Of a stretch of DNA of 64,000 nt, positions 1 through 64,000 are shown piece after piece. Made by a program: the position numbers and the translations under genes. The notes under the pieces were generated by a model, which saw only the letters and a list, made by a program, of their open reading frames with translations, made no database searches and had not been told where the DNA came from. The number at the start of each line of letters is the position of its first letter. Within the stretch, counting starts at the first letter, position 1. The stretch is from Mytilus edulis (Eukaryota). The stretch covers positions 50,654,001-50,718,000 of the forward strand of contig NC_092354.1 of the NCBI RefSeq assembly GCF_963676685.1. Reading direction: 5' to 3'.

Positions 1-954
1 CGTAGTCAACTACGTATATATACGTCAGTAGTCTATTAATATAAGTTCAACTGATCACCCTGTTGGCGGCAATTTTGAAATAGAAGACGAAATTTTCGTA
101 TCTTTTCAATTTCAATTTGAACGCAAGGGTTCAAATAAGCGGTGGTCCAAGGTCTGCGACCTTCCACTTTTGCAGTCGGACTTTCTACTTGGTTACTAGC
201 TACGCCCGACGGACCTTGAAAGAAAATAAAAAAAATAACTTTGCAAACATTTTTACCGAAGTTTCCTAATAAACGATCTCAAACTTATTTCCATCATTAC
301 CATTCATGACAGCGATGTTCAATTTGTTCAACCGCTAGCTTTATACAGAAAATCGCCGATAAATAATGTGTAAATCCGAGTAAAATCGTATCTCACTATC
401 TGTCAAAAACAACATTGAAAACAAAATGGCTGCCGCGAGATTACAATATCGGATCCGATTCCGGAAGCGGATAAGGGTAATCCCGGGTTTTGGCTATCAA
501 CTACAAAAATCCAGACGGGACAAAATACATATATGCCTGGTAAATAAATATAAACACTAGAATTTAAAACCAAAAGATATATGATAACTTATAAGTGATT
601 ACTTTAAATTAAAAAAAAGTCCCTGACTTATATATGTAAAAGAAAGAAAAAGCAGAAAATATTTTGTACACCAATTTTAATGTCAAAATCCAATACAATG
701 TGACAGCTGGGAACATTTTATCTAACAATATATATGTTCCTGGTAACAGTATAATTTTTTTTTATCAGTTATAAATGTTGGTAATGAATGTTAAATGCTT
801 TTCAAGTTAAACATATTACTGCAATTTCAAGGGGTTCTTCTCAATTTTGATAGGTCAATTAAAATAGCTGGAAGTTTCTTATATAAAAAAAAAAGATGTG
901 GTATGATTGCCAATGAGACAACTATCCACAAGAGACCAACATGACCAAAACTTG

Positions 955-1800
955 GTAATGATCAAGATCCTCACCCCTAAACCATATATATTCATGTATG
1001 GGACAATATAACAAATCATATGAAATATAGGTGGAGTTCGTTGGGCCACTCTGACTACCCCTTTCTGTTTGAGAATTTATAACGGTCGATATCCACAATC
1101 TTAAACAATATATATTTATGTATGGGACAATATTACAAATCAAATGAATTATAAGGGGGTCCCTATGGTCACTGTACACCCTCCTGTTTGAGAACTTGGA
1201 AAAATTCGAGATCATCACCCCTTAACCATATAAATGATATATACTCATGTATAAGACTATATAACAAATCAAATGAAATATAGGGGAAGTCCCTGTGGTC
1301 ACCCTACCCCTCATGTTTAAGAACTTTGAAACAGTTGGGATCCCCAACTCTAAATTAAATGAAATATAGGGGGAGTCCCTGCAGTCACCTGATTGAGAAA
1401 TTGGAAACAGTCGAGATCCCCACCTTTAAATTAAACCATATATATTCATGTATGAGAACTAATCAAATGAAATATAGGGAGAGTCCTTAGGGTCACCCTA
1501 CCCACTCCTGTTTGATAACTTAGAAACAGATGAGATCCCCACCCCTCAACCATACATATTCATGTATTGGACAATATAACAAATCAAATGAAATATAGGG
1601 GAAGTCACTGGGGTCCCCCACCCCCTCCTGTTTGAAAACTTGATAACGGTCGAGATCCCCACCCATAAACCATATATATTCATGTATGGGACAATATAAA
1701 AAATCAAATGAAAAATAGGGGTAGTCCCTAGGGTCACCCCACACCCTCTTGTGTGTGTTTTGAGAACTTGTAAAAGATTGAGATACCTAAACCATATTCA
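955..1800. repeat. Degenerate tandem array, ~120-bp unit, about 7 copies
   Basis: The block accatatatattcatgtatgggacaatataacaaatcaaatgaaatataggg..gtccct..ggtcacc..cctcctgtttgagaactt recurs near 981, 1105, 1225, 1436, 1549 and 1668. Confidence 0.85.
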
Positions 1801-2392
1801 TTCCTGTTTTGTCATTTCAAAAAAGATTGAATGACATACAAGGTCAATCTCATAGGCGACACATATGCATATCACTTTCCTAGACCCTAACACTTGTCAT
1901 TTTATTCCAAACTGAGACATCATGGACTTGGGGTGAAGGTGGGAGTCATTTACATTTACTATGGACAGGTCAGTCAGACCTCACCATTGATCCCTGTAGT
2001 AGTAAACATTTGTCTGATTTGTGTCTGATTTGTACTTTTGTACTGTACAACACAAACTCAGTTTTCTTTCCAGGGAAGCAAGTCCATTCATACTTTTACA
2101 AGCTCGTACTAAAGTCAACTTGAACGACTAACAATCAACTAATACGAACAATTACGATCAACTAGAAGAACTGCAATCATTGCAAATTTGTACCACTGCT
2201 GACTCGTGAAAGACTCATAACCATTCGTGGTCATGTGCGTTGCTATTGAAAACCTTGATAAAATATGAATTATTTGCCTTAATGATTAATTCATTAAATG
2301 AACATAAATGTACAATTATATATGAATGTTTAATGTTTGATCTTTTAAATCTTTAAAAAAAAATTGAATCAACATTGCCACAGTTTTCATAA

Positions 2393-3157
2393 TTAACCGG
2401 ATTTTTGTGACAAAAATGTCGGTTATTGATTTGGGGATGTACGGCGGGCGTTCGGGCGGCAACAAATGTTGTCCGTGCATTTTCTCATGAACTGTTTAAC
2501 CAAAGCTTTTAAAATTTTAATATGTTGTTACTGATGACAAAATGGAGGTCAAGTTCAAGAATGACGATTTTGACTTTTACCGTTAAGGAGTTATGGTTCT
2601 TGAAAGATTGAAAAATGGCGTTTCCAGTCGGGTCCGTGCATTTACGCATGAACTGTTTAACCAAAGCTTCCCAAATTTTAATATGTTGTTACTGATAAAA
2701 AAATGGAGGTCAAGTTCAAGAATGACGATTTTGACTTTTACCGTTCAGGAGTTATGGTTCTTGAAAGATTGAAAAATGGCGTTTCCAGTCGTGTCCGTGC
2801 ATTTACGCATGAACTGTTCAATCAAAGCTTCTCAAATTTTAATATGTTGTTACTGATGACAAAATGGAGGTCAAGTTCAAGAATGACGATTTTGACTTTT
2901 ACCGTTCAGGAGTTATGGTTCTTGAAAGATTGAAAAATGGCGTTTCCAGTCGTGTTCCTGCATTTACTCATGATTCGAACTGTTCAACCAAAGCTTTTCA
3001 AATTTTAATATGTTGATACTGATGATAAAATGCAGGTCAAATTTGATATTGATGATTTTCACTTTCACCGTTCATCAGTTATGGTTCTTGTGATATTGCC
3101 AGGAGACAAATAAATGTTAATAAATCCGGTTTGCTGTCGTTGTGACAGCCTCTTGTT
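2393..3157 (+). mobile_element. Non-autonomous Helentron-like (HINE/DINE-type) element with 161-bp internal tandem repeats
   Basis: Subterminal inverted repeat taaccggattt / aaatccggttt, a ggcg microsatellite-like tract, about 4 units starting 2471/2632/2793/2954, and a 3' hairpin gctgtc-gttgt-gacagc. A second copy lies inverted at 8139-9048. Confidence 0.8.
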
Positions 3158-6100
3158 ATGTTTGCCTTGGTTTTTGGTTAACTGCCTACAGTGCTTACAG
3201 CGCTTTGATTATACAAAATCCATTGGAGATGTGTTGATTGATATTTCAGTCTTTAAAAGCATGTTGAAATTGGGTTTTGTTTTAAATGTTAACTTAATGG
3301 TTTCAATATGTTTGAGACCTTAAATCTATATCTGTAAATTAAGCAATTTTTACGTACATTAATTGTATGCAAAAGTTTTAACAATGGTCCAAAAAGCGAG
3401 AATAATTATGTATTTGAGAAATTCAGCTGCATGCAAATAAAGATCTCAATCATTATCCAATTATACAAAATGTATCCTTTCACTATTTTCGCAATAGTAA
3501 CAATGTTACAAAAATTTAGAATTTATTGTATTTTCTATGTAAGTACTCCTGTTCTTACATTGTGATCAAATTTAGAGTATTATATTATGTTATGATCCCA
3601 CCAGTAATCATATAACACAAGTAAAATTGTAAATTGTCTCCCTTGCAACAGATGTTGAAACTAGACGACATTTGTGAAAGTCTAAGTGATAAGGTCACAT
3701 AAGCAAGAAATAGTTAACAATATATGGGAAGGAAGTTGTTTTTAAAGATAAAAAATGTACACCTTTGTATTTTGTTTATGTTGAAATCTTGTTCAATTTA
3801 GGTATTTTGTAATCCACTCTTGATAGTTTTGAGTAGATGAAAACGGTTATGAATGGGTAATTGTGGTATATTCTATATTTCCAAAGGAAACAGAATTAAT
3901 TTTTTAAGAAGATTATAGATTTTACTAGGTTCTGATATGACATGATTTAAATTTCAATTATTTCCCTTGGTTGCCATTATGGGGAGGTAAATGTTTTTTT
4001 TTTTTTTCTTTTTTAATTAACCCAAACCAAATCTGATAAAAAAAAATCCTTACTAGATCTTCGTTATGAATCTAGCAAGGCTAATTGGTATTAAAATTAT
4101 TCAGAAAATATTATTTCTAATCAGCTATCAGCTAGTGTAATAATATGAAAAGGAGTATATGCACTTAACCTAGACCTCCAATGGGATGAAGAAAGAGAGG
4201 TAGCTCTTGCACTGATCATGCCAACCAGAACCTATCAAATGTGGGTATTGAACGTTATTGGGTTTCTTTTAGTATAAATGTATGAGTATGAGGAGCATTG
4301 AAACATGTCATGTAACAGATTTGTAGACTTTTATTTGTTTTTTAAGTTTCTCTTGTGGAACTGATAATGTTGTTGATCTGCAAGATGAATTTTCTCTGAA
4401 ATAATGTAAATAAACTGTAGTGAGTTCAGACCCTTGCAGTTCCTTAAGGTACTTCTCCTTAATTATAGGATTAAACACAGTTTTCCTAGAAGTTATTTAT
4501 GTGGAAATTATAATTATTGTATGTTACTCATGGACTTCAATATAAGATAAGTAAGTTTTATTTAAAGTCAGCAAATATGTACACAATATCAAATAAAATA
4601 TTAGCTCTGTTGAGCTCTTTAACTGAATTACAGCTTTAGTTGGGTATAGAAAATAATTTGTTATATAATGATTAAGTGCTGAGTGAAATTGTAAAATTGC
4701 ATTTATAAGTGGCAATCCATTTTTGTAAGTGCTGTCTTTAGGTATCATACACATTTTTATGGAACACTTTCTTAGTATGAGTGGGTAAGATGATTGTATG
4801 AATTAATTGTAAATGTGCCATTTATAATTTCTATAGTAAATTGTTTACAAGATTTTTATGTGATACACTGCTTAGTTTGTGATATAAATAACCATTGATA
4901 TTGTCATTAAGAAATGATAAATTAAAGGAGTAATGGTTATTATTATAATATATGTAATAAGTTAAGATGAAAATGTCAATCAAAGCAACTAGATATAATA
5001 GCTGGAAATACGATATTTCTTGTGCAGTGATGATTTTAATACTTTTTTCAAAATAATTGAAAATTAAAATTCTTATTGCAAACAAAATAAATTTTATTTA
5101 TTATAAACATATCCAGGAGATGTGCAGTATTCTAATTTTAATGGTTTGTGAAAAAAAAGCATTTGTTGGAAAAAAGGAAAAATTTGATTGGAAAAATAAG
5201 GTTTTCATTAAACGCGAAATTCATATATAGGAATGATGTGAGTAACCTCTTAGGCTGTCAGTGGGCTCATTTATGAAAATTTCTGGATCAGCCGCTAAAT
5301 GGGCCTTCAGATATAAATGTGAAGATTAGGAGTAAAATATTCCTCATGGCTATGCAATTGCACGCTATGAGTTATACAAATATTATTATGTTCAATATGT
5401 ATTGGTTAGTTACAGTCTTTTATAAGTTTTTGAGACATCATGTTATGAAGTCACTTAACTTGATTAAGATTTTCAGCATAAGGAAAAGATATCTTTTAGC
5501 GTATTTGTTATTGTATATAGTTGTAAATATGAGGTTAAATATGTATATCTGTGGTTAAATATTTATTTGTTATAGTCGGTATATAGATAAAAACAATGAT
5601 AACAAATTGCAAAAAGGTGTTGATTTTTCTTCTCGTTTTACATTAATTTCAAATATTTTTTCAAAAAATTTGTTCATAACATTTAGTTTAAAGTTTTTGG
5701 TAATTATATGTATGTGTAACTTCTCTTGTTTTGGTTTTGTACTAATATCTTAAAGGCCATGAACAAAATAGTTTCCTTGAAATAATGTTCAATCCTTTAA
5801 AGAAAAAGTATAGATAATGTATAAAACACATAATTGTAATTCACTGTTTTAGATATTACCTTTACTTTTTCTTTGACTTGATACATCAAATTGATTTCAA
5901 CTAACAAAAGATAGATTGAAGCTATTGCGTGAAGAGACCATTATGTCAGTATTTTCTATCTATTATTTTACTACTCAGTCCTAGGTTTAATTAAATGGTT
6001 CATGGTTTGATATTTTCCTCTTCAAAATGAAAAACCAAACCAAACTAAGATATGCTTCAAATCATCAGTTTGACACCAAAGCAACCAAGGCCAAATGAAA

Positions 6101-6719
6101 TCTTCCAACCTATACAGTCAGTATTTAATCTGAACCTTTATTATATATATGTGACAAAATTTTCAAAGATCAAACATAGACTGATAGTGTAGAAAGTACT
6201 GCAAATTCTGAAATTTTAGTGATGTTTTATTACAGCAAAAATTGTGATGTCAGATGGTATAGGTTTTAATTATAAATTTTGATTCAGTATTTTAATACAT
6301 CATACCTGATATTGTAATTATAAATCTCACATTTTTGTCATCGCTTAGCTTAACATTATTCCAAGATCATTCATGGAAAAGTTTTTTGAATTAAAAACCC
6401 TATCTGTTATTTTACAGATCATAACTATCAAATGATATCACTTTTTAATCATGGTTATACTGATGTAGGTCCACATTTTTTTTTGTCATTTCAAAACTTT
6501 TCTGTATTGGGTTGTTATTTCATTTTCTTATAAGGTCTTTCTTGTTATGATTATGTTATGCTTTGTTGTCAAATATTTTGTGTTTATTAAGATATTACTG
6601 TATAAAAATGTGAAATAAAAAGTATAATTTATTTAAAGATGATCTTGTGTTTAATTTGATACAAAATGTATGTCTACAAGTTCTTCCTAATATTGTACTT
6701 TAAGATATGCTATTTGACT

Positions 6720-7510
6720 TCTCACAGAAAGCTGGACATTGGGATAGTGATGCAGCTGTGGGGGTGGCCAGGGAGTGTTAGCTGACTTCTTACAAGCTTT
6801 AAATTTCAGAAGGTAGAATACCTAGATCCTTCATACTTTGTAGATAAATGCCTTATGATATGAAGTTTCCGTCTGCCATTTGTGGATTGTACTTGACCAT
6901 GTTTACATGGTTCAGTAACTACTTGAAAAAAAGTTAAGATTTTTAGTATTTTAAATTTCTCTCTTATTATGAGTAATAGGATAACTGTATTTGGTATGTA
7001 CCTACCTAGCAAGGTCCTTATACCCCTGTCAGACAGTTTTCACTTGACCTCGACCTCATATAATTGACCAGTGAACAAGGTTAAGTTTTGATGGTCAAGT
7101 CCATATTTGAGATACTATAAGCAATAGGTCTACTATAGTTTGTATATGGAATGATTGTAGGGTGTAAATGTCCAACTAGCAGATGTCGTCTGACCTTGAC
7201 CTCATTTGCATGGTTCAGTGGTTAAAGTAAAGTTTTCTGTTTTTGTATACTGTTTGAAATAGATCAACTATAGTTGGTGTATGAAAATATATTATGATGT
7301 GCATGTCAGTGGAGCATGTTTTATTTGACCTTGACCTCATTTTTAGGAGTCATTGCTCAGTGTTCATTTTTGGGATTTTTTTTAATACTATAAGCAATAA
7401 GTCAACTATATTTGGTGTATGGAATGATTGTAAGGTATACATGTCTGAATAGCAGGATTCATCTGACCTTGACCTCATTTTCATGGTTCATTGATCAATG
7501 TAATATTTTC
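6720..7510 (+). mobile_element. Degenerate Helentron-like element with ~140-bp internal repeats
   Basis: tgaccttgacctcattt..catggttca recurs near 7045, 7191, 7326 and 7464. Boundaries are approximate. Confidence 0.55.
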
Positions 7511-8138
7511 CTTTTAAAGTTTGTTTCTGAGATATGCAAAAGTGCAAATACATGTAAATATAATGCAATGATTGTAATGTGTACATGAATTTTTTTTCTC
7601 AATAAAACGCACACAGAAATAAATTCTTAAAGAACACTCGCATTTAGTATATGATATCCTACCATCTTTCACTATACTATCATCAGTTTTCTTCATGATA
7701 GATTTCGTAAAATGAAAACGTAATGAAAAGCATATAAACGCGTTTTTGAGCTATATCCGACATAAATCGGAAAAACTTAGATTTTTCTTTCTTCCAATAT
7801 GACAAATATAACTGCTCTAAATATTTTTGCATGCATTTAAATCATCAGATAAGTACAGAGTTGGGTAACATATATAACATTAACTATTATAGGAGTTAAC
7901 AGCAGAGACATGATGCATGTACGATCAACGTATTCAACTTCCAATGTTAGTAATACAATTTATATAAACTGATTGAGCAAAAACAGGATTAGAACGAAAT
8001 AATTGTTTTAAGCATTATTATTAGTGATGTCAACGAGTACTCAAGTATCGCTTGGTAGTATCGAGTATCCATTACCAAAATGATACTCGACTAATCAGTT
8101 TCCTGTTAGAATGTTGTTGTTCATAAGTTTAAACTAAA

Positions 8139-9048
8139 AACAAGAGGCAGTCACAACGACAGCAAACCGGATTTATTAATATTTATTTGTGTCCTGGCAA
8201 TATCACAAGAACCATTACTGATGAATGGTGAAAGTGAAAATCGTCAATATCAAATTTGACCTCCATTTTGTCATCAGTATCAACATATTAAAATTTGAAA
8301 AGCTTAGATTGAATGGTTCATGAGTAAATGCAACAACTTGAATGGAAACGCCATTTTACAATCTTTCAAGAACCATAACTCCTGAACGGTAAAAGTCAAA
8401 ATCGTCATTATTGAACTTGACCTCTATTTTGCCATCAGTAACAACATATAAAAATTTCAAAAGCTTTGGTTGAATGGTTCATGAGAAAATGCACGGACAC
8501 GACTGGAAACACCATTTTTCAATCTTTCAAGAACCATAACTCCTGAACGGTAAAAGTCAAAATCGTCTTTATTGAAGTTGACCTCTATTTTGTCATCAGT
8601 AACAACATATTAAAATTTGGGAAGCTTTGGTAGAACAGTTCATGCGTAAATGCACGGGCACGACTGGAAACTCCATTTTTCAATCTTTCAAGAACCATAA
8701 CTCCTGAACGGTAAAAGTCAAAATCGTCATTATTAAACTTGACCTCCATTTTGTCATCAGTAACAACATATTAAAATTTGGGAAGCTTTGGTAGAACAGT
8801 TCATGCGTAAATGCACGGACACGACTGGAAACTTCATTTTTCAAGAACCATAACTCCTGAACGGTAAAAGTCAAAATCGCCATTATTGAACTTGACCTTC
8901 ATTTAGTTGTCAGTAACAACATATTAAAATTTTAAAAGCTTTGGTTGAACGGTTCATGAGTTAATGCACGGACAACATTTGATTGCCGCCCGCCCGCCGT
9001 ACATCCCCAAATCAATAACCGACATTTTTGTCACAAAAATCCGGTTAA
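8139..9048 (-). mobile_element. Helentron-like element, same family as 2393-3157, ~5 units of ~161 bp
   Basis: Reverse complement of 2393-3157 including both termini, with about one extra repeat unit. Confidence 0.85.
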
Positions 9049-9542
9049 TAAACAGATGATCATGTAGTATATACGAAAAAGAGCATTTTCTAAGACTTAC
9101 ACTTTTAGAGAATCTTAAGTCAATTCCCAAACTCTGTACCGTCAGAGCATGTATATTATCATCAGTTTCCTAACAAATCTGAGAAATCGCTATGCCCCAG
9201 ATAAGGTTGACAACATAATATTTTTAGATAAGAGCAAATTTGTTGCACCCTGTGTTGATCCTCAGAAAATGATTAATTTCATCAGAAAGTATTAATTAGC
9301 ACTCATTTTGTTGATTATCAGGGTGTGTTTTTTTTTACGGTTCACAAATACTGCTATTTGAGAAATCATTTTTCTATAGATATTTATTAATTACTTTGTT
9401 ATCACCATTTTACATGATTAGTGCATATAGTAAATAAGCTATTGATTATGGTTTGAAATTTGTTTGACTATTGTCAAGTCCTATAGGGTTTTACGATAAG
9501 AAAACAACCCACAAAATATAAATGGTATAATTTTGTGTTCCG

Positions 9543-10207
9543 TTTTTATACGACCGCAAAAATTGAAAGTTTTTTTGTCGTATATTGGTATGACGTTGGC
9601 CTTGTCGTCCGTAGTCTTCAGCGTCCGAAGACTTTTGGTTTTCGCACTATAACTTTAGTATAAATGAATAGAAATCTATAAAATTTAAATACAAGGTTCA
9701 TGACCATAATGGAAGGTTTGGATTGATATTGGAAGTTTTGGTTCCAACAGTTTGGGAATTAAGGGCCAAAAAGGGCCTAAATAAGCATTTTCTTGGTTTT
9801 CGCACTATAACTTTAGTTTTAGTAAATAGAAATCTATGAAATTTTGACACAAGGTTTATGACTACTAAAGGAAGGTTGGGGGTGATTTTGGGAGTTTTGG
9901 TCTCAACAGTTTAGGAATATGGGGCCAAATAAAGGGCCCAAATAAACATTATTCTTGGTTTTCGCCCAATAACTTTAGTTTAAGTTAATAGAAATCAATC
10001 AAATTTAAACACAAGGTTTATGAACACAGAAGGAAGGTTGGGATTGATTTTGGGAGTTGAGGTCCCAACAGTTTAGAAATTAGGGGCCAAAAAGGGGCCC
10101 AAATAAGCATTTTTCTTGGTTTTCGCACCATAACTTAAGTATAAATAAATAGAAATCTATGAAACTCTGCGGTCGTATAAAGCTGCGCCCTGCGGAGCAT
10201 CTGCTTT
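9543..10207 (+). mobile_element. Helentron-like element with ~160-bp tandem repeats (second family)
   Basis: Subterminal IR ttatacgaccgca / tgcggtcgtataa, units marked by ttttcgcac at 9643/9801/9963/10124, and a short GC-rich 3' hairpin. Confidence 0.75.
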
Positions 10208-10469
10208 GTAAATGTTTTACTGATCGAGTACTCAAGTATCGCTCGGTAAATCCAACGATTAATCGATTAGTAAATCTTCACCGATTTGACATCCCTAATT
10301 ATTATACATTCATAAATAAAGGCAACAGTAGTATATCACTGTTTGAAAGTCATAAATCGAGTGAGAGAAAACAAATCCGGGTTTCAATCTAAAACTGTAG
10401 GAAACACATTCACTATAAATATGAAACAGAAATCCATATACATTTTGAAATGTATACCTAAAAAGTTTC

Positions 10470-10640
10470 TTATGCTATTTTGAACTTATCGTGTTTACCT
10501 ACAAAGCAAATCCGGTATGAAATCACGATTTTATTATTACAATTTTCCTGGCCTTGACAAGGTTGACTGTATGTGGTTTGTTTCCTGATGAAAAGCTGGT
10601 GACATTTAGAATAAGTTTAATTATCATCAATTACAAATTA
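10470..10640. promoter_or_regulatory. Orphan copy of the serpin upstream conserved non-coding block
   Basis: Aligns by eye with 16290-16440, 30335-30490, 35590-35740 and 41890-42040 (gcaaat..cacgatt.tattattaca..tggccttgac..tgtggtttgt..tgatgaaaa.ctg..atcatc.attac). Confidence 0.65.
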
Positions 10641-11874
10641 AGGTAATTACACTGTATACCACCATCTTGAATTGTACTTCACCAGAACACCATCCGCCCT
10701 GTTTTTTTTTTTTTTTTTTTTTTGGCTGAATCTGCAAATTTTATGACAGATTTACAGTATATGTATAAGACGTTAAATTTGGAATGAAAATAAGAAATGT
10801 ATTGTATTATCCAAAACGTGTAAACGAATACCAAAAACTTGCGTTTTTGCCAGGATATTTTTTTCAAATTAGCCATACAAGAGTCAATAACTTTTAAAGT
10901 AATCTTTTTATAATTAATGGAATGATGATTGAACTTTTCATTTTTTACTAGTAGAAGGAAAACAAATTCTGTAACACCACCGGATGGGGGTTACCTTAAG
11001 AAATGATAATGTGAAAAACAAAAAAAGAATACATGACAATTCACAACAAAAATAAGAAACATATAATATAAGGATGCTTCAAATTAAAGAATAGAGAATA
11101 ATAGGCAGAAACAAGCTCAACAAAATATTAAAAGTAAATCGACATTATTTGTGAGATGCTGATGAGAGATTTTCCGTTTAGAACTTTCCTCGGACTTTTA
11201 TCTTTGTTATTTTACTTTATACTTTAAAAGATCAAAGGAGATGGGACTTAGACGTCGAAATCTTTTAAATCCGCCACATATGCGCATGTGCGTGTCATTA
11301 TCATGATTCTGGCAAGTGGTTGTTTTTTGTCAATATTCATGTTTTTTTTTAAATCATTGGAGAAATTGTTGCGATTGAAGATAATTTTGTGATAATTTCT
11401 ATAGTTATAACTTGATATAGACTCTCAGCGATTTATAGCGGGACATATATGCTCATATTATTTGCTCATCTTACTGATAAAGATATATCTCCAACGATTT
11501 GTGGCGTGGTTCGTGTTGCTCAGTCTTTAGTTTTCTGTATTGTGTTTTGTTACAAGTTGTTTATCTTTTAATTTCTTTCTTGTTGCCATGGTGCATCTTC
11601 TGCCTCCCATTTGTACATAACAAATGTCCAAGACTGGATATTGACCTTGAGACATTTTGAAAAGGGTTAATAGATTTCCTTATATTAAACTCCACTTCCT
11701 TTAATATAAATGCACAACTGGTTCTCTAACATTGATATTATTAACACTACATGTAATTTCTCACCAAACAATCATTTATTTTTTGAAGTTTCTGTCATTT
11801 ATTTCGGGATTAAAACTGATATATATTATAGTGCTATGACATTTGCAGGAATACCCCAAATTTTGAAAGAAAAC

Positions 11875-12160
11875 TGTAAAATCACAAAAATACTGAACTC
11901 CGAGGAAAATTCAAAACGGAAAGACCCTAATCAAATGGCAAAATCAAATGATAAAAACACATCAAACGAATAGAAAACAACTGTCATATTCCTGACTTGG
12001 TACATGCATTTTCAAATGTAGAAAATGGTGGATTGATCGAGGTTTTTAAGCGTTAAACCTCTCACTTGTATGACACTCGCATCAAATTCCATTATATTTA
12101 CAACGATGCGTGAATAAAACGGACATTATGGGCAAATTGTCAAAATATGGGTACAGCAAG
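11875..12160 (-). repeat. Abundant interspersed repeat (same family as the insert at the S2 start codon)
   Basis: Reverse complement of 28632-28866. Further copies or fragments lie near 20790, 31790, 37075, 48490, 48930-49240, 53565 and 62095. Confidence 0.8.
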
Positions 12161-13485
12161 TAAACCTATGTTAGAAAACAAATCATTCCAAAACGCTCGT
12201 ACTTTCAAGCTCAATGGAATTTTCCACCAAACCATTTGATGATGTAAACCAAACGTTAGATATAGGACACGTGGTTTTCTGTGTACTTTGTTCGTAAAGA
12301 AACAAAAATAGGCGTAAGTGACTTTCTATTTGACTAAAAAAAAAACTAATTTTGCGAAAACGTATGGTTACCTTATTTGTGTTCAATTTACACTTTGATT
12401 TTTTCATTATTTAACATTATCTTAGAAGCGCTCTTCGCTGAAGTTTTGTCATTTTCCGTTAAAGTCTCTGCCATCAAACAGCCAATCAAATCATACAGAA
12501 TAATCACAAGACTGGTCACGAGGTTCACGATCTCGAAATGAGAAATTAGCAGTGACATTTCACTTGTCATTATTCCTGTAAAGATGTGCACACGTTGTTT
12601 TATATGGTTTTATCTAGTTTTGGTTTCATGTTTATGTCGTCGCAATAGAGCTGTTTTCTTCATGTTTCAGTTGTGCATGTTTTGTATGTAACATCCGTAT
12701 AATTATGCGAAAAAGACAAATTGTGAAACCACCCAGTGGCAGTATCAGGAGTTTGGGTTGACGTTTTGAGCGTACGCCCCTTTCTCATGAAAATGACATG
12801 CCGTCTTTCTTATCATCAAATGTTCTTACTTACATTTCTACCTATTTTTCATCTTTTGCAATTATAGTGTTCGTCAAATAATTATTATATTTTAATATGC
12901 GATTACTGTTTTGTTCTTATATAGTCTTACGATGTGCAAGCATCATCATCGTTTTGTATCGCAGTGTTACATTTAAATGTATAGTGTTGGGTTGTTGTAG
13001 TGGCCCTTATTGACGAAGAACACTATAACAAGACAAATATGAAACTTTTAAAACACCGGACCGAGAATGTTAAAGGTCATCAGAAGATGATGTAAGAAGT
13101 ATGTCAGATGTGAATGGGAACAGAAAATCTACGGATAATACTAATCAACATCTCCGGAAACACAACAAACAAACAAAATGCAACGAAAAACAGGTAGAAA
13201 CATAAACTAATGCTTTCAAAGGTGACACGATCTACAAAACTATCTATAATAGATATGTACTTACAGGAAGAAATTTACATAAAAGAAACCCACACAAAAT
13301 TTGTACAGAACATAGTAATGCAACAATACCTACTACCTACTGGGGGTATGCATCACCATAAATAGCGTTAAACATTTTGGTATTTAAGACATATTTTCAC
13401 ATTTTCATTAAACAAACGTATGAGGGTTAGTTAATTGATTAATGAAAAATAAGTTTTTACATACAATGATCGAAACAACTGAGAT

Positions 13486-13491
13486 TTTATT
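13486..13491 (-). promoter_or_regulatory. Probable poly(A) signal of S1 (AATAAA)
   Basis: AATAAA on the minus strand ~140 nt after the stop codon, conserved at the paralogous position behind S2 (27320-27325). S3 and S4 share one at 32289-32294 and 37583-37588. Confidence 0.5.
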
Positions 13492-13628
13492 AACTAGCTG
13501 AGCAGATATGTATGCATGATATTAAATGTCCAATTGTATTAAAGTAAAAAAAACCAAAATCAGTTGTTCCGGTAAATATTGTTAACTATTTTTGTACAAA
13601 ATAGTAGTCAAACCTATGTTACTATACA

Positions 13629-14789
13629 CTATGGTCTTGCATATCTTCCAATGAATAGCGGTGTACCTGTTTCGTCATCCTGAATCAAAAACAGGAAAGG
13701 ATGATCAGCAACAAATTGGAATGGCTGAGGCTTAGGGTCTTGTACTGAAGAAAAGCCAACAGTTATTGTGGTAACAGCTGCCGCCTCGGTTCCCTCTTCG
13801 TTCACTTCGATATAAGCTTTGTGACGAGCATCAGTCACGCTGATGCGTGTTTGATCGGATTCGAATATTTCACTAAAGTCTGCAATTTTGTTGTCAAAGA
13901 TTTCTGTAATTCCTAAAGCTGTACAAACTGGCTTCAAATCGTACTCGCTTGTCATTGTAAATTTGGGAATTCTTATGAGTGTCTTTTGAGTCTTTAGGCC
14001 TTTAACAAGTGAATCGACATTATCTATGGTAAGTTTACTTTCTAGTTCAGAGAGTCCGTCACCAGAATTTGGCAAAACAAATACCATTGAGATCTGGTTT
14101 CCTTGATATGGCAATTGTAAAATCTTGCAGTCAAGCGAAAGGTCTTCGCCAGACTTTGCATCAAACTCACCATACATCATATTAACTAGCTTTTGCTCAT
14201 TCGCTTTCACATAAAAGTTTCTTTGTGAAGTTTCATTCTTGTTGAACTCTTTTTTCCACGTACCTTTAAAGTAAATTGCGTTTACTAATACTAATAAAGT
14301 ATTTGCACCAACTACACCTTTTGGAATCATATTTTTTATTATATTGTTGGTATTTTTGGAAATCCAATCATTTATTGTTAACCGTGACTTTTCGGCTTCT
14401 GTAACAAAATCCAAGAGTTCAACATCACTACCATAATATGCAGACGCTTTTGTACTAAAAGTGTTCAAAAGATTTAGACCCTTCCTGGCGAACAACCTGT
14501 TTGCAATAGATATTGATACTCCTTTTGTTGTTCTCGTTAAAAGTTCATCATTAAGATGTTTGTATCCCTGATCGATATCATCTGGTTCTGCATATTCGAA
14601 AATAACAGATTTCATCTGGTTTTTAGTTGTTTTGCCGGTTCCAAGCATAAGAAGTAACAATGCTGACGTGATACTGTATGGCGAAATGAATTCATTTCCA
14701 GTTCTGTCTAGTTTGCTATATAATGAGTTGGAAAAATTTGCAATTCCTTCTTCGAAGACAACATTCGATCCATTAACCTGAGAAGCCAT
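13629..14789 (-). CDS. Serpin S1, intracellular leukocyte-elastase-inhibitor-like, 386 aa, single exon
   Basis: Serpin motifs SPYSI, INDWI, LVNAIYFKGTW, LQLPY, IPKF, hinge EEGTEAAA, ADHPFLF and LFIGR. No signal peptide. Predicted P1-P1' is Ser-Ser (Phe-Ser if the loop is one residue shorter). Confidence 0.97.
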   Translation of the reverse strand: MASQVNGSNVVFEEGIANFSNSLYSKLDRTGNEFISPYSITSALLLLMLGTGKTTKNQMKSVIFEYAEPDDIDQGYKHLNDELLTRTTKGVSISIANRLFARKGLNLLNTFSTKASAYYGSDVELLDFVTEAEKSRLTINDWISKNTNNIIKNMIPKGVVGANTLLVLVNAIYFKGTWKKEFNKNETSQRNFYVKANEQKLVNMMYGEFDAKSGEDLSLDCKILQLPYQGNQISMVFVLPNSGDGLSELESKLTIDNVDSLVKGLKTQKTLIRIPKFTMTSEYDLKPVCTALGITEIFDNKIADFSEIFESDQTRISVTDARHKAYIEVNEEGTEAAAVTTITVGFSSVQDPKPQPFQFVADHPFLFLIQDDETGTPLFIGRYARP

Positions 14790-14851
14790 TTAAGAGCGTA
14801 TAACATGAAATATATCAAGTATACAAGTTGCAAATTATTTTAAGATGCATC

Positions 14852-14900
14852 TTTATATATACCGGTCTAATTGGCCTTGACACATGTTTGTTTGTAAGAA
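14852..14900 (-). promoter_or_regulatory. Core promoter of S1: TATA box with adjacent TCAAGGCCA and ACAAACA motifs
   Basis: TATATAAA ~63 bp upstream of the ATG. An equivalent TATA is present for S2 (28929-28938), S3 (33784-33793), S4 (39192-39201) and S5 (46977-46986). There is no AG dinucleotide on the sense strand in the ~60 nt before the S1 ATG, which argues against an upstream exon. Confidence 0.7.
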
Positions 14901-15910
14901 TATGCATTTATATATTTATATACATAGCTTGTAAATCATGAATTAATTAACATACTTCGCAAAACAGTACCACAATCATCATTAACATAACTTTTTTTAT
15001 GTGACTCAGTAGCGTAGAATTGCATTATGTCATATTCATCTTGTTGACAGAAGTGTGCATGTGAAGAAAAGTCAGAAGATTTATTTTTTCGAATATACAA
15101 TGCCCTTTTAAAGACGACATGCATTTGGTTTTTGGAAGAACCAATCCAATTAATACGCTTGTATTACTTGTAGCTAGGTTGTCTTGATTTTTTTTAAAGT
15201 AGTGTAAATAAAGGTATCAAATGTATTGGATAAGTTTCGAAGACAGACTAAACATTGTAAGAATTGAACAAAGTAGTCTTCTGTGATTTACTGATTTACT
15301 ATATATTTTGAATACAGAATAAGTCATCGCAAAATAACCAAGAATAATTGAAGAATAGTTACATAAATGTAAGACTTAAGAAATACAATTGCAGTTGATC
15401 ATGTTCCGTTTTGAAGGAAAACAGGTCATGCAGATGCGAAAAGAAAGTATGAAATTTATCAAATGAATAATAACAATTAGGTTCTCTGTGATGTACATTT
15501 ATTATCTTGTATGCAGACAATGCTAAAAGCACAGAATTTCTTCTAAATTGTTTATTGACAAGTAGCTAACAGTTGTCACTGTTTGATGACAATTTGTAAA
15601 AAAATATTTGTGCAGTTTTGATTTTGAATTTTTTTTCAAGGAGTTTTTCTCTGATGTTGTTGTGAACAAAATAAGTGTCTATACACATGCTTATCACTTA
15701 AGAGCTTGCAATCATGTTTAGTATAGATACTAGCTTGTTGTTGATGATCCTATGTTGACAAACAGATGTCTTTCATACTAAAGTCAACACATCAAAGAAG
15801 GTTTTTAGCTAGGGATAAGTTTCAAATAATTTTTAATATTACATTAACTATAATAGATATCTACTAGATATGTTAAAATTGGACATTAAATTATGTATTT
15901 ATCATGAATA

Positions 15911-16082
15911 TAGTTATCAAAGGTACCAGGATTATAATTTAGTACGCCAGACGCGCGTTTCATCTACATAAGACTCATCAGTGACGCTCATATTTATAAA
16001 GCCAAACAAGTACAAAGTTGAAGAGCATTGATGATCCAAAATTCCAAAAAGTTGTGCCAAATACGGCTAAGGTAATCTATGC
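15911..16082 (-). mobile_element. Penelope-like/retrozyme-type fragment carrying a hammerhead motif
   Basis: Absent from the paralogous sites at ~30130 and ~35395. Same family as 29336-29465 and 34194-34323. Confidence 0.75.
15944..15987 (-). ncRNA. Minimal type I hammerhead ribozyme
   Basis: Minus strand reads GCGUCA CUGAUGA GUCU-UAUGU-AGAU GAAA CGCGCG UC UGGCGU: complete core, stems I and II, palindromic stem III, GUC cleavage triplet. Confidence 0.85.
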
Positions 16083-16289
16083 GATGAAAACTCGAGCCAT
16101 TTGAAATATTTTTGAAGATAGACTATTCCACTAGGATCGACGGATTGAAAGCTATCATTTCAAATGCATAAGAGCCGACTTATCCTTATTTTCTATTTTT
16201 GAAACTTTTTACGAGGGGTTAAAACCGAGCCATGAATACAATGTACAATCTATTGTACATTTAGAAATAATTTAAAGGTAGTTTGAGCT

Positions 16290-16440
16290 TGACTTGTATT
16301 CCTACAACGCAAATCCGGCATGAAACCACGATTTCATTATTACACCTTCATCTGGCCTTGACCATGTTGACCCTATGTAGTTTGTGTTTTGATGAAAAAC
16401 TGCTAACAATTAAAATAAGTTAATCTATCATCTATTACAA
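16290..16440. promoter_or_regulatory. Conserved upstream non-coding block (S1 copy)
   Basis: Retained upstream of S1-S4 even though the surrounding S4 flank is strongly diverged. Contains TGGCCTTGA (16353-16361). Confidence 0.55.
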
Positions 16441-17809
16441 AGTATATGAACATGCACAACAATCAGATATATGTAGGCGTATAGAATAATGAATACGAAA
16501 AGAAAATTTTCATTAAACAACACAGGAGTAGTACAATAAACACCTTATATATTTAATAATAGTACGGGAGCACATGTATTTTTTTTTTGGTAAAACACGT
16601 GTGTCTGTTTATTGTTTACATCAACACGTGTTTTTAGAATACCTGTAATGTTTACAATGTATTCCATTGAACAGTATCGTGTCGAATTGCGACCTAAAAA
16701 CAGGTATTCTAGCTATAGGTATCGTATGATTTTTGGCTCGTATTTCTCGTGCTTGTTGTTTGATATTACAATTTTTATACAAAGAACAGCAACTAAAAAT
16801 ATTTGTCAGACATTTACGAATGACAACAAGCGGTTTTTATGCTCACAGGTAGACTTCTGTGATTTACACATGTACTTAATTCAGACTAACACTCGGCCGT
16901 TTAGTAAACTAATACAGGCATGGGATGATCAAGTTTGAAACAGTTTAAAAATCAATTGCTGATTTATACATAGTTGTTGTGTTATACACATGTATTAGAG
17001 ATAGTCACTAATGGAAAAAGGTTAATCTTAGGTTGATGGTTATAGACGGGCACATGTGGCGGATTTTAAAATGTTTGTGAACTCACAGTAAAACCTGACA
17101 GTATTAGTAAGCAATAACAGATCGCAGGAAGACAAAACGTGAAACAGCTTTAAAAAATTATCCGATTTATACAAACACAGTAAGATAACATATTTTGCAG
17201 ACAGTAATTAATGACAAATGTCAGACCCATGATTTGGAATGGGGACATGTGGTTGGGTTTAATATGTTTGTGAATTGAAACTTAAAACAGCACAATACAA
17301 AGATTGTTTTTCACACCCAACAATACATCTTAAAACTGACTTGATTTGTGTTATGTAGGAAATAAAGAACCAAAAGAAAAAGTAAAGCTGGATCTTTCAA
17401 ATGGTGATGATTAAATTATGTAAGGAATTATTGTAATATTGTTACTGTCTAAGAAGAAATAACATTAAAATGGGGTGCACACTGAATAACCCAAGTTACT
17501 GTTGAAAGTAGCTTTAAACATCAATCAACCAATTACAGCTTGAAATTTTCATTGTGCATGTCAAAGTGTGTAGACGTTTTGGTATATGGTATTATATAGC
17601 CACCAACTTAATACATAATATGAAAGGGTATTTGTGAACTAATCTGTTCTTAAACATTTGTTAAATCACTGATAAATAGTAGTTGATCTTAACTCAAACT
17701 AAAGCTGAAAACAAACCTGAAAGAAATATCATCAATGTCAACTGTCCGAAAGAACATTCAATCAAACAAAAAAAAACATAAAAACAAACAAAAAACAAAC
17801 AAACAATAA

Positions 17810-19464
17810 AAAAACAAACAATGGTTAACATCAGACACATGGAATGCAATCGATGAAAGAACAAACCTCAAAGAAAACATTCTCAGCACTAGGTCATCAA
17901 GGTTAAAGGAACAAATACAGAAATAATATGCAGAGAAAGATAAGGAGATAAAGAAAAAAGCTAGAAAAGATAAAGGAACCATCTGTAAGAAAGCGCTGAA
18001 GAAGCAGAAAGGTTACAGCAAGAGGTGTTTTGAGTACAGTATACAATATAGCAAAAAACTACATGTATGTTGACAATTCAAATAACCACCTACAGTAAAC
18101 GACAAAAATGGAAAAACCATTACAACTGAAAGGGAACTGGCTGCATTTTGGGTAAAACACTTCAAGGCTGTTTTGAGTAGACTAAAACCAATACACGAAT
18201 TTCAAGGAGCACCATCTAAAGAATAAATAATAAAGGCAATTAAATCAATGAAATCTGGAAAGGCAGCAGGCATAGATGGTATTTAAGCTGAACTACTGAA
18301 AGCTGACATCAACACAACAACAGTCATACTACATGATCTCTTAAAAAACATATGAGAAAATAAAATATATAAGACTGGGCAAAAGATCTAAACGTAAAAC
18401 TTACGAGAAAGGTAATCTTGGGAATAGTGACAACTGGAGAGGTATAACATTACCCTCAACCCAAGCAAAGCGTTTGCAGGATACTGTTAAACAGGATAGA
18501 CTCCGAACTGTAAGACAGGTTAAGACAGGAACAAGCTGGGTTTAGAAAAGGGAAAGGATGTATTGACCAGATCTTTACTCGAAGGAACATCATTGAGTAG
18601 TGTATAGAATGTAAGACACCTCTATATATCAACTTTATGAATTTCAAGAAAGCATTCGACAGTTTACATAGAGAGACTCTTTGAACAATCATTGTGTCAT
18701 ATGAGTACCACACAATATTTTAACACTTATAAGATGCTTTTATACCAACTTTGAATGTGCTGTGATACTCAACAACAAGGAAACTGACTGGTTTGAAGTA
18801 AAATTTGGAGTACGACAGGGCTGGTTCATCTCACCCATCTTATTCCTGACTGTCATTGACTGGGTGATGCAGACGACCACCAGTGACAAAAAAGGCATCA
18901 CAAAGTCACAGTTTACAACTATAGGAGACCTTGACTTTGCTAGTGCTGATATAGCACTCCTTTCATCAAAACAAGACAATATGCAGGAAAAGACAAAGCG
19001 GCTCAGTCATTTTGCAAGCCAAAAAAGACTCATGAAATGCGACTTAACTCAATATCAAACTTAACACTAAAAGCTGAGGGAAGAGAAATCCAACATGTAG
19101 AAAAAACTTATCTAGGAACTGTGGTTAGTACAGAAGATCCAACACAAACAGATATTATAAGTAGGCTAGCAAAGGGAAGATCTTCATTTCAAAGACTACG
19201 ACCCATTTCCCAAAGTCCAAACAATACAACAGGAAAATAAAGACAAGGCTATATTAGAGTACTGTTAAATATGTCCTTCTGTATAGAAGTGAATGCTGGA
19301 GAGTAACGAAAACAGATGTGTGACCGCTCTCAGGTTTCCACCACAGTTGTCTTAGGCGAATCTGCCAAATTTTATGGTCAAACCGTATAAACATCAGATG
19401 AACATCTCCTTGAAATAACTAATTCCTCATGTATTCTGAAAGAAATTCGAGAGAAACGCTTCAG
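17810..19464 (+). pseudogene. Decayed RTE-clade non-LTR retrotransposon reverse transcriptase
   Basis: Translatable fragments KQWLTSDTWNAIDER, EQAGFRKGKGCIDQIFT, FKKAFDSLHR, GVRQG..SPILF and DLDFAS(A)DIALL, with many stops and frameshifts. It continues at 23789 after a nested insertion. Confidence 0.9.
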
Positions 19465-19642
19465 GGCCCGGTTGTTCTAAAGGCTGGATAAAGTTATCCA
19501 CTGGATAAGCTTGTCCATTGGATAAATGTTTATCCAGTGGATTGCTATCCAGAGGTTAAATTGTGTTGTTCAAAAACTGGTTAAGGATTGTCCAGCTATC
19601 CACTGGACAAAATGCTATCCGGAGGACAACTCCCATAACCAG

Positions 19643-22600
19643 CGAACTTTTAATGATATTATTCAAGCTCTGTTTCAGAAAGTACATCAAGATTCGCGAA
19701 AAGTCAGAAAATGGCATTTTCCATACATGTACCTTTTTCTGTATATTTAACTATGAGTGTACCTTCGGCCCACAATGATATATACCAGAAATTAATTGAA
19801 TATATGTTGATGCAATTCAAATATTAAAGTGTGACATAGGTACGCTCATAGTCAAACACTTAAAAAACAGTTACAAAAATTCATCCTCTTGGATCTACAG
19901 TACTTGTAGAGAGGATTTCCGGTATTCACTGGGATCTGACGACAGACTTATCTTCATGCTAGATAATGGCTAGTTTCTTTAGGACTAAAATTAAACATAT
20001 TTGAGACAGGAAAACAGGATATTTTCGTATCTAATATTCATGGATTAAAAGTGACATTTTAGCAGACCATCGAATTTTAACCAAAATCAGAAGGAGCTGT
20101 GACAAACTTGAATGAAGTTTTTTGATAAGTTGTTCATACTAAAAACAGTTCCTTTTTTCTTTACTAAATTTCAATATTAAGAACCCTGTGACACAGATAT
20201 TAATCATGTCAAAGCATGAAAATGTCTTTTGAAGCGTAAAAACCGTAAAACTTTGTTTAGAATGTAATCTCCGAGGAATGGTGGTTTCTTAACAGGAACA
20301 TATTTTGCATAAATATTCTTTACTCAACAGATGGATATTAATGTTAATTTTAGTACATCTGTACCTTCAGAAACATGTATTTTGTCTTATAAATGACGAG
20401 TTCGTCGCCCTGGAATGTACAAACTAGGCGATTCATCCCCGGATTCATCTTCATTGACGCTTTTAAGAAAGGTGCTTTCTTTCACGTCTGCATTTCTATC
20501 AAGTATGGCATGCCAAATTAACATTTATGGCAACGATTATCATTGATGGCGAAAATAATTTACAAAACTGTATATTAATGAGGGCCTAGACAGGGTATTG
20601 GGAGCATGGGAGAAAGGAGAGAAGGGACAAGAGAAAGGAGAAAAGGGGGTAAAGATGGAGACAAAAATGTATATTAAAATTATTAAAATTTAGCAAGAAA
20701 ACAATTATCTAATAAATGAGTTAATCAAAAGATTCAAGAAAGTGCTAATAAAAAGTAAAAAAAAAAAACAAAAAAAAAAACAAACAAAAAAACGACCCCG
20801 AGGAAATATTGAAACGGAAAGTCCTTAATCTTAACTGCAAAATCAAACAAATGAATAACAACTGTTTTATTTCGAATTGGTACAGGCATTTTCTTATGTA
20901 GAAAATGGTGGATTGGACCTAGTTTTATGGCTTCAAACCTTTCACTTGTATGCCAGTCGCTGAAAATTCCCCAAAATGGCATACTAACGAAAAAAATATT
21001 CGAACCTCGTCACTAATTCATTACGATCTCTTATATATGGAGAAAGACTAAAAACTAACAATTTCAAAGATTTTTTGTGAGCCTTTGAGTGTATAGAGAC
21101 AAATGTCACCATTCTTGTTTTTTTTTTAAGATAAATTGCTTCAAAGTTAACCGATATGCATACAATTTGGAAGAAAAAGGATGACATTTCTTAATATAGA
21201 GTAACGTGCTTTTATCTGAGAGGTATTGAAAAAAACAAGTAACGGGATCTTAATGGTGTTTGTTATTTTGTTTTCATTTTCCCTGTCTGGTTTCGTAAAT
21301 TTCCTATTAATTTTACTGATTTAGTTTTATTTCCAACTAACAGGGTGCACATTCTGCTTCAAAAATGTTATTGAGTGAACAGTGATTTTCAAGTAAAATT
21401 TGAATTTATTGACTTGAGGTTGCAAATATCCAGTGGCAAATATTTCAGGCATGTTCAGGACGATACAATACAATTTGAAACTGTTGTGTCTAAAAGACGC
21501 ATTTCTAATGCAGCCATCAAATATTTTTAATGGTCGTCCAAAAGAAACTTGCTATTATCGCGTAGCATGAATATAAGTATGTCGTCGGATCCAGTGAATA
21601 CCGGAAATCATCTCCAGTCCGCAGTTCGTTTAAAAAAATCGATTATTTAATGAAAACTATTTGTCATTTTTTTTTTTTTAACTATGAGCGTACCTACGGC
21701 CCACTAAAATATTTGAACTGCATCAACATTTATGTTCAAGAAATGTCTTGTATAAATATGATCGTGGGCCGTAGGTACGCTCATATTTTAAAATCATACA
21801 GAAAAAAAGTTTTGAAACTGCAATTTTTCTGCCCTTTTCGCGAATCTTGAGGTGTTTATGTAACAAAATATTTGTTCCGGCATGACATTTGTTCCGCCGG
21901 AACAATTTTCATAGGAAATATGTTCCCCCGGAATTAATATCACAAAAAATATGTTCCAGCACTGTAAAATTTGTTCCGGAACTAATTTTATGACCAAATG
22001 TGAAATGAGTTCCGGAACAAAAATCATAGTTCCATGAACTTTGTTTCAATTTATATTTAAGGGTTTTTAAAAAGTTAAATTAGATCCTGTGATATTAAAT
22101 GAACATGTACATAATTCATAGAAATCAATGAATAAGTTCCGCTCTAACCTATCTTCGAAGAAAATAAGTACCTTTACAACATAATTGCACAGCAAAACAT
22201 TTCTTTGTTACACTTAAATTATAATGCAAGCTAAATTGAGTGTGCTTGCATGGGATACATTTGACGCAATTGAAGGCATGACTGTAAATAATAGGATATT
22301 GTATGTGGTATTCCTCCTTGGTTTCTGTTAACTGGCACGACCCTGTGTTCTAGTCTTTTCTGGATCATTTTTATGGTATTCCACTTTGATTTCTGTTAAC
22401 TGGCACGGCCCTGTGTTCTAGTCTTTTTCTGAATGATTTTTCTTATTCTACTCTATTCTGGCTCAAAAGTGTCATTTTGATATTTCTTTTACGGAGTATA
22501 ATTAAACATTTGCTATACACCACAGAATCTGAATTGGATGATTTATATTTTTCACTTATTATATTATTAATATAATACTTATTTTTATAATGCACTTGAA

Positions 22601-22999
22601 TGATAACTTAAAACCCACTGATGACAAATGCTCAGTATATAAGATAACTTGTTTAATCAGTGGAACATATTTCACAGACAAGGAACTTATTTCACCAGGT
22701 GAGGAACAAATCTCACAGACCCAGAACTTATTTCACCAGGTATGGAACAAATCTTATAAACCTGGAACTAATTTCACCAAGTAAGGAACAATGTTCACCA
22801 ACCTGGTACTTATATCACCAGGTAAAGTGTGGAACTTATTTCATAGAGATGGAACAAATTATATATAAATCATCTGTAAAAAACGGTTCTCCCAGAACAT
22901 ATTTCCTGTAATATTAGTTCCACTGGAACTTTTATCACAGGAACAAATTTTGGCTCACATTTACAGCAACAGAGCATGAATAATATCAGCGGAAGTTGG
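19643..22999. mobile_element. Long-TIR (~300 bp, imperfect) non-autonomous DNA element, superfamily unassigned
   Basis: 19643-19960 is the imperfect reverse complement of 21565-21858 plus 22964-22999. No TSD is recognisable. Confidence 0.7.
21859..22959. mobile_element. TGT...ACA-terminated non-autonomous element with 4-bp TSD (Ginger-like)
   Basis: Starts tgtaacaaaatatttgttcc and ends ggaacaaattttggctcaca. TTTA is duplicated at 21855-21858 and 22960-22963. Many gttcc motifs on the left and ggaac on the right, with internal ~20-40-bp and 68-bp repeats. Confidence 0.65.
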
Positions 23000-23788
23000 A
23001 AAATCTATTGGTGTTTACAAAAATATAGGATTTAATTTTTTTTTTAAATATAGTATTACAATTAATGGCAAGTCACTTTTAATTTGAACGAAATAAGGGG
23101 GTCGTTCTCTGATGCTTATCGTACCTTGTCCTTTAATTTAAGAGAACTGACCAGTAATTCTGATTATTCTATTGTGCTTTCCAAATCGCAGTTGGAAAAT
23201 TTATGCGATATGAAAAACAACTTGTATCGTATTGTTCATCAACAGGTGCGTTGGCAGATCATCTCTTACGTCAGAACTTTTGTGACGTCATGTAATAATT
23301 TAAAGTAAAAGGCGTTCTTAAAATTTGTCCGTTTTTTTTTCACTTCAATATTACACAATAACAAGAAATGCAACTGTAAAAAAACATCTAAGAGTAATTT
23401 TAATCTGTGTGGAAACTGGAATGGCATAATTTCTCTGGGTAGGTCTTTTCAAATCATCATAAAGCAAAATTGTTTAAACCTCTATGCTACCTTCAGAAAA
23501 TCTTTACCTAGCCTGAAATTCTATATATGGTTCACCGTGAAATTCACTATTTATGCGTGGTTTATATGTCTATTACACATCATACAACACAATGGGCAGC
23601 CATATTTAGCCTCTGGATAAGAACTTATCCGAACCCCCAGACACTGGACAAATTTGGTCCGTGGTTAAGCTATTTTATCCACTGGACAATTTTTGAACAA
23701 CCAGATTTGTCCAGTGGACAAAAGTTATCCAGTGGATACAGACTTTATCCTGTGGACAACTTTATCCAGCCTTTTGAACAACCGGGCC

Positions 23789-23850
23789 CAGATGGTTTGG
23801 CATTTTCTCAGGATGAAAGTATCCAATATCACCAGAATATCTCCTAGATG
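23789..23850 (+). pseudogene. Continuation of the RTE LINE after the nested insertion
   Basis: aga tgg ttt ggc continues the K-R-F|R-W-F-G motif. Confidence 0.65.
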
Positions 23851-25039
23851 AAGGCTCAAAGTAAAAACCAATACACAATTACAAGCACAAAAATACCTTA
23901 CAGATGAATGCGCATGTAAGTAGATTCAAAGTGTTAAATCGGCTGATTAGATACTTAGTCATCTTAAAATGTAAAATGACCGGTTCTACTTCATAATTGA
24001 TTTCGTACAGCAACGCCATAAAAAAAACTGGAACACGTTGCTTGAGCTACATTCTAAAATTGCTAACAAGACAGAAAAAAAAATTTGATGAAAAAAAAAA
24101 TCAAACTGTTTTCATTTTTTTAAACCTTTTGAATGATTACATTAGTCAAACATCAAAGTGAACGAATGAGAGTTTTCTGGAGTTTGAAGCAGACCAATGC
24201 ATTGATATTCATATATTATTAATACAAATGTATACTACATTTCTGCCATATATTTTTCTATCTTTTCATTAATAGTTACACTAAAATGGATTAACGTATA
24301 CAATCTGTTTGGTTTGCTAAGAATACATATAGTTTTAAACGTAAATTGTGACATTGTGTGTTTTTTTATTTGATAAAAAAGGAAAACAACTAAAAAATAA
24401 ATTAAACTAGATTTGGTATTGTAAGCATTACCCAAACTGAACATTGTCAAAGTAGCAGTAACCATTTATTGTGTACCAAAGGAAAATGACACATATATTT
24501 ATCAATGTATGAATCGGCATGTCTTTACCCCCTCTCCCTTTTCCCCCTCTTTTTCTTCCCGTAAAATAAGTTTGAATTCGATACATAGTTTGGGAATTAC
24601 TTTGAATTTAAAATTACCAACTAAACCAACGCGAGAAGAAGAACGTGTTGTCACGTGATGCGCTAGTATATTATCGCGGCACATAGTCTTATAGTCTTTT
24701 TAGAGGGGACTTTGGAACAGACAACACGTGTATGAATTGACTGAGCGGCATACTAACTGTTCCTTATGTTCCTCAATAGCCCGCGTATCACACGATACAT
24801 ATATCTTATCGTGTACAATTTAATTGCACGTTTAACAATTGTTTTCAGCTAATGCGTATATTTTATCAGGTGTTTGATTCCCGGATGTGTATTTTAATGA
24901 AAGTGTAGAAATTCCACTAATATGTACTCATAGTGTTTCTCGCTCTACCAGTGAAGATTCTCTCTTCAAAGCACTTTTTTTCAAAAGAATAGAGGCACGT
25001 TAAATAAGATTTATTTTGTAGTATATTATAGCAGATGTT

Positions 25040-25690
25040 TTGCAATACATGTTTGTACATGTATTTGAACGTATGCACAGAATCTTGATTTCATATTTTT
25101 CCTTAAACTTGCGAGTTGTTTGATATGTTCTTTTGCTGTTTCCATGGCAACGGCGGTCATTTTTAAAATTTCAAATACAGATGACATTTCAAAACCATTT
25201 AACCGAGGTTGAGCAAATATGTTACTTTTACGTTTTTTCCAATTGTGTTAATATAAAACTATCTCAAAAGTTACAGCAGCAATCTAAAAAATTTCAACAG
25301 CAATCTAAAAAAATTCCAACAGCAATCAATTCTACTTTTATACTATTGAAATGGTTGATTTTTTTGAATAAGTTGATAATTTTCCATTGCCATTTTGAAA
25401 GTTCTTAAGATGAATGGCACAGTTTCGAATGATAAGTTTTAATTTCTGAAAGTTTCATTCAACTTGGACATTTTTCGGTTTTTCACGTTTTGCCGTTTCC
25501 ATGTTAGCGGCGGCCATCTTGAAATTCCCAAACCCTAAGTGCACATCTACACATGGGGATTGTCATTATAGGACAGTTTTATCAATAGTTGTGAAATCTT
25601 CTCCGAGAACTAAGCAAGATAAAAAATGTGTTGAAGAAAATTCGAAAGAATAACAATATGTCCCCTTTTTCTAAAGGGACGACATAGTTA
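25040..25690 (+). mobile_element. Degenerate Helentron-like fragment
   Basis: Repeated ttgc.gtttccatg....cggcgg.cat and a terminal hairpin atgtcccc..gggacgacat. Confidence 0.4.
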
Positions 25691-27470
25691 TTATCCTGTA
25701 TGAACTAAGTGAACTAAATGAACTTGATTCAATCTTCAAGCAATGAATTCAATACGAGATTAAACCACTAGTAAATGGAACAAGCATCCTCATTATCTAG
25801 CTACACTATATGTACATCTGATGCTGCCGAAATTGGTACCATTAAGGTTATTATCTATTTAATAGACATGTATCATTATTATGACAATTAACCTGCTTAA
25901 AAATTACAGAACTTACCCATTTAGCTATATGAAGAAATAAATTATTTCTATAATTTTTATTATTTTTACAGAAGTTCTTTTTGTTCGTGGATTAAGGTAG
26001 TCATGTGATAGACTTTACCCTGACTCCGGGAAGTTATTGTTCTTTGTCAATATTCTAAGGAATTTGTTTTTTGGAAGAATTTAATTTCGAACGCAGATAG
26101 ATTTTGATGGCAGATTTATGCATATGTTAGAATAGACTTTAAGCGATTAGAAGTTTGACATATATGTGACCCTTATGACATTTCGGGCTAATGGTGGTAT
26201 ATGCCATAGTAGATTGTTTACGTGAAATTAATAATTTAGGATAATATCCCATTTAAATTGTGTTTAAAATTCACACATTATACCGGTCATAGTTAAAAAT
26301 AATTCTAAAACGGGCCAAAACTATACTTGAGATCATTAAAGGCATTTCCAATTGCAGTGTTTATGTTATTCTATAATTTAGTATAAATAATGATGACAGC
26401 ATTAACATTAAGTTTTTTTTAGTCAATCTAGTGTTCACATTGTAAGGATATATATCTGTACATGTTAATCAAACAAGATATTCTTGCCCATAATGACCAA
26501 AAAAATGGTCTCATCCCATGTCCGTTACTATGTATATGTTATATATGTTTGTCTGTCTTAAAACTATATTAACAACTTTTATGTGTTGATCAAAGTTTCC
26601 TTGTATCCCCTAATATTGTTGATTATGCTGTTTAACTGTTCAATCTTACTCTGCATTGATATATGATTTCTTCTTGAGAATAGATATCAAGATCAGGAAA
26701 AGAGCAGTGGTCATTGTAAGTATTAGCTTTATTCAAAGTTAGTTCAACAGGATATTATTTTTTCGTTTACATATTGAGGTCGTCATCATTGAGAGCCAAT
26801 ATATCATCCAAATATCTTAAAGTATTGTAATTTTTTGGTAAAAACCTAGTTTGATGTCGTAGGCTCTAATCGATGTTATAAAACAGTGCCAGAAAAAACC
26901 AAAACATAACTTTTGATGGTTACAAGAAATATTGTGTAAACAGTACTTTAGTTATGGGAACAGAACATTTATTCTTTCACACTACTTATCTATGACATAG
27001 ATAAATCGAACAGACACAAAGAAGTAACAAATAAAACAAAATACAATTCGAGGTAAAGCAAGTATAAATATACAATGTATAGTTCTTATATAAGATTTTA
27101 ACGGTGACACATGCTACAAACTTACTGGTAACATGTGTTTATTTACAGGTAAAACCTTTGCTAAAATCCCACTAGTTCTAAAAATAATAAAATGAGATAG
27201 TTCTGCATCAAGACAGTCACCTTTATACAATATGCGTATTCGGACATATCTTCAAATATCCCATAACGAAAATTGATGAAAAAATATATGTTTTTTATAA
27301 AGATCGGAACAACTGAGTTTTTATTCAGGAGCTGACTGTATTTTACCATCTTTAAGCAGCTATTTATGCATGATATAAAACGGTCAATTGTATCAAAGTA
27401 AAAAATAAAACTGCTCAATTGATTTCTATATTTTTTACTAAAACAATAGTCAAACATATGTTACTATATA

Positions 27471-28631
27471 CTATGGTCTTGCATATCTTCCAATGAATAG
27501 CGGTGTACCTGTTTCGTCATCCTGAATTAAAAACAGGAAAGGATGATCAGCAATAAATTGAAATGGCTGTGGCTTAGGATCTTGTACTGAAGCAATTACA
27601 CCAGTTATTGTAGTAACAGCTGCCGCTTCCGTTCCCTCTTCGTTCACTTCGATATAAGCTTTGTGACATGCATCAGACACGACAACGCGTGTTTGATCTG
27701 ATTCGAAGATTTCACTAAAGTCTGCAATTTTGTCGTCAAAGATTTCTGTTATTCCTAAAGCTGTACAAACTGGCTTCAAATCGTACTCGCTTGTCATTGT
27801 AAATTTGGGAATTCTTATGAGTGTCTTTTGAGTCTTTAGGCCTTTAACAAGTGTATCGACATTATCTATAGTAAGTTTACTTTCTAGTTCAGAGAGTCCG
27901 TCACCAGAATTTGGCAAAACAAATACCATTGAGATCTGGTTTCCTTGATATGGCAATTGTAAAATCTTGCAGTCAAGCGAAAGGTCTTCGCCCGACTTTG
28001 CATCAAACTCACCATACATCATATTAACTAGCTTTTGCTCATTCGCTTTCACGAAAAAGTTTCTTTGTAAAGTGTCATTCTTGTTGAACTCTTTTTTCCA
28101 AGTACCTTTAAAGTAAATTGCGTTTACTAATACTACTAAAGTATTTGCATCAACTACACCTTTTGGAATCATATCTTTTATTATATTGTTGGTATTTTTT
28201 GAAATCCAATCATTTATTGTCAATCGTGACTGTTCTGCTTCTGTTACAAAATCCAAGAGTTCAACATCACTTCCATAATATGTAGTCGCTTTTGTACTAA
28301 AAGTGTTCAAAAGATTTAGACCCTTCCTGGCGAACAACCTGTTTGCAATAGATATTGATACTCCTTTTGCTGTTCTCGTTAAGAGTTCATTATTAAGACG
28401 TTTGTATCCGTGGTCAATATCGTCTGGTTCTTCATATTCGAAAATAACAGATTTCATCTGGTTTTTAGTCGTTTTGCCGGTTCCAAGCATAAGAAGTAAC
28501 AATGCTGACGTGATACTGTATGGCGAAATGAATTCATTTCCAGTTCTGTCTAGTTTGCTATACAAGGAGTTGGAAAAATTTGCAATTCCTTCTTCAAAGA
28601 CAACATTCGATACATTTACTTGAGAAGCCAT
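27471..28631 (-). CDS. Serpin S2, 386 aa from the paralogous ATG (398 aa if the TE-derived ATG at 28667 is used)
   Basis: Closely similar to S1. RCL EEGTEAAAVTTITGVIA-SVQDP, predicted P1 Ala. The MASQ start matches S1 and S3. Confidence 0.95.
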   Translation of the reverse strand: MASQVNVSNVVFEEGIANFSNSLYSKLDRTGNEFISPYSITSALLLLMLGTGKTTKNQMKSVIFEYEEPDDIDHGYKRLNNELLTRTAKGVSISIANRLFARKGLNLLNTFSTKATTYYGSDVELLDFVTEAEQSRLTINDWISKNTNNIIKDMIPKGVVDANTLVVLVNAIYFKGTWKKEFNKNDTLQRNFFVKANEQKLVNMMYGEFDAKSGEDLSLDCKILQLPYQGNQISMVFVLPNSGDGLSELESKLTIDNVDTLVKGLKTQKTLIRIPKFTMTSEYDLKPVCTALGITEIFDDKIADFSEIFESDQTRVVVSDACHKAYIEVNEEGTEAAAVTTITGVIASVQDPKPQPFQFIADHPFLFLIQDDETGTPLFIGRYARP

Positions 28632-28866
28632 CGGTGACAATATAATGGAATTTGATGCGACTGTCATACAAGTGAGAGGTTTAGCTAGCTATAAAACCAG
28701 GTTCAATCCACCATTTTCTACATTTGAAAATGCCTGTACCAAGTCAGGAATATGACAGTTCTTGTCCATTCATTTTTGATGCGTTTTGTTATTTGATTTT
28801 GCCATGTGATTATGGACTTTCCGAATTGATTTTCCTCTGAGTTCAGTATTTTTGTGATTTTACTTT
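28632..28866 (+). mobile_element. 235-bp interspersed repeat inserted immediately 5' of the S2 ATG
   Basis: The empty site cat|ttaagagc is seen in S1 and S3. The insert matches the family at 11875-12160 and 48930-49240. Confidence 0.92.
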
Positions 28867-29389
28867 TTAAGAGCCTATAACACGAAATACATCAACTATG
28901 ATAGTTGCAAGTTATTTTAAGATGCATCTTTATATATACTGGTCTAATCGGCTTTGACACATGTTTGTTTGTAAGAATATGCATTTATATATTTATATAC
29001 ATAGCTTGTAAATCATGAATTAATTAACATACTTCGCAAAACAGCACCACAATCATCATTCACATATGTGACTCAGTAGCATAGAATTGCATTATGTTTT
29101 ATTTATCTTGCTGACAGAAGTGTGCATTTGAAAAAAAGGAAGCAGTTTTATATTTTTTCGATTATGTAATTCTCTTTAAAATACGTTTGTATTACTTGTG
29201 GCTGGTTGTTTTTGATTTTTTGTAAAGTAGTTGTAAATAAAGGTATCAGAATGTATTGGATAAGTTTGGAAGGCAGATTAAACACTGTAAGAATGAAACA
29301 AAGTTGTCTTTTGTGATTTACTGATTTACTATATATTTCAATGCTCTTAAATTTTGTACTTGTTTGGCTTTATAAATATTTTGATATGA

Positions 29390-29432
29390 GCGTCACTGAT
29401 GAGTCTAATGTAGACGAAACCGCATCTGGCGC
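29390..29432 (+). ncRNA. Minimal hammerhead ribozyme, degenerate stem III
   Basis: GCGUCA CUGAUGA GUCUA-AUG-UAGAC GAAA CCGCA UC UGGCGC, within repeat fragment 29336-29465. Confidence 0.65.
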
Positions 29433-30916
29433 ACTAAATTATAATCCTGATACCTTTGATAACTATTGAATACATAATAGATTTCTCAAAATAACCAAGA
29501 ATAATTAAAGAATAGTTATATAAATGTAAGACTTAAGAAATATAAATTGCAGTTTATCATGTTCCGTTTCATGCAGGAACGAAAAGAAAGTATAAAATTG
29601 ATCAAATGAATAATAAAAGTACAATGAGGTCTCTGTGATTTACATTTAATGTACTGTATGCAGACAATGCAAAAAGCACAGTATTACTTTTAAATGGTTT
29701 ATCGACAAGTAGCTAACACTGTTTGATGACGATTTGTAAAAAAACGTATTTGTGCAGTTTTGCTTTTCATTTTTTTTCAAGGAGTTTTTTCTCTGATGAT
29801 TTTGTTGTTGTTGTTGTTGTGTATCTGTTAAGTTAATTTTTCATAGACAGATTGAAAAAAATACACAATAAGATATTGAGAGATCAACATGTGGTCAACA
29901 AAAAAGTGTCTATACACATGCTTATCACTTAAGACCTTGCAATCATGTTTGGTATAGATACTAGCTTGTCGTTGATGATCCTATGTTGACAAACAGATGT
30001 CTTTCATACAAAAGTCAACACGCTAAAGAAGGTTATTATCTAGGGATAAGTTTCAAATAATTCTTAATATCACAATAACTATAATAGATATATACTAGAT
30101 ATGTAAATATTGGACATTACATTATGTATTTATGATGAAAACTCGAGCCATTTGAACTTTTTTTGAAGATAGACTATTCCACTAGGATCGACGGATTGAA
30201 AGTTATTATTACAAATGCATAGGAGCCGACTTATCCTTATTTTCTATTTTTGAAACTTTTTACGAAAGGTTAAAACTGAGCCATGAATACAATCTATTGT
30301 ATATTTAGAAATAATTTAAAGATAGTTTGATCTTGACCTGTATTCCTACAACGCAAATCCGACATTAAACCACGATTTTATTATTACAACTTCATCTGGC
30401 CTTGACCATGTTGACCCTTTGTGGTTTGTGTCTTTATGAAAAACTGCTAACAATTAAAATAATTTAATATATCATCTATTATGAAGTATATGAACATGCA
30501 CAACAATCAGATATATGTAGGCATACACAATCATTGATATGAAAATCGTGAGATGTGTAACGTTATGAAATAAACAAATTTCATTTAAACAACATATGAG
30601 TAGTACAGGAAAAACTACAGGTATTTATTCGGTCGTCAAAAATATGTCAAACTTGACCGTAATATAATTTATAACAGAAAACATGTGATTACAAAATATA
30701 ACAGTGAAATATTTCTTAATTTTCATAAAAGCAGTAACTTTAAATATTTGTAAAAAAATTACTAATGACAATAAGCGGATTTTATGCTCACAGATAATCT
30801 CCAATTTAGACATGTATTTAGCACAGAATAAAATTCGGCCGTATAGTAAACTAATACAGGCATTAGATGATAAAGTTGGAAACAGTATAGAAATCAATTG
30901 CCGATTTATACATAGA

Positions 30917-31070
30917 AGAGGGACGAAATATACCATAGGGACAGTCAAACCCATAGATTGAAAACAAACTGACAACGCAATGGCTAAAAATAAAAAAGAC
31001 AGACAAATAATTGTAAAAAAGACTTAAAATAGAAAAACGAAGGACTACGCAACACGAATCCCTCCAAAAA
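30917..31070 (+). repeat. Abundant interspersed repeat (agagggacgaaa.atacca.agggacagtcaaac family)
   Basis: Copies near 36167, 59284, 52740 (reverse), 54495 (reverse), 44815 (reverse) and 11500 (reverse). Confidence 0.7.
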
Positions 31071-32560
31071 TAGTAGTTGTGTTGTAAAATGTCTCATTAA
31101 TACAAACACAGTAATTTAACATGTTTTGCCGACAGTAACTAATGAAAAATATCAGACCCATGATTCTAAACGAGGACAATAGGTTGGGTTAAACATGTTT
31201 GTGAATTGAAACTTAAAACAGCACAATACAAAGAATTTTTTTCACACCCAACAACACATCTTAAAACTGCATTGATTTGTGTTAAGTTGAAATAAATAAC
31301 CAAAAGAAAAAGGAAAGCTGTATCTTTCAAATGGTGATGATTAAACAATTGGAATTATATTCTGTCTATGAAGAAATAACATAAAAATGTGGTGCACACT
31401 GAACCCGCGTTACTGTTGAAAGTGGCCTTAAACATCAATCAACCAATTACAGCTTGAATTTTTCATTTTGCATGTGAAGGTGTGTAGACGTTTTGGTATA
31501 TGGTATTATATAGCCACCAAATTAATGTGAATTAACCTGTTCTTAAATGACTGGTAAATAGAAGTTGATCTTTCAGACTGATCCACTGCAGAAAATCGCT
31601 ACTTTAATGAAAATTTGGTTGCAATCAATTACAATTTTTTTTCGGTCTTTGTTAAACTGGTTCAGGAGCTATATTTGATCTCTAACTGGATCATTTGTGA
31701 TTAAGATTATAACACAATTGTGACTACTGTACTTCTTTTTTGTCAATTTCTACCTTTGTCAAATTAAGGGAATTGTATGTGATTATCATACAAGTGAAAG
31801 GTTTAGCTAGCTATAAAACCATGTTTAATCCACCATTTGCTACATAAGAAAATCCCTGTACCAAGTTTGGATTATGATAGCATATGAAAAGAACTTTCTG
31901 TTTTGGATTTTTCTTGGAGCAAGGTATTTTTGTTGTTTTACTTTTTAGAACATACTGAACTGACGGTAAACTACCTTAGTGCAGTACTGAATTTACTGCT
32001 ATTGGCTAGTTTTAGAATTGACGGCAGGTCTGAAAAAGGCCAAATAGTATTTTTGTCAAACTTTATACATAAGATCAGAATGAAATTCCACTGATTGATG
32101 CGCATTTTTCAAGAAACATATCATAGAACCTCGGCTTTTGAATGCAATAATACGGGAAAACCAACAATTATCATTAGAAACAAACAAGACAAGACCGAAA
32201 AAAATAAAAAGCAAGCAAACACTATTTTGTTTTTATAAAACGTTATAAAAAAATCACACAAATTATACAAACTAACTTAAAAGAGATGTTTATTTACAAA
32301 TATAATATAACAATGATTTCCTTATGCTTTGAATTTAAAACTTGATAGCTTTTCAAGAAACTTAATGGTTTCAAGACAGATAGGTATGAACACAATCTGT
32401 ATATACAAAGTAAGTATCAAAACTAAAATGTATACTACTTCTAAACAAACTTTGAAGTCAATCTATTCATCAAAATATGATTTTTCAAGTATGATCATTT
32501 TACACTTTTGAGGAAGTAGGTGCATTTCCCTGTTTCTTCCATAATTATGTTACTGTTACA

Positions 32561-33721
32561 CTATGGCCTGGCATATCTTCCAATAAACAGCGGTGTTCCT
32601 GTTTCGTCATCCTGAATGACAAACAGGAAAGGATGATCTGCCACGAATTCAAATGGCTGAGGATCAGGGATCCTCGCCGAAGCTAATGCAAGATTTAATG
32701 TAGTAGCGGCTGCAGCTTCACTTCCCTCTTCGTTCACTTCAATAAAAGCTTTGTGACGTGCATCAGTTACGCGCACGCTAGTGGCATCAGATTTGAACAT
32801 TTCACTAAAGTCAGCAAGTTTGTCGTCAAAGATTTCTGTAATTCCTAAAGCTGTACAAACTGGCTTCAAATCGTACTCGCTCGTCATTGTAAATTTCGGA
32901 ATTCGTATTATTGTTTCTTGTGTCTTTAAACTGCTTAAGAGTGTTTTGAAAGTATTAACGGTAAGTTTACTTTCTAGTTCAGAGAGTCCGTCACCGGAAT
33001 TTGGCAAAACAAATACCATTGAGATCTGGTTTCCTTGATATGGCAATTGTAAAATCTTGCAGTCAAGCGAAAGGTCTTCGCCCGACTTTGCATCAAACTC
33101 ACCATACATCATATTAACTAGCTTTTGCTCATTCGCTTTCACGAAAAAGTTTCTTTGTGAAGTGTCATTCTTGTTGAACTCTTTTTTCCACGTACCTTTG
33201 AAGTAAATTGCGTTTACTAATACTACTAAAGTATTTGCACCAACTACACCTTTTGGAATCATATCTTTTATTATATTGTTGGTATTTTTGGAAATCCAAT
33301 CATTTATTGTTAACCGTGACTTTTCGGCTTCTGTTACAAAATCCAAGAGTTCAACATCACTTCCATAATATGTAGTCGCTTTTGTACTAAAAGTGTTCAA
33401 AAGATTTAGACCCTTCCTGGCGAACAACCTGTTTGCAATAGATATTGATACTCCTTTTGTTGTTCTCGTTAAAAGTTCATCATTAAGACGTTTGTATCCC
33501 TGATCTATATCATCTGGTTCTGCATATTCGAAAATAACAGATTTCATCTGGTTTTTAGTCGTTTTGCCGGTTCCAAGCATAAGAAGTAACAATGCTGACG
33601 TGATACTGTATGGCGAAATAAATTCATTTCCAGTTCTGTCTAGTTTGCTATACAAGGAGTTGGAAAAATTTGCAATCCCTTCTTCAAAGACAACATTCGA
33701 TCCATTTACCTGAGAAGCCAT
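32561..33721 (-). CDS. Serpin S3, 386 aa, chimeric (S1/S2-type N-terminal two thirds, S4-type C-terminal third)
   Basis: Full set of serpin motifs. RCL EEGSEAAAATTLNLALA-SARIP, predicted P1 Ala. Confidence 0.97.
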   Translation of the reverse strand: MASQVNGSNVVFEEGIANFSNSLYSKLDRTGNEFISPYSITSALLLLMLGTGKTTKNQMKSVIFEYAEPDDIDQGYKRLNDELLTRTTKGVSISIANRLFARKGLNLLNTFSTKATTYYGSDVELLDFVTEAEKSRLTINDWISKNTNNIIKDMIPKGVVGANTLVVLVNAIYFKGTWKKEFNKNDTSQRNFFVKANEQKLVNMMYGEFDAKSGEDLSLDCKILQLPYQGNQISMVFVLPNSGDGLSELESKLTVNTFKTLLSSLKTQETIIRIPKFTMTSEYDLKPVCTALGITEIFDDKLADFSEMFKSDATSVRVTDARHKAFIEVNEEGSEAAAATTLNLALASARIPDPQPFEFVADHPFLFVIQDDETGTPLFIGRYARP

Positions 33722-34246
33722 TTAAGAGCCTATAACATGAAATACATCAAGTATGATAGTTGCAAATTATTTTAAGATGCATCTTTATATATACCGGTAA
33801 AATCGGCCTTGACACATGTTTGTTTGTAAGAATATGCATTTATATATTTATATACAAAGCTTGTAAATCATGAATTAATTAACATACTTCGCAAAACAGC
33901 ACCACAATCATCATTCACATATGTGACTCAGTAGCATAGAATTGCATTATGTTTTATTTATCTTGTTGACAGAAGTGTGCATTTGAAAAAAAGGAAGCAG
34001 TTTTATTTTTTTTTTTCGATTATCTAATTCTCTTTAAAATACGTTTGTATTACTTGTGGCTGGTTGTTTTTGATTTTTTGTAAAGTAGTTGTAAATAAAG
34101 GTATCAGAATGTATTGGATAAGTTTGGAAGGCAGATTAAACACTGTAAGAATGAAACAAAGTTTTTTTTGTGATTTACTGATTTACTATATATTTCAATG
34201 CTCTTAAATTTTGTACTTGTTTGGCTTTATAAATATTTTGATATGA

Positions 34247-34290
34247 GCGTCACTGATGAGTCTAATATAGACGAAACGCGCGTCTGGTGT
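34247..34290 (+). ncRNA. Minimal type I hammerhead ribozyme
   Basis: GCGUCA CUGAUGA GUCUA-AUA-UAGAC GAAA CGCGCG UC UGGUGU, within repeat fragment 34194-34323. Confidence 0.85.
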
Positions 34291-34575
34291 ACTAAATTAT
34301 AATCCTGATACCTTTGATAACTATTGAATACAGAATAGGTTGTCTCAAAATAACCAAGAATAATTGAAGAATAGTTATATAAATGTAAGACTTAAGAAAT
34401 ATAAGTTGCAGTTTATCATGTTCCGTTTCATGTAGGAACGAAAAAAGAGTATAAAATTGATCAAATGAATTATAAAAGTACTATGAGGTCTCTGTGATTT
34501 ACATTTAATGTACTGTATGCAGACAATGCAAACAGCACAGTATTACTTTTAAATTGTTTATCGACAAGTAGCTAA

Positions 34576-34971
34576 TAAAATTGAGAATGGCAACGGGGAA
34601 TGTGCCAAAGAGACAACAACCCGACCATAGAGCAGACAACAGCAGAAGGTCAATAACAGGTCTTCAATGCAACGAGAAATTCTCGCACCCGGAGGCGTCC
34701 TTCCGCTGACCCCTAAACAAATATATACTGGTTCAGTGATAATGAACACCATACTAAACTCCAAATTGTACACAAGAAACTAAAAGTTAAAATAATACAA
34801 GACTAACAAAGGTCAGAGGCTCCTGACTTGGGACAGGCGCAAAAATGCGGCGGGGTTAAACATGTTTGTGAGATCTCAACCCTCCCCCTATACCTCTAGC
34901 CAACGCAGAAAAGTAAACGCATAACAATACGCACATTAAAATCCAGTTCAAGAGAAATCCGAGTCTGATGT
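34576..34971. mobile_element. ~400-bp interspersed repeat present only in the second duplication unit
   Basis: Empty site at ~29716. Related copies at 39593-39766 and, diverged, 58510-58900. Confidence 0.85.
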
Positions 34972-37862
34972 CTGTTTGATGACGATTTGTAAAAAAACGT
35001 ATTTGTGCAGTTTTGCTTTTCATTTTTTTTTTCAAGGAGTTTTTTTCTCTGATGATTTTGATGTTGTTGTTGTTGTTGTTGTTGTGTATCTGATAAGTTA
35101 ATTTATCTTAGACAGATTGAAAAAACACACAACAAGATATGGAGAGATCAACATGTGGTGAACAAAATAAGTGTCTATACACATGCTTATCACTTAAGAG
35201 CTTGCAATCATGTTTGGTATAGATACTAGCTTGTTGTTGATGATCGTATGTTGACAAACGGATGTCTTTCATATAAAAGTCAACACAAAGAAGGTTTTTA
35301 GCTAGGGATAAGTTTCAAATAATTCTTAATATCACAATAACTATAATAGATATATACTAGATATGTAAATATTGGACATTAAATTATGTATTTATGATGA
35401 AAACTCGAGTCATTTGAAATATTTTTGAAGATAGACTATTCCACTAGGATGGACGGATTGAACGTTATCATTAGAAAGACCCGACTTATCCTTATTTTCT
35501 ATTTTTGAAACATTTTACGAAAGGTTAAAACTGAGCCATGAATACAATCTATTGTATATTTAGAAATAATTTAAAGATAGTTTGATCTTGACCTGTATTC
35601 CTACAACGCAAATCTGACATTAAACCACGATTTTATTATTACAACTTCATCTGGCCTTGACCATGTTGACCCTTTGTGGTTTGTGTCTATGAAAAACTGC
35701 TAACAATTAAAATAATTTAATATATCATCTATTATGAAGTATATGAACATGCACAACAATCAGATATATGTAGGCATACACAATCATTGATATGAAAATC
35801 GGGATATGTGTAACGTTATGAAATAAACAAATTTCATTTAAACAACATATGAGTAGTACAGGAAAAACTACAGGTATTAATTCGGTCGTCAACAATATGT
35901 CAAACTTGACCGTAATATAATTTAGAACAGAAAACATGTGATTACAAAATGTAACAGTGAAATATTTCTTAATTTTCATGAAAGCAGTAACTTTAAATAT
36001 TTGTCAAAAATTTACTAATGACAATAAGCGGATTTTATGCTCACATATAATCTATTTAAACATGTATTTAAGAGAGAATAAAATTCGGCCGTATAGTAAA
36101 CTAATACAGGCATTACATTATCAAGTTGGAAACAGTATAGAAATCAATTGCCGATTTATACATAGAAGAGGGACTAAATATACCAGAGGGACAGTCAAAC
36201 GTATAGATTGAAAACAAACTGACAACGCAATGGCTAAAAATAAAAAAGACAAACAGACAAATAATAGTACAAAAGACTTAAAATAGAAAAACGAAGGACT
36301 ACGCAACACGAACCCCTCCAAAAATAGTAGTTGTGTTGTAAAATGTCCCATTAATACAAACACAGTAATTTAACATGTTTTGCCGACAGTAACTAATGAC
36401 AAATATCAGACCCATGATTCTGAACGAGGACAATAGAGCATGTAGAGTGGGTTAAACATGTTTGTGAATTGAAACTTAAAACAGCACAATACAAAGAATT
36501 TTTTTCACACCCAACAACACATGTTAAAACTGCATTGATTTGTGTTAAGTAGGAAATAAACAACCAAAAGAAAGAGGAAAGTTGTGTCTTTCAAATGGTG
36601 ATGATTAAACAATTGAAATTATTTTCTGTCTATGAAGAAATAACATAAAAATGTGGTGCACACTGAACCCGCGTTACTGTTGAAAGTGGCCTTAAACATC
36701 AATCAGCCAATTACAGCTTGAATTTTTCTTTTTGCATATGAAGGTGTGTAGACGTTTTGGTATATGGTATTATATAGCCACCAAATTAATGTGAATTAAC
36801 CCGTGTTTACATGACTGGTAAATAGAGGTTGATCTTTCAAACTGATCCACTGCAGAAAATCGCTACTTTAATGAAAATTTGGTTGCAATGAATTACAAGT
36901 TTTTCGGTCTTTGTTAAACTGGTTCAGTAGCTATATTTGATCTCTAACTGGATCATTTGTGATTAAGATTATAACACTATTGTGACTACTGTACTTCTAT
37001 TTTGTCAATTTCTACATTTTATGTATGTTTGTTTTGTTCATACATCGTTGTCAAATTAAGGGAATTGTATGTGATTATCATACAAGTGAAAGGTTTAGCT
37101 AGCTATAAAACCAAGTTTAATCCACCTTTTTCTACATAAGAAAATCCCTGTACCAAGTTTGGATTATGATAGCATATGATAGGAACTTTCTGTTTTGAAT
37201 TTTTTTGGAACAAGGTATTTTTGTTGTTTTTCTTTTTAGAACATACAGAACTGACGGTAAACTACCTTAGTGCAGTACTGAATTTACTAGTTTTAGAATT
37301 GACCGCAGGTCTGAAAAAGACCAAATAGTATTTTTGTCAAACTTTATAAATAAGATCAGAATGACATTCCACTAACTGATGCGCATTTTTCAAGAAACAT
37401 ATCATAGAACCTCGGCTTTTGAAAGCAATAATACGGGAAAACCAACAATTAACATTAGAAACAAACAAGACAAGACCGAAAAAAATAAAAAGCAAGCAAA
37501 CACTATTTTGTTTTTAGAAAACGTTATAAAAAAATGACACATACTATACAAACTAACTTAAACAGAGAAGTTAAAAGAGATGTTTATTTACAAATATAAT
37601 ATAACAATGACTTCCTTATGCTTTGAATTTAAAACTGCATAGCCTTTAAAGAAACTTAATGGTTTCAAGACAGATAGGTACATGAGGTATGAACACCTCT
37701 GTATACACAAGGAAAGTATCCAAACTAAAATGTATACAACTTCTTAACAAACTTTGAAGTGAATCTATTCATCACAATATGATTTTTCAAGTATGATCAT
37801 TTTACACTTTTGACGAAATAGGTGCATTTCACTGTTTCTTCCATAACTATGTTACTGTTACA

Positions 37863-39146
37863 CTATGGCCTGGCATATCTTCCAATAAACAGCGGTGCCC
37901 CTGTTTCGTCATCCTGAATGACAAACAGGAAAGGATGATCTGCCACGAATTCAAATGGCTGAGGATCAGGGATCCTCGCCGAAGTTAATGCAATATTTAA
38001 TGTAGTAGCGGCTGCAGCCTCGCTTCCCTCTTCGTTCACTTCAATAAAAGCTTTGTGACGGGCATCAGTCACGCGGACGCGAGTGGCATCAGATTTGAAC
38101 ATTTCACTAAAGTCAGCAATTTTGTCGTCAAAGATTTCTGTAATTCCTAAAGCTGTACAAACTGGCTTCAAATCGTACTCGCTTGTCATTGTAAATTTCG
38201 GAATTCGTATTATTGTTTCTTGTGTCTTTAAACTGCTTAAGAGTGTTTTGAAAGTATTAACGGTAAGTTTACTTTCTAGTTCGGACAGTCCATCACCAGA
38301 ATTTGGCAAAACAAATATCATAGAGATCTGATTTCCCTGATATGGCAGTTGTAAAACCTTGCAGTCAAGCGAAAGGTCCTCACCAGATTTTGCATCAAAC
38401 TTGCCATACATCATATTTACCAGCTTCTGTTCATTCGCTCTCACGAAAAAGTTTCTTTGTGAGGTGTCATTCGTGTTAAATTCTTTTTCCCATTTGCCTT
38501 TAAAGTAAATAGCGTTTGTTAATACTAATAAAGTATTTGCATTCAGAAGACCTTTTGGAATCATATTTTGTATTCGGTTGTTTGTATTATTAGAAATCCA
38601 ATTATTTATTGTCAATCGTGAATTTTCCGCTTCTTTTACAAAATCCAAGGGTTCAACATCACTTCCATAATATGTAGACGCTTTTGTAGAAAAAGTGTTC
38701 AACAGGTTAAGACCCTTACTGCTGTATAACCTGTTTGCCATAGATAATGTAACTCCGGATGTTGTTCTCGTAAAGAGCTTCTCATTAAGAAGTTTGTATC
38801 CCTGGTCAATATCATCTGGTTCTTCATATTCGAAAATGACCGACTTCATCTGTTTGTTTGTCGTTTTGCCGGTTCCGAGCATAAGGAGTAACAATGCTGA
38901 CGTAATACTGTATGGTGAAAGGAATTCATTTCCAGTTCTGTCTAGTTTGCTGTACAAAGAGTTGGAAAAATTTGCAATTCCTTCTTCGAAGACTATATTC
39001 GATCTATTGACCGGAGACGAAAAATGTGTAAACCCTTCTTCGAAGACTATATCCGAACTATTAACCAGAGAAGAAAAATTCGCAATCCCTTCTTCTAAAA
39101 TTATATTCGATCCATTAACCTGAGAAGCCATGGAAGAGGTATTCAT
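37863..39146 (-). CDS. Serpin S4, 427 aa, with triplicated N-terminal 18-aa segment
   Basis: Full set of serpin motifs. RCL EEGSEAAAATTLNIALT-SARIP, predicted P1 Thr. An alternative start lies at 39131 (MASQ). Confidence 0.96.
   Translation of the reverse strand: MNTSSMASQVNGSNIILEEGIANFSSLVNSSDIVFEEGFTHFSSPVNRSNIVFEEGIANFSNSLYSKLDRTGNEFLSPYSITSALLLLMLGTGKTTNKQMKSVIFEYEEPDDIDQGYKLLNEKLFTRTTSGVTLSMANRLYSSKGLNLLNTFSTKASTYYGSDVEPLDFVKEAENSRLTINNWISNNTNNRIQNMIPKGLLNANTLLVLTNAIYFKGKWEKEFNTNDTSQRNFFVRANEQKLVNMMYGKFDAKSGEDLSLDCKVLQLPYQGNQISMIFVLPNSGDGLSELESKLTVNTFKTLLSSLKTQETIIRIPKFTMTSEYDLKPVCTALGITEIFDDKIADFSEMFKSDATRVRVTDARHKAFIEVNEEGSEAAAATTLNIALTSARIPDPQPFEFVADHPFLFVIQDDETGAPLFIGRYARP
38962..39123 (-). 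repeat. In-frame 54-bp tandem repeat x3 in S4
   Basis: gaaaaa anchors at 38965, 39019 and 39073. Encodes QVNGSNIILEEGIANFSS / LVNSSDIVFEEGFTHFSS / PVNRSNIVFEEGIANFSN. Confidence 0.95.
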
Positions 39147-39874
39147 GATAAAGTAAATATACTAGGAGTATTTTTTTTTCAATGATGCATCTTTATATAT
39201 ACCATGTATACTTTACTTGTCAGCCTTGACAAATGTTTGTTTGTAAGACTATTTATAAGCTTTAATGCCATGCATTAATCAACGTCATTTGACTAACAGT
39301 ATGTCTACCATCAGTGACACGCCTAACTTATACCTTGGTATTTTGATTACGGCTTTCTTCTCTTGTTGACAGTTGTGTGCACTTTAATAAGACCTCATTA
39401 ACTTTATTCTTTTAAATTATTTTATTCGGTTAATCCTAATAAAGCCAACATTTGTTTGTTACCTTTTTATGACGGCATTTGTTTTATTGAGGATTTAGTC
39501 CCATTTCTATATCTGTATAAAGGTAATTGACACCAAAGTGTAATATCGACTATCAAGTGCATTTGACGAGTGAATTAGTCCAATTAGAAACTAAAATTGA
39601 GAATGGAAATGGGGAATCTGTCACAGATACAACAACCCGACCATAGAGCAGACCACAGCTGAAGCCCACCAATGGGTCTTCAATGCAGCGAGAAATTTAC
39701 GCACCCGGAGGCGTCCTTCACCTGGCCCCTAAACAAATGTGTATACTAGTTCAGTGATAATGGACGCTTACAGAATTGAAGGATTTTTAGTTTTGAGAAT
39801 GAGTCATTACAAAATAACCACAACTTATTTGAGAAAATTATGTAAATGTATGAGTGTCAGGTAGACTCACTGTA

Positions 39875-40897
39875 AGGTTGTACTTTGTAAATATAGCTGT
39901 TTCTCAAACCATGCATCTTTTGGGGAGATATAAAATACTCATAGATAATTAATTTTGTTTCATACTGGTTCCCAGTTATGATTTCTATGTTTCATCTCAT
40001 ATAGATATAACTTGGGAATGTTATATGTAAATTTACACATTGTTTATATTGAAATCTGTGGTTATCCTACAGGCGAGGTAGGGGTATATATAGTTAAGAA
40101 AGTTAGTGTTAGTTTAAACTCTTAGAAGTTTGGGCATATAAACATTGAAAATATGCCGCATAGCCCTATTGTTTTACCTTTGAAAAAAATAATAGTGCAT
40201 ATGAACTTTCCATTCTAGGATATGATTGTTTTTCAAAACTTCATAGTAAAAGTGGTACAGTTTTAGCCGTGAAAGGAGTTGTTTTGGGAAATTGCATTGT
40301 CAATATTTAAACAAATGCATCATATAACTGCCATATTGAATTGTATAAAAGCAGTTCAAAATCAGCAACATTTGCAAATTTTGAGACCCAATGACAATTG
40401 ATTTGTTAATAGGTGCTTTTAATAATGAAAAAATAGGGATTAATTGCATGATTTAAATTGTTTTAAAAATATCATCTTTTTGTTTTTGTTCGAATCCATG
40501 CTCTACTAAATATAGGCACTTTAATGGAAGAAGACTCTTGGTAAGATATTTGAAATTAATTTTGATTGATTATTTTACGAATAGAAAGAAGACAAGTTCG
40601 CTTACACCATTTAAATTTTATTTTCGTAAAACGTATTTTTAAACTTATCTTCTCATATTTTATTTCAAATTTCTATCTCATAAAAAATTAAATCATCTTA
40701 GCTGAACGTGTTTTTGTCATGAATTATATGAGCAAATTTGGTCAATTTTACACGACCTGTAGCTTGACAAATGCTCGGGTGAGCCAGATTTGGTATTTTG
40801 GAAAGTTCATAGCACAGTCTTTATATTGTAGCAAAGTGTAAGAAGACTTCGCAGAAGAACTATTTAGAAAAATGATCAATCTAAGAAAATTCAACCT
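39875..40897. mobile_element. Non-autonomous DNA element with AGGTTG termini (Kolobok-like, tentative)
   Basis: Starts aggttgtac and ends ttcaacct. The first ~440 bp match 62442-62891. Confidence 0.6.
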
Positions 40898-41889
40898 AAA
40901 GGCTTTCCTTGATCAAATTAAGGAAAGCAGGGGCGAAACTCAATTATGATCTTAATCAACTAAATATTATACTTAGAAGAAAGTCACCGTGATGTGCATG
41001 TATTACCTAATATAACAAGAAGGCAAACACACGTATATACTAAATTATTGCGTTAATAAGAACCATATAATTATTCCTGTCAGATAACGATTTTCAAAAT
41101 TATAAAAAGATATGATAATTAACAATTTACTATTGCCTGATTTTATCAGAAAATGATGAAAACTCTAGCCATTTGGACCAAAGACACAGTTATCGTCCTT
41201 TAGTTTTCGTTGTCTACGAATATAGTCCCTAGTGTAAACAGTGTATAGCTTGCATGTTTTATTTGATATATTTTGAATTATTTCCCAATTTATTTCTTGA
41301 TATTAAATGCATGAAATATTAAAAAGGGGGATGTAATTACATTTTAAAAAAATTTGGGTGCTGAATCTTTATGTTAAGTAGTGATATGGTCAAGTTCAAA
41401 AAGGTCAAATTTTATCACGTCTGAAGCTGTGAAACTGAATTTTACACCCCCTTCACACAGAATTGTCAATATTTTGAGTTAGAGCTGGTAGAAGTTTCTG
41501 TAATTCTGTGATATTATTTGTCTCCGTGGTAGTACACTGCACTGTAAAAATCTTTTTAAGAAAGAGCAGGTGCCATTTTTCAAATTTGAATTTATTGTCT
41601 AAAAGAAATGAACTACGAAATAACTGTGTTCTCGTGCCATTTTAAACAATTCTGAAAATTACACAAAGCGTGAGATATCAAAGACGGAGATAGAAATGTA
41701 CCTTATGATTATATGTAAAGATTGCAGCATATCAATATTATACTATTCGGATTAAAGAATCCAACTTTCAATATTATTATTAGTACCCATTTTAAATATA
41801 CATATCTTTTGATGAAAGGTAAAATAGAAAACCGATATTGAAATACAAACTGTTTTGTATATTTAGAATAGTTTAAATGTTACTTTGTT

Positions 41890-42040
41890 TTGACGTGTTT
41901 TCCTGAAACGCAAATATATTATACACGACTTTATTATTACAAAATCACATGACCTTGACAAAGATAACTACATGTGGTTTGTTTCTTGATGAAAAATTGG
42001 TTACAATTAAACACAAGTTAAAGTATCATCTATTACGAAT
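41890..42040. promoter_or_regulatory. Conserved upstream non-coding block (S4 copy)
   Basis: Diverged homologue of 16290-16440, with TGACCTTGA at 41950-41958. Confidence 0.5.
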
Positions 42041-43289
42041 GAAGTGAGCATGCACAACAATAAAACATGTTTAGACTGGAATGTATGTAGGAGTATAGAA
42101 TAATTGGTTTGACAATAAGGAGATGTTGAGTGTTTTCAACATGGACACATTTTAGCCAAACGACACATAATAAGGATACGAATAACTACAGGTCTCCGTG
42201 CGGTCTTCCCAAATGACTAAAATGCGTCTGTTTTTGCCAGCTATGAAAGGTAATGAGATCTCACAACATGTTTAATGAAAAACAGTGATCGAAATATTAT
42301 TGCAGACACCAACAATAACAAAACAGTGAAATGCATGTTCATGGCTGGCGACGGGCACATTTGGCAGGAATGATTTTGTCAACTTGCACCCAAACTTAAT
42401 CTCAATCTTAATTTGGTTGTTTGCTATATTCCTAAGATTTTGAAACAAACAAATCTTTTTCAATGATAAAAAGAGACTCGATAGGGACATTCAAATAAAT
42501 AAAATGATAAAAGTCATGACAAAATAAAACCCTCAAACGATCAAAAGACAATCGATAGTACACAAGAAAACAACATAGACTAATAACACGAATCTCTTTA
42601 AACTGGGAGTGTTCTCATATGCTCACAAACGGCTAGGAGATCTTGCTCCACATGTGAAACTCGTCGTTTTTCTCGTATAAAATACATTTATTTGTTAAAT
42701 GAAGTTATTCTTTATCGATCAATAGTATTTATTTAGTAGTTATTAATATGATATCGCCAGGTTCGAAATCCACCGGTCATGTAAATTATCTAACGTAACG
42801 GTGAAACTCATTAATATGTTGTATATCAAAATATAGATAACCCATACCTAAGGTAAGAGAAACATGAACGCCTTTAGAAAAAAACCTGGAGATAAGTTAA
42901 TTCGGAAATTCATATTCTAGGAAAAATGAATGTGATTGTGAGAACGACAGTCTTTATCTTTCTATACTGAAGTCGCATGCTCGTTTAGTATACTTTGCTC
43001 TCTTTTGAAACATATCCGCCGTCATATGCGAAGCTATCATTTCACAACGGTCAACCATTTCGCGATGATTTTCGGGTGAATAACTAAAGCTTCACACTTG
43101 GAACTCTTGGCTACGAAGATAGCATGTAAACCGACATATCAATACGTTTACAAATTGTGACTTCGATGGAGGGTTGACTCATTGGCCATATCTTCTTATA
43201 GCAATATATATCGTACATGTTATAGTAAATAAAGGCAATCAAAAATATATCACATTGTGGTGCTAATGTGTTTTTTAGTGAAATACTAT

Positions 43290-43521
43290 AGGATTATACA
43301 CATTTTTCTAGAGGATATTGCTGTGTAAACCGGGGAGATTTACTCACAGACTGAATAGTATATCTGAGGTACTTTAATGTTAATTCTGTCTGTAAGAGCT
43401 TATCAACGTATAAACAGTGGACCTACTACAGACTTAACATAAAAGTCCTAATTTTGTTCAGTCTGTGACTTAATCGCCCCGGTTTACACATCAATACCCT
43501 CCACAAAAAGTTGTTTAATCT
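43290..43521. mobile_element. Imperfect ~230-bp palindromic element
   Basis: Arms such as tgtgtaaaccgggg.gatt...tcacagactgaa / ttcagtctgtga...aatc.ccccggtttacaca. Confidence 0.7.
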
Positions 43522-45504
43522 TTATAATTTTTAGCCAAATATTCGTAATTTCGATTAAATTGTTTGTGTAATGTCTACTTTAATTGCCATCAAGTACATA
43601 ATTGACATGTCGTTACTAAGGAGTTGGCAACCATATTGTCTTTATAAAATCCATAAATTTTCGATTAATGAAGCAGAATAAAAACTGAAATAGCACCTAC
43701 CTATCCAAATTGAAAGCGTGCGGGTAACGAATAATATTTCGTTTGAAAATTTTCATTCGTATGACATCGTGTTTTGCCATGACGTAAATTCGCTGAATCA
43801 TTCACTACATTTCGCAGAATCATATTTAATTTTCATGTGACATATTTTCCTAACTTTAATGCATTATTTCTATTTTGTTATATGTTAGAATTGAAACAAC
43901 TATCATGTATTTTTTTCAAATAATATTTTCTGAATGTGTATCGCGCATAAATAGATCACAGTGAAGGTTACTGGAATTTACTTTACATATGTCATGTACG
44001 TTTTATGTTATTTTACCTTATCAAATTATAGAGCACCAAAATAACCAAAAATAAGAGACGAAACGTGTGTATGGCGTACACAATTTCAATCCTGGTATAT
44101 AAGGTGAGTGTATGAAACGTGTAGTGATACGATTTCAAATTTTATGAATGCTTATATTCGTAAGCTCTATAAAAAAATGAATAGAAGCATTGCATAAAAT
44201 TGAAAATTGTATCAAAGGTAGTAAAGGTAACCCAGCCAGAAGCATCGTATTAATTGACAGATATATATATATACTCTATATACAGTCGATTATTCACTTG
44301 TAATAAAAATTATCCATTCCAGAGTGTTGCTGAGTGTCTAGAAGATTTGTATCAAAGATGACGGATATAGCATACTCATCATATTACTGAACTATTGTGA
44401 AATCACGAAACGAGACAAACATCATGTATTTACAGGCAATAAATAACATGATGGCTGCCACGAGTAGGGTATAAAATTTGTAAGAATCCTGAACACCTGC
44501 GTTTACTCCTTTTTCTAGTTAGGCTTTTCTATTCTATATGATGACTGTGCGGACTGTTTATCTTTTGTTTTTATTGTTTGCCTTAGTAAATGTAAATTTT
44601 CTGCTAACCCTGTTTAACCGGCCCAGTATGCATAGTTTTACAATTGTAACTTTACACATTGTATGATGAGGAGTTCTAAAGTTTAGTTCCTCACGACGCA
44701 TGCCTATATGTCTATTACCTGTAAATGATCTTTGTAGCATACCTTTTTGTCTCATGTGTCCCATCTTTTGCACATGGGGTCTTGGGTGAGATATATTTCA
44801 TGGCTAACCCCCAGTTATTGGCGGGTTTCGTGTTGTTCAATCAATTAGTGTGTATGTTGTGTTTTATGTATTGTTGTTTGTCTGTTGGTTATTTTCTGGT
44901 TTTTTTTGTCATGGTGTTTAAGATTATTTTCCACTGATGAGATCGAATTTGCCTTTGGTCAGGTTAGTATCGTTCCCCTCTCTTTTGATAGCATTACCAA
45001 TTATGAAGACTCGAGAATTGTTATACGGTGTCGAGGGGTTTCATTAGTGTACACTGTGTGGTTTGAGAAACAGTTTTAACCACAACAAATATAAAAATGG
45101 GAGAGCAATTGCAAAAGAAGATTGAAAAAAGCATGCATAAATATACAAGAATATAAGTCAGTTAAAGTTTAAATGTCTCTTTTATTACGAAAAGATAAAA
45201 ACATGAGGCAAACTAAGAAATTTATCGCTGGCGGATTGAACGCAGATTGATTATGAAAACCACAAGATGAGCAGATGCGCAGTTAACATGTAGGAAAAAT
45301 CCGATCTTCTTGCTATTCCTGATAAAGGTTAACAACTCATAAACTACTTACAGTGCGTTTTTGTTAGATTCAAAACAAAATATAAATGACAAAAACACGA
45401 TACGCTATTACTCTCTGTTATGATGCTTTGTATTAACAATAGGGAAATGATTATTTATACATGTCTAGTAGTTCTCTGTTGTTGTACCTTTACTGGAACA
45501 ACTA

Positions 45505-45668
45505 CTGTTGATTTATCTATTTTCGCGGATATCAATTTTCATGGATTGAGGAAAACTTTCGAATTCGTATAGAACATTTGTAATTCGATGTTTATTGGAA
45601 TTCGTGGTTTCCAGTTGACCATGAAATCAACAAAAATTGGTATTCAACGAATAATAATGAATCAACAT
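45505..45668. mobile_element. Tc1/mariner-type MITE in the S5 3' flank
   Basis: Imperfect TIRs ctgttgattta.. / ..tgaatcaaca with TA flanks. Confidence 0.5.
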
Positions 45669-45751
45669 TACCATCAGTATGATTGACATTAAAAAGAATA
45701 CACGTTGAATAATGTAACATGTTCATATGATAAAATAAATGACATGATATA

Positions 45752-46903
45752 CTATGGTCTTGTGTATCTTCCAATAAACAGCGGTGTTCCTGTCTCGTCA
45801 TCCTGAATAATGAACAAAAAAGGATGATCTGCTACAAACTGGAATGGTGTTGGTTTAGGAACTGTGTTTGACCTCATTTGTATAACGGCCGTAGTGGCTG
45901 CTGCCGCCTCGCTTCCTTCTTCGTTTACCTCAATATAAGCTTTGTGACGCATATCACTCACGTGTGCATGAGATGGAGTCATTTCACTAAAATCTGCTAT
46001 CATTGGATCAAATATTTCCGTAACTCCTAATATTGACATTATAGGTTTTAAATCGTACTCACGTTGCATTGTAAATTTTGGAATTCGAATGATTGTTCTC
46101 TGTGTCTTTAGTTCGTTTAAAAGTGTAGTTAAGTCATCCATTGTAATTGTATCTTCAAGTTCAGTGAGTCCGGCACCAGAATTTGGTAAAACAAATATCA
46201 TAGACATCTTGTTTCCTTTGTACGGAAGCTGCAAAATCTTACAGTCGAGATCAAGGTCTTCGCCAGACTTAGCATCAAACTCACCATACATCATACGAAC
46301 AAGTGTTTGCTCGCTTGTGCCGATAAAAAAGTTTCTTTGTCTTGTGTCATTCTTCTTAAATTCCGTTTTCCATGTTCCTTTGAAGTAAATAGCGTTAGCA
46401 AGAACAAGTAATGTATCTTTATTAAGAATATTTTTCGGAATGATATTTTTAATTTTGTTGTTTGTATTTGCAGATATCCAGTTATTTATTGTCAATCGTG
46501 AATTTTCCGTATTTTTAGCAAAATCCAAGCGGTCAACTTCACTACCATAGATGGTTAATGCCTTTGTAGAGAAAGTTGTTAAAAGATTTAGACCCTGTCT
46601 AGCGTATAACTTATTAGCAATAGAAAATGTAACGCCCGGTGTTGTTCTCGTCACTAGTTTGTCATTAAGAATTGTGTATCCTTGGTGGACATCAGTTGGT
46701 TCTTCATATTCAAAAATGGCAGTCTCCATTTCATATTTTGTCGTGGTTCCGGTTCCTAGAATGAGCAATAACAACGCGGACGTGATACTGTATGGTGAAA
46801 TGAATTCATTGCCTGTTCTCTCTAGTGCACTGTACAGGAAAATCGAAAAATTTGCAATCCCTTCTTCGAATATAACATTGGATACTGCAGGCTGAATATT
46901 CAT
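45752..46903 (-). CDS. Serpin S5, 383 aa, predicted inhibitor of trypsin-like proteases
   Basis: Full set of serpin motifs. RCL EEGSEAAAATTAVIQMR-SNTVP, P1-P1' Arg-Ser in the canonical 17-residue register. Confidence 0.97.
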   Translation of the reverse strand: MNIQPAVSNVIFEEGIANFSIFLYSALERTGNEFISPYSITSALLLLILGTGTTTKYEMETAIFEYEEPTDVHQGYTILNDKLVTRTTPGVTFSIANKLYARQGLNLLTTFSTKALTIYGSEVDRLDFAKNTENSRLTINNWISANTNNKIKNIIPKNILNKDTLLVLANAIYFKGTWKTEFKKNDTRQRNFFIGTSEQTLVRMMYGEFDAKSGEDLDLDCKILQLPYKGNKMSMIFVLPNSGAGLTELEDTITMDDLTTLLNELKTQRTIIRIPKFTMQREYDLKPIMSILGVTEIFDPMIADFSEMTPSHAHVSDMRHKAYIEVNEEGSEAAAATTAVIQMRSNTVPKPTPFQFVADHPFLFIIQDDETGTPLFIGRYTRP

Positions 46904-47087
46904 TAGAAAAAGTTATAAGGAAAACAATATTCAGTAAAGTAAATATGCTAGAAGTAAAAATGAATGCAATGTATCATTTTATATACTAGGCCCTGTCATA
47001 TTTGACACTTGTTTTCTGACAAGAATATTAACGTATAAGTTTTAAATTAGCGTAATGTCTTTTGGAAAATAATTTATCTGCAATTTA

Positions 47088-47258
47088 CAGTGAAACCTGG
47101 CTAAACGGAATCCTGCATAAACCGAAAACCTGTATAAAGAAAACATGTTCTGAAGCACCGTTATATCATATTGCATGCGTTGTAAACCAGATAAAACCGA
47201 ACATCGGCCAAAACCGAGCAAAATCTTCGAAGAGGTTCGGCTCAGCCAGGTTTCACTG
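47088..47258. mobile_element. Tc1/mariner (pogo/Tigger-like) MITE
   Basis: TIRs cagtgaaacctggct / agccaggtttcactg, with a TA TSD on both sides. Confidence 0.9.
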
Positions 47259-47585
47259 TATAAAGATTGTGATTTAGGTGGTTAGATACTTATCTGTTGC
47301 TGACAAGTTCCTTGAACCTAAAAAACCCTCATCATTTCAAAAGTTTCAAACTTGTACTCATATAATACGGGTTAAAACCGGAATATCCAATATACTATTA
47401 TAGAACCTGTTTCGTTGTTTTGGACTGTGCAATTATTTACTGATTAGGGACTTTCCAATTTGAATTTTCAACGGAGTTTAGTATTTTTTGTGATTTTACT
47501 ATCTACGTGTGTATAAAAACAATATCAATGAACTGAATAATGACTTATTCAAAAAATATTTCACACTGGATAGGAAACATCTAAA

Positions 47586-47586
<1 letters not shown>

Positions 47587-47636
<50 letters not shown>
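47587..47636. repeat. (TA)n microsatellite
   Basis: About 25 TA units. A second tract lies at 48003-48060. Confidence 0.98.
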
Positions 47637-47638
<2 letters not shown>

Positions 47639-47968
47639 AAAATTATTAAAAGATAAAAACGGTTTCAATGCATCACTTTTTTACTAGTACTTTCACTGCT
47701 TCCGCAGATCTTCAGGTAATGTGACTTGTATATAAATAAAACAATTGATTGACGTTAACAATAGTATGACGTTAACAAATACAAGGGAGACTACTAATGA
47801 CATTAGTAGTCTCCCTTGTATTTGTTAACGTCATACTATTGTTAACGTCAATCAATTGTTTTATTTATATACAAGTCACATTACCTGAAGATCTGCGGAA
47901 GCAGTGAAAGTACTAGTAAAAAAGTGATGCATTGAAACCGTTTTTATCTTTTAATAATTTTCTTATAT
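47632..47968. repeat. Perfect 337-bp palindrome (168-bp arms, 1-nt spacer at 47800), probable inverted Penelope-like terminal repeat
   Basis: The arms read as exact reverse complements, lie between two (TA)n tracts, and contain a hammerhead motif. Confidence 0.93.
47881..47919 (+). ncRNA. Minimal hammerhead ribozyme motif (mirror copy on minus strand 47681-47719)
   Basis: UUAC CUGAAGA U-CUGC-GGAA-GCAG-U GAAA GUAC UA GUAA: core boxes, GNRA-capped stem II, palindromic AGUACU stem III, CUA triplet. The first pair of stem II is a U-U mismatch. Confidence 0.7.
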
Positions 47969-48000
47969 GTTACCAGCATACGGACTTTACTTAACTTTTT

Positions 48001-48002
<2 letters not shown>

Positions 48003-48060
<58 letters not shown>
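48003..48060. repeat. (TA)n microsatellite
   Basis: About 29 TA units. Confidence 0.98.
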
Positions 48061-48062
<2 letters not shown>

Positions 48063-51000
48063 TACGTCTGAGTCAGTATTCCATACTATATATATGTGTG
48101 TTTGTGGCATATCATCGTGGCCACAAGTTAATTCTTTTCTGTTTAGTATTAAATTTATATTAAGATCCATTTTGTTACATCTTGTGATCAATTTTATTTG
48201 GCAATCGCCAATGGCAGTCAGCAGGGTTAAAGAACATCAGTTGTTCGACCTGTTAGTCAAATGCGTTTTGTTTAAATATACTTTTTCACTTTTTTTTTGT
48301 CTTTTGGTACATGTTGTTTGTGCTGTTTTTAGACTCTTCTACAACGAAATTTGTTTTACATGCACACGTATAAAAATAAAAATGTTATTACTACGTCTTA
48401 CGTCTTAATATTTTTATCAATAGCAACACACAAAACAAGAATGTTGCTTATCTCGTGAAAACTAAAGTCGTGTGTATCTGTTCACTTGAAAGTAAAATAA
48501 AACGATCTCCGCGGAAAATTCTAAACGGAAAGTCTATAGGCAAATGGCAAAATCATTAGAGCAAATCTCTTATAAATGTATAACAACCGTCATATTTCTG
48601 ACTTGGTACAGGCATTTTTAATGTCTAAAATAATGGATTATATGGTTCTGTAACAAAAGTAAAAAATTACCTTTGATTGAGTTTTGGCCGATTTAAATGT
48701 CCTTATCTCAAACGATTGTTTTTGTAAATTTTATTTCTTTGCATGAAATCTTTATTGCAACGAACAAAAATGATTTTTGTATTATAAATTCTGCATTACT
48801 TCGAAGTTTATGGTTTAACTAAAAAAGATTTCTACATATTTGCAGCAAAACACGCCCAACACACAAAACAAGGAATGCTTTTTTTTTAATTTGATAGTTG
48901 CTTTTTTTTTCTTTTTTTTTTTGTATATGTTTGTTTGTCTTGAGATTGTAACACAGTGATGACTGCTGTAACCATATTTTGACTATTTCACCGATTATGT
49001 CTGTTTTATTCACGCATTGTTGAAAAATTACGGTATTTGATGTGACTGTCATATATGAGAGGTTTAGCGCTATAAAACCAGGATCAATTCACCATTTTCT
49101 ACATGTGAAAATGCCTGTTCCAAGTTAGTAATATGACAGTTGTTGTCCATTAGTTTAGTGTGTTTTATTCTTTGATTTTGCCATGTGACTTTTTGTTTTG
49201 AATATTCCTCGGAGTTCAGTATTTTTGTGATTTTACTTTTTGTGTATGATAAGATGTGTACTTTGTTTATTCTTATTCTCTAATTTTTTTAAAAGTTTTA
49301 ACTTAATGATTTAACTAAATGATCACAAAATAACATGTATCTTATTTGACAATTATTTACTAGATACTTTTAGGCATTAGAAGTTGTTGTTTGTTGAAAT
49401 ATCAAATCGATAAAGAAAAAAACAAGCAAGGAAACACCCACACATATGACATGTATGAACTCTAGACGAAACGAGACACGATATTCTAAATCTTTATACT
49501 AAGATCGATGATAATGTATAACTACATTTTATGATTAAACAAGTTAAAAAAAGTACATGTAGGTATATCAACTGGAAAATGTTTGACCCATAGTGTAACA
49601 GAAACATGTATAACTATTTGCGTCGATAGACTAAGGACACAACATCAACTAATTATATATTTTTTATGTCGATTGTTTTGCTTATGAGACTTGTCTTGTT
49701 AATTTTGTTCAGTTTGTTTTGTTTGTTTGTTTGTTTGTTTTGTTTTTGTTTTTGTCTGTTTTTTTTTATATTCCTTTATACCAAATAGACCTCTAAGGAT
49801 CAATTATTAGGATATATTAGTTTTACTTTAATTGCGCAAAAAACTTTGAACAGACATTTGATTGAAAATTGTTTTCTTGTGGAAATTTACAATGAAACAA
49901 AAGATAAAGAAAGACTATTAGTACAGCATTTTGTAACTTCACATTCAAATTTACTCAAATGTCTGTCTGTGGCTCATTTATAACTTAAAGTGTGTAACAA
50001 CAATAAAAATACATTAAATAATTCCTGACAAAACCCATAAGTAATTAATTAATAAGCACATTAACCAACCATTTATGTAGTTATATAGGCGTAGAACATA
50101 TAAAAGTAAATAGCATTATTCACATTATATAAAGCTGAAAAAAATAAAACTGTCGGTCACTGAGAAGAAGGTATATCATTGCAGCAGATCAAGTCTGTGT
50201 AAAAAAATATTAGTCGATGAAGAGGCAGATAGATGTAAAACATCCATCGAAAATAATTCATGTATATTGAGGACAACATACGTAAGTATGAAATATATAT
50301 CAATCTTGACATTACTAGGACGACCAGATCCTGGATAGCTTAATTATAAGCCTTGTACCGTTGATAACTATTTACAGTTGGTATTTAAAACTACAAAAGA
50401 ACCAGAAGCATATTTAAGTAGGAGATCCAGTGGAAAATTGGACAGGCGAGCGATATTTCCTTCCTCACAAACGCTTATTTCCAACAAATGCATACAGGTG
50501 ACTAAGATGGTATTCAGCTTACAAATAGCAATTGAGAAACAACAGCACTACATGTAAGTAAAGAGGGTCAAATCTAAAAAAAAAAAACACTGAACAAAAA
50601 AAGAAAGTCACTAATGAAATTGCAAAATCAAAATTTAAACACCTCAAACGCATGGACAACAACTGTCATAAACCTGACGTGGTACAAGCATTTTCTTATG
50701 TAAAAAGAATCAGCGGAAAATATTCTAACTATAATCGCCGCTGGGAGAAAAAAGACCAAGACAAAACACAACACTGAAAATTAAAGACTGGTTAACACGA
50801 ACCTTACCATAATCGTGAAGTGACCTTATGTGTTCTCCATGAGTTTGCTCCTATCAGTACACATTTGGCGATATGTTTCATGCGATGATATTACATCTAA
50901 TAGAACGAGGACGGGATTCAATGAACGACATGATGAACGTTTGTATAATGTGTTTGCAAACATGTGATAGAGACAGTCTTTAAAGAGAAATGAATCGTTG

Positions 51001-51626
51001 GAATGAGCGTTATAAGGTACTGTTGACATCTGTTTTGCTAAAGGATGCTGTGACAAAAAATAAAGTTGAAGAATTAAAACAAATATTAATATTCAATTTG
51101 TTTTCATAGTTTTTACATTCTTTATAAATTCTTACATGTATTTTACAGTTCAAGCTCAAAGTAGATTTATTATAACCGGTTCTTTCTTAATGAAACCGGC
51201 ACATCATATGATAAACAAGTTATGCTAATTATTGATATAATCTTCCTAAATAAAACTGCAAAACACGTTTAAGACAAATGTAATGTCAGGTTTCATTGTG
51301 CATTGACATTAATAACAATAAATAAAAATAAGGTTGTTTTACAAGGTAACATTCTGTGTCGTTTATCAAAGTGACATGTTCTGCGTAATAAATAGTGAAC
51401 ATATATTGTCATTTTCTATAAATTTACTGTATATAACATTTTGGAATGATAAAATAAAACCACACACGAAAGTTATTTATCTGCTTGCGTATACTTTGAC
51501 TGTCACACTTGTTATTCATCCGTTTGATGTGTTTGAAATTTTGATTTTGCAATTCGCTTAGTACATTCCCGTTTATTATTGTCCTTAAAAGTTCGGTTTT
51601 TTGTTATTTTACTTTTGGCATTTATT

Positions 51627-51975
51627 TAAGAATTGAATGCTTCTTTTAGTAAATTTATTGGGGTGTAAAAGCGTTGACCGAAGTACATTTGCGCTTCATT
51701 CTAAAAATGTACGCACGGTCAACGCTTTTACAGCCCTATAAAATTACAAAAAGAAACATTCAATACTTATAATTACATTTTTAAGCTATGATCATGAAAA
51801 CACGAATTTTATAATTGTTTTATTTAATTCACCTGAGTGTGCACTTTATTGTGGGACCACGTGTTATCATGAATGAAAAGTTTTATTTAGTAATGCAATT
51901 GCTTAATGAATAACATGTGATGCAGATAGCCAATCAGAATAAAGTATTATAATGAAACATACATCTAATGTAATT
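51627..51975. mobile_element. Short element with a long 5' imperfect hairpin
   Basis: attgaatg..tgtaaaagcgttgaccg..gtacattt / aaatgtac..cggtcaacgcttttaca..cattcaat (51632-51763). The right boundary is approximate. Confidence 0.55.
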
Positions 51976-54209
51976 ATTTAATTGTATCTGGTAGTCTTTT
52001 TTGTTTTGATGTAGATGCTTTTCATGTTTAAATTGGCTGTTTAAATAATTTAACTCGGACACCATTGATGAAAGTAACGTAAACGAAACGTACAAATATG
52101 TACACATTATAAATGTTGTATTCTGTTTAACCATATATTCAAGAAAAAACTATTTCTGTAATAGACGTTATATGACGAGATTATTTAACTGTTGTTTGCT
52201 TTATGATCAGTGGAAGATAGTCCTCCTTTCTTTAGAGTAAGAAGCATTTAAACATTATTCAAATTAGCCAGGTTCTATAACGGGGTAGATATGATGACGG
52301 ATGGGAAATGAAGTACACGTGAATGTACTATATACGTTTGCGATTTGATTTTATTGTCTGAATACCTCGAAGTTATGTTTGCATTTTTTTCATGTATGAT
52401 GAATTTCAAATTTAAACTAAATCTTTGTGCAGCTTTTATTCTTCCCTTTGATGCAAGATATAAAGATAACAAGTGTTATCTATTGGTACTTTGCTGCCTT
52501 AATAATTAAAGCATCGATTATAATCAATCAAATATGAAAAAAAAGCATCAACCTTCATTATGGCACTCCACGCTTTCAAAATAAATATGAAATAAAAATA
52601 GATATGAAAAAAATAATAATAAGATTGCTCATGTTTACTCTCCAATAGCTATCTATCTACTACAGATGATCACAATAGAAACAAGTTTGAGTCTTGTAAA
52701 AGCTGTGGACTGCCTCGCTCTATCTTAATTTAATCATCTCCAGTTTTTGGTGGGGTTCGTGTTGCCCAGTCTTTAGTTTGCTATGTTGTTTCTTGTGTAC
52801 TATTATTTGTCTGTTTGTCTTTTTCATTTTTAACCATGGCGTTGTCAGTTTATTTTCGGTTTATAAGTTTTCATAGCTATTCCACTGGTATCCTTTGCAT
52901 GTTTTGCTAGATTTATGAATTTTGAACAGCGGTATACTTTTGTTTGCCTTTATTTGCCCCTCTGTTAAGGTAATATTTGTTCACTTTATTTGTTGAAAAC
53001 TAAAACATTTACGAAGAGACACGACTATGACATTGTGTCTCTCTTGATGTGTGCCCAGATTGGCAGAAATTAAAAAATACAGATTTTTGTAAACATTGTA
53101 TAAGCACATCGTTTAGCGAAACAAATTTTGCCTATTGCAAATTAACAAAGCAAATAAACACGTGATTATAATTTATATTTTAATATTGAATTTCAGTGTG
53201 CAATATTATGCATAAGAAAACGAATATGAATTAGTGAACTGAACTACACTAAGTAAATTTGCCGATATTTGATGCCTTATCCTAAGCCGCGAAGAGTCAG
53301 TATTATTTTGTATTTCATTTAAACCAATAGCCGTTGCTTTATCCTAGTCGCATCATAAAGCAACCAATCAGAATCCAAATGTGTTAATAATTATATCAAG
53401 ATGGCGTGTTTTGAACTGAAACTAAAGCTTCGCACCATGATGTGAAGCAAAACTCGTTGTCCATTCTATGATATAGCAATAACCAATAAAGAATGAAGAA
53501 ACGTGTAATGAATGCTAATATGTTAAATATTAATAAAGACTAAACAAAAAACAAAAATGCCTGAAACAAGTCAGGAATATGATAGTTGTTATCCATTCGT
53601 TTGATGTGTTTGAGATTAAGATTTTGCCATTTGATTATGGACTTTCTGTTTTGATTCTCCTCGGAGTTAAGCACTTTTGTGGTTTTTTTTTTACAGGTCA
53701 GAACTCGGGTTCTAAGTAATCAAAAATCTAATATTTGATTTATGATAGAAGCACTAATACCCAGCAGATTGACACCATAGGAAAATACGATTGTCATCGT
53801 CATAAATTTTTCTAAAGTGACTGTGATTGCAAAGAACCACATCTATCGTTTAGGTCTTAAACGTTAATATAAACATTGATAAACCGATGCTTCGTGTAAA
53901 ACGTGTGACGCTGCTTGAAATTAAACGAAATCTCACAGCAATACCACATTGACGAACCGTTGAATCAAGATTTACGGCTTTCCACCCTTAAATGACAATA
54001 CATAATTATGTATCATATTTAATTTTATTTTTCTGTCAGTAATATATGCATAATATTTGTAAGTAATATTAAGTTTGATAAAATATGCCGATAGAAAAGG
54101 TAAATTGCTAAATAAAGATGTAACAAGTGGAAGCAATATAATTACCCTCCAAGAGCACTTAAATCTACCCTTAAGTTTTGTTGGAATCATGTCTTAGTTT
54201 CATTTTTGG

Positions 54210-54320
54210 TGTTTGTTAACTTCTTTTTAGTGTTTTTTAAACTTCTTGTTAGTGTTTGGTAAACTTCTTTTAAGTGTTTTGTAAACTTCTTTTTCGTATT
54301 TTGTAAACTTCTTCGTGTTT
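54210..54320. repeat. Minisatellite, ~22-bp unit x5
   Basis: taaacttctttt.agtgtttt.. repeated. Confidence 0.8.
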
Positions 54321-54668
54321 TGCCATGTCACTTTCAGTTTATTTAGAACCATCAGTTGTCGCCCCTGACTGTACACTTAAAACATTAACTTGAATACTCA
54401 AAACTTTTAATAAAACAAAAATGCTTGAATGTCTGAAAAACGCGATTATTGATTCATTTTTAAGATCCTACAATCATCATTTATCAGTTTGTTTTAGATT
54501 TATGAGTTTGACTGTCCCTTTGGTATCTTTCGTCCCTCTTCTGAATCATATTCTATATTAATTTTATATGACTAAGCATTGCTGTTTTGAAGAATATGGG
54601 GTATAGACCTACATAAAACAGAAAGTTAACTATAAAGACATTCTGAATGTGCCTGTCCCAAGTTATGT

Positions 54669-54795
54669 TATAATATAATATAATATAGTAATATGATATA
54701 TAATATAATAAATATAATATAATATAATATAATATAATATAATATAATATAATATAATATATAATATAAAATATAATATAATATAATATAATTAG
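54669..54795. repeat. (AATAT)n microsatellite
   Basis: Read directly from the sequence. A second tract lies at 55484-55521. Confidence 0.95.
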
Positions 54796-55483
54796 AATAT
54801 GATATATTATTGTATAGCAATATAATATTTCCCACAGAATGTAACCAAAAGTTAGCATGCAATAAACTCTGTTAATATATAAGAAGTAGTAAATACAGAT
54901 AAATTGTATGTGTAATACAATCATTGGCAAGCGCGCTGTATCAGCCACCCGTGATGATATCGATATCAGCACGGTTTCAAAAGCTTTATCACACCTTTAA
55001 TTTGTATGACGTCACGTCATCGATTGCATTTCACACCTCCTTATCTGTATGACGTCATGTCACATAAAAAACATCTACTTGAGGTATATTATGTATATAA
55101 TAAAGTGTATATGATATGGCTTTTCCAATATCACACAGCGTATCAACCCTCAACCAATATAATCCCTCGAGCAGAGCTCTTGGGATTATATTGGTGTCTC
55201 AGGTTGATACGGATGCGATATTGAAAACGCCATATGATTTTCTCTATATATTGCACTAGTGAAATAAATCTTCAAAATTCATGACGTCATCAACGTTTAA
55301 ATCTTAGTTAAAACCAATTTTTACTTTCAAATATTATATTGCTATACAATAAAAGGGTTATTGCATGAATATTGGGGAATTTTGTCCCTCGTAGAACATA
55401 TATCATGTATATTGCACTCGCAAGCTCGTGCAATATAAAGTTCTACTCGGGACAATATTCCCCAATATTCGTGCAATAACCCT
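54796..55483. mobile_element. Hairpin-rich element(s) between two (AATAT)n tracts
   Basis: Imperfect palindromes at 55114-55235 and 55354-55483. Confidence 0.55.
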
Positions 55484-56563
55484 ATAATATAATATAATAT
55501 AATATAATATAATATAATATATACCCCTGCCTTAAGGTTTTAACAGAACCAGATATTTATTAAAAACATTCTCGAGCTCCATACAGAATATTTTCCGCAT
55601 ACGCAAAGGATTTGTTTTATATTTTGCTGTGAAAATAGTTCTATCGTGTATGCAATAATTTGTAATAACAGTTTAAGACATAAATTAAGTATTTAAGTAT
55701 TTAAATTATAAACGTATCATTAACGGATACACGTCTTTTCTTTCCCTTAGTGACCCTCTGACTTTCTTGAAGGATTTTTACAGCTAACGACTACGCCACA
55801 TAGTAATGTTCGTTATGATGATGTTGTTGAGGTTACATTTGGGGTTAACATCGTCGTTTATACCCAAAATATATGTTTACATTGAACAGTTTTTGTTCTT
55901 CTATTAGCGGGGTTCAAACCCCCCGAGATGATCGCATCATGACTTCACTGCCAACACCTTGTCTTGCGTCCTAGACCAGTCGACAAACTAGGATTTATTA
56001 GGTACGGCTTTTGTTTTTGAATAATGTCTTGTCCCGTCGGCTTCATCTTGCATGATGTATTGCAACAAGTAAATAAAATTGTTTGTGTTAATAACGTACG
56101 AAAATGTTTGCTTGTAACACACCTCGTCAATGAATTGTTATTGTTATTATGACGGCATTTCCTATTAATTTAACACGGTTGGTTTGTCATTTTCATCTGT
56201 TTTTCATATGGTCATTTATAATTCATTCATTCATTCATTCGTTAAAAACATGAAGTTTATACAAGGAAGATAAATCGTTTTACATCAAACTGCTTCAATC
56301 GGCAATCCTCGGGTGACTCAGCTACTGTACGGAATCGGCCGAGTTGAGACGAATGCAAATTGCTTATTTCGATTGATCTTTTGAAAAAGTAAGAAAAAAA
56401 ACAATACTTGTAAATTGTATCTTCGTTTTAAATATAAAAAAGAGTGTTGTTAAAAAATAATATAAAAAAGAAAACGAAATGTACAAACAAAAGAAATCAG
56501 CAAATTAATTAACTCGTACTTTAGTCTAAAACAATGAAACGCGTCGGATATATCATAAGGCTT

Positions 56564-57715
56564 TTATATCAAGGGGTTAACAACACGTCCTAAAAATATA
56601 ATTGTTCCAGTTAAATTATCACGGATCGCAAAAACAAACGGATGATTCGCTATAAATTGGAAAGAGCGGGGTTTCTTACCATCTCGTCTTGGTACCCGAA
56701 CAGCTGTACTTCCGGAAGCCTCGGTTCCATCTTCATTTACCTCTATAAATGCTTTGTGCACAGCAGTGCTGACATAAAGTGATCGCTTAACGTTTGCCAT
56801 GTTTTTGAAATTTGCTAATCGCTGATTGAATATGTCGGTCATACCACGTGTTTTAAGTATTGGAATCAAATCGTATCCAGTTTCTATTTTAAACTTTGGA
56901 ATTTTGATAACAGTCTCTTGTGTTCTTAGTCCACCCAGAATGTTTTTGAAAGTATTCATAGACAGTTTAGATTCCAGTTGATTCAATCCATTCACATTAT
57001 TTGGAAGAAGAAATACCATAGACAACCTCTTGCCGCTATAATGTAGCTGAAGAATTTTACAGTTCAATGCAGTATTGTACCCAGATTTCACGTTATAAAT
57101 GGCATTCATCATGTTAACTTGTTTCCGGTTCCGCTGGTTGACACTAAATGGTTCCCTTCTAGTTCTTTTCTGGTCGAACTTAGCGTCCCACGATCCTTTA
57201 AAATAAATAGCATTAACTAAAACTAAAGCTGTTTTGGCGTCTATCATTTTCCTTTCGATCACACTTTTTATTTTGTTATTGGTTTTTCCTGCAATCCAAT
57301 CATTTATACTTTTTCGAGATTTTTCCCGTTGTCTTGAAAAGTCCATTAGTTGCACCGCACTGCCATAATAACGTTTGACCTTATCTTTGTAAGTAGAAAA
57401 TGCATTACTTCCATATAATCTGTTCGCTACTAAAAGCGATGCGCCTTTTTTTGCATTCCTAGTCAGCTTCAGTTCGAGTCGTTTGTAATTGAAATGCACG
57501 TTCGTAGGCAAATTATTCAAGTTCATAGATGACATCATTTGATTTTTGGTCTTCCCATCCGTCCCCAACATGAGCATGAGCAGTGCTGTGGTAATACTAT
57601 AGGGTGATAGTACTTCATTCCCGTCTTTTGGTACTTCATCATACAAGGAAAATGCAAAATTTCCGATCGCTTGTTCAAACGCGACGTTTGATACAAGTCC
57701 TCGAGCTAAAGCCAT
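56564..57715 (-). CDS. Serpin S6, 383 aa, divergent and strongly basic
   Basis: Serpin motifs SPYSI, LVNAIYFKGSW, IPKF, EDGTEAS and ANHPF. The first ATG is at 57715; the ORF-track start at 57748 is GTG. RCL EDGTEASGSTAVRVPRR-DGKK. Confidence 0.95.
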   Translation of the reverse strand: MALARGLVSNVAFEQAIGNFAFSLYDEVPKDGNEVLSPYSITTALLMLMLGTDGKTKNQMMSSMNLNNLPTNVHFNYKRLELKLTRNAKKGASLLVANRLYGSNAFSTYKDKVKRYYGSAVQLMDFSRQREKSRKSINDWIAGKTNNKIKSVIERKMIDAKTALVLVNAIYFKGSWDAKFDQKRTRREPFSVNQRNRKQVNMMNAIYNVKSGYNTALNCKILQLHYSGKRLSMVFLLPNNVNGLNQLESKLSMNTFKNILGGLRTQETVIKIPKFKIETGYDLIPILKTRGMTDIFNQRLANFKNMANVKRSLYVSTAVHKAFIEVNEDGTEASGSTAVRVPRRDGKKPRSFQFIANHPFVFAIRDNLTGTIIFLGRVVNPLI

Positions 57716-57978
57716 TAAAAAGGAATTTATAACAGTATTAAAGATCACTATGTCTACATGTTCCTATAAATACCATATGAAATGATGATACGAGTAAAGT
57801 CATGTGGCCTGACCTCGTTAACATAAACAGTTTCAGGTATTCCCCGTTTTGTTTTATGTGAATAAAATAAAATTGAGAAAGGAAAAAGGTTATTTACCCA
57901 AAAGTACAGACGTTTTCTGTTGTTTTTTTTTTGTTAATAAATTATGTTCAATATAATACTGGATACACAAAAAGTGCT

Positions 57979-58153
57979 CAGTGGCGGATCCAGCCATTTT
58001 AAAAAGGGGGTCCCAACCCAGGACAAGGGGGGGGGGGGGTGTCCCAACCCAGGACAAAAGGGGGGTTCCAACTATATGTCCCCATTCAAATTCATTGATC
58101 GGCCAAAAAAGGGGGGTTCCAACCCCCCCCCCCCCCCCTGGAATCCGCCACTG
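57979..58153. mobile_element. MITE with CAGTGGCGGAT TIRs (hAT-like termini)
   Basis: cagtggcggatcca / tggaatccgccactg with internal G/C runs. Flanked by a 5-bp direct repeat GTGCT. Confidence 0.8.
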
Positions 58154-60399
58154 GTGCTTTTGTTTCGTCATCTTTTTGTAAAATATATAATTGTCTTACT
58201 TTTAAATTAATAAATATCAGAATTTAAACGCAAAATAATCGTTTTCTGCAAAATAATTATTACATAATATATATTTTATGACTAAATATCCCTGATAAAT
58301 CTTTATGAATTATTCCACTGAATTTTTGTAAACAGATAGTTGTTCATTAATGAATTGAGAATACCATATTTATGATACGACTGACCTACATGTCTGCATC
58401 TTGACAGATATGAATCGGTTATTTATCTGCAAGATTTGTTTTATTTGTCTGCAAGATCTAACAAAATATTTACATAAAATTGATAAAGGAAACAGTGGAA
58501 TGCCATCAATCTGGCAGAAAAAACAGCCCATGGTCATCAGTGAGAAAGTACAGCATCCGGAAACAGGCTTCGGGAGAACTCTTACAATAATGTATACTAG
58601 TTTAGCGAAAATGATCGTCCCACTTACCACCGAAACATATAAATGAACCAAAATTATAACACCAAAACTATACAAAACTAACAAAAGCTAGAAATTTGTG
58701 ACTTGGTACATGTACAGCATGCAGCGGGGATTAAACATATTTTGTGAGATATCAGCCCTTCCCCTATAGCTCTTGCCAATGATTAATAAACAAACTCATA
58801 GCAATGCGCACTGTAAAACTCAGTTTAAAAGAATAGTTTGTCCGATGTTAGAAAAGATAACAGAAGACAGTGCGCAGAATGATAAATCTCAACAAAATTT
58901 AACAAAGAACTACTTACAGTTACTAACATACTATACCAGATCCAGACCTTAATACAATGTTTGGAAGATCATATGTCTTAATCAAGTAAATCTATATTTG
59001 TAACGTGTTTTGTGCAACTTTGGAAGCCAGAACATAGAACGTTTATGTTATTCGATGCTGCTTATAAAGAGGTAGCTAAAAGTTTATGTTTGTTACAGAT
59101 GTCGTTTCCAAAAAGTAAATGAGTCAATTACATGAATTGTTGGTAGCTGGATTCGTGATTTCCTTTTGCAGTAAATCAATACAAAATTTATGTCAACAAG
59201 AATGATATTATTGGCATCTTTTCAGTAGGGCCGAAAAAAAATCCTAATCGAGTTATTTTACCTTATATATAAAATATATACAAAAGAGTGACGAATAGTA
59301 CCAGAGGGAAAGTCAAACTCATAGATTGAAAATAAACTGACAATGCCATGGCTAAAATTAAAAAGACAACCAGACGAATAATAGTACAGAAGACACAACA
59401 TAAAAAACTGAAGACTAAGCAACACGAACCCTACCAAAATCCGAGAAGGGTAAGCAGATCCTACTCCACATGTGACACCCGTCGTGTTGCTTATGATATT
59501 ACAAATCCCGCAAATAGTCTGTATGCAATGTGCTTGCTAATGAGAAATCTCTTCAAAACAGATTAAAATGAAAGAGAAATAAACAACTATAGGTCACCTT
59601 CCACAATGAGCAAACACATATCGCATAGTCAGCTATAAAAGACCCCGAATAACAAATGAAACGAGAAAACTTACTGTCTAATTTATATACGAAAAATGGA
59701 CAAACACAAATATGTAATAAACGAAAATCACCGAATTACCTGGAGTGGACCACTTCCTATATACAAGTTATGAAATTTTCATAATACCGACTTTAGAATT
59801 TTTCGACAGATTAAATGTATAATCGTAGCAATTTGAGGGGAATTTTGACTGTTTTCTGTAAACTTTCAAAATTGTACCGATTAAAATCTTGAATTTCCTT
59901 GCTTGTTTTTGCCTGATTGAGTACCAGGATCTCCACAGAGAAGGAAACGGCTGTCGAAAAAATATAAATTCAGGAGTCAAAAGTCGGTAATATGCACTGC
60001 ATGAAATGATACGTTTACAAAATTTATTAAAAAATTAAATTTCTAGTTTTGAATTTAAGGTCTGATTTATGAAGAATTATTTTAGTAGTTTATGAAAATT
60101 TAATAATTTTTTTAAATTTCTTATTTTCTTAAGTTTAATTCCTATTTATGGGTTATTAAACTTGTTATTTATTTGAAAAATAATAAAAGTTTAAATTTGT
60201 TATTTAAAAGGTTTAAATCTAGTTTATCACCGTTAAATTTTTCGTTTAAATATACGTTTATTTTTTATCAAAACTACTAATATCAGACGATTTAACTGAA
60301 ATTTAATTTAGATTAAATAACAAGTTTATACTGATCAATTTTTGTTCTGTAAATTTGAAATTTAATGCCAGTTTTGGTAACGTGTTTTTCATTGTCTTT

Positions 60400-60535
60400 C
60401 ATAGCTGACTATGCGGTATGGGCTTTGCTCATTGTTGAAGGCCGTACTGTGACCTAAAGTTGTTAATGTCTGTGTCATTTTGGTCTTTTGTGGATAGTTG
60501 TCTCATTGGCAATCATACCACATCTTCTTTTTTAT
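60400..60535. repeat. Abundant interspersed repeat (..gttgtctcattggcaatcataccacatctt family)
   Basis: Copies at 63540-63800, 885-940 (reverse), 59560-59700 (reverse) and 61720-61850 (reverse). Confidence 0.8.
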
Positions 60536-62105
60536 ATTATGTTTCTTGTTTAATTTCAATGATGAAGTAATTCTTCTTCTTAAGGGTCAACAAGACTTCA
60601 CTACTGTCAGATGAATACATGTTGTACAAAATAAGATGGAGCGAAATTAAACGTTATTAAGAAAACAAGACGACTTTACGATCGGGCTTATTATAATTGT
60701 TCAAGAAGAAGAAGAGGAAAAAAGAAACTTACGTAGGAAAAACACTATCAACTTACGTAAATCAATATTTAAATCTTGAAAATCCCCAAACCTTTAGAGA
60801 TTTTCAAGTAAGTAAAGGTCTTTGTCAGATTTCCATCTTAATTTTATCCCAATAACAGAAAACACAAAACACAACAAATAACAAGAGCTTGAATAATGGC
60901 TAAATTTCATTGATTGATTTTTATTGTCTTTTATAAGGAATAATTCAGTTATGAATAGTTTAAACAACATGTATTTATCGAAGTACATATGTACGTATCA
61001 ACAACATAAATAGAATATAAATTATTTTTAGAAACAAGCAGTTTTGATTATCCCCCTTATTATAAACTAAATATATTTTGACATTTTGACATTTTTCTTT
61101 CATTTGATATTTATGATAATCATATATATACGAAATTTACTTCTATACAGTGCACTTTGTCAGATATTTCTTAAATATCGTATTACTTTTTTGATAATAT
61201 TTATGATGGGATGTAACTCTTTTTGTCAACAATCATCTGTTTCAGAGGAAAATATTTATTTTAAAAATAAGTTATCTCCCATTACATTGGAAAAGCGTAA
61301 AGATTAAGATTATACATTTTAAAAATTGTCTTTCTTTTCATATATTCAACACAGTTTTACAGATGGATGGATAATTCTTTAAAAAAAAATAACCAAATGT
61401 GCCGTATACTAGTATAAAAGGGCACACTAATAAAAAGTAAAAGCTGTTTTAGCGCAAATTTCACAATATTCACGAAGTAAACGGGATTTTTTTCCCCAGT
61501 CGTCGTATTTTGCTACTGACTCTTTCGCAAATAATGATACCCGTTTGTACAACATTAATCTCTTTATGATATGAAAAATATCAAATATGAAAAAGGACTA
61601 TTGAACACATATTTTCGGGAAGATTGTTTGTAACTTAACATAACATTTAAGAGGACTTAGATTTTTAGATACCAGAATATAGACGTCTTATATTTGATTT
61701 TAGCCCAGTGTGGACACAGATGCTAATGAGACTAAAATGAAAGCGAAATAAACAACTATAGATCACCTCACGACCTTCAACAATGAGCAATGCCCATACC
61801 GCATTATCATGCCAAAGCCAGCTATAAAAGACCGCAAAATAAAATTTAAAAGCAAGAAACACTTACCTTGTAATCGACGGACCCGGTCTGGCTTGTTTAA
61901 ACTTCACGGGATTCCCTCATTTTTTGCATGTCGATTTGAGTTATCTTTCGATATATTTTGATGAGTTTTGTAAATAGGTAATGCAAATTGTTTTAGTCTA
62001 CATGTCCGGCATATTGGTGAACCATGAAAAACAAATTTATTTGGAAATAATTTAAATCTTTTCTGTACGTTTGTTTTCTTTGTACATGTGTTAAAAGTAA
62101 GATCA

Positions 62106-62142
<37 letters not shown>

Positions 62143-62441
62143 GAACTCCGAGGAAAATTCAAAACGGAAAGTCCCTAATAAAATTATTTGTGGTTGTGTA
62201 ATGATGTCTTGTACATGTGGATGTTTGAAAATGAATTTGTTTAAAAGTTTCTTACCCTTTTTGACTTGAGCAAAGCAACAAAATAAAACACAAGTAGCAT
62301 TCGATGTTATAAGACGACCTACGATAAGAAAGTTAAAATGTAATTGTACAAATACCGCGAAACATCATAATAATATACTGAAACTGAAATGCTACATGCA
62401 ATTTATAACGTTTAATGTTGATAAATAATCATTATCTATAA

Positions 62442-62891
62442 AGGTTGCACTTTGTAAATACAGCTGTTTCTCAAAACACGCCTCTTTTGGGGAGTAATTG
62501 AATATTCATAGAAAATTAATTTTGTTTACATACTGGTTCCCAGTTATGCTCTCTGTGTTCCATATCGCAGAGACAGAACTTGGGAATGTTACCAGTAAAT
62601 AAACACGTGCATATTGTTTACATTGAAATCTGTGGTAACCTTTCATTCGAGGTAGGGGTAGTTAAGAAAATTAGTGTAAGTTTAAACTCTGAGAAGTTCA
62701 GGGCATATAAACGTTGAAAATATGCCGCACAGCCCTATATTTTGACCTTTGAAAAAAATTGTGGTGCATATGAACTTTCAATTCTAGGATAAGATTTTTT
62801 TCAAAACTTCATAGTAAAAGTGGTACAGTTTTAGCCGTAAAAGGAGTTCCTATGGGAAATTGCATTGTCAATATTTACAGAAATGCAACCT
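62442..62891. mobile_element. Shorter member of the AGGTTGCA-TIR family
   Basis: 8-bp TIR aggttgca / tgcaacct. Colinear with 39875-40320. Confidence 0.7.
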
Positions 62892-64000
62892 AAAAGTTTT
62901 GTATGCACAAACAGTAATAAGGTGAACTAACTGTATGTCTTCTATTCTTTATTATGTACAAATTATCCGTTTTTAAATTTCCTCGGAGTCGTTTTTGTTT
63001 TGTGATTTTACTTTTTATTAGCAGTTTCTTGAATCTTTTGATTAACTCATTTATCAAATTATTGTTTTTCTGCTAAATTTTAACAATTTTCATACACATT
63101 TTTGTCTCCTTTTTATCCCTTTTATCCTTTCTCCTGTCCCATCTCTCCTTTCTCCCGGCTCTTCTCTCCTTTCTCCCGCCCCTATCTCCCTGTCTCCCTT
63201 TACCCTGTCCGCCACCCCAATAATAGCTCATCCTAAAATAAAAATAGAAATGTCGGTGACTTTCCGGAGTTATCATCTTTTACAAATTGCAAGATGACTG
63301 CCAAACATGTCTGTCATTCAAAGATGGTTTATACCGGCGTTATACATGGCGTACATAGAAAGTTGAGTCCGTATAAGTTATGTGCACGCGAGAGAAACGC
63401 TAGAAATCATTAGACGCGCGTTGCATAAGTTTAAAGTACGTCGAAATGCAAATTTATATGATTGGTGAACGCTTTTACTCGATGACATTTTATTTCAGCG
63501 TATAGATGTTCGTTTAGCTCTAGCGTTTTTCAAGCGTACTGTAATTCAGTGGTTGTCATTTGTTTATGTGTTTCATATTTGTTTTTCGTTCATTTTTTTG
63601 TACATAAATAAGGCCGTTAGTTTTCTCGTTTGAATTGTTTTACATTGTGTTATCGGGGCCTTTTATAGCTTACTATGCGGTATGGGCTTTCTCATTGTTG
63701 AAGGCCGTACGGTGACCTATAGTTGTTAATTTCTGTGTCATTTTGGTCTTTTGTGGATAGTTGTCTCATTGGCAATTATACCACATCTTCTTTTTTTATA
63801 TGTATACCTGTTCGCTATATGCACGTAAAAAATACATTGCAAGTGCGTTGGAAAACGCAACATATAATTAGTTTTAGAAAGGTTTAGGGCAAGTTGTATA
63901 CGCCAAATGATCGTTCGACTTGGAGCTATACTTTTAGTGGGATATATGCGGGGCGTGTTTGTAACATACGTCTGATGTAATTTCAGCGCTCCATGAACGT

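What the first reader, a model, noticed from the sequence alone, without database searches (positions are those of the whole stretch)
13629..57715. Six-gene intronless serpin array forming a protease-bait repertoire
Seen: six intact co-oriented single-exon serpins without signal peptides. Five have a clear TATA box and S6 a TATA-like one. All have small-residue hinges of the inhibitory type. Counting from the hinge as in alpha1-antitrypsin, P4-P1' are VGFS-S, GVIA-S, LALA-S, IALT-S, IQMR-S and VPRR-D, spanning elastase-like, possibly chymotrypsin-like, and trypsin/convertase-like specificity. Inference: a lineage-specific defence or protease-control locus, possibly founded by a retrocopy, that diversifies by duplication, loop mutation and recombination. 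This is my best candidate for the undescribed system in the window.
Basis: partly seen in the sequence, partly recalled or inferred. Interest (0 to 1): 0.8.

Follow-up and report, generated by a model that had tools for sequence, protein, structure and literature searches.

The report
Tandem serpin gene array in mussel
This is a real but ordinary tandem family of single-exon protease-inhibitor (serpin) genes in the Mediterranean mussel, several of which match a serpin already purified from the fluid under the shell and from the shell itself.

Summary
The window (Mytilus galloprovincialis, G000 contig C11) carries six intact, co-oriented serpin ORFs. Each matches Pfam PF00079 over its full length.

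- The array is larger than described: two more intact genes and a 5' fragment lie just past the window.
- Growth by duplication, recombination and loop change is supported. S2-S4 sit in ~5.2-kb units, S3 is a clean hybrid gene, and P6-P1 is the most variable stretch.
- A founding retrocopy has no support. 20 of 29 serpin matches genome-wide are single open frames, on four chromosome-scale contigs plus one small contig.
- It is not undescribed. RefSeq names these genes. S1-S4 are co-orthologues of M. coruscus PILP-B1, the match for MSP22.8, a serpin purified from extrapallial fluid and shell matrix (PMC5623705).
- Intronless tandem serpin arrays are known in ticks (PMC13116602).

The open point is how a serpin without a signal peptide reaches the shell.

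The scan also noted another serpin array elsewhere in this genome (s1-839062).

Interest is low to moderate.

The parts
13629..14789 (-). S1 serpin CDS, 386 aa, P4-P1' VGFS|S
   Evidence: ORF. Pfam 5.3e-110. 99.7% identical to RefSeq 'serpin B3-like [M. galloprovincialis]' P0001, the only difference being P1. AF2 model pLDDT 87.5 with serpin fold.
27471..28631 (-). S2 serpin CDS, 386 aa from the conserved Met (open frame reaches 28667), GVIA|S
   Evidence: 100% identical to P0004.
28632..28865 (-). 234-bp mobile element inserted directly before the S2 ATG, moving the shared promoter to -307
   Evidence: Gap in the S1/S2 alignment. Sequence. 40 of 40 scored genomic copies are 99-100% identical, from 1043 first-look candidates.
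32561..33721 (-). S3 serpin CDS, 386 aa, LALA|S; hybrid gene
   Evidence: 321/386 identical to PILP-B1, the same 83.161% printed for the MSP22.8 transcript contig (PMC5623705 section 8).
32959..32981 (-). Crossover interval inside S3
   Evidence: 85 of 85 informative sites are S1/S2-like 5' of it, and 56 of 59 are S4-like 3' of it.
37863..39146 (-). S4 serpin CDS, 427 aa, IALT|S
   Evidence: M. edulis orthologue P0010 is also 427 aa. Contigs of runs X1-X3 cover 37717-38988.
38965..39127 (-). 54-bp x 3 in-frame tandem repeat that triplicates the N-terminal helix-A segment of S4
   Evidence: TRF. Translation. Seven N-x-S/T sequons in S4.
45752..46903 (-). S5 serpin CDS, 383 aa, IQMR|S
   Evidence: P1 Arg is kept in all 13 S5-type sequences listed, while P2 varies (M/T/H/V).
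56564..57715 (-). S6 serpin CDS, 383 aa, VPRR|D, pI 10.25
   Evidence: Orthologues P0046 and P0047 keep the basic P2-P1.
14854..14861 (-). S1 TATA box (-72), inside a promoter module shared by S1-S5
33786..33793 (-). S3 TATA box (-72). A transcript-like contig ends at 33754, 33 nt before the ATG.
   Evidence: record 1 of run X1.
39194..39201 (-). S4 TATA box (-55 from the first ATG)
46978..46985 (-). S5 TATA box (-82)
57765..57772 (-). S6 TATA-like TATTTATA (-57)
28931..28938 (-). S2 TATA box (-307, displaced by the insertion)
13486..13491 (-). S1 AATAAA, 138 nt after the stop. Equivalent signals: S2 27320-27325, S3 32289-32294, S4 37583-37588, S5 45591-45596. None within 500 nt for S6.

Best explanation
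The locus is a tandem family of at least eight intact serpin genes on one chromosome of Mytilus galloprovincialis; six lie in the window. Each gene is a self-contained unit: a TATA promoter, a 5' UTR of about 35 nt, one coding exon and (except S6) an AATAAA signal.

The proteins resemble ov-serpins (vertebrate clade B). They have no N-terminal signal peptide, no extensions, an inhibitory-type hinge and an exposed flexible reactive-centre loop. They most likely act as suicide-substrate inhibitors (inferred). The target protease cuts the loop at P1-P1', the loop inserts into sheet A, and the protease is trapped as an acyl-enzyme.

The scaffold is under purifying selection. The bait residues P6-P1 differ between paralogues, orthologues and even alleles, so the array offers several specificities (inferred from P1):
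- S1-S4: small P1 with hydrophobic P2. This suits elastase-like serine proteases or, as in SERPINB3, papain-like cysteine proteases.
- S5 and S6: P1 Arg, which suits trypsin-like or convertase-like proteases.

New copies arise by unequal crossing-over between ~5.2-kb units. S3 is the hybrid expected from an S2-like by S4-like exchange.

S1-S4 are the M. galloprovincialis co-orthologues of M. coruscus PILP-B1, the database match of MSP22.8. That serpin is released by mantle-edge cells into the extrapallial fluid and built into the shell matrix. The most likely role of at least these four is extracellular protection of the shell-forming compartment from endogenous or foreign proteases.

Export is probably by an ovalbumin/PAI-2-like uncleaved internal signal (the hydrophobic helix B, residues 40-51) or by cell release. 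This step is inferred.
For: Genes and family: six full-length PF00079 ORFs. Best solved relatives are a serpin, 9j91_A (1.9e-71), and SERPINB3 (8.8e-69). The S1 model has pLDDT 87.5 and pTM 0.87, with only residues 1-7 and 336-354 (the loop) below 50. Foldseek gives TM 0.83-0.93 to SERPINB3/B4-derived, B1, PAI-2 and ovalbumin chains.

Extent: C11 has 8 full-length single-frame matches and one fragment within about 75 kb.

Transcription units: TATA modules and in-frame stops at -3 in S1 and S3. AATAAA follows 7 of 8 genes. S1 words are held at 0.71-0.91 by 20 runs from 11 studies, 14 of them guessed to be RNA.

Expression: in 3 of 4 runs laid, contigs cover the S3 5' CDS and S4 between 37717 and 38988. 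The fourth run, X9, has one 123-nt piece in S4. One contig ends 33 nt before the S3 ATG without a loose end. No joint falls in any serpin part. Twelve of 30 bins, nearly all unique intergenic DNA, have no depth in any run.

Selection: body dN/dS is 0.15-0.21 in 10 of 10 pairs. S1 and S2 differ at 4 of 7 P6-P1' residues against 22 of 379 elsewhere (Fisher 5e-4). S7 and S8 differ at 4 of 7 against 40 of 369 (p 0.004). P6-P1 is the top entropy window, 1.58 against a mean of 0.33 bits, across 12 sequences. The RefSeq allele of S1 differs only at P1.

Recombination: ~5.2-kb units with 92-96% identical intergenic DNA. S3 shows 85/85 then 56/59 informative sites around a single switch.

Identity with the known protein: S1-S4 and PILP-B1 (P0008) form one clade, 100/99. 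Identities are 82.1-84.2%, and S3 is 321/386 = 83.161%, the figure printed for the MSP22.8 contig (PMC5623705 sections 7, 8, 12).

Precedents: SERPINB3 has G351-F352-G353-S354|S355 and inhibits cathepsins L, K and S (PMC4136820 passages). S1 has V-G-F-S|S. Ov-serpins lack cleavable signals yet some are released (PMC2212304 and PMC4136820 passages).
Against: No listed run is on record as RNA. 'RNA' is the tool's guess plus my reading of the coverage pattern. Contigs give neither level, tissue nor strand.

The S4 5' end (38989-39146, the repeat) is covered in 0 of 4 runs. The contig over the S3 5' end has 10 differences in 355 letters, so it could come from S1 or S2.

Loop pN/pS stays below 1 (0.36-0.9). 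pS is also raised in the S1-S2 loop (0.296, against body dS 0.134). S3 and S4 show no significant excess (2 of 7 against 44 of 379, p 0.20). Positive selection is therefore not shown, and a mutational or micro-conversion hot spot fits as well.

Inhibition has not been shown for any member. The MSP22.8 paper saw no change after alkaline treatment and found no protease partner. It explains the 100-kDa band by dimers.

A serpin without a signal peptide in a secreted fluid is unexplained. That paper never mentions a signal peptide (0 occurrences). The three sequons are weak evidence for ER transit.

The 83.161% figure is shared by S3, the last 386 residues of S4, and P0006. It could also be coincidence.

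P1 is placed by alignment only.
Confidence: 0.8

Rival explanations
1. The proteins are purely intracellular cytoprotective serpins, as most vertebrate clade B members are. They would guard the cytosol of hemocytes or epithelial cells against leaked lysosomal or granule proteases. Their presence in extrapallial fluid and shell would come from cell lysis or from cells trapped in the shell.
For: No N-terminal hydrophobic stretch. Closest solved relatives are SERPINB3, B4 and B1. Clade B serpins are described as cytoplasmic or nuclear with occasional release (PMC4136820 passage). Shell proteomes also hold actin, tubulin and myosin (Perna viridis table passages).
Against: MSP22.8 is reported as secreted by mantle-edge cells. 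It is a main protein purified from extrapallial fluid, runs at 55 kDa against a theoretical 43 kDa, and was not detected in hemolymph hemocytes (PMC5623705 abstract and discussion). S1-S3 keep sequons at N6, N18 and N185, and S4 has seven.
Confidence: 0.2
2. At least the S1-S4 proteins serve mainly as a structural, polymer-forming component of the shell matrix framework rather than as inhibitors. The variable loop would tune self-association.
For: MSP22.8 forms 100-kDa and >130-kDa species that resist reduction, urea and alkaline treatment. No protease partner was found (PMC5623705 discussion). S1-S5 are acidic, pI 4.9-5.3, as many matrix proteins are (the comparison is recalled).
Against: Hinges are of the inhibitory type in 8 of 8 genes. 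Variation is focused on P6-P1, the protease-contact residues. S5 and S6 keep P1 Arg across species. Non-inhibitory serpins usually lose the small-residue hinge (recalled).
Confidence: 0.12
3. One reading: a lineage-specific, previously undescribed defence locus founded by a retrocopy.
For: All coding regions are intronless. The C11 clade holds only Mytilus sequences and unnamed sequences. My searches found no paper on the array itself.
Against: 20 of 29 serpin matches in the genome are full-length single frames, on four chromosome-scale contigs plus one small contig. None shows a clear multi-exon pattern, so no intron-bearing parent was identified. One copy, L019, has an unclassified ~330-bp interruption. 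Copies share promoters and kilobases of flank, which means DNA-level duplication. The product is already known as PILP-B1/MSP22.8 and named in RefSeq. Subclades have orthologues in M. californianus, M. coruscus and M. trossulus, so the array predates the genus radiation.
Confidence: 0.07

Closest known systems
MSP22.8 / protease inhibitor-like protein-B1 (PILP-B1, AKS48146.1, A0A0K0YAZ2) of Mytilus shell matrix and extrapallial fluid
   Same: S1-S4 group with PILP-B1 at 100/99 support and are 82.1-84.2% identical. S3 gives the exact 83.161% printed for the M. galloprovincialis MSP22.8 transcript contig (PMC5623705).
   Different: The papers treat one protein. Here it is four young paralogues with different P4-P1, inside a larger array of eight. 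Neither the genomic arrangement nor the missing signal peptide is discussed in the text I read. The text has 0 occurrences of 'signal peptide'; I did not search it for the gene arrangement.
Ixodes scapularis serpin clusters (74 genes, mostly intronless, dense head-to-tail tandem arrays)
   Same: Intronless genes, head-to-tail arrays, local duplication with divergent loops (PMC13116602 passages).
   Different: Tick serpins are mostly secreted with signal peptides and are injected into hosts. The mussel ones lack signal peptides.
Human SERPINB3/SERPINB4 and the clade B (ov-serpin) clusters
   Same: No signal peptide. Tandem young duplicates whose loops diverged and changed target class. The S1 loop VGFS|S resembles B3 GFGS|S. 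The fold match has TM up to 0.93.
   Different: Vertebrate clade B genes have conserved introns and often a CD loop. These genes are intronless and orthology to clade B was not shown.
Rodent Serpina1/Serpina3 arrays: accelerated evolution of the reactive centre (Hill and Hastie 1987)
   Same: Conserved scaffold with hypervariable P-side loop residues among tandem paralogues.
   Different: I saw that paper only as a reference-list entry in PMC4136820; its content is recalled. A dN/dS above 1 was not reached here.

Membership tests
Serpin superfamily (PF00079) | Full-length match to the family profile above the curated cut-off | tested here: met
   6 of 6 window ORFs score 360-369 bits against a cut-off of 27, over positions 2/3-370 of 370. 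S7 and S8 match full length.
Serpin superfamily (PF00079) | Serpin fold (three sheets, about nine helices, exposed loop) | tested here: met
   S1 model pLDDT 87.5, pTM 0.87. 415 PDB chains match at E <= 0.001, the top ones all serpins with TM 0.83-0.93. Only S1 was modelled.
Inhibitory serpins | Hinge: P17 Glu, P15 Gly, P14 Thr/Ser, small residues at P12-P9 | tested here: met
   8 of 8 genes. S6 has ASGS at P12-P9.
Inhibitory serpins | Covalent SDS-stable complex with a target protease | not testable with these tools
   Needs recombinant protein. The MSP22.8 paper saw no alkali-labile complex.
Ov-serpin / vertebrate clade B | No cleavable N-terminal signal peptide and no N- or C-terminal extension | tested here: met
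   Hydropathy of residues 1-20 is at most 1.62. The alignment to SERPINB3 runs to both ends. S4 has a 41-residue repeat extension. No dedicated predictor was run.
Ov-serpin / vertebrate clade B | Conserved clade B exon-intron pattern | tested here: not met
   Coding regions are single ORFs. So these work like ov-serpins but are not filed as clade B members.
PILP-B1 / MSP22.8 orthologue group | Monophyly and high identity with AKS48146.1 | tested here: met
   S1-S4 only: clade support 100/99, identity 82.1-84.2%. S5 is 70.5% and S6-S8 are 47-53%.
PILP-B1 / MSP22.8 orthologue group | The mass-spectrometry peptides of MSP22.8 map to the protein | not testable with these tools
   The peptide table is not in the held text.
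PILP-B1 / MSP22.8 orthologue group | Expression in mantle-edge epithelium | not tested
   Runs carry coded samples without tissue.
Processed retrogene | Intronless copy of an intron-bearing parent, without the parent's promoter or flanks | tested here: not met
   No clearly intron-split serpin among 29 matches. One copy, L019, has an unclassified ~330-bp interruption. Paralogues share promoter modules and kilobases of flank.

The most novel reading that the evidence does not exclude
Mussels may export a genetically fluid set of signal-peptide-less serpins into the shell-forming compartment by an ovalbumin-like uncleaved internal signal. There, an array that is reshuffled by unequal crossing-over (hybrid S3), hit by a very young mobile element (S2), and variable at P1 even between alleles (S1 Ser/Ala) would give individuals different extracellular bait sets. 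These would include SERPINB3-like cross-class inhibitors of cysteine proteases and would guard the shell matrix against borers, fouling organisms and microbes.
Probability: 0.25. Interest if true: 0.5.

Novelty: new member of a known kind. Interest (0 to 1): 0.3.

Why it matters
It ties a purified shell and extrapallial-fluid protein (MSP22.8) to a defined genomic locus. What was treated as one protein turns out to be four young paralogues with different bait residues, inside an eight-gene array.

That gives shell-biology and mussel-immunity groups concrete genes to express and assay. It also poses a clear question: how does a serpin without a signal peptide reach the shell?

For serpin biology in general it adds one more example of a well-known pattern: tandem duplication, a hypervariable loop and hybrid genes.

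Tried and rejected
Closest outgroup and its intron content. I could not settle this.
- The listing of cluster members gave no organism names for the 50-57% identical unnamed relatives P0012-P0035.
- The one metagenome scan returned only 32-38% identical, prokaryote-like serpin loci L021-L100. I did not use them.
- These relatives are full-length 385-388 aa gene calls on metagenome or Logan contigs. That suggests intronless genes in other mytilids, but the source organism is unproven.

Literature. Four searches found no paper on the arrangement or intron content of bivalve serpin genes:
- serpin + Mytilus: 114 papers, 25 listed.
- serpin + intronless + bivalve: 2 papers, neither on topic.
- serpin + tandem duplication + mollusc + reactive center loop: 31 papers at 3 of 4 terms.
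- serpin + oyster + intron + genome-wide.
Subscription journals are not covered. The M. coruscus shell proteome paper that named PILP-B1 was not seen.

Bacterial origin of the intronless state. I considered this because two bacterial serpins group with the signal-bearing C3 serpin at 100/99. I rejected it as evidence: only 2 bacterial rows, long branches (0.4-0.89) and deviant composition.

Positive selection. Nei-Gojobori counts show concentration of change in the loop, but not dN above dS. No site-model test was run.

Micro-conversion. Each of the four P4-P1 12-mers of S1-S4 occurs once in the 120 kb around the array, so no donor lies within it.

Rfam gathering search of the window: 0 matches.

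The byssus paper's serpin (ATIII-like, MG516730.1) was not linked to this array.

Rows left out of the tree: I chose 59 rows by hand. They were 8 array genes, 11 other own-genome serpins and 40 of the 130 proteins then held. Broken copies L017, L019 and L020 were omitted.

Full report
WHAT IS THERE.

The window is G000 contig C11, 50,654,001-50,718,000. Its best protein match is RefSeq 'serpin B3-like [Mytilus galloprovincialis]' (P0001), listed as 100% identical to S1 and 99.7%.

One search lists exactly six ORFs of at least 250 aa, all on the minus strand:
- S1 13629-14789
- S2 27471-28667 (conserved Met at 28631)
- S3 32561-33721
- S4 37863-39146
- S5 45752-46903
- S6 56564-57748 as a GTG frame (first ATG at 57715)

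All six match Pfam Serpin over positions 2/3-370 of 370, at E 1.4e-107 to 3.3e-110. Identity to S1 is 93, 89, 81, 70 and 47%.

The other four ORFs of at least 110 aa are two antisense frames inside S4 and S5 and two low-complexity frames.

The best solved relatives by sequence are a serpin, 9j91_A (1.9e-71), SERPINB3 (8.8e-69), SERPINB4/B3 and SERPINB1.

An AlphaFold2 model of S1, from a 46-row alignment, has pLDDT 87.5 and pTM 0.87. Only residues 1-7 and 336-354 (the reactive-centre loop) fall below 50. Foldseek finds serpins only at the top, with TM 0.83-0.93.

Hinges are of the inhibitory type in all genes.

None has an N-terminal hydrophobic stretch. The most hydrophobic 12-mer in the first 60 residues is helix B (ITSALLLLMLGT, residues 40-51 in S1). 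S4 is the exception, because its N-terminal extension pushes helix B beyond residue 60.

S1, S3, S4 and S5 share a promoter module with a TATA box 55-82 nt before the ATG. S6 has TATTTATA at -57. S2 has the module at -307, because a 234-bp element sits directly before its ATG.

S1 and S3 have an in-frame TAA at -3.

AATAAA follows the stop by 72-275 nt in 7 of 8 genes. S6 has none within 500 nt.

THE ARRAY IS LARGER, AND INTRONLESSNESS IS GENERAL.

A six-frame search of the whole assembly with PF00079 gave 29 matches (a lower bound). Twenty of them cover essentially the whole profile in one open frame without a stop, on C3, C5, C7, C11 and a small contig, C883.

On C11 two further intact genes lie 10.7 and 20.1 kb past the window end. 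S7 is 375 aa and S8 is 376 aa. A 5' fragment matching profile positions 3-113 lies beyond them. The 18 kb before the window, and the flanking stretches L001 and L006, hold no further serpin ORF.

The other loci are also single ORFs. One, on C3, carries a hydrophobic leader (MKKIPF...LFILTF) in the same ORF. So in this genome a secreted serpin has its leader in the same exon, and the lack of one in the array is real.

No clearly intron-bearing 'parent' serpin was seen. The copies that are not intact are broken by a frameshift, an unclassified ~330-bp insertion, or fragmentation.

PHYLOGENY AND AGE.

In a 59-row maximum-likelihood tree the C11 genes form one clade (100/99) with four Mytilus subclades:
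- S1-S4 with M. coruscus PILP-B1, two M. californianus genes, and M. edulis and M. trossulus orthologues
- S5 with M. californianus and M. trossulus orthologues
- S7 and S8 with M. coruscus, M. trossulus and M. edulis genes
- S6 with an M. californianus gene

Unnamed metagenome and Logan sequences of 50-57% identity interleave with these.

The M. californianus members sit on one 66.0-Mb contig and the M. trossulus members on one 88.1-Mb contig.

The four subclades therefore predate the Mytilus radiation. S1-S4 multiplied after the split from M. californianus and M. coruscus.

HOW IT GROWS.

S2, S3 and S4 lie in ~5.2-kb units whose intergenic DNA is 92-96% identical.

S3 is a hybrid. At sites where S1 = S2 and S4 differs, 85 of 85 are S1/S2-like up to window position 32981. 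From 32959 on, 56 of 59 are S4-like.

S3 has the 5' part and upstream flank of the downstream neighbour type (S2), and the 3' part of the upstream neighbour (S4). It sits between the two. That is the duplication product expected from unequal crossing-over between misaligned S2-like and S4-like genes (inference).

WHERE IT VARIES.

Body dN/dS is 0.15-0.21 in all 10 pairs tested, so every copy is under constraint.

Between S1 and S2, all four of P4-P1 differ (7 of 12 bases), while the flanking codons shown (P8-P5 and P1'-P6') differ at only two synonymous sites. That is 4 of 7 P6-P1' residues against 22 of 379 elsewhere (p 5e-4). S7 and S8 show 4 of 7 against 40 of 369 (p 0.004). S3 and S4 show 2 of 7 against 44 of 379 (not significant).

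Across 12 sequences of the PILP-B1 subclade the most variable 6-residue window is P6-P1, at 1.58 bits against a mean of 0.33.

The RefSeq allele of S1 differs from the window's S1 in one residue, which is P1 (Ser/Ala).

S5-type genes keep P1 Arg while P2 varies. S6-type genes keep two basic residues.

Against a selection claim: loop pN/pS stays below 1, and loop pS is also raised between S1 and S2.

EXPRESSION.

Sampled words of S1 are held at 0.71-0.91 by 20 runs from 11 studies. Fourteen are guessed to be RNA and none is on record as RNA.

I laid contigs of four runs (four studies) on 33400-39399.
- Three runs cover the S3 5' CDS and S4 between 37717 and 38988. Run X9 has only one 123-nt piece in S4.
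- X1 pieces over 38287-38894 have 0-3 differences each.
- One X1 contig ends at 33754, 33 nt before the S3 ATG and 32-39 nt after the TATA box, with no loose end.
- No joint falls in a serpin part.
- Twelve of 30 bins, nearly all unique intergenic DNA, have no depth in any run. Repeats at 34200-34999 have depths up to 28,762. That pattern fits RNA rather than genomic libraries.

Limits:
- Contigs show neither level, strand nor tissue.
- The contig over the S3 5' end has 10 differences in 355 letters and may derive from S1 or S2.
- The S4 repeat region, 38989-39146, is uncovered.

WHAT IS KNOWN.

PMC5623705 (abstract; sections 7, 8 and 12 part 1; passages). MSP22.8 was purified from M. galloprovincialis extrapallial fluid. 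It is reported as secreted by mantle-edge cells and found in shell matrix. Mass spectrometry identified it as a serpin most like M. coruscus PILP-B1 (AKS48146.1 = A0A0K0YAZ2 = P0008), with PILP-B2 and PILP-B3 also hit. Its transcript contig is 83.161% identical to PILP-B1.

S3 is 321/386 = 83.161% identical to P0008. So are P0006 and the last 386 residues of S4. S1 is 84.197% and S2 is 82.124%.

The paper reports 55 kDa against a theoretical 43 kDa, SDS-stable 100-kDa forms, no effect of alkaline treatment and no protease partner. The term 'signal peptide' does not occur in it.

Other sources:
- Serpin was a shell-matrix domain unique to M. edulis among four bivalves (PMC5854119 passages).
- Perna viridis shell holds a serpin-domain protein (PMC6641155 passages).
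- 74 mostly intronless, tandem serpin genes are described in Ixodes scapularis, and single-exon serpins in Lepidoptera (PMC13116602 passages).
- SERPINB3 (G351, F352, S354|S355) inhibits cysteine cathepsins, and SERPINB4 inhibits serine proteases. Clade B serpins lack signal peptides, yet some are released (PMC4136820 passages).
- Ov-serpins lack cleavable signals and translocate inefficiently (PMC2212304 passage).
- A recent paper on tandem SERPINA duplication and venom inhibitors was seen only as a listing and the start of its abstract (PMC12646145).

VERDICT.

The thing is an ordinary tandem family of inhibitory, ov-serpin-like genes with a diversified bait loop. Four members correspond to an already purified shell and extrapallial-fluid serpin.

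The retrocopy founder and the 'undescribed system' readings are not supported.

What is new is modest: the gene map, the hybrid S3, the focal P4-P1 change, and the link between locus and protein.

The open point of real interest is the export of a signal-less serpin.

The scan also holds a first-reader note on another tandem serpin array elsewhere in this genome (s1-839062). One search shows a second cluster on C5.

Noticed in passing
window 28632-28865: A 234-bp element is inserted exactly between the shared promoter/5' UTR and the S2 ATG. It supplies an in-frame upstream ATG and several short upstream ORFs. 40 of 40 scored genomic copies are full-length and 99-100% identical (1043 first-look candidates), so it is a very young, abundant mobile element and the insertion may be polymorphic.
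   Followed up: partly
window 34200-34999, 36200-36399, 36600-36799, 37000-37199: Intergenic repeat pieces between S3 and S4 have very high summed word depth in the RNA-like runs (up to 28,762 in X2), with many loose ends. They look like highly transcribed dispersed repeats. 34576-34972 is an insertion specific to the S3 unit, with a copy about 60 kb away.
   Followed up: no
window 47587-48060: (TA)25 and (TA)29 runs flank the 337-bp palindrome that another first-reader note calls a double hammerhead. An Rfam gathering-threshold scan of the whole window found no family, hammerhead included.
   Followed up: partly
window 2470-3090, 8206-8974, 9635-10164: Tandem arrays of 161-162-bp units. The consensus units at 2470 and 8206 look like reverse complements of each other. 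Copies of the 9635 unit recur 9-15 kb before the window.
   Followed up: no
window 38965-39127: An in-frame 54-bp x 3 repeat triples the N-terminal helix-A segment of S4 and adds N-x-S sequons, giving seven in all. The M. edulis orthologue P0010 has the same 427-aa length, so it is not an assembly artefact. No contig of four runs covered it.
   Followed up: partly
window 13749-13751 region (S1 P1 codon): The only amino-acid difference between the window's S1 and the RefSeq M. galloprovincialis protein P0001 is P1, Ser against Ala.
   Followed up: partly
L007 (G000 C3:51,887,800-51,889,700): The one serpin with a signal-like leader in the same ORF groups with two bacterial serpins (Planctomycetota, KSB3) at 100/99. 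All are on long branches and only two bacterial rows were included.
   Followed up: no
L017, L019, L020 (G000 C3 and C5): Broken serpin copies. L017 is frameshifted next to an intact twin. L019 is interrupted by about 330 bp rich in G and C runs; this could be an insertion or a gained intron. L020 is in pieces.
   Followed up: no
L004 2885-3883 (between S7 and S8): A 333-aa open frame with a weak reverse-transcriptase match (RVT_1, E 1.2e-6, 28.8 bits, just under the 29.6 cut-off). It is a retroelement remnant inside the array.
   Followed up: partly
window 56564-57715 and beyond the window (S7, S8): Charge split within the array: S1-S5 have pI 4.9-5.3, S6 has 10.25, and S7 and S8 have 9.3.
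   Followed up: no

Follow-up and report, generated by a model that had tools for sequence, protein, structure and literature searches.

A mosaic serpin gene in a Mytilus tandem cluster, most probably formed by unequal exchange between its two flanking paralogues

Introduction

Hybrid genes formed by unequal crossover are known from several loci, among them the haemoglobin anti-Lepore genes, the red/green opsin hybrids and the CYP21A2/CYP21A1P chimeras. In the serpins, the hinge motif at P17-P9 of the reactive-centre loop lets the loop insert; inhibitory members of the family form a covalent complex with their target protease, and the P1 residue defines specificity. Serpin genes have been described in clusters with a history of exchange and loop diversification: breakpoints were detected by GARD in SERPINA3-like genes of the rodent SERPINA1/SERPINA3 clusters (PMC12646145), and bovine SERPINA3 forms a tandem array with divergent reactive-centre loops (PMC4593666). 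The mussel locus described below resembles these mammalian arrays in its birth-and-death pattern, in variation focused on the reactive-centre loop, and in recombination among paralogues (PMC12646145, PMC4593666). Gene presence/absence variation is extensive in Mytilus galloprovincialis (PMC7653742, PMC10514466). Our literature search found no described Mytilus serpin cluster and no chimeric serpin attributed to unequal crossover.

Here we show that one gene of a mussel serpin cluster, S3, is a two-part mosaic, that its switch point falls within a 20-bp interval, that the segment around it is duplicated, and that the same junction is present in independent data. S3 is in all probability a real hybrid of its two neighbour genes.

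Results

A cluster of intronless serpin genes

The window, by which we mean the whole stretch of DNA analysed, comprises 64,000 nucleotides of Mytilus edulis assembly GCF_963676685.1 (contig NC_092354.1, positions 50,654,001 to 50,718,000, forward strand). Six intronless serpin ORFs, S1 to S6, lie on its minus strand (Table 1), and the serpins of the window are 99-100% identical to Mytilus galloprovincialis proteins; judged by these proteins, the DNA is that of a mussel and most likely of M. galloprovincialis. Each of S1, S2, S3 and S4 has a full-length Pfam Serpin match; that of S3 to PF00079 scores 369 bits (E = 3e-110) and covers profile positions 3-370 of 370. The best solved relatives of S3 are 9j91_A and serpin B3/B4/LEI (E = 1e-66 to 1e-70), and a TATA-like motif stands about 65 nt upstream of its ATG.

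Several features of the surrounding sequence may be recorded here. At its N-terminus (41 codons, about 39024-39146, minus strand) S4 has an extension of three tandem copies of an N-terminal motif of about 16 aa, NGSNIILEEGIANFSS / LVNSSDIVFEEGFTHFSS / PVNRSNIVFEEGIANFSNS, which its 427-aa orthologues in M. edulis, M. trossulus and Lola share. Between the S1 unit and S2 lies a 10-kb gap (17600-27300) without a serpin, in which there are a reverse-transcriptase-like ORF (18762-19064) and repeats; it probably represents transposon insertions into an older S1/S2 duplication, the spacer homology of which ends near 17612. A 161-bp tandem repeat forms two mutually inverted arrays (2470-3098 and 8198-8974, 84-92% identity), and a near-perfect palindrome lies upstream of S5 (47587-48034; opposite-strand self-match of 89%).

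Table 1. Coordinates of the serpin genes, of the parts of S3 and of the duplicated units, in positions of the window
Feature	Position	Strand	Basis or remark
S1	13629-14789	-	serpin ORF
S2, donor type of S3 5' part and promoter	27471-28667	-	ORF, alignment
S3, intact intronless serpin ORF, 386 aa, probable hybrid gene	32561-33721	-	ORF and Pfam
S4, donor type of S3 3' part and downstream flank	37863-39146	-	ORF, alignment
S5	about 45.7-46.9 kb	-	serpin ORF
S6	about 56.6-57.8 kb	-	serpin ORF
S3 upstream region, S2-type	33722-34575	-	alignment; ~96-97% identical to 28866-29716
S3 5' part, S1/S2-type, codons 1-247	32981-33721	-	sites, tree, dS
Crossover interval, 20-bp tract identical in S1/S2/S3/S4, S3 codons 248-254	32961-32980		bounding sites 32960 and 32981
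S3 3' part, S4-type, codons 255-386, with reactive-centre loop	32561-32960	-	sites, tree, dS
Reactive-centre loop P17-P4', S3 codons 331-351	32669-32731	-	hinge EEGSEAAAA, count from P15 Gly
S3 P4, Leu344	32690-32692	-	codon table
S3 P1, Ala347	32681-32683	-	codon table
S3 3'UTR, inferred	32267-32560	-	AATAAA 32294-32289; RNA contig end 32267
Duplication unit A: S2 5' part, spacer A, S3 3' part	27891-32980		global alignment
Duplication unit B: S3 5' part, spacer B, S4 3' part	32981-38282		self-comparison and global alignment
235-bp interspersed repeat, unit A only, at -1 of S2 ATG	28632-28866		other copies 11871-12108(-), 49015-49241
394-bp high-copy repeat, unit B only	34578-34971		alignment gap; 84% identical to 39581-39765

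S3 changes type once, at a 20-bp tract

Positions at which S2 and S4 differ in a five-gene alignment were taken as informative sites. To the left of 32961, counted over 32492-32960 (the 3' part of the gene with 69 nt of 3' flank), S3 has the letter of S4 at 118 of 122 such sites and that of S2 at 4. To the right of 32980, where the count takes in 11 nt of upstream sequence (33722-33732), it agrees with S2 at 96 of 107 sites and with S4 at 11; eight of these discordant sites are coding and represent private S2 substitutions, S1 having the same letter as S3 and S4. The switch lies between 32960, the last S4-type site, and 32981, the first S2-type site; the two-part structure is highly significant (Fisher p = 3.8e-46), and a maximum chi-square scan places the breakpoint in the same interval (permutation p <= 5e-4). 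Maximum-likelihood trees of the two halves conflict, each with good support: the 3' part groups S3 with S4 (97/95) and S1 with S2 (97/98), and the 5' part unites S1, S2 and S3 (100/99) with S4 outside.

The 20-mer at 32961-32980 has exactly four copies in the window, at homologous positions of S1 (14029), S2 (27871), S3 (32961) and S4 (38263), where none would be expected by chance. The reading frame of S3 is intact across the junction. The first-pass annotation of this DNA had described S3 as matching S2/S1 to the right and S4 to the left of this tract, with an in-frame crossover mapped to the 20 bp common to S2, S3 and S4; our site counts, the scan and the uninterrupted ORF bear out each of these points, and the copy in S1 is an addition to those it had listed.

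Relative to its respective parent, S3 has a dN/dS of 0.15 in the 5' part and 0.20 in the 3' part. With these values the gene looks functional, and it looks to have been kept under purifying selection since its origin; its ORF is intact in both known alleles.

The whole spacer between S4 and S2 is duplicated

Global alignment of units A and B extends over the whole 3.7-kb spacer, with 183 mismatches in 4824 aligned positions (3.8%), which confirms the earlier reading that the entire S4-S2 spacer had been duplicated. By self-comparison, 28866-29716 matches 33721-34575 at 96%, and 29719-33715 matches 34972-39017. The divergence is evenly spread along the unit (3.0-4.3%), amounting to 3.0% in the 5' coding part, 3.2% and 4.3% in the first and second parts of the spacer, and 3.0% in the 3' coding part. 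Two large indels separate the units, both of them interspersed repeats (235 bp and 394 bp); the longer lies within a stretch of word depth 1e5-1e6 in all DNA runs, and the shorter, at 28632-28866, was inserted after the duplication.

The 235-bp repeat also parts S2 from the promoter region common to S1 and S3 and gives S2 an upstream in-frame ATG (MTVASNSIILSP), an extension that is found as well in RefSeq XP_076080299. Both spacers contain very high-copy repeats (30800-31999 and 34200-34999) that reach a word depth of up to 1e6 in every run and show many loose ends and joints.

Synonymous divergence dates the two sides of the junction alike: dS is 0.095 between S3 and S2 in the 5' part and 0.084 between S3 and S4 in the 3' part, and it is 0.42-0.55 between S2 and S4. 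The S4-referenced alignment reaches to 31460, and over this distance the downstream flank of S3 is 89-98% identical to that of S4; it shows no relationship to that of S2 (about 50%). As far as 31460, no second switch back to S2-type or to a third type was seen downstream of S3.

The donor of the 5' part

In its 5' coding part S3 is equally close to S1 and S2 (private sites: 4 in S3, 16 in S1, 17 in S2; no sites group S1 with S2), and the coding sequence alone cannot tell which of them was the parent. The upstream flank of S3 is 96-97% identical to the S2 flank, as against 73-91%, with indels, to the S1 flank. We favour S2 over S1 as the 5' parent because of this flank, the position of the genes, and a parent-like S2 allele in another assembly. 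Of the proposal that an S4-type loop had been placed on an S2-type scaffold and promoter, the promoter is thus upheld; for the scaffold, the 5' coding part taken by itself fits S1 equally well.

The parent-like allele is Lola protein VDI74432 (P0020), a truncated model that is 100% identical to the N-terminal part of S3 over 200 aa, continues past the tract as S1/S2-type ('TIDNVD'), and whose accession directly precedes that of Lola S4 (VDI74433). The same unrecombined form fits a contig of 593 nt from DNA run X9 (32867-33459), which has 25 differences and 2 gaps relative to the window; those listed are two indels on the left side of the tract (32934, 32939) and, on its right, substitutions at two S3-private sites (32996, 33200). 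This form appears to be the parental S2 allele, so that the divergence between S2 and S3 in the window overstates the age of the event.

Within 33083-33710, blocks of the S3 sequence alternate in their affinity, agreeing with S2 at 33083-33164 and 33335-33376 and with S1 at 33240-33326 and 33460-33522. Such a pattern suggests that short gene conversions, or recombination between alleles, took place among S1, S2 and S3, and, as the 5' part is also equidistant from S1 and S2, other exchanges have shaped these three genes too.

The reactive-centre loop

The hinge of S3 (P17-P9, codons 331-339) fits the motif E-E-G-[TS]-E-A-A-A-A and aligns to the hinges of 9j91_A and serpin B3. The canonical count from the hinge, in which P15 is the Gly of codon 333, makes Ala347 the P1 residue; Ala347 stands opposite the Arg that is P1 of 9j91_A by the same count from the hinge Gly of that chain. 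The alignment with serpin B3 continues through the hinge and has a gap within the loop.

The S4 loop has Thr at P1 and Ile at P4, as do all S4-type proteins of Lola, M. edulis and M. trossulus, and both known S3 alleles have Ala and Leu at these positions. The states in S3 are derived, since the S4 orthologues in three assemblies keep Thr/Ile. The divergence of P1 (Ala in S3, Thr in S4) that the first reading had picked out is accompanied by a change of P4 from Ile to Leu. Between S3 and S4 the 3' part holds 12 differing sites, of which five change the amino acid; two of the five are P4 and P1, and two others, I302L and A376T, have the residue of the Lola S4 allele and were probably inherited by S3 as S4 polymorphism. 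We considered a micro-conversion from S2, which shares the GCT codon, as the source of the P1 Ala and rejected it: the adjacent P3-P2 codons are S4-type, and the P4 state is unique to S3. The P4 and P1 changes agree with the known variability of serpin loops and are too few for a test of selection; they may have altered the protease specificity of S3.

The junction in independent data

The same mosaic is found in a RefSeq protein of M. galloprovincialis, XP_076081443 (P0002), which differs from S3 at three amino acids (99% identity). Its N-terminal part falls in the S1/S2 clade (100/99) and its C-terminal part in the S4 clade (100/99), and it is the only other clade-switching protein among 16 close Mytilus proteins.

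All sequencing runs were used as Logan contigs, whose depth sums paralogues and repeats and hence is no measure of copy number. In the PacBio transcriptome run X17, a 380-nt contig on 32780-33159 bridges the junction with 2 differences; it extends 181 nt beyond the tract on the left, over about 24 diagnostic sites, and 179 nt on the right, over about 20. One of the two differences, at 32996, recurs in all four runs, so that here the window has a letter peculiar to the individual that was assembled. The contigs of X17, with 0-2 differences each, map exclusively to 32267-33568, on the gene body and 3'UTR of S3, and none was found on the unique parts of either spacer; the contig end at 32267 follows an AATAAA (32294) by 27 nt. 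These observations agree with an S3 mRNA whose 3'UTR measures about 290 nt, with the proviso that an RNA library can hold DNA; S3 is probably transcribed.

In DNA run X2, S3-type and S4-type letters coexist at the P1 (32683) and P4 (32692) sites, and both loop types are thus present in one individual. Run X1 has only S4-type letters at the loop sites, in contigs that show presence, not absence.

Other assemblies add to this picture. In M. edulis, S1/S2-type and S4-type proteins are encoded on one contig with consecutive accessions, and the Lola protein set contains S1, a gene at the S2 position and S4, with no chimera seen. No reciprocal hybrid, with an S4-type 5' and an S2-type 3' part, was seen among the protein sets compared. 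As judged from protein sets and short contigs, the number of genes at the locus appears to differ between assemblies.

Discussion

Origin of S3

The arrangement can be accounted for by a single event. The ancestral order, in the direction of transcription on the minus strand, would have been S4 - spacer - S2. S2 on one chromatid or homologue would have paired with S4 on the other, and the exchange would have resolved inside the 20-bp tract common to the paralogues. The duplication product would then read S4 - spacer B - (S2 5' part / S4 3' part) - spacer A - S2, and the alternative product of the same exchange would be a deletion with a single S4 5' / S2 3' hybrid. By this route the C-terminal third of an S4-type protein, with its reactive-centre loop, would have come to stand in frame behind an S2-type promoter and N-terminal two thirds; the hybrid would later have been kept by purifying selection and have acquired the changes P1 Thr to Ala and P4 Ile to Leu.

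S3 has the polarity of the duplication product, the downstream gene S2 giving the 5' part and the upstream gene S4 the 3' part, and it is located between the two spacer copies, flanked by intact S4 and S2. The first-pass annotation had called it the expected product of unequal crossover, and every prediction of that account which we tested, namely a single switch, the polarity, the duplicated segment, equal dS and conflicting trees, agreed with the data. We infer with considerable confidence that S3 is the duplication product of an unequal, homology-guided exchange between S2 and S4.

The length of the tract counts against this model. For classical homologous recombination, 20 bp is a short tract when the paralogues have an identity of 84%; the longest perfect tract shared by S2 and S4 in the coding sequence is 56 bp, the 20-bp tract ranks about tenth, and it borders a block in which S2 and S4 are only 64% identical. 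A tract that is short, not the longest available and placed beside such a block would suit a replicative template switch (MMBIR/FoSTeS-like), in which the 20 bp served as microhomology and the same structure arose by a route other than meiotic or sister-chromatid crossover. We nevertheless consider this origin unlikely: the outcome is a simple head-to-tail duplication at exactly homologous, in-frame positions, the junction has no inserted or templated bases, and the 100 bp on the 5' side of the tract, at 89% identity, could support homeologous pairing. Template switch and crossover leave the same end product, and the present data do not tell them apart. A pre-existing third serpin copy between S2 and S4, made into a mosaic by gene conversion from S4, S2 or both, is less probable still. 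Short exchanges did take place in the cluster, as the alternating S1-like and S2-like blocks in the 5' coding part show, but conversion on the scale of S3 needs two tracts, together longer than 5 kb, whose ends coincide at one exact point and which span all of the non-coding, repeat-rich spacer while remaining evenly diverged. The tract over the spacer would have to run for more than 4 kb and end at precisely that internal point of the gene. Equal dS on both sides of the junction and a downstream flank that never reverts to a third, independent sequence type also speak against it, and S3 lacks the mark of conversion, a donor tract flanked on both sides by recipient-type sequence.

An assembly error, in which the two alleles of a locus with two genes were strung together as units A and B, S3 being a false join, had been named beforehand as the reading that would overturn the proposal, with the caution that divergence alone does not exclude it. 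The caution is sound. Heterozygosity is 1.73% in one mussel (PMC7653742) and 3.27% by k-mers in another individual (PMC11183127), so that the 3.8% between the units comes within reach of a range of 1.7-3.3% (PMC7653742, PMC11183127); moreover, the longest contig on the locus measures 593 nt, no read spans the locus, and the linkage of S2, S3 and S4 rests on the assembly and on the logic of hybrid polarity. The objection itself fails on other grounds. S3 is not an assembly artefact, because the junction is present in an independent protein and in RNA-run data, with 3 amino-acid differences in XP_076081443 and 2 differences in the X17 contig. The window is without N, a search of the whole 1.37-Gb genome found no alternative copy (haplotig) of the locus, each unit has a repeat insertion of its own, and S3 differs from both of its sources, to which a false join would be identical. 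We therefore hold a mis-assembly to be extremely improbable.

Significance

S3 is a clean but ordinary case of serpin family growth, and it leaves general understanding unchanged. Its value lies in being unusually clean and fully reconstructible: a tandem immune-type family gains a member by domain shuffling between paralogues, and the parents, the duplicated spacer, a breakpoint interval of 20 bp and a probable transcript are all available. It adds unequal exchange between paralogues as a mechanism to the copy-number and presence/absence variation of Mytilus, and S2, S3 and S4 are three natural proteins with which the contributions of scaffold and reactive loop to serpin specificity could be tested.

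A bolder reading, which we put forward as speculation and think rather doubtful, would make S3 a young M. galloprovincialis gene that arose by exchange between divergent haplotypes and still segregates as a presence/absence variant, its P1 and P4 changes being an adaptive retargeting of the S4-type loop under an S2-type promoter. If true, S3 would amount to a loop-swap experiment made by nature, observed while the two parents and a parent-like allele are still there.

Comparison with known systems

The presence/absence variation described in Mytilus (PMC7653742, PMC10514466) concerns the same genus, and the comparison with the S3 locus is by protein sets and short contigs. From the mammalian serpin arrays (PMC12646145, PMC4593666) the mussel locus differs in that a single event can be traced to a 20-bp interval while its two parent genes are still present, and in that its genes are intronless, without obvious signal peptide, and closest to clade-B-type serpins.

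The classical hybrid genes offer a further comparison. As in anti-Lepore haemoglobin and in the opsin and CYP21 hybrids, S3 is a hybrid lying in the duplication product with both parents flanking it and the intervening segment duplicated, and its breakpoint falls in shared sequence, at a homologous, in-frame position. Unlike in those systems, the identity between the parents of S3 is no more than 84%, and the identical tract measures 20 bp. Nor is S3 a disease allele: unlike those hybrids, it is an intact gene that looks to be under purifying selection, is probably transcribed, and is known from at least two sources.
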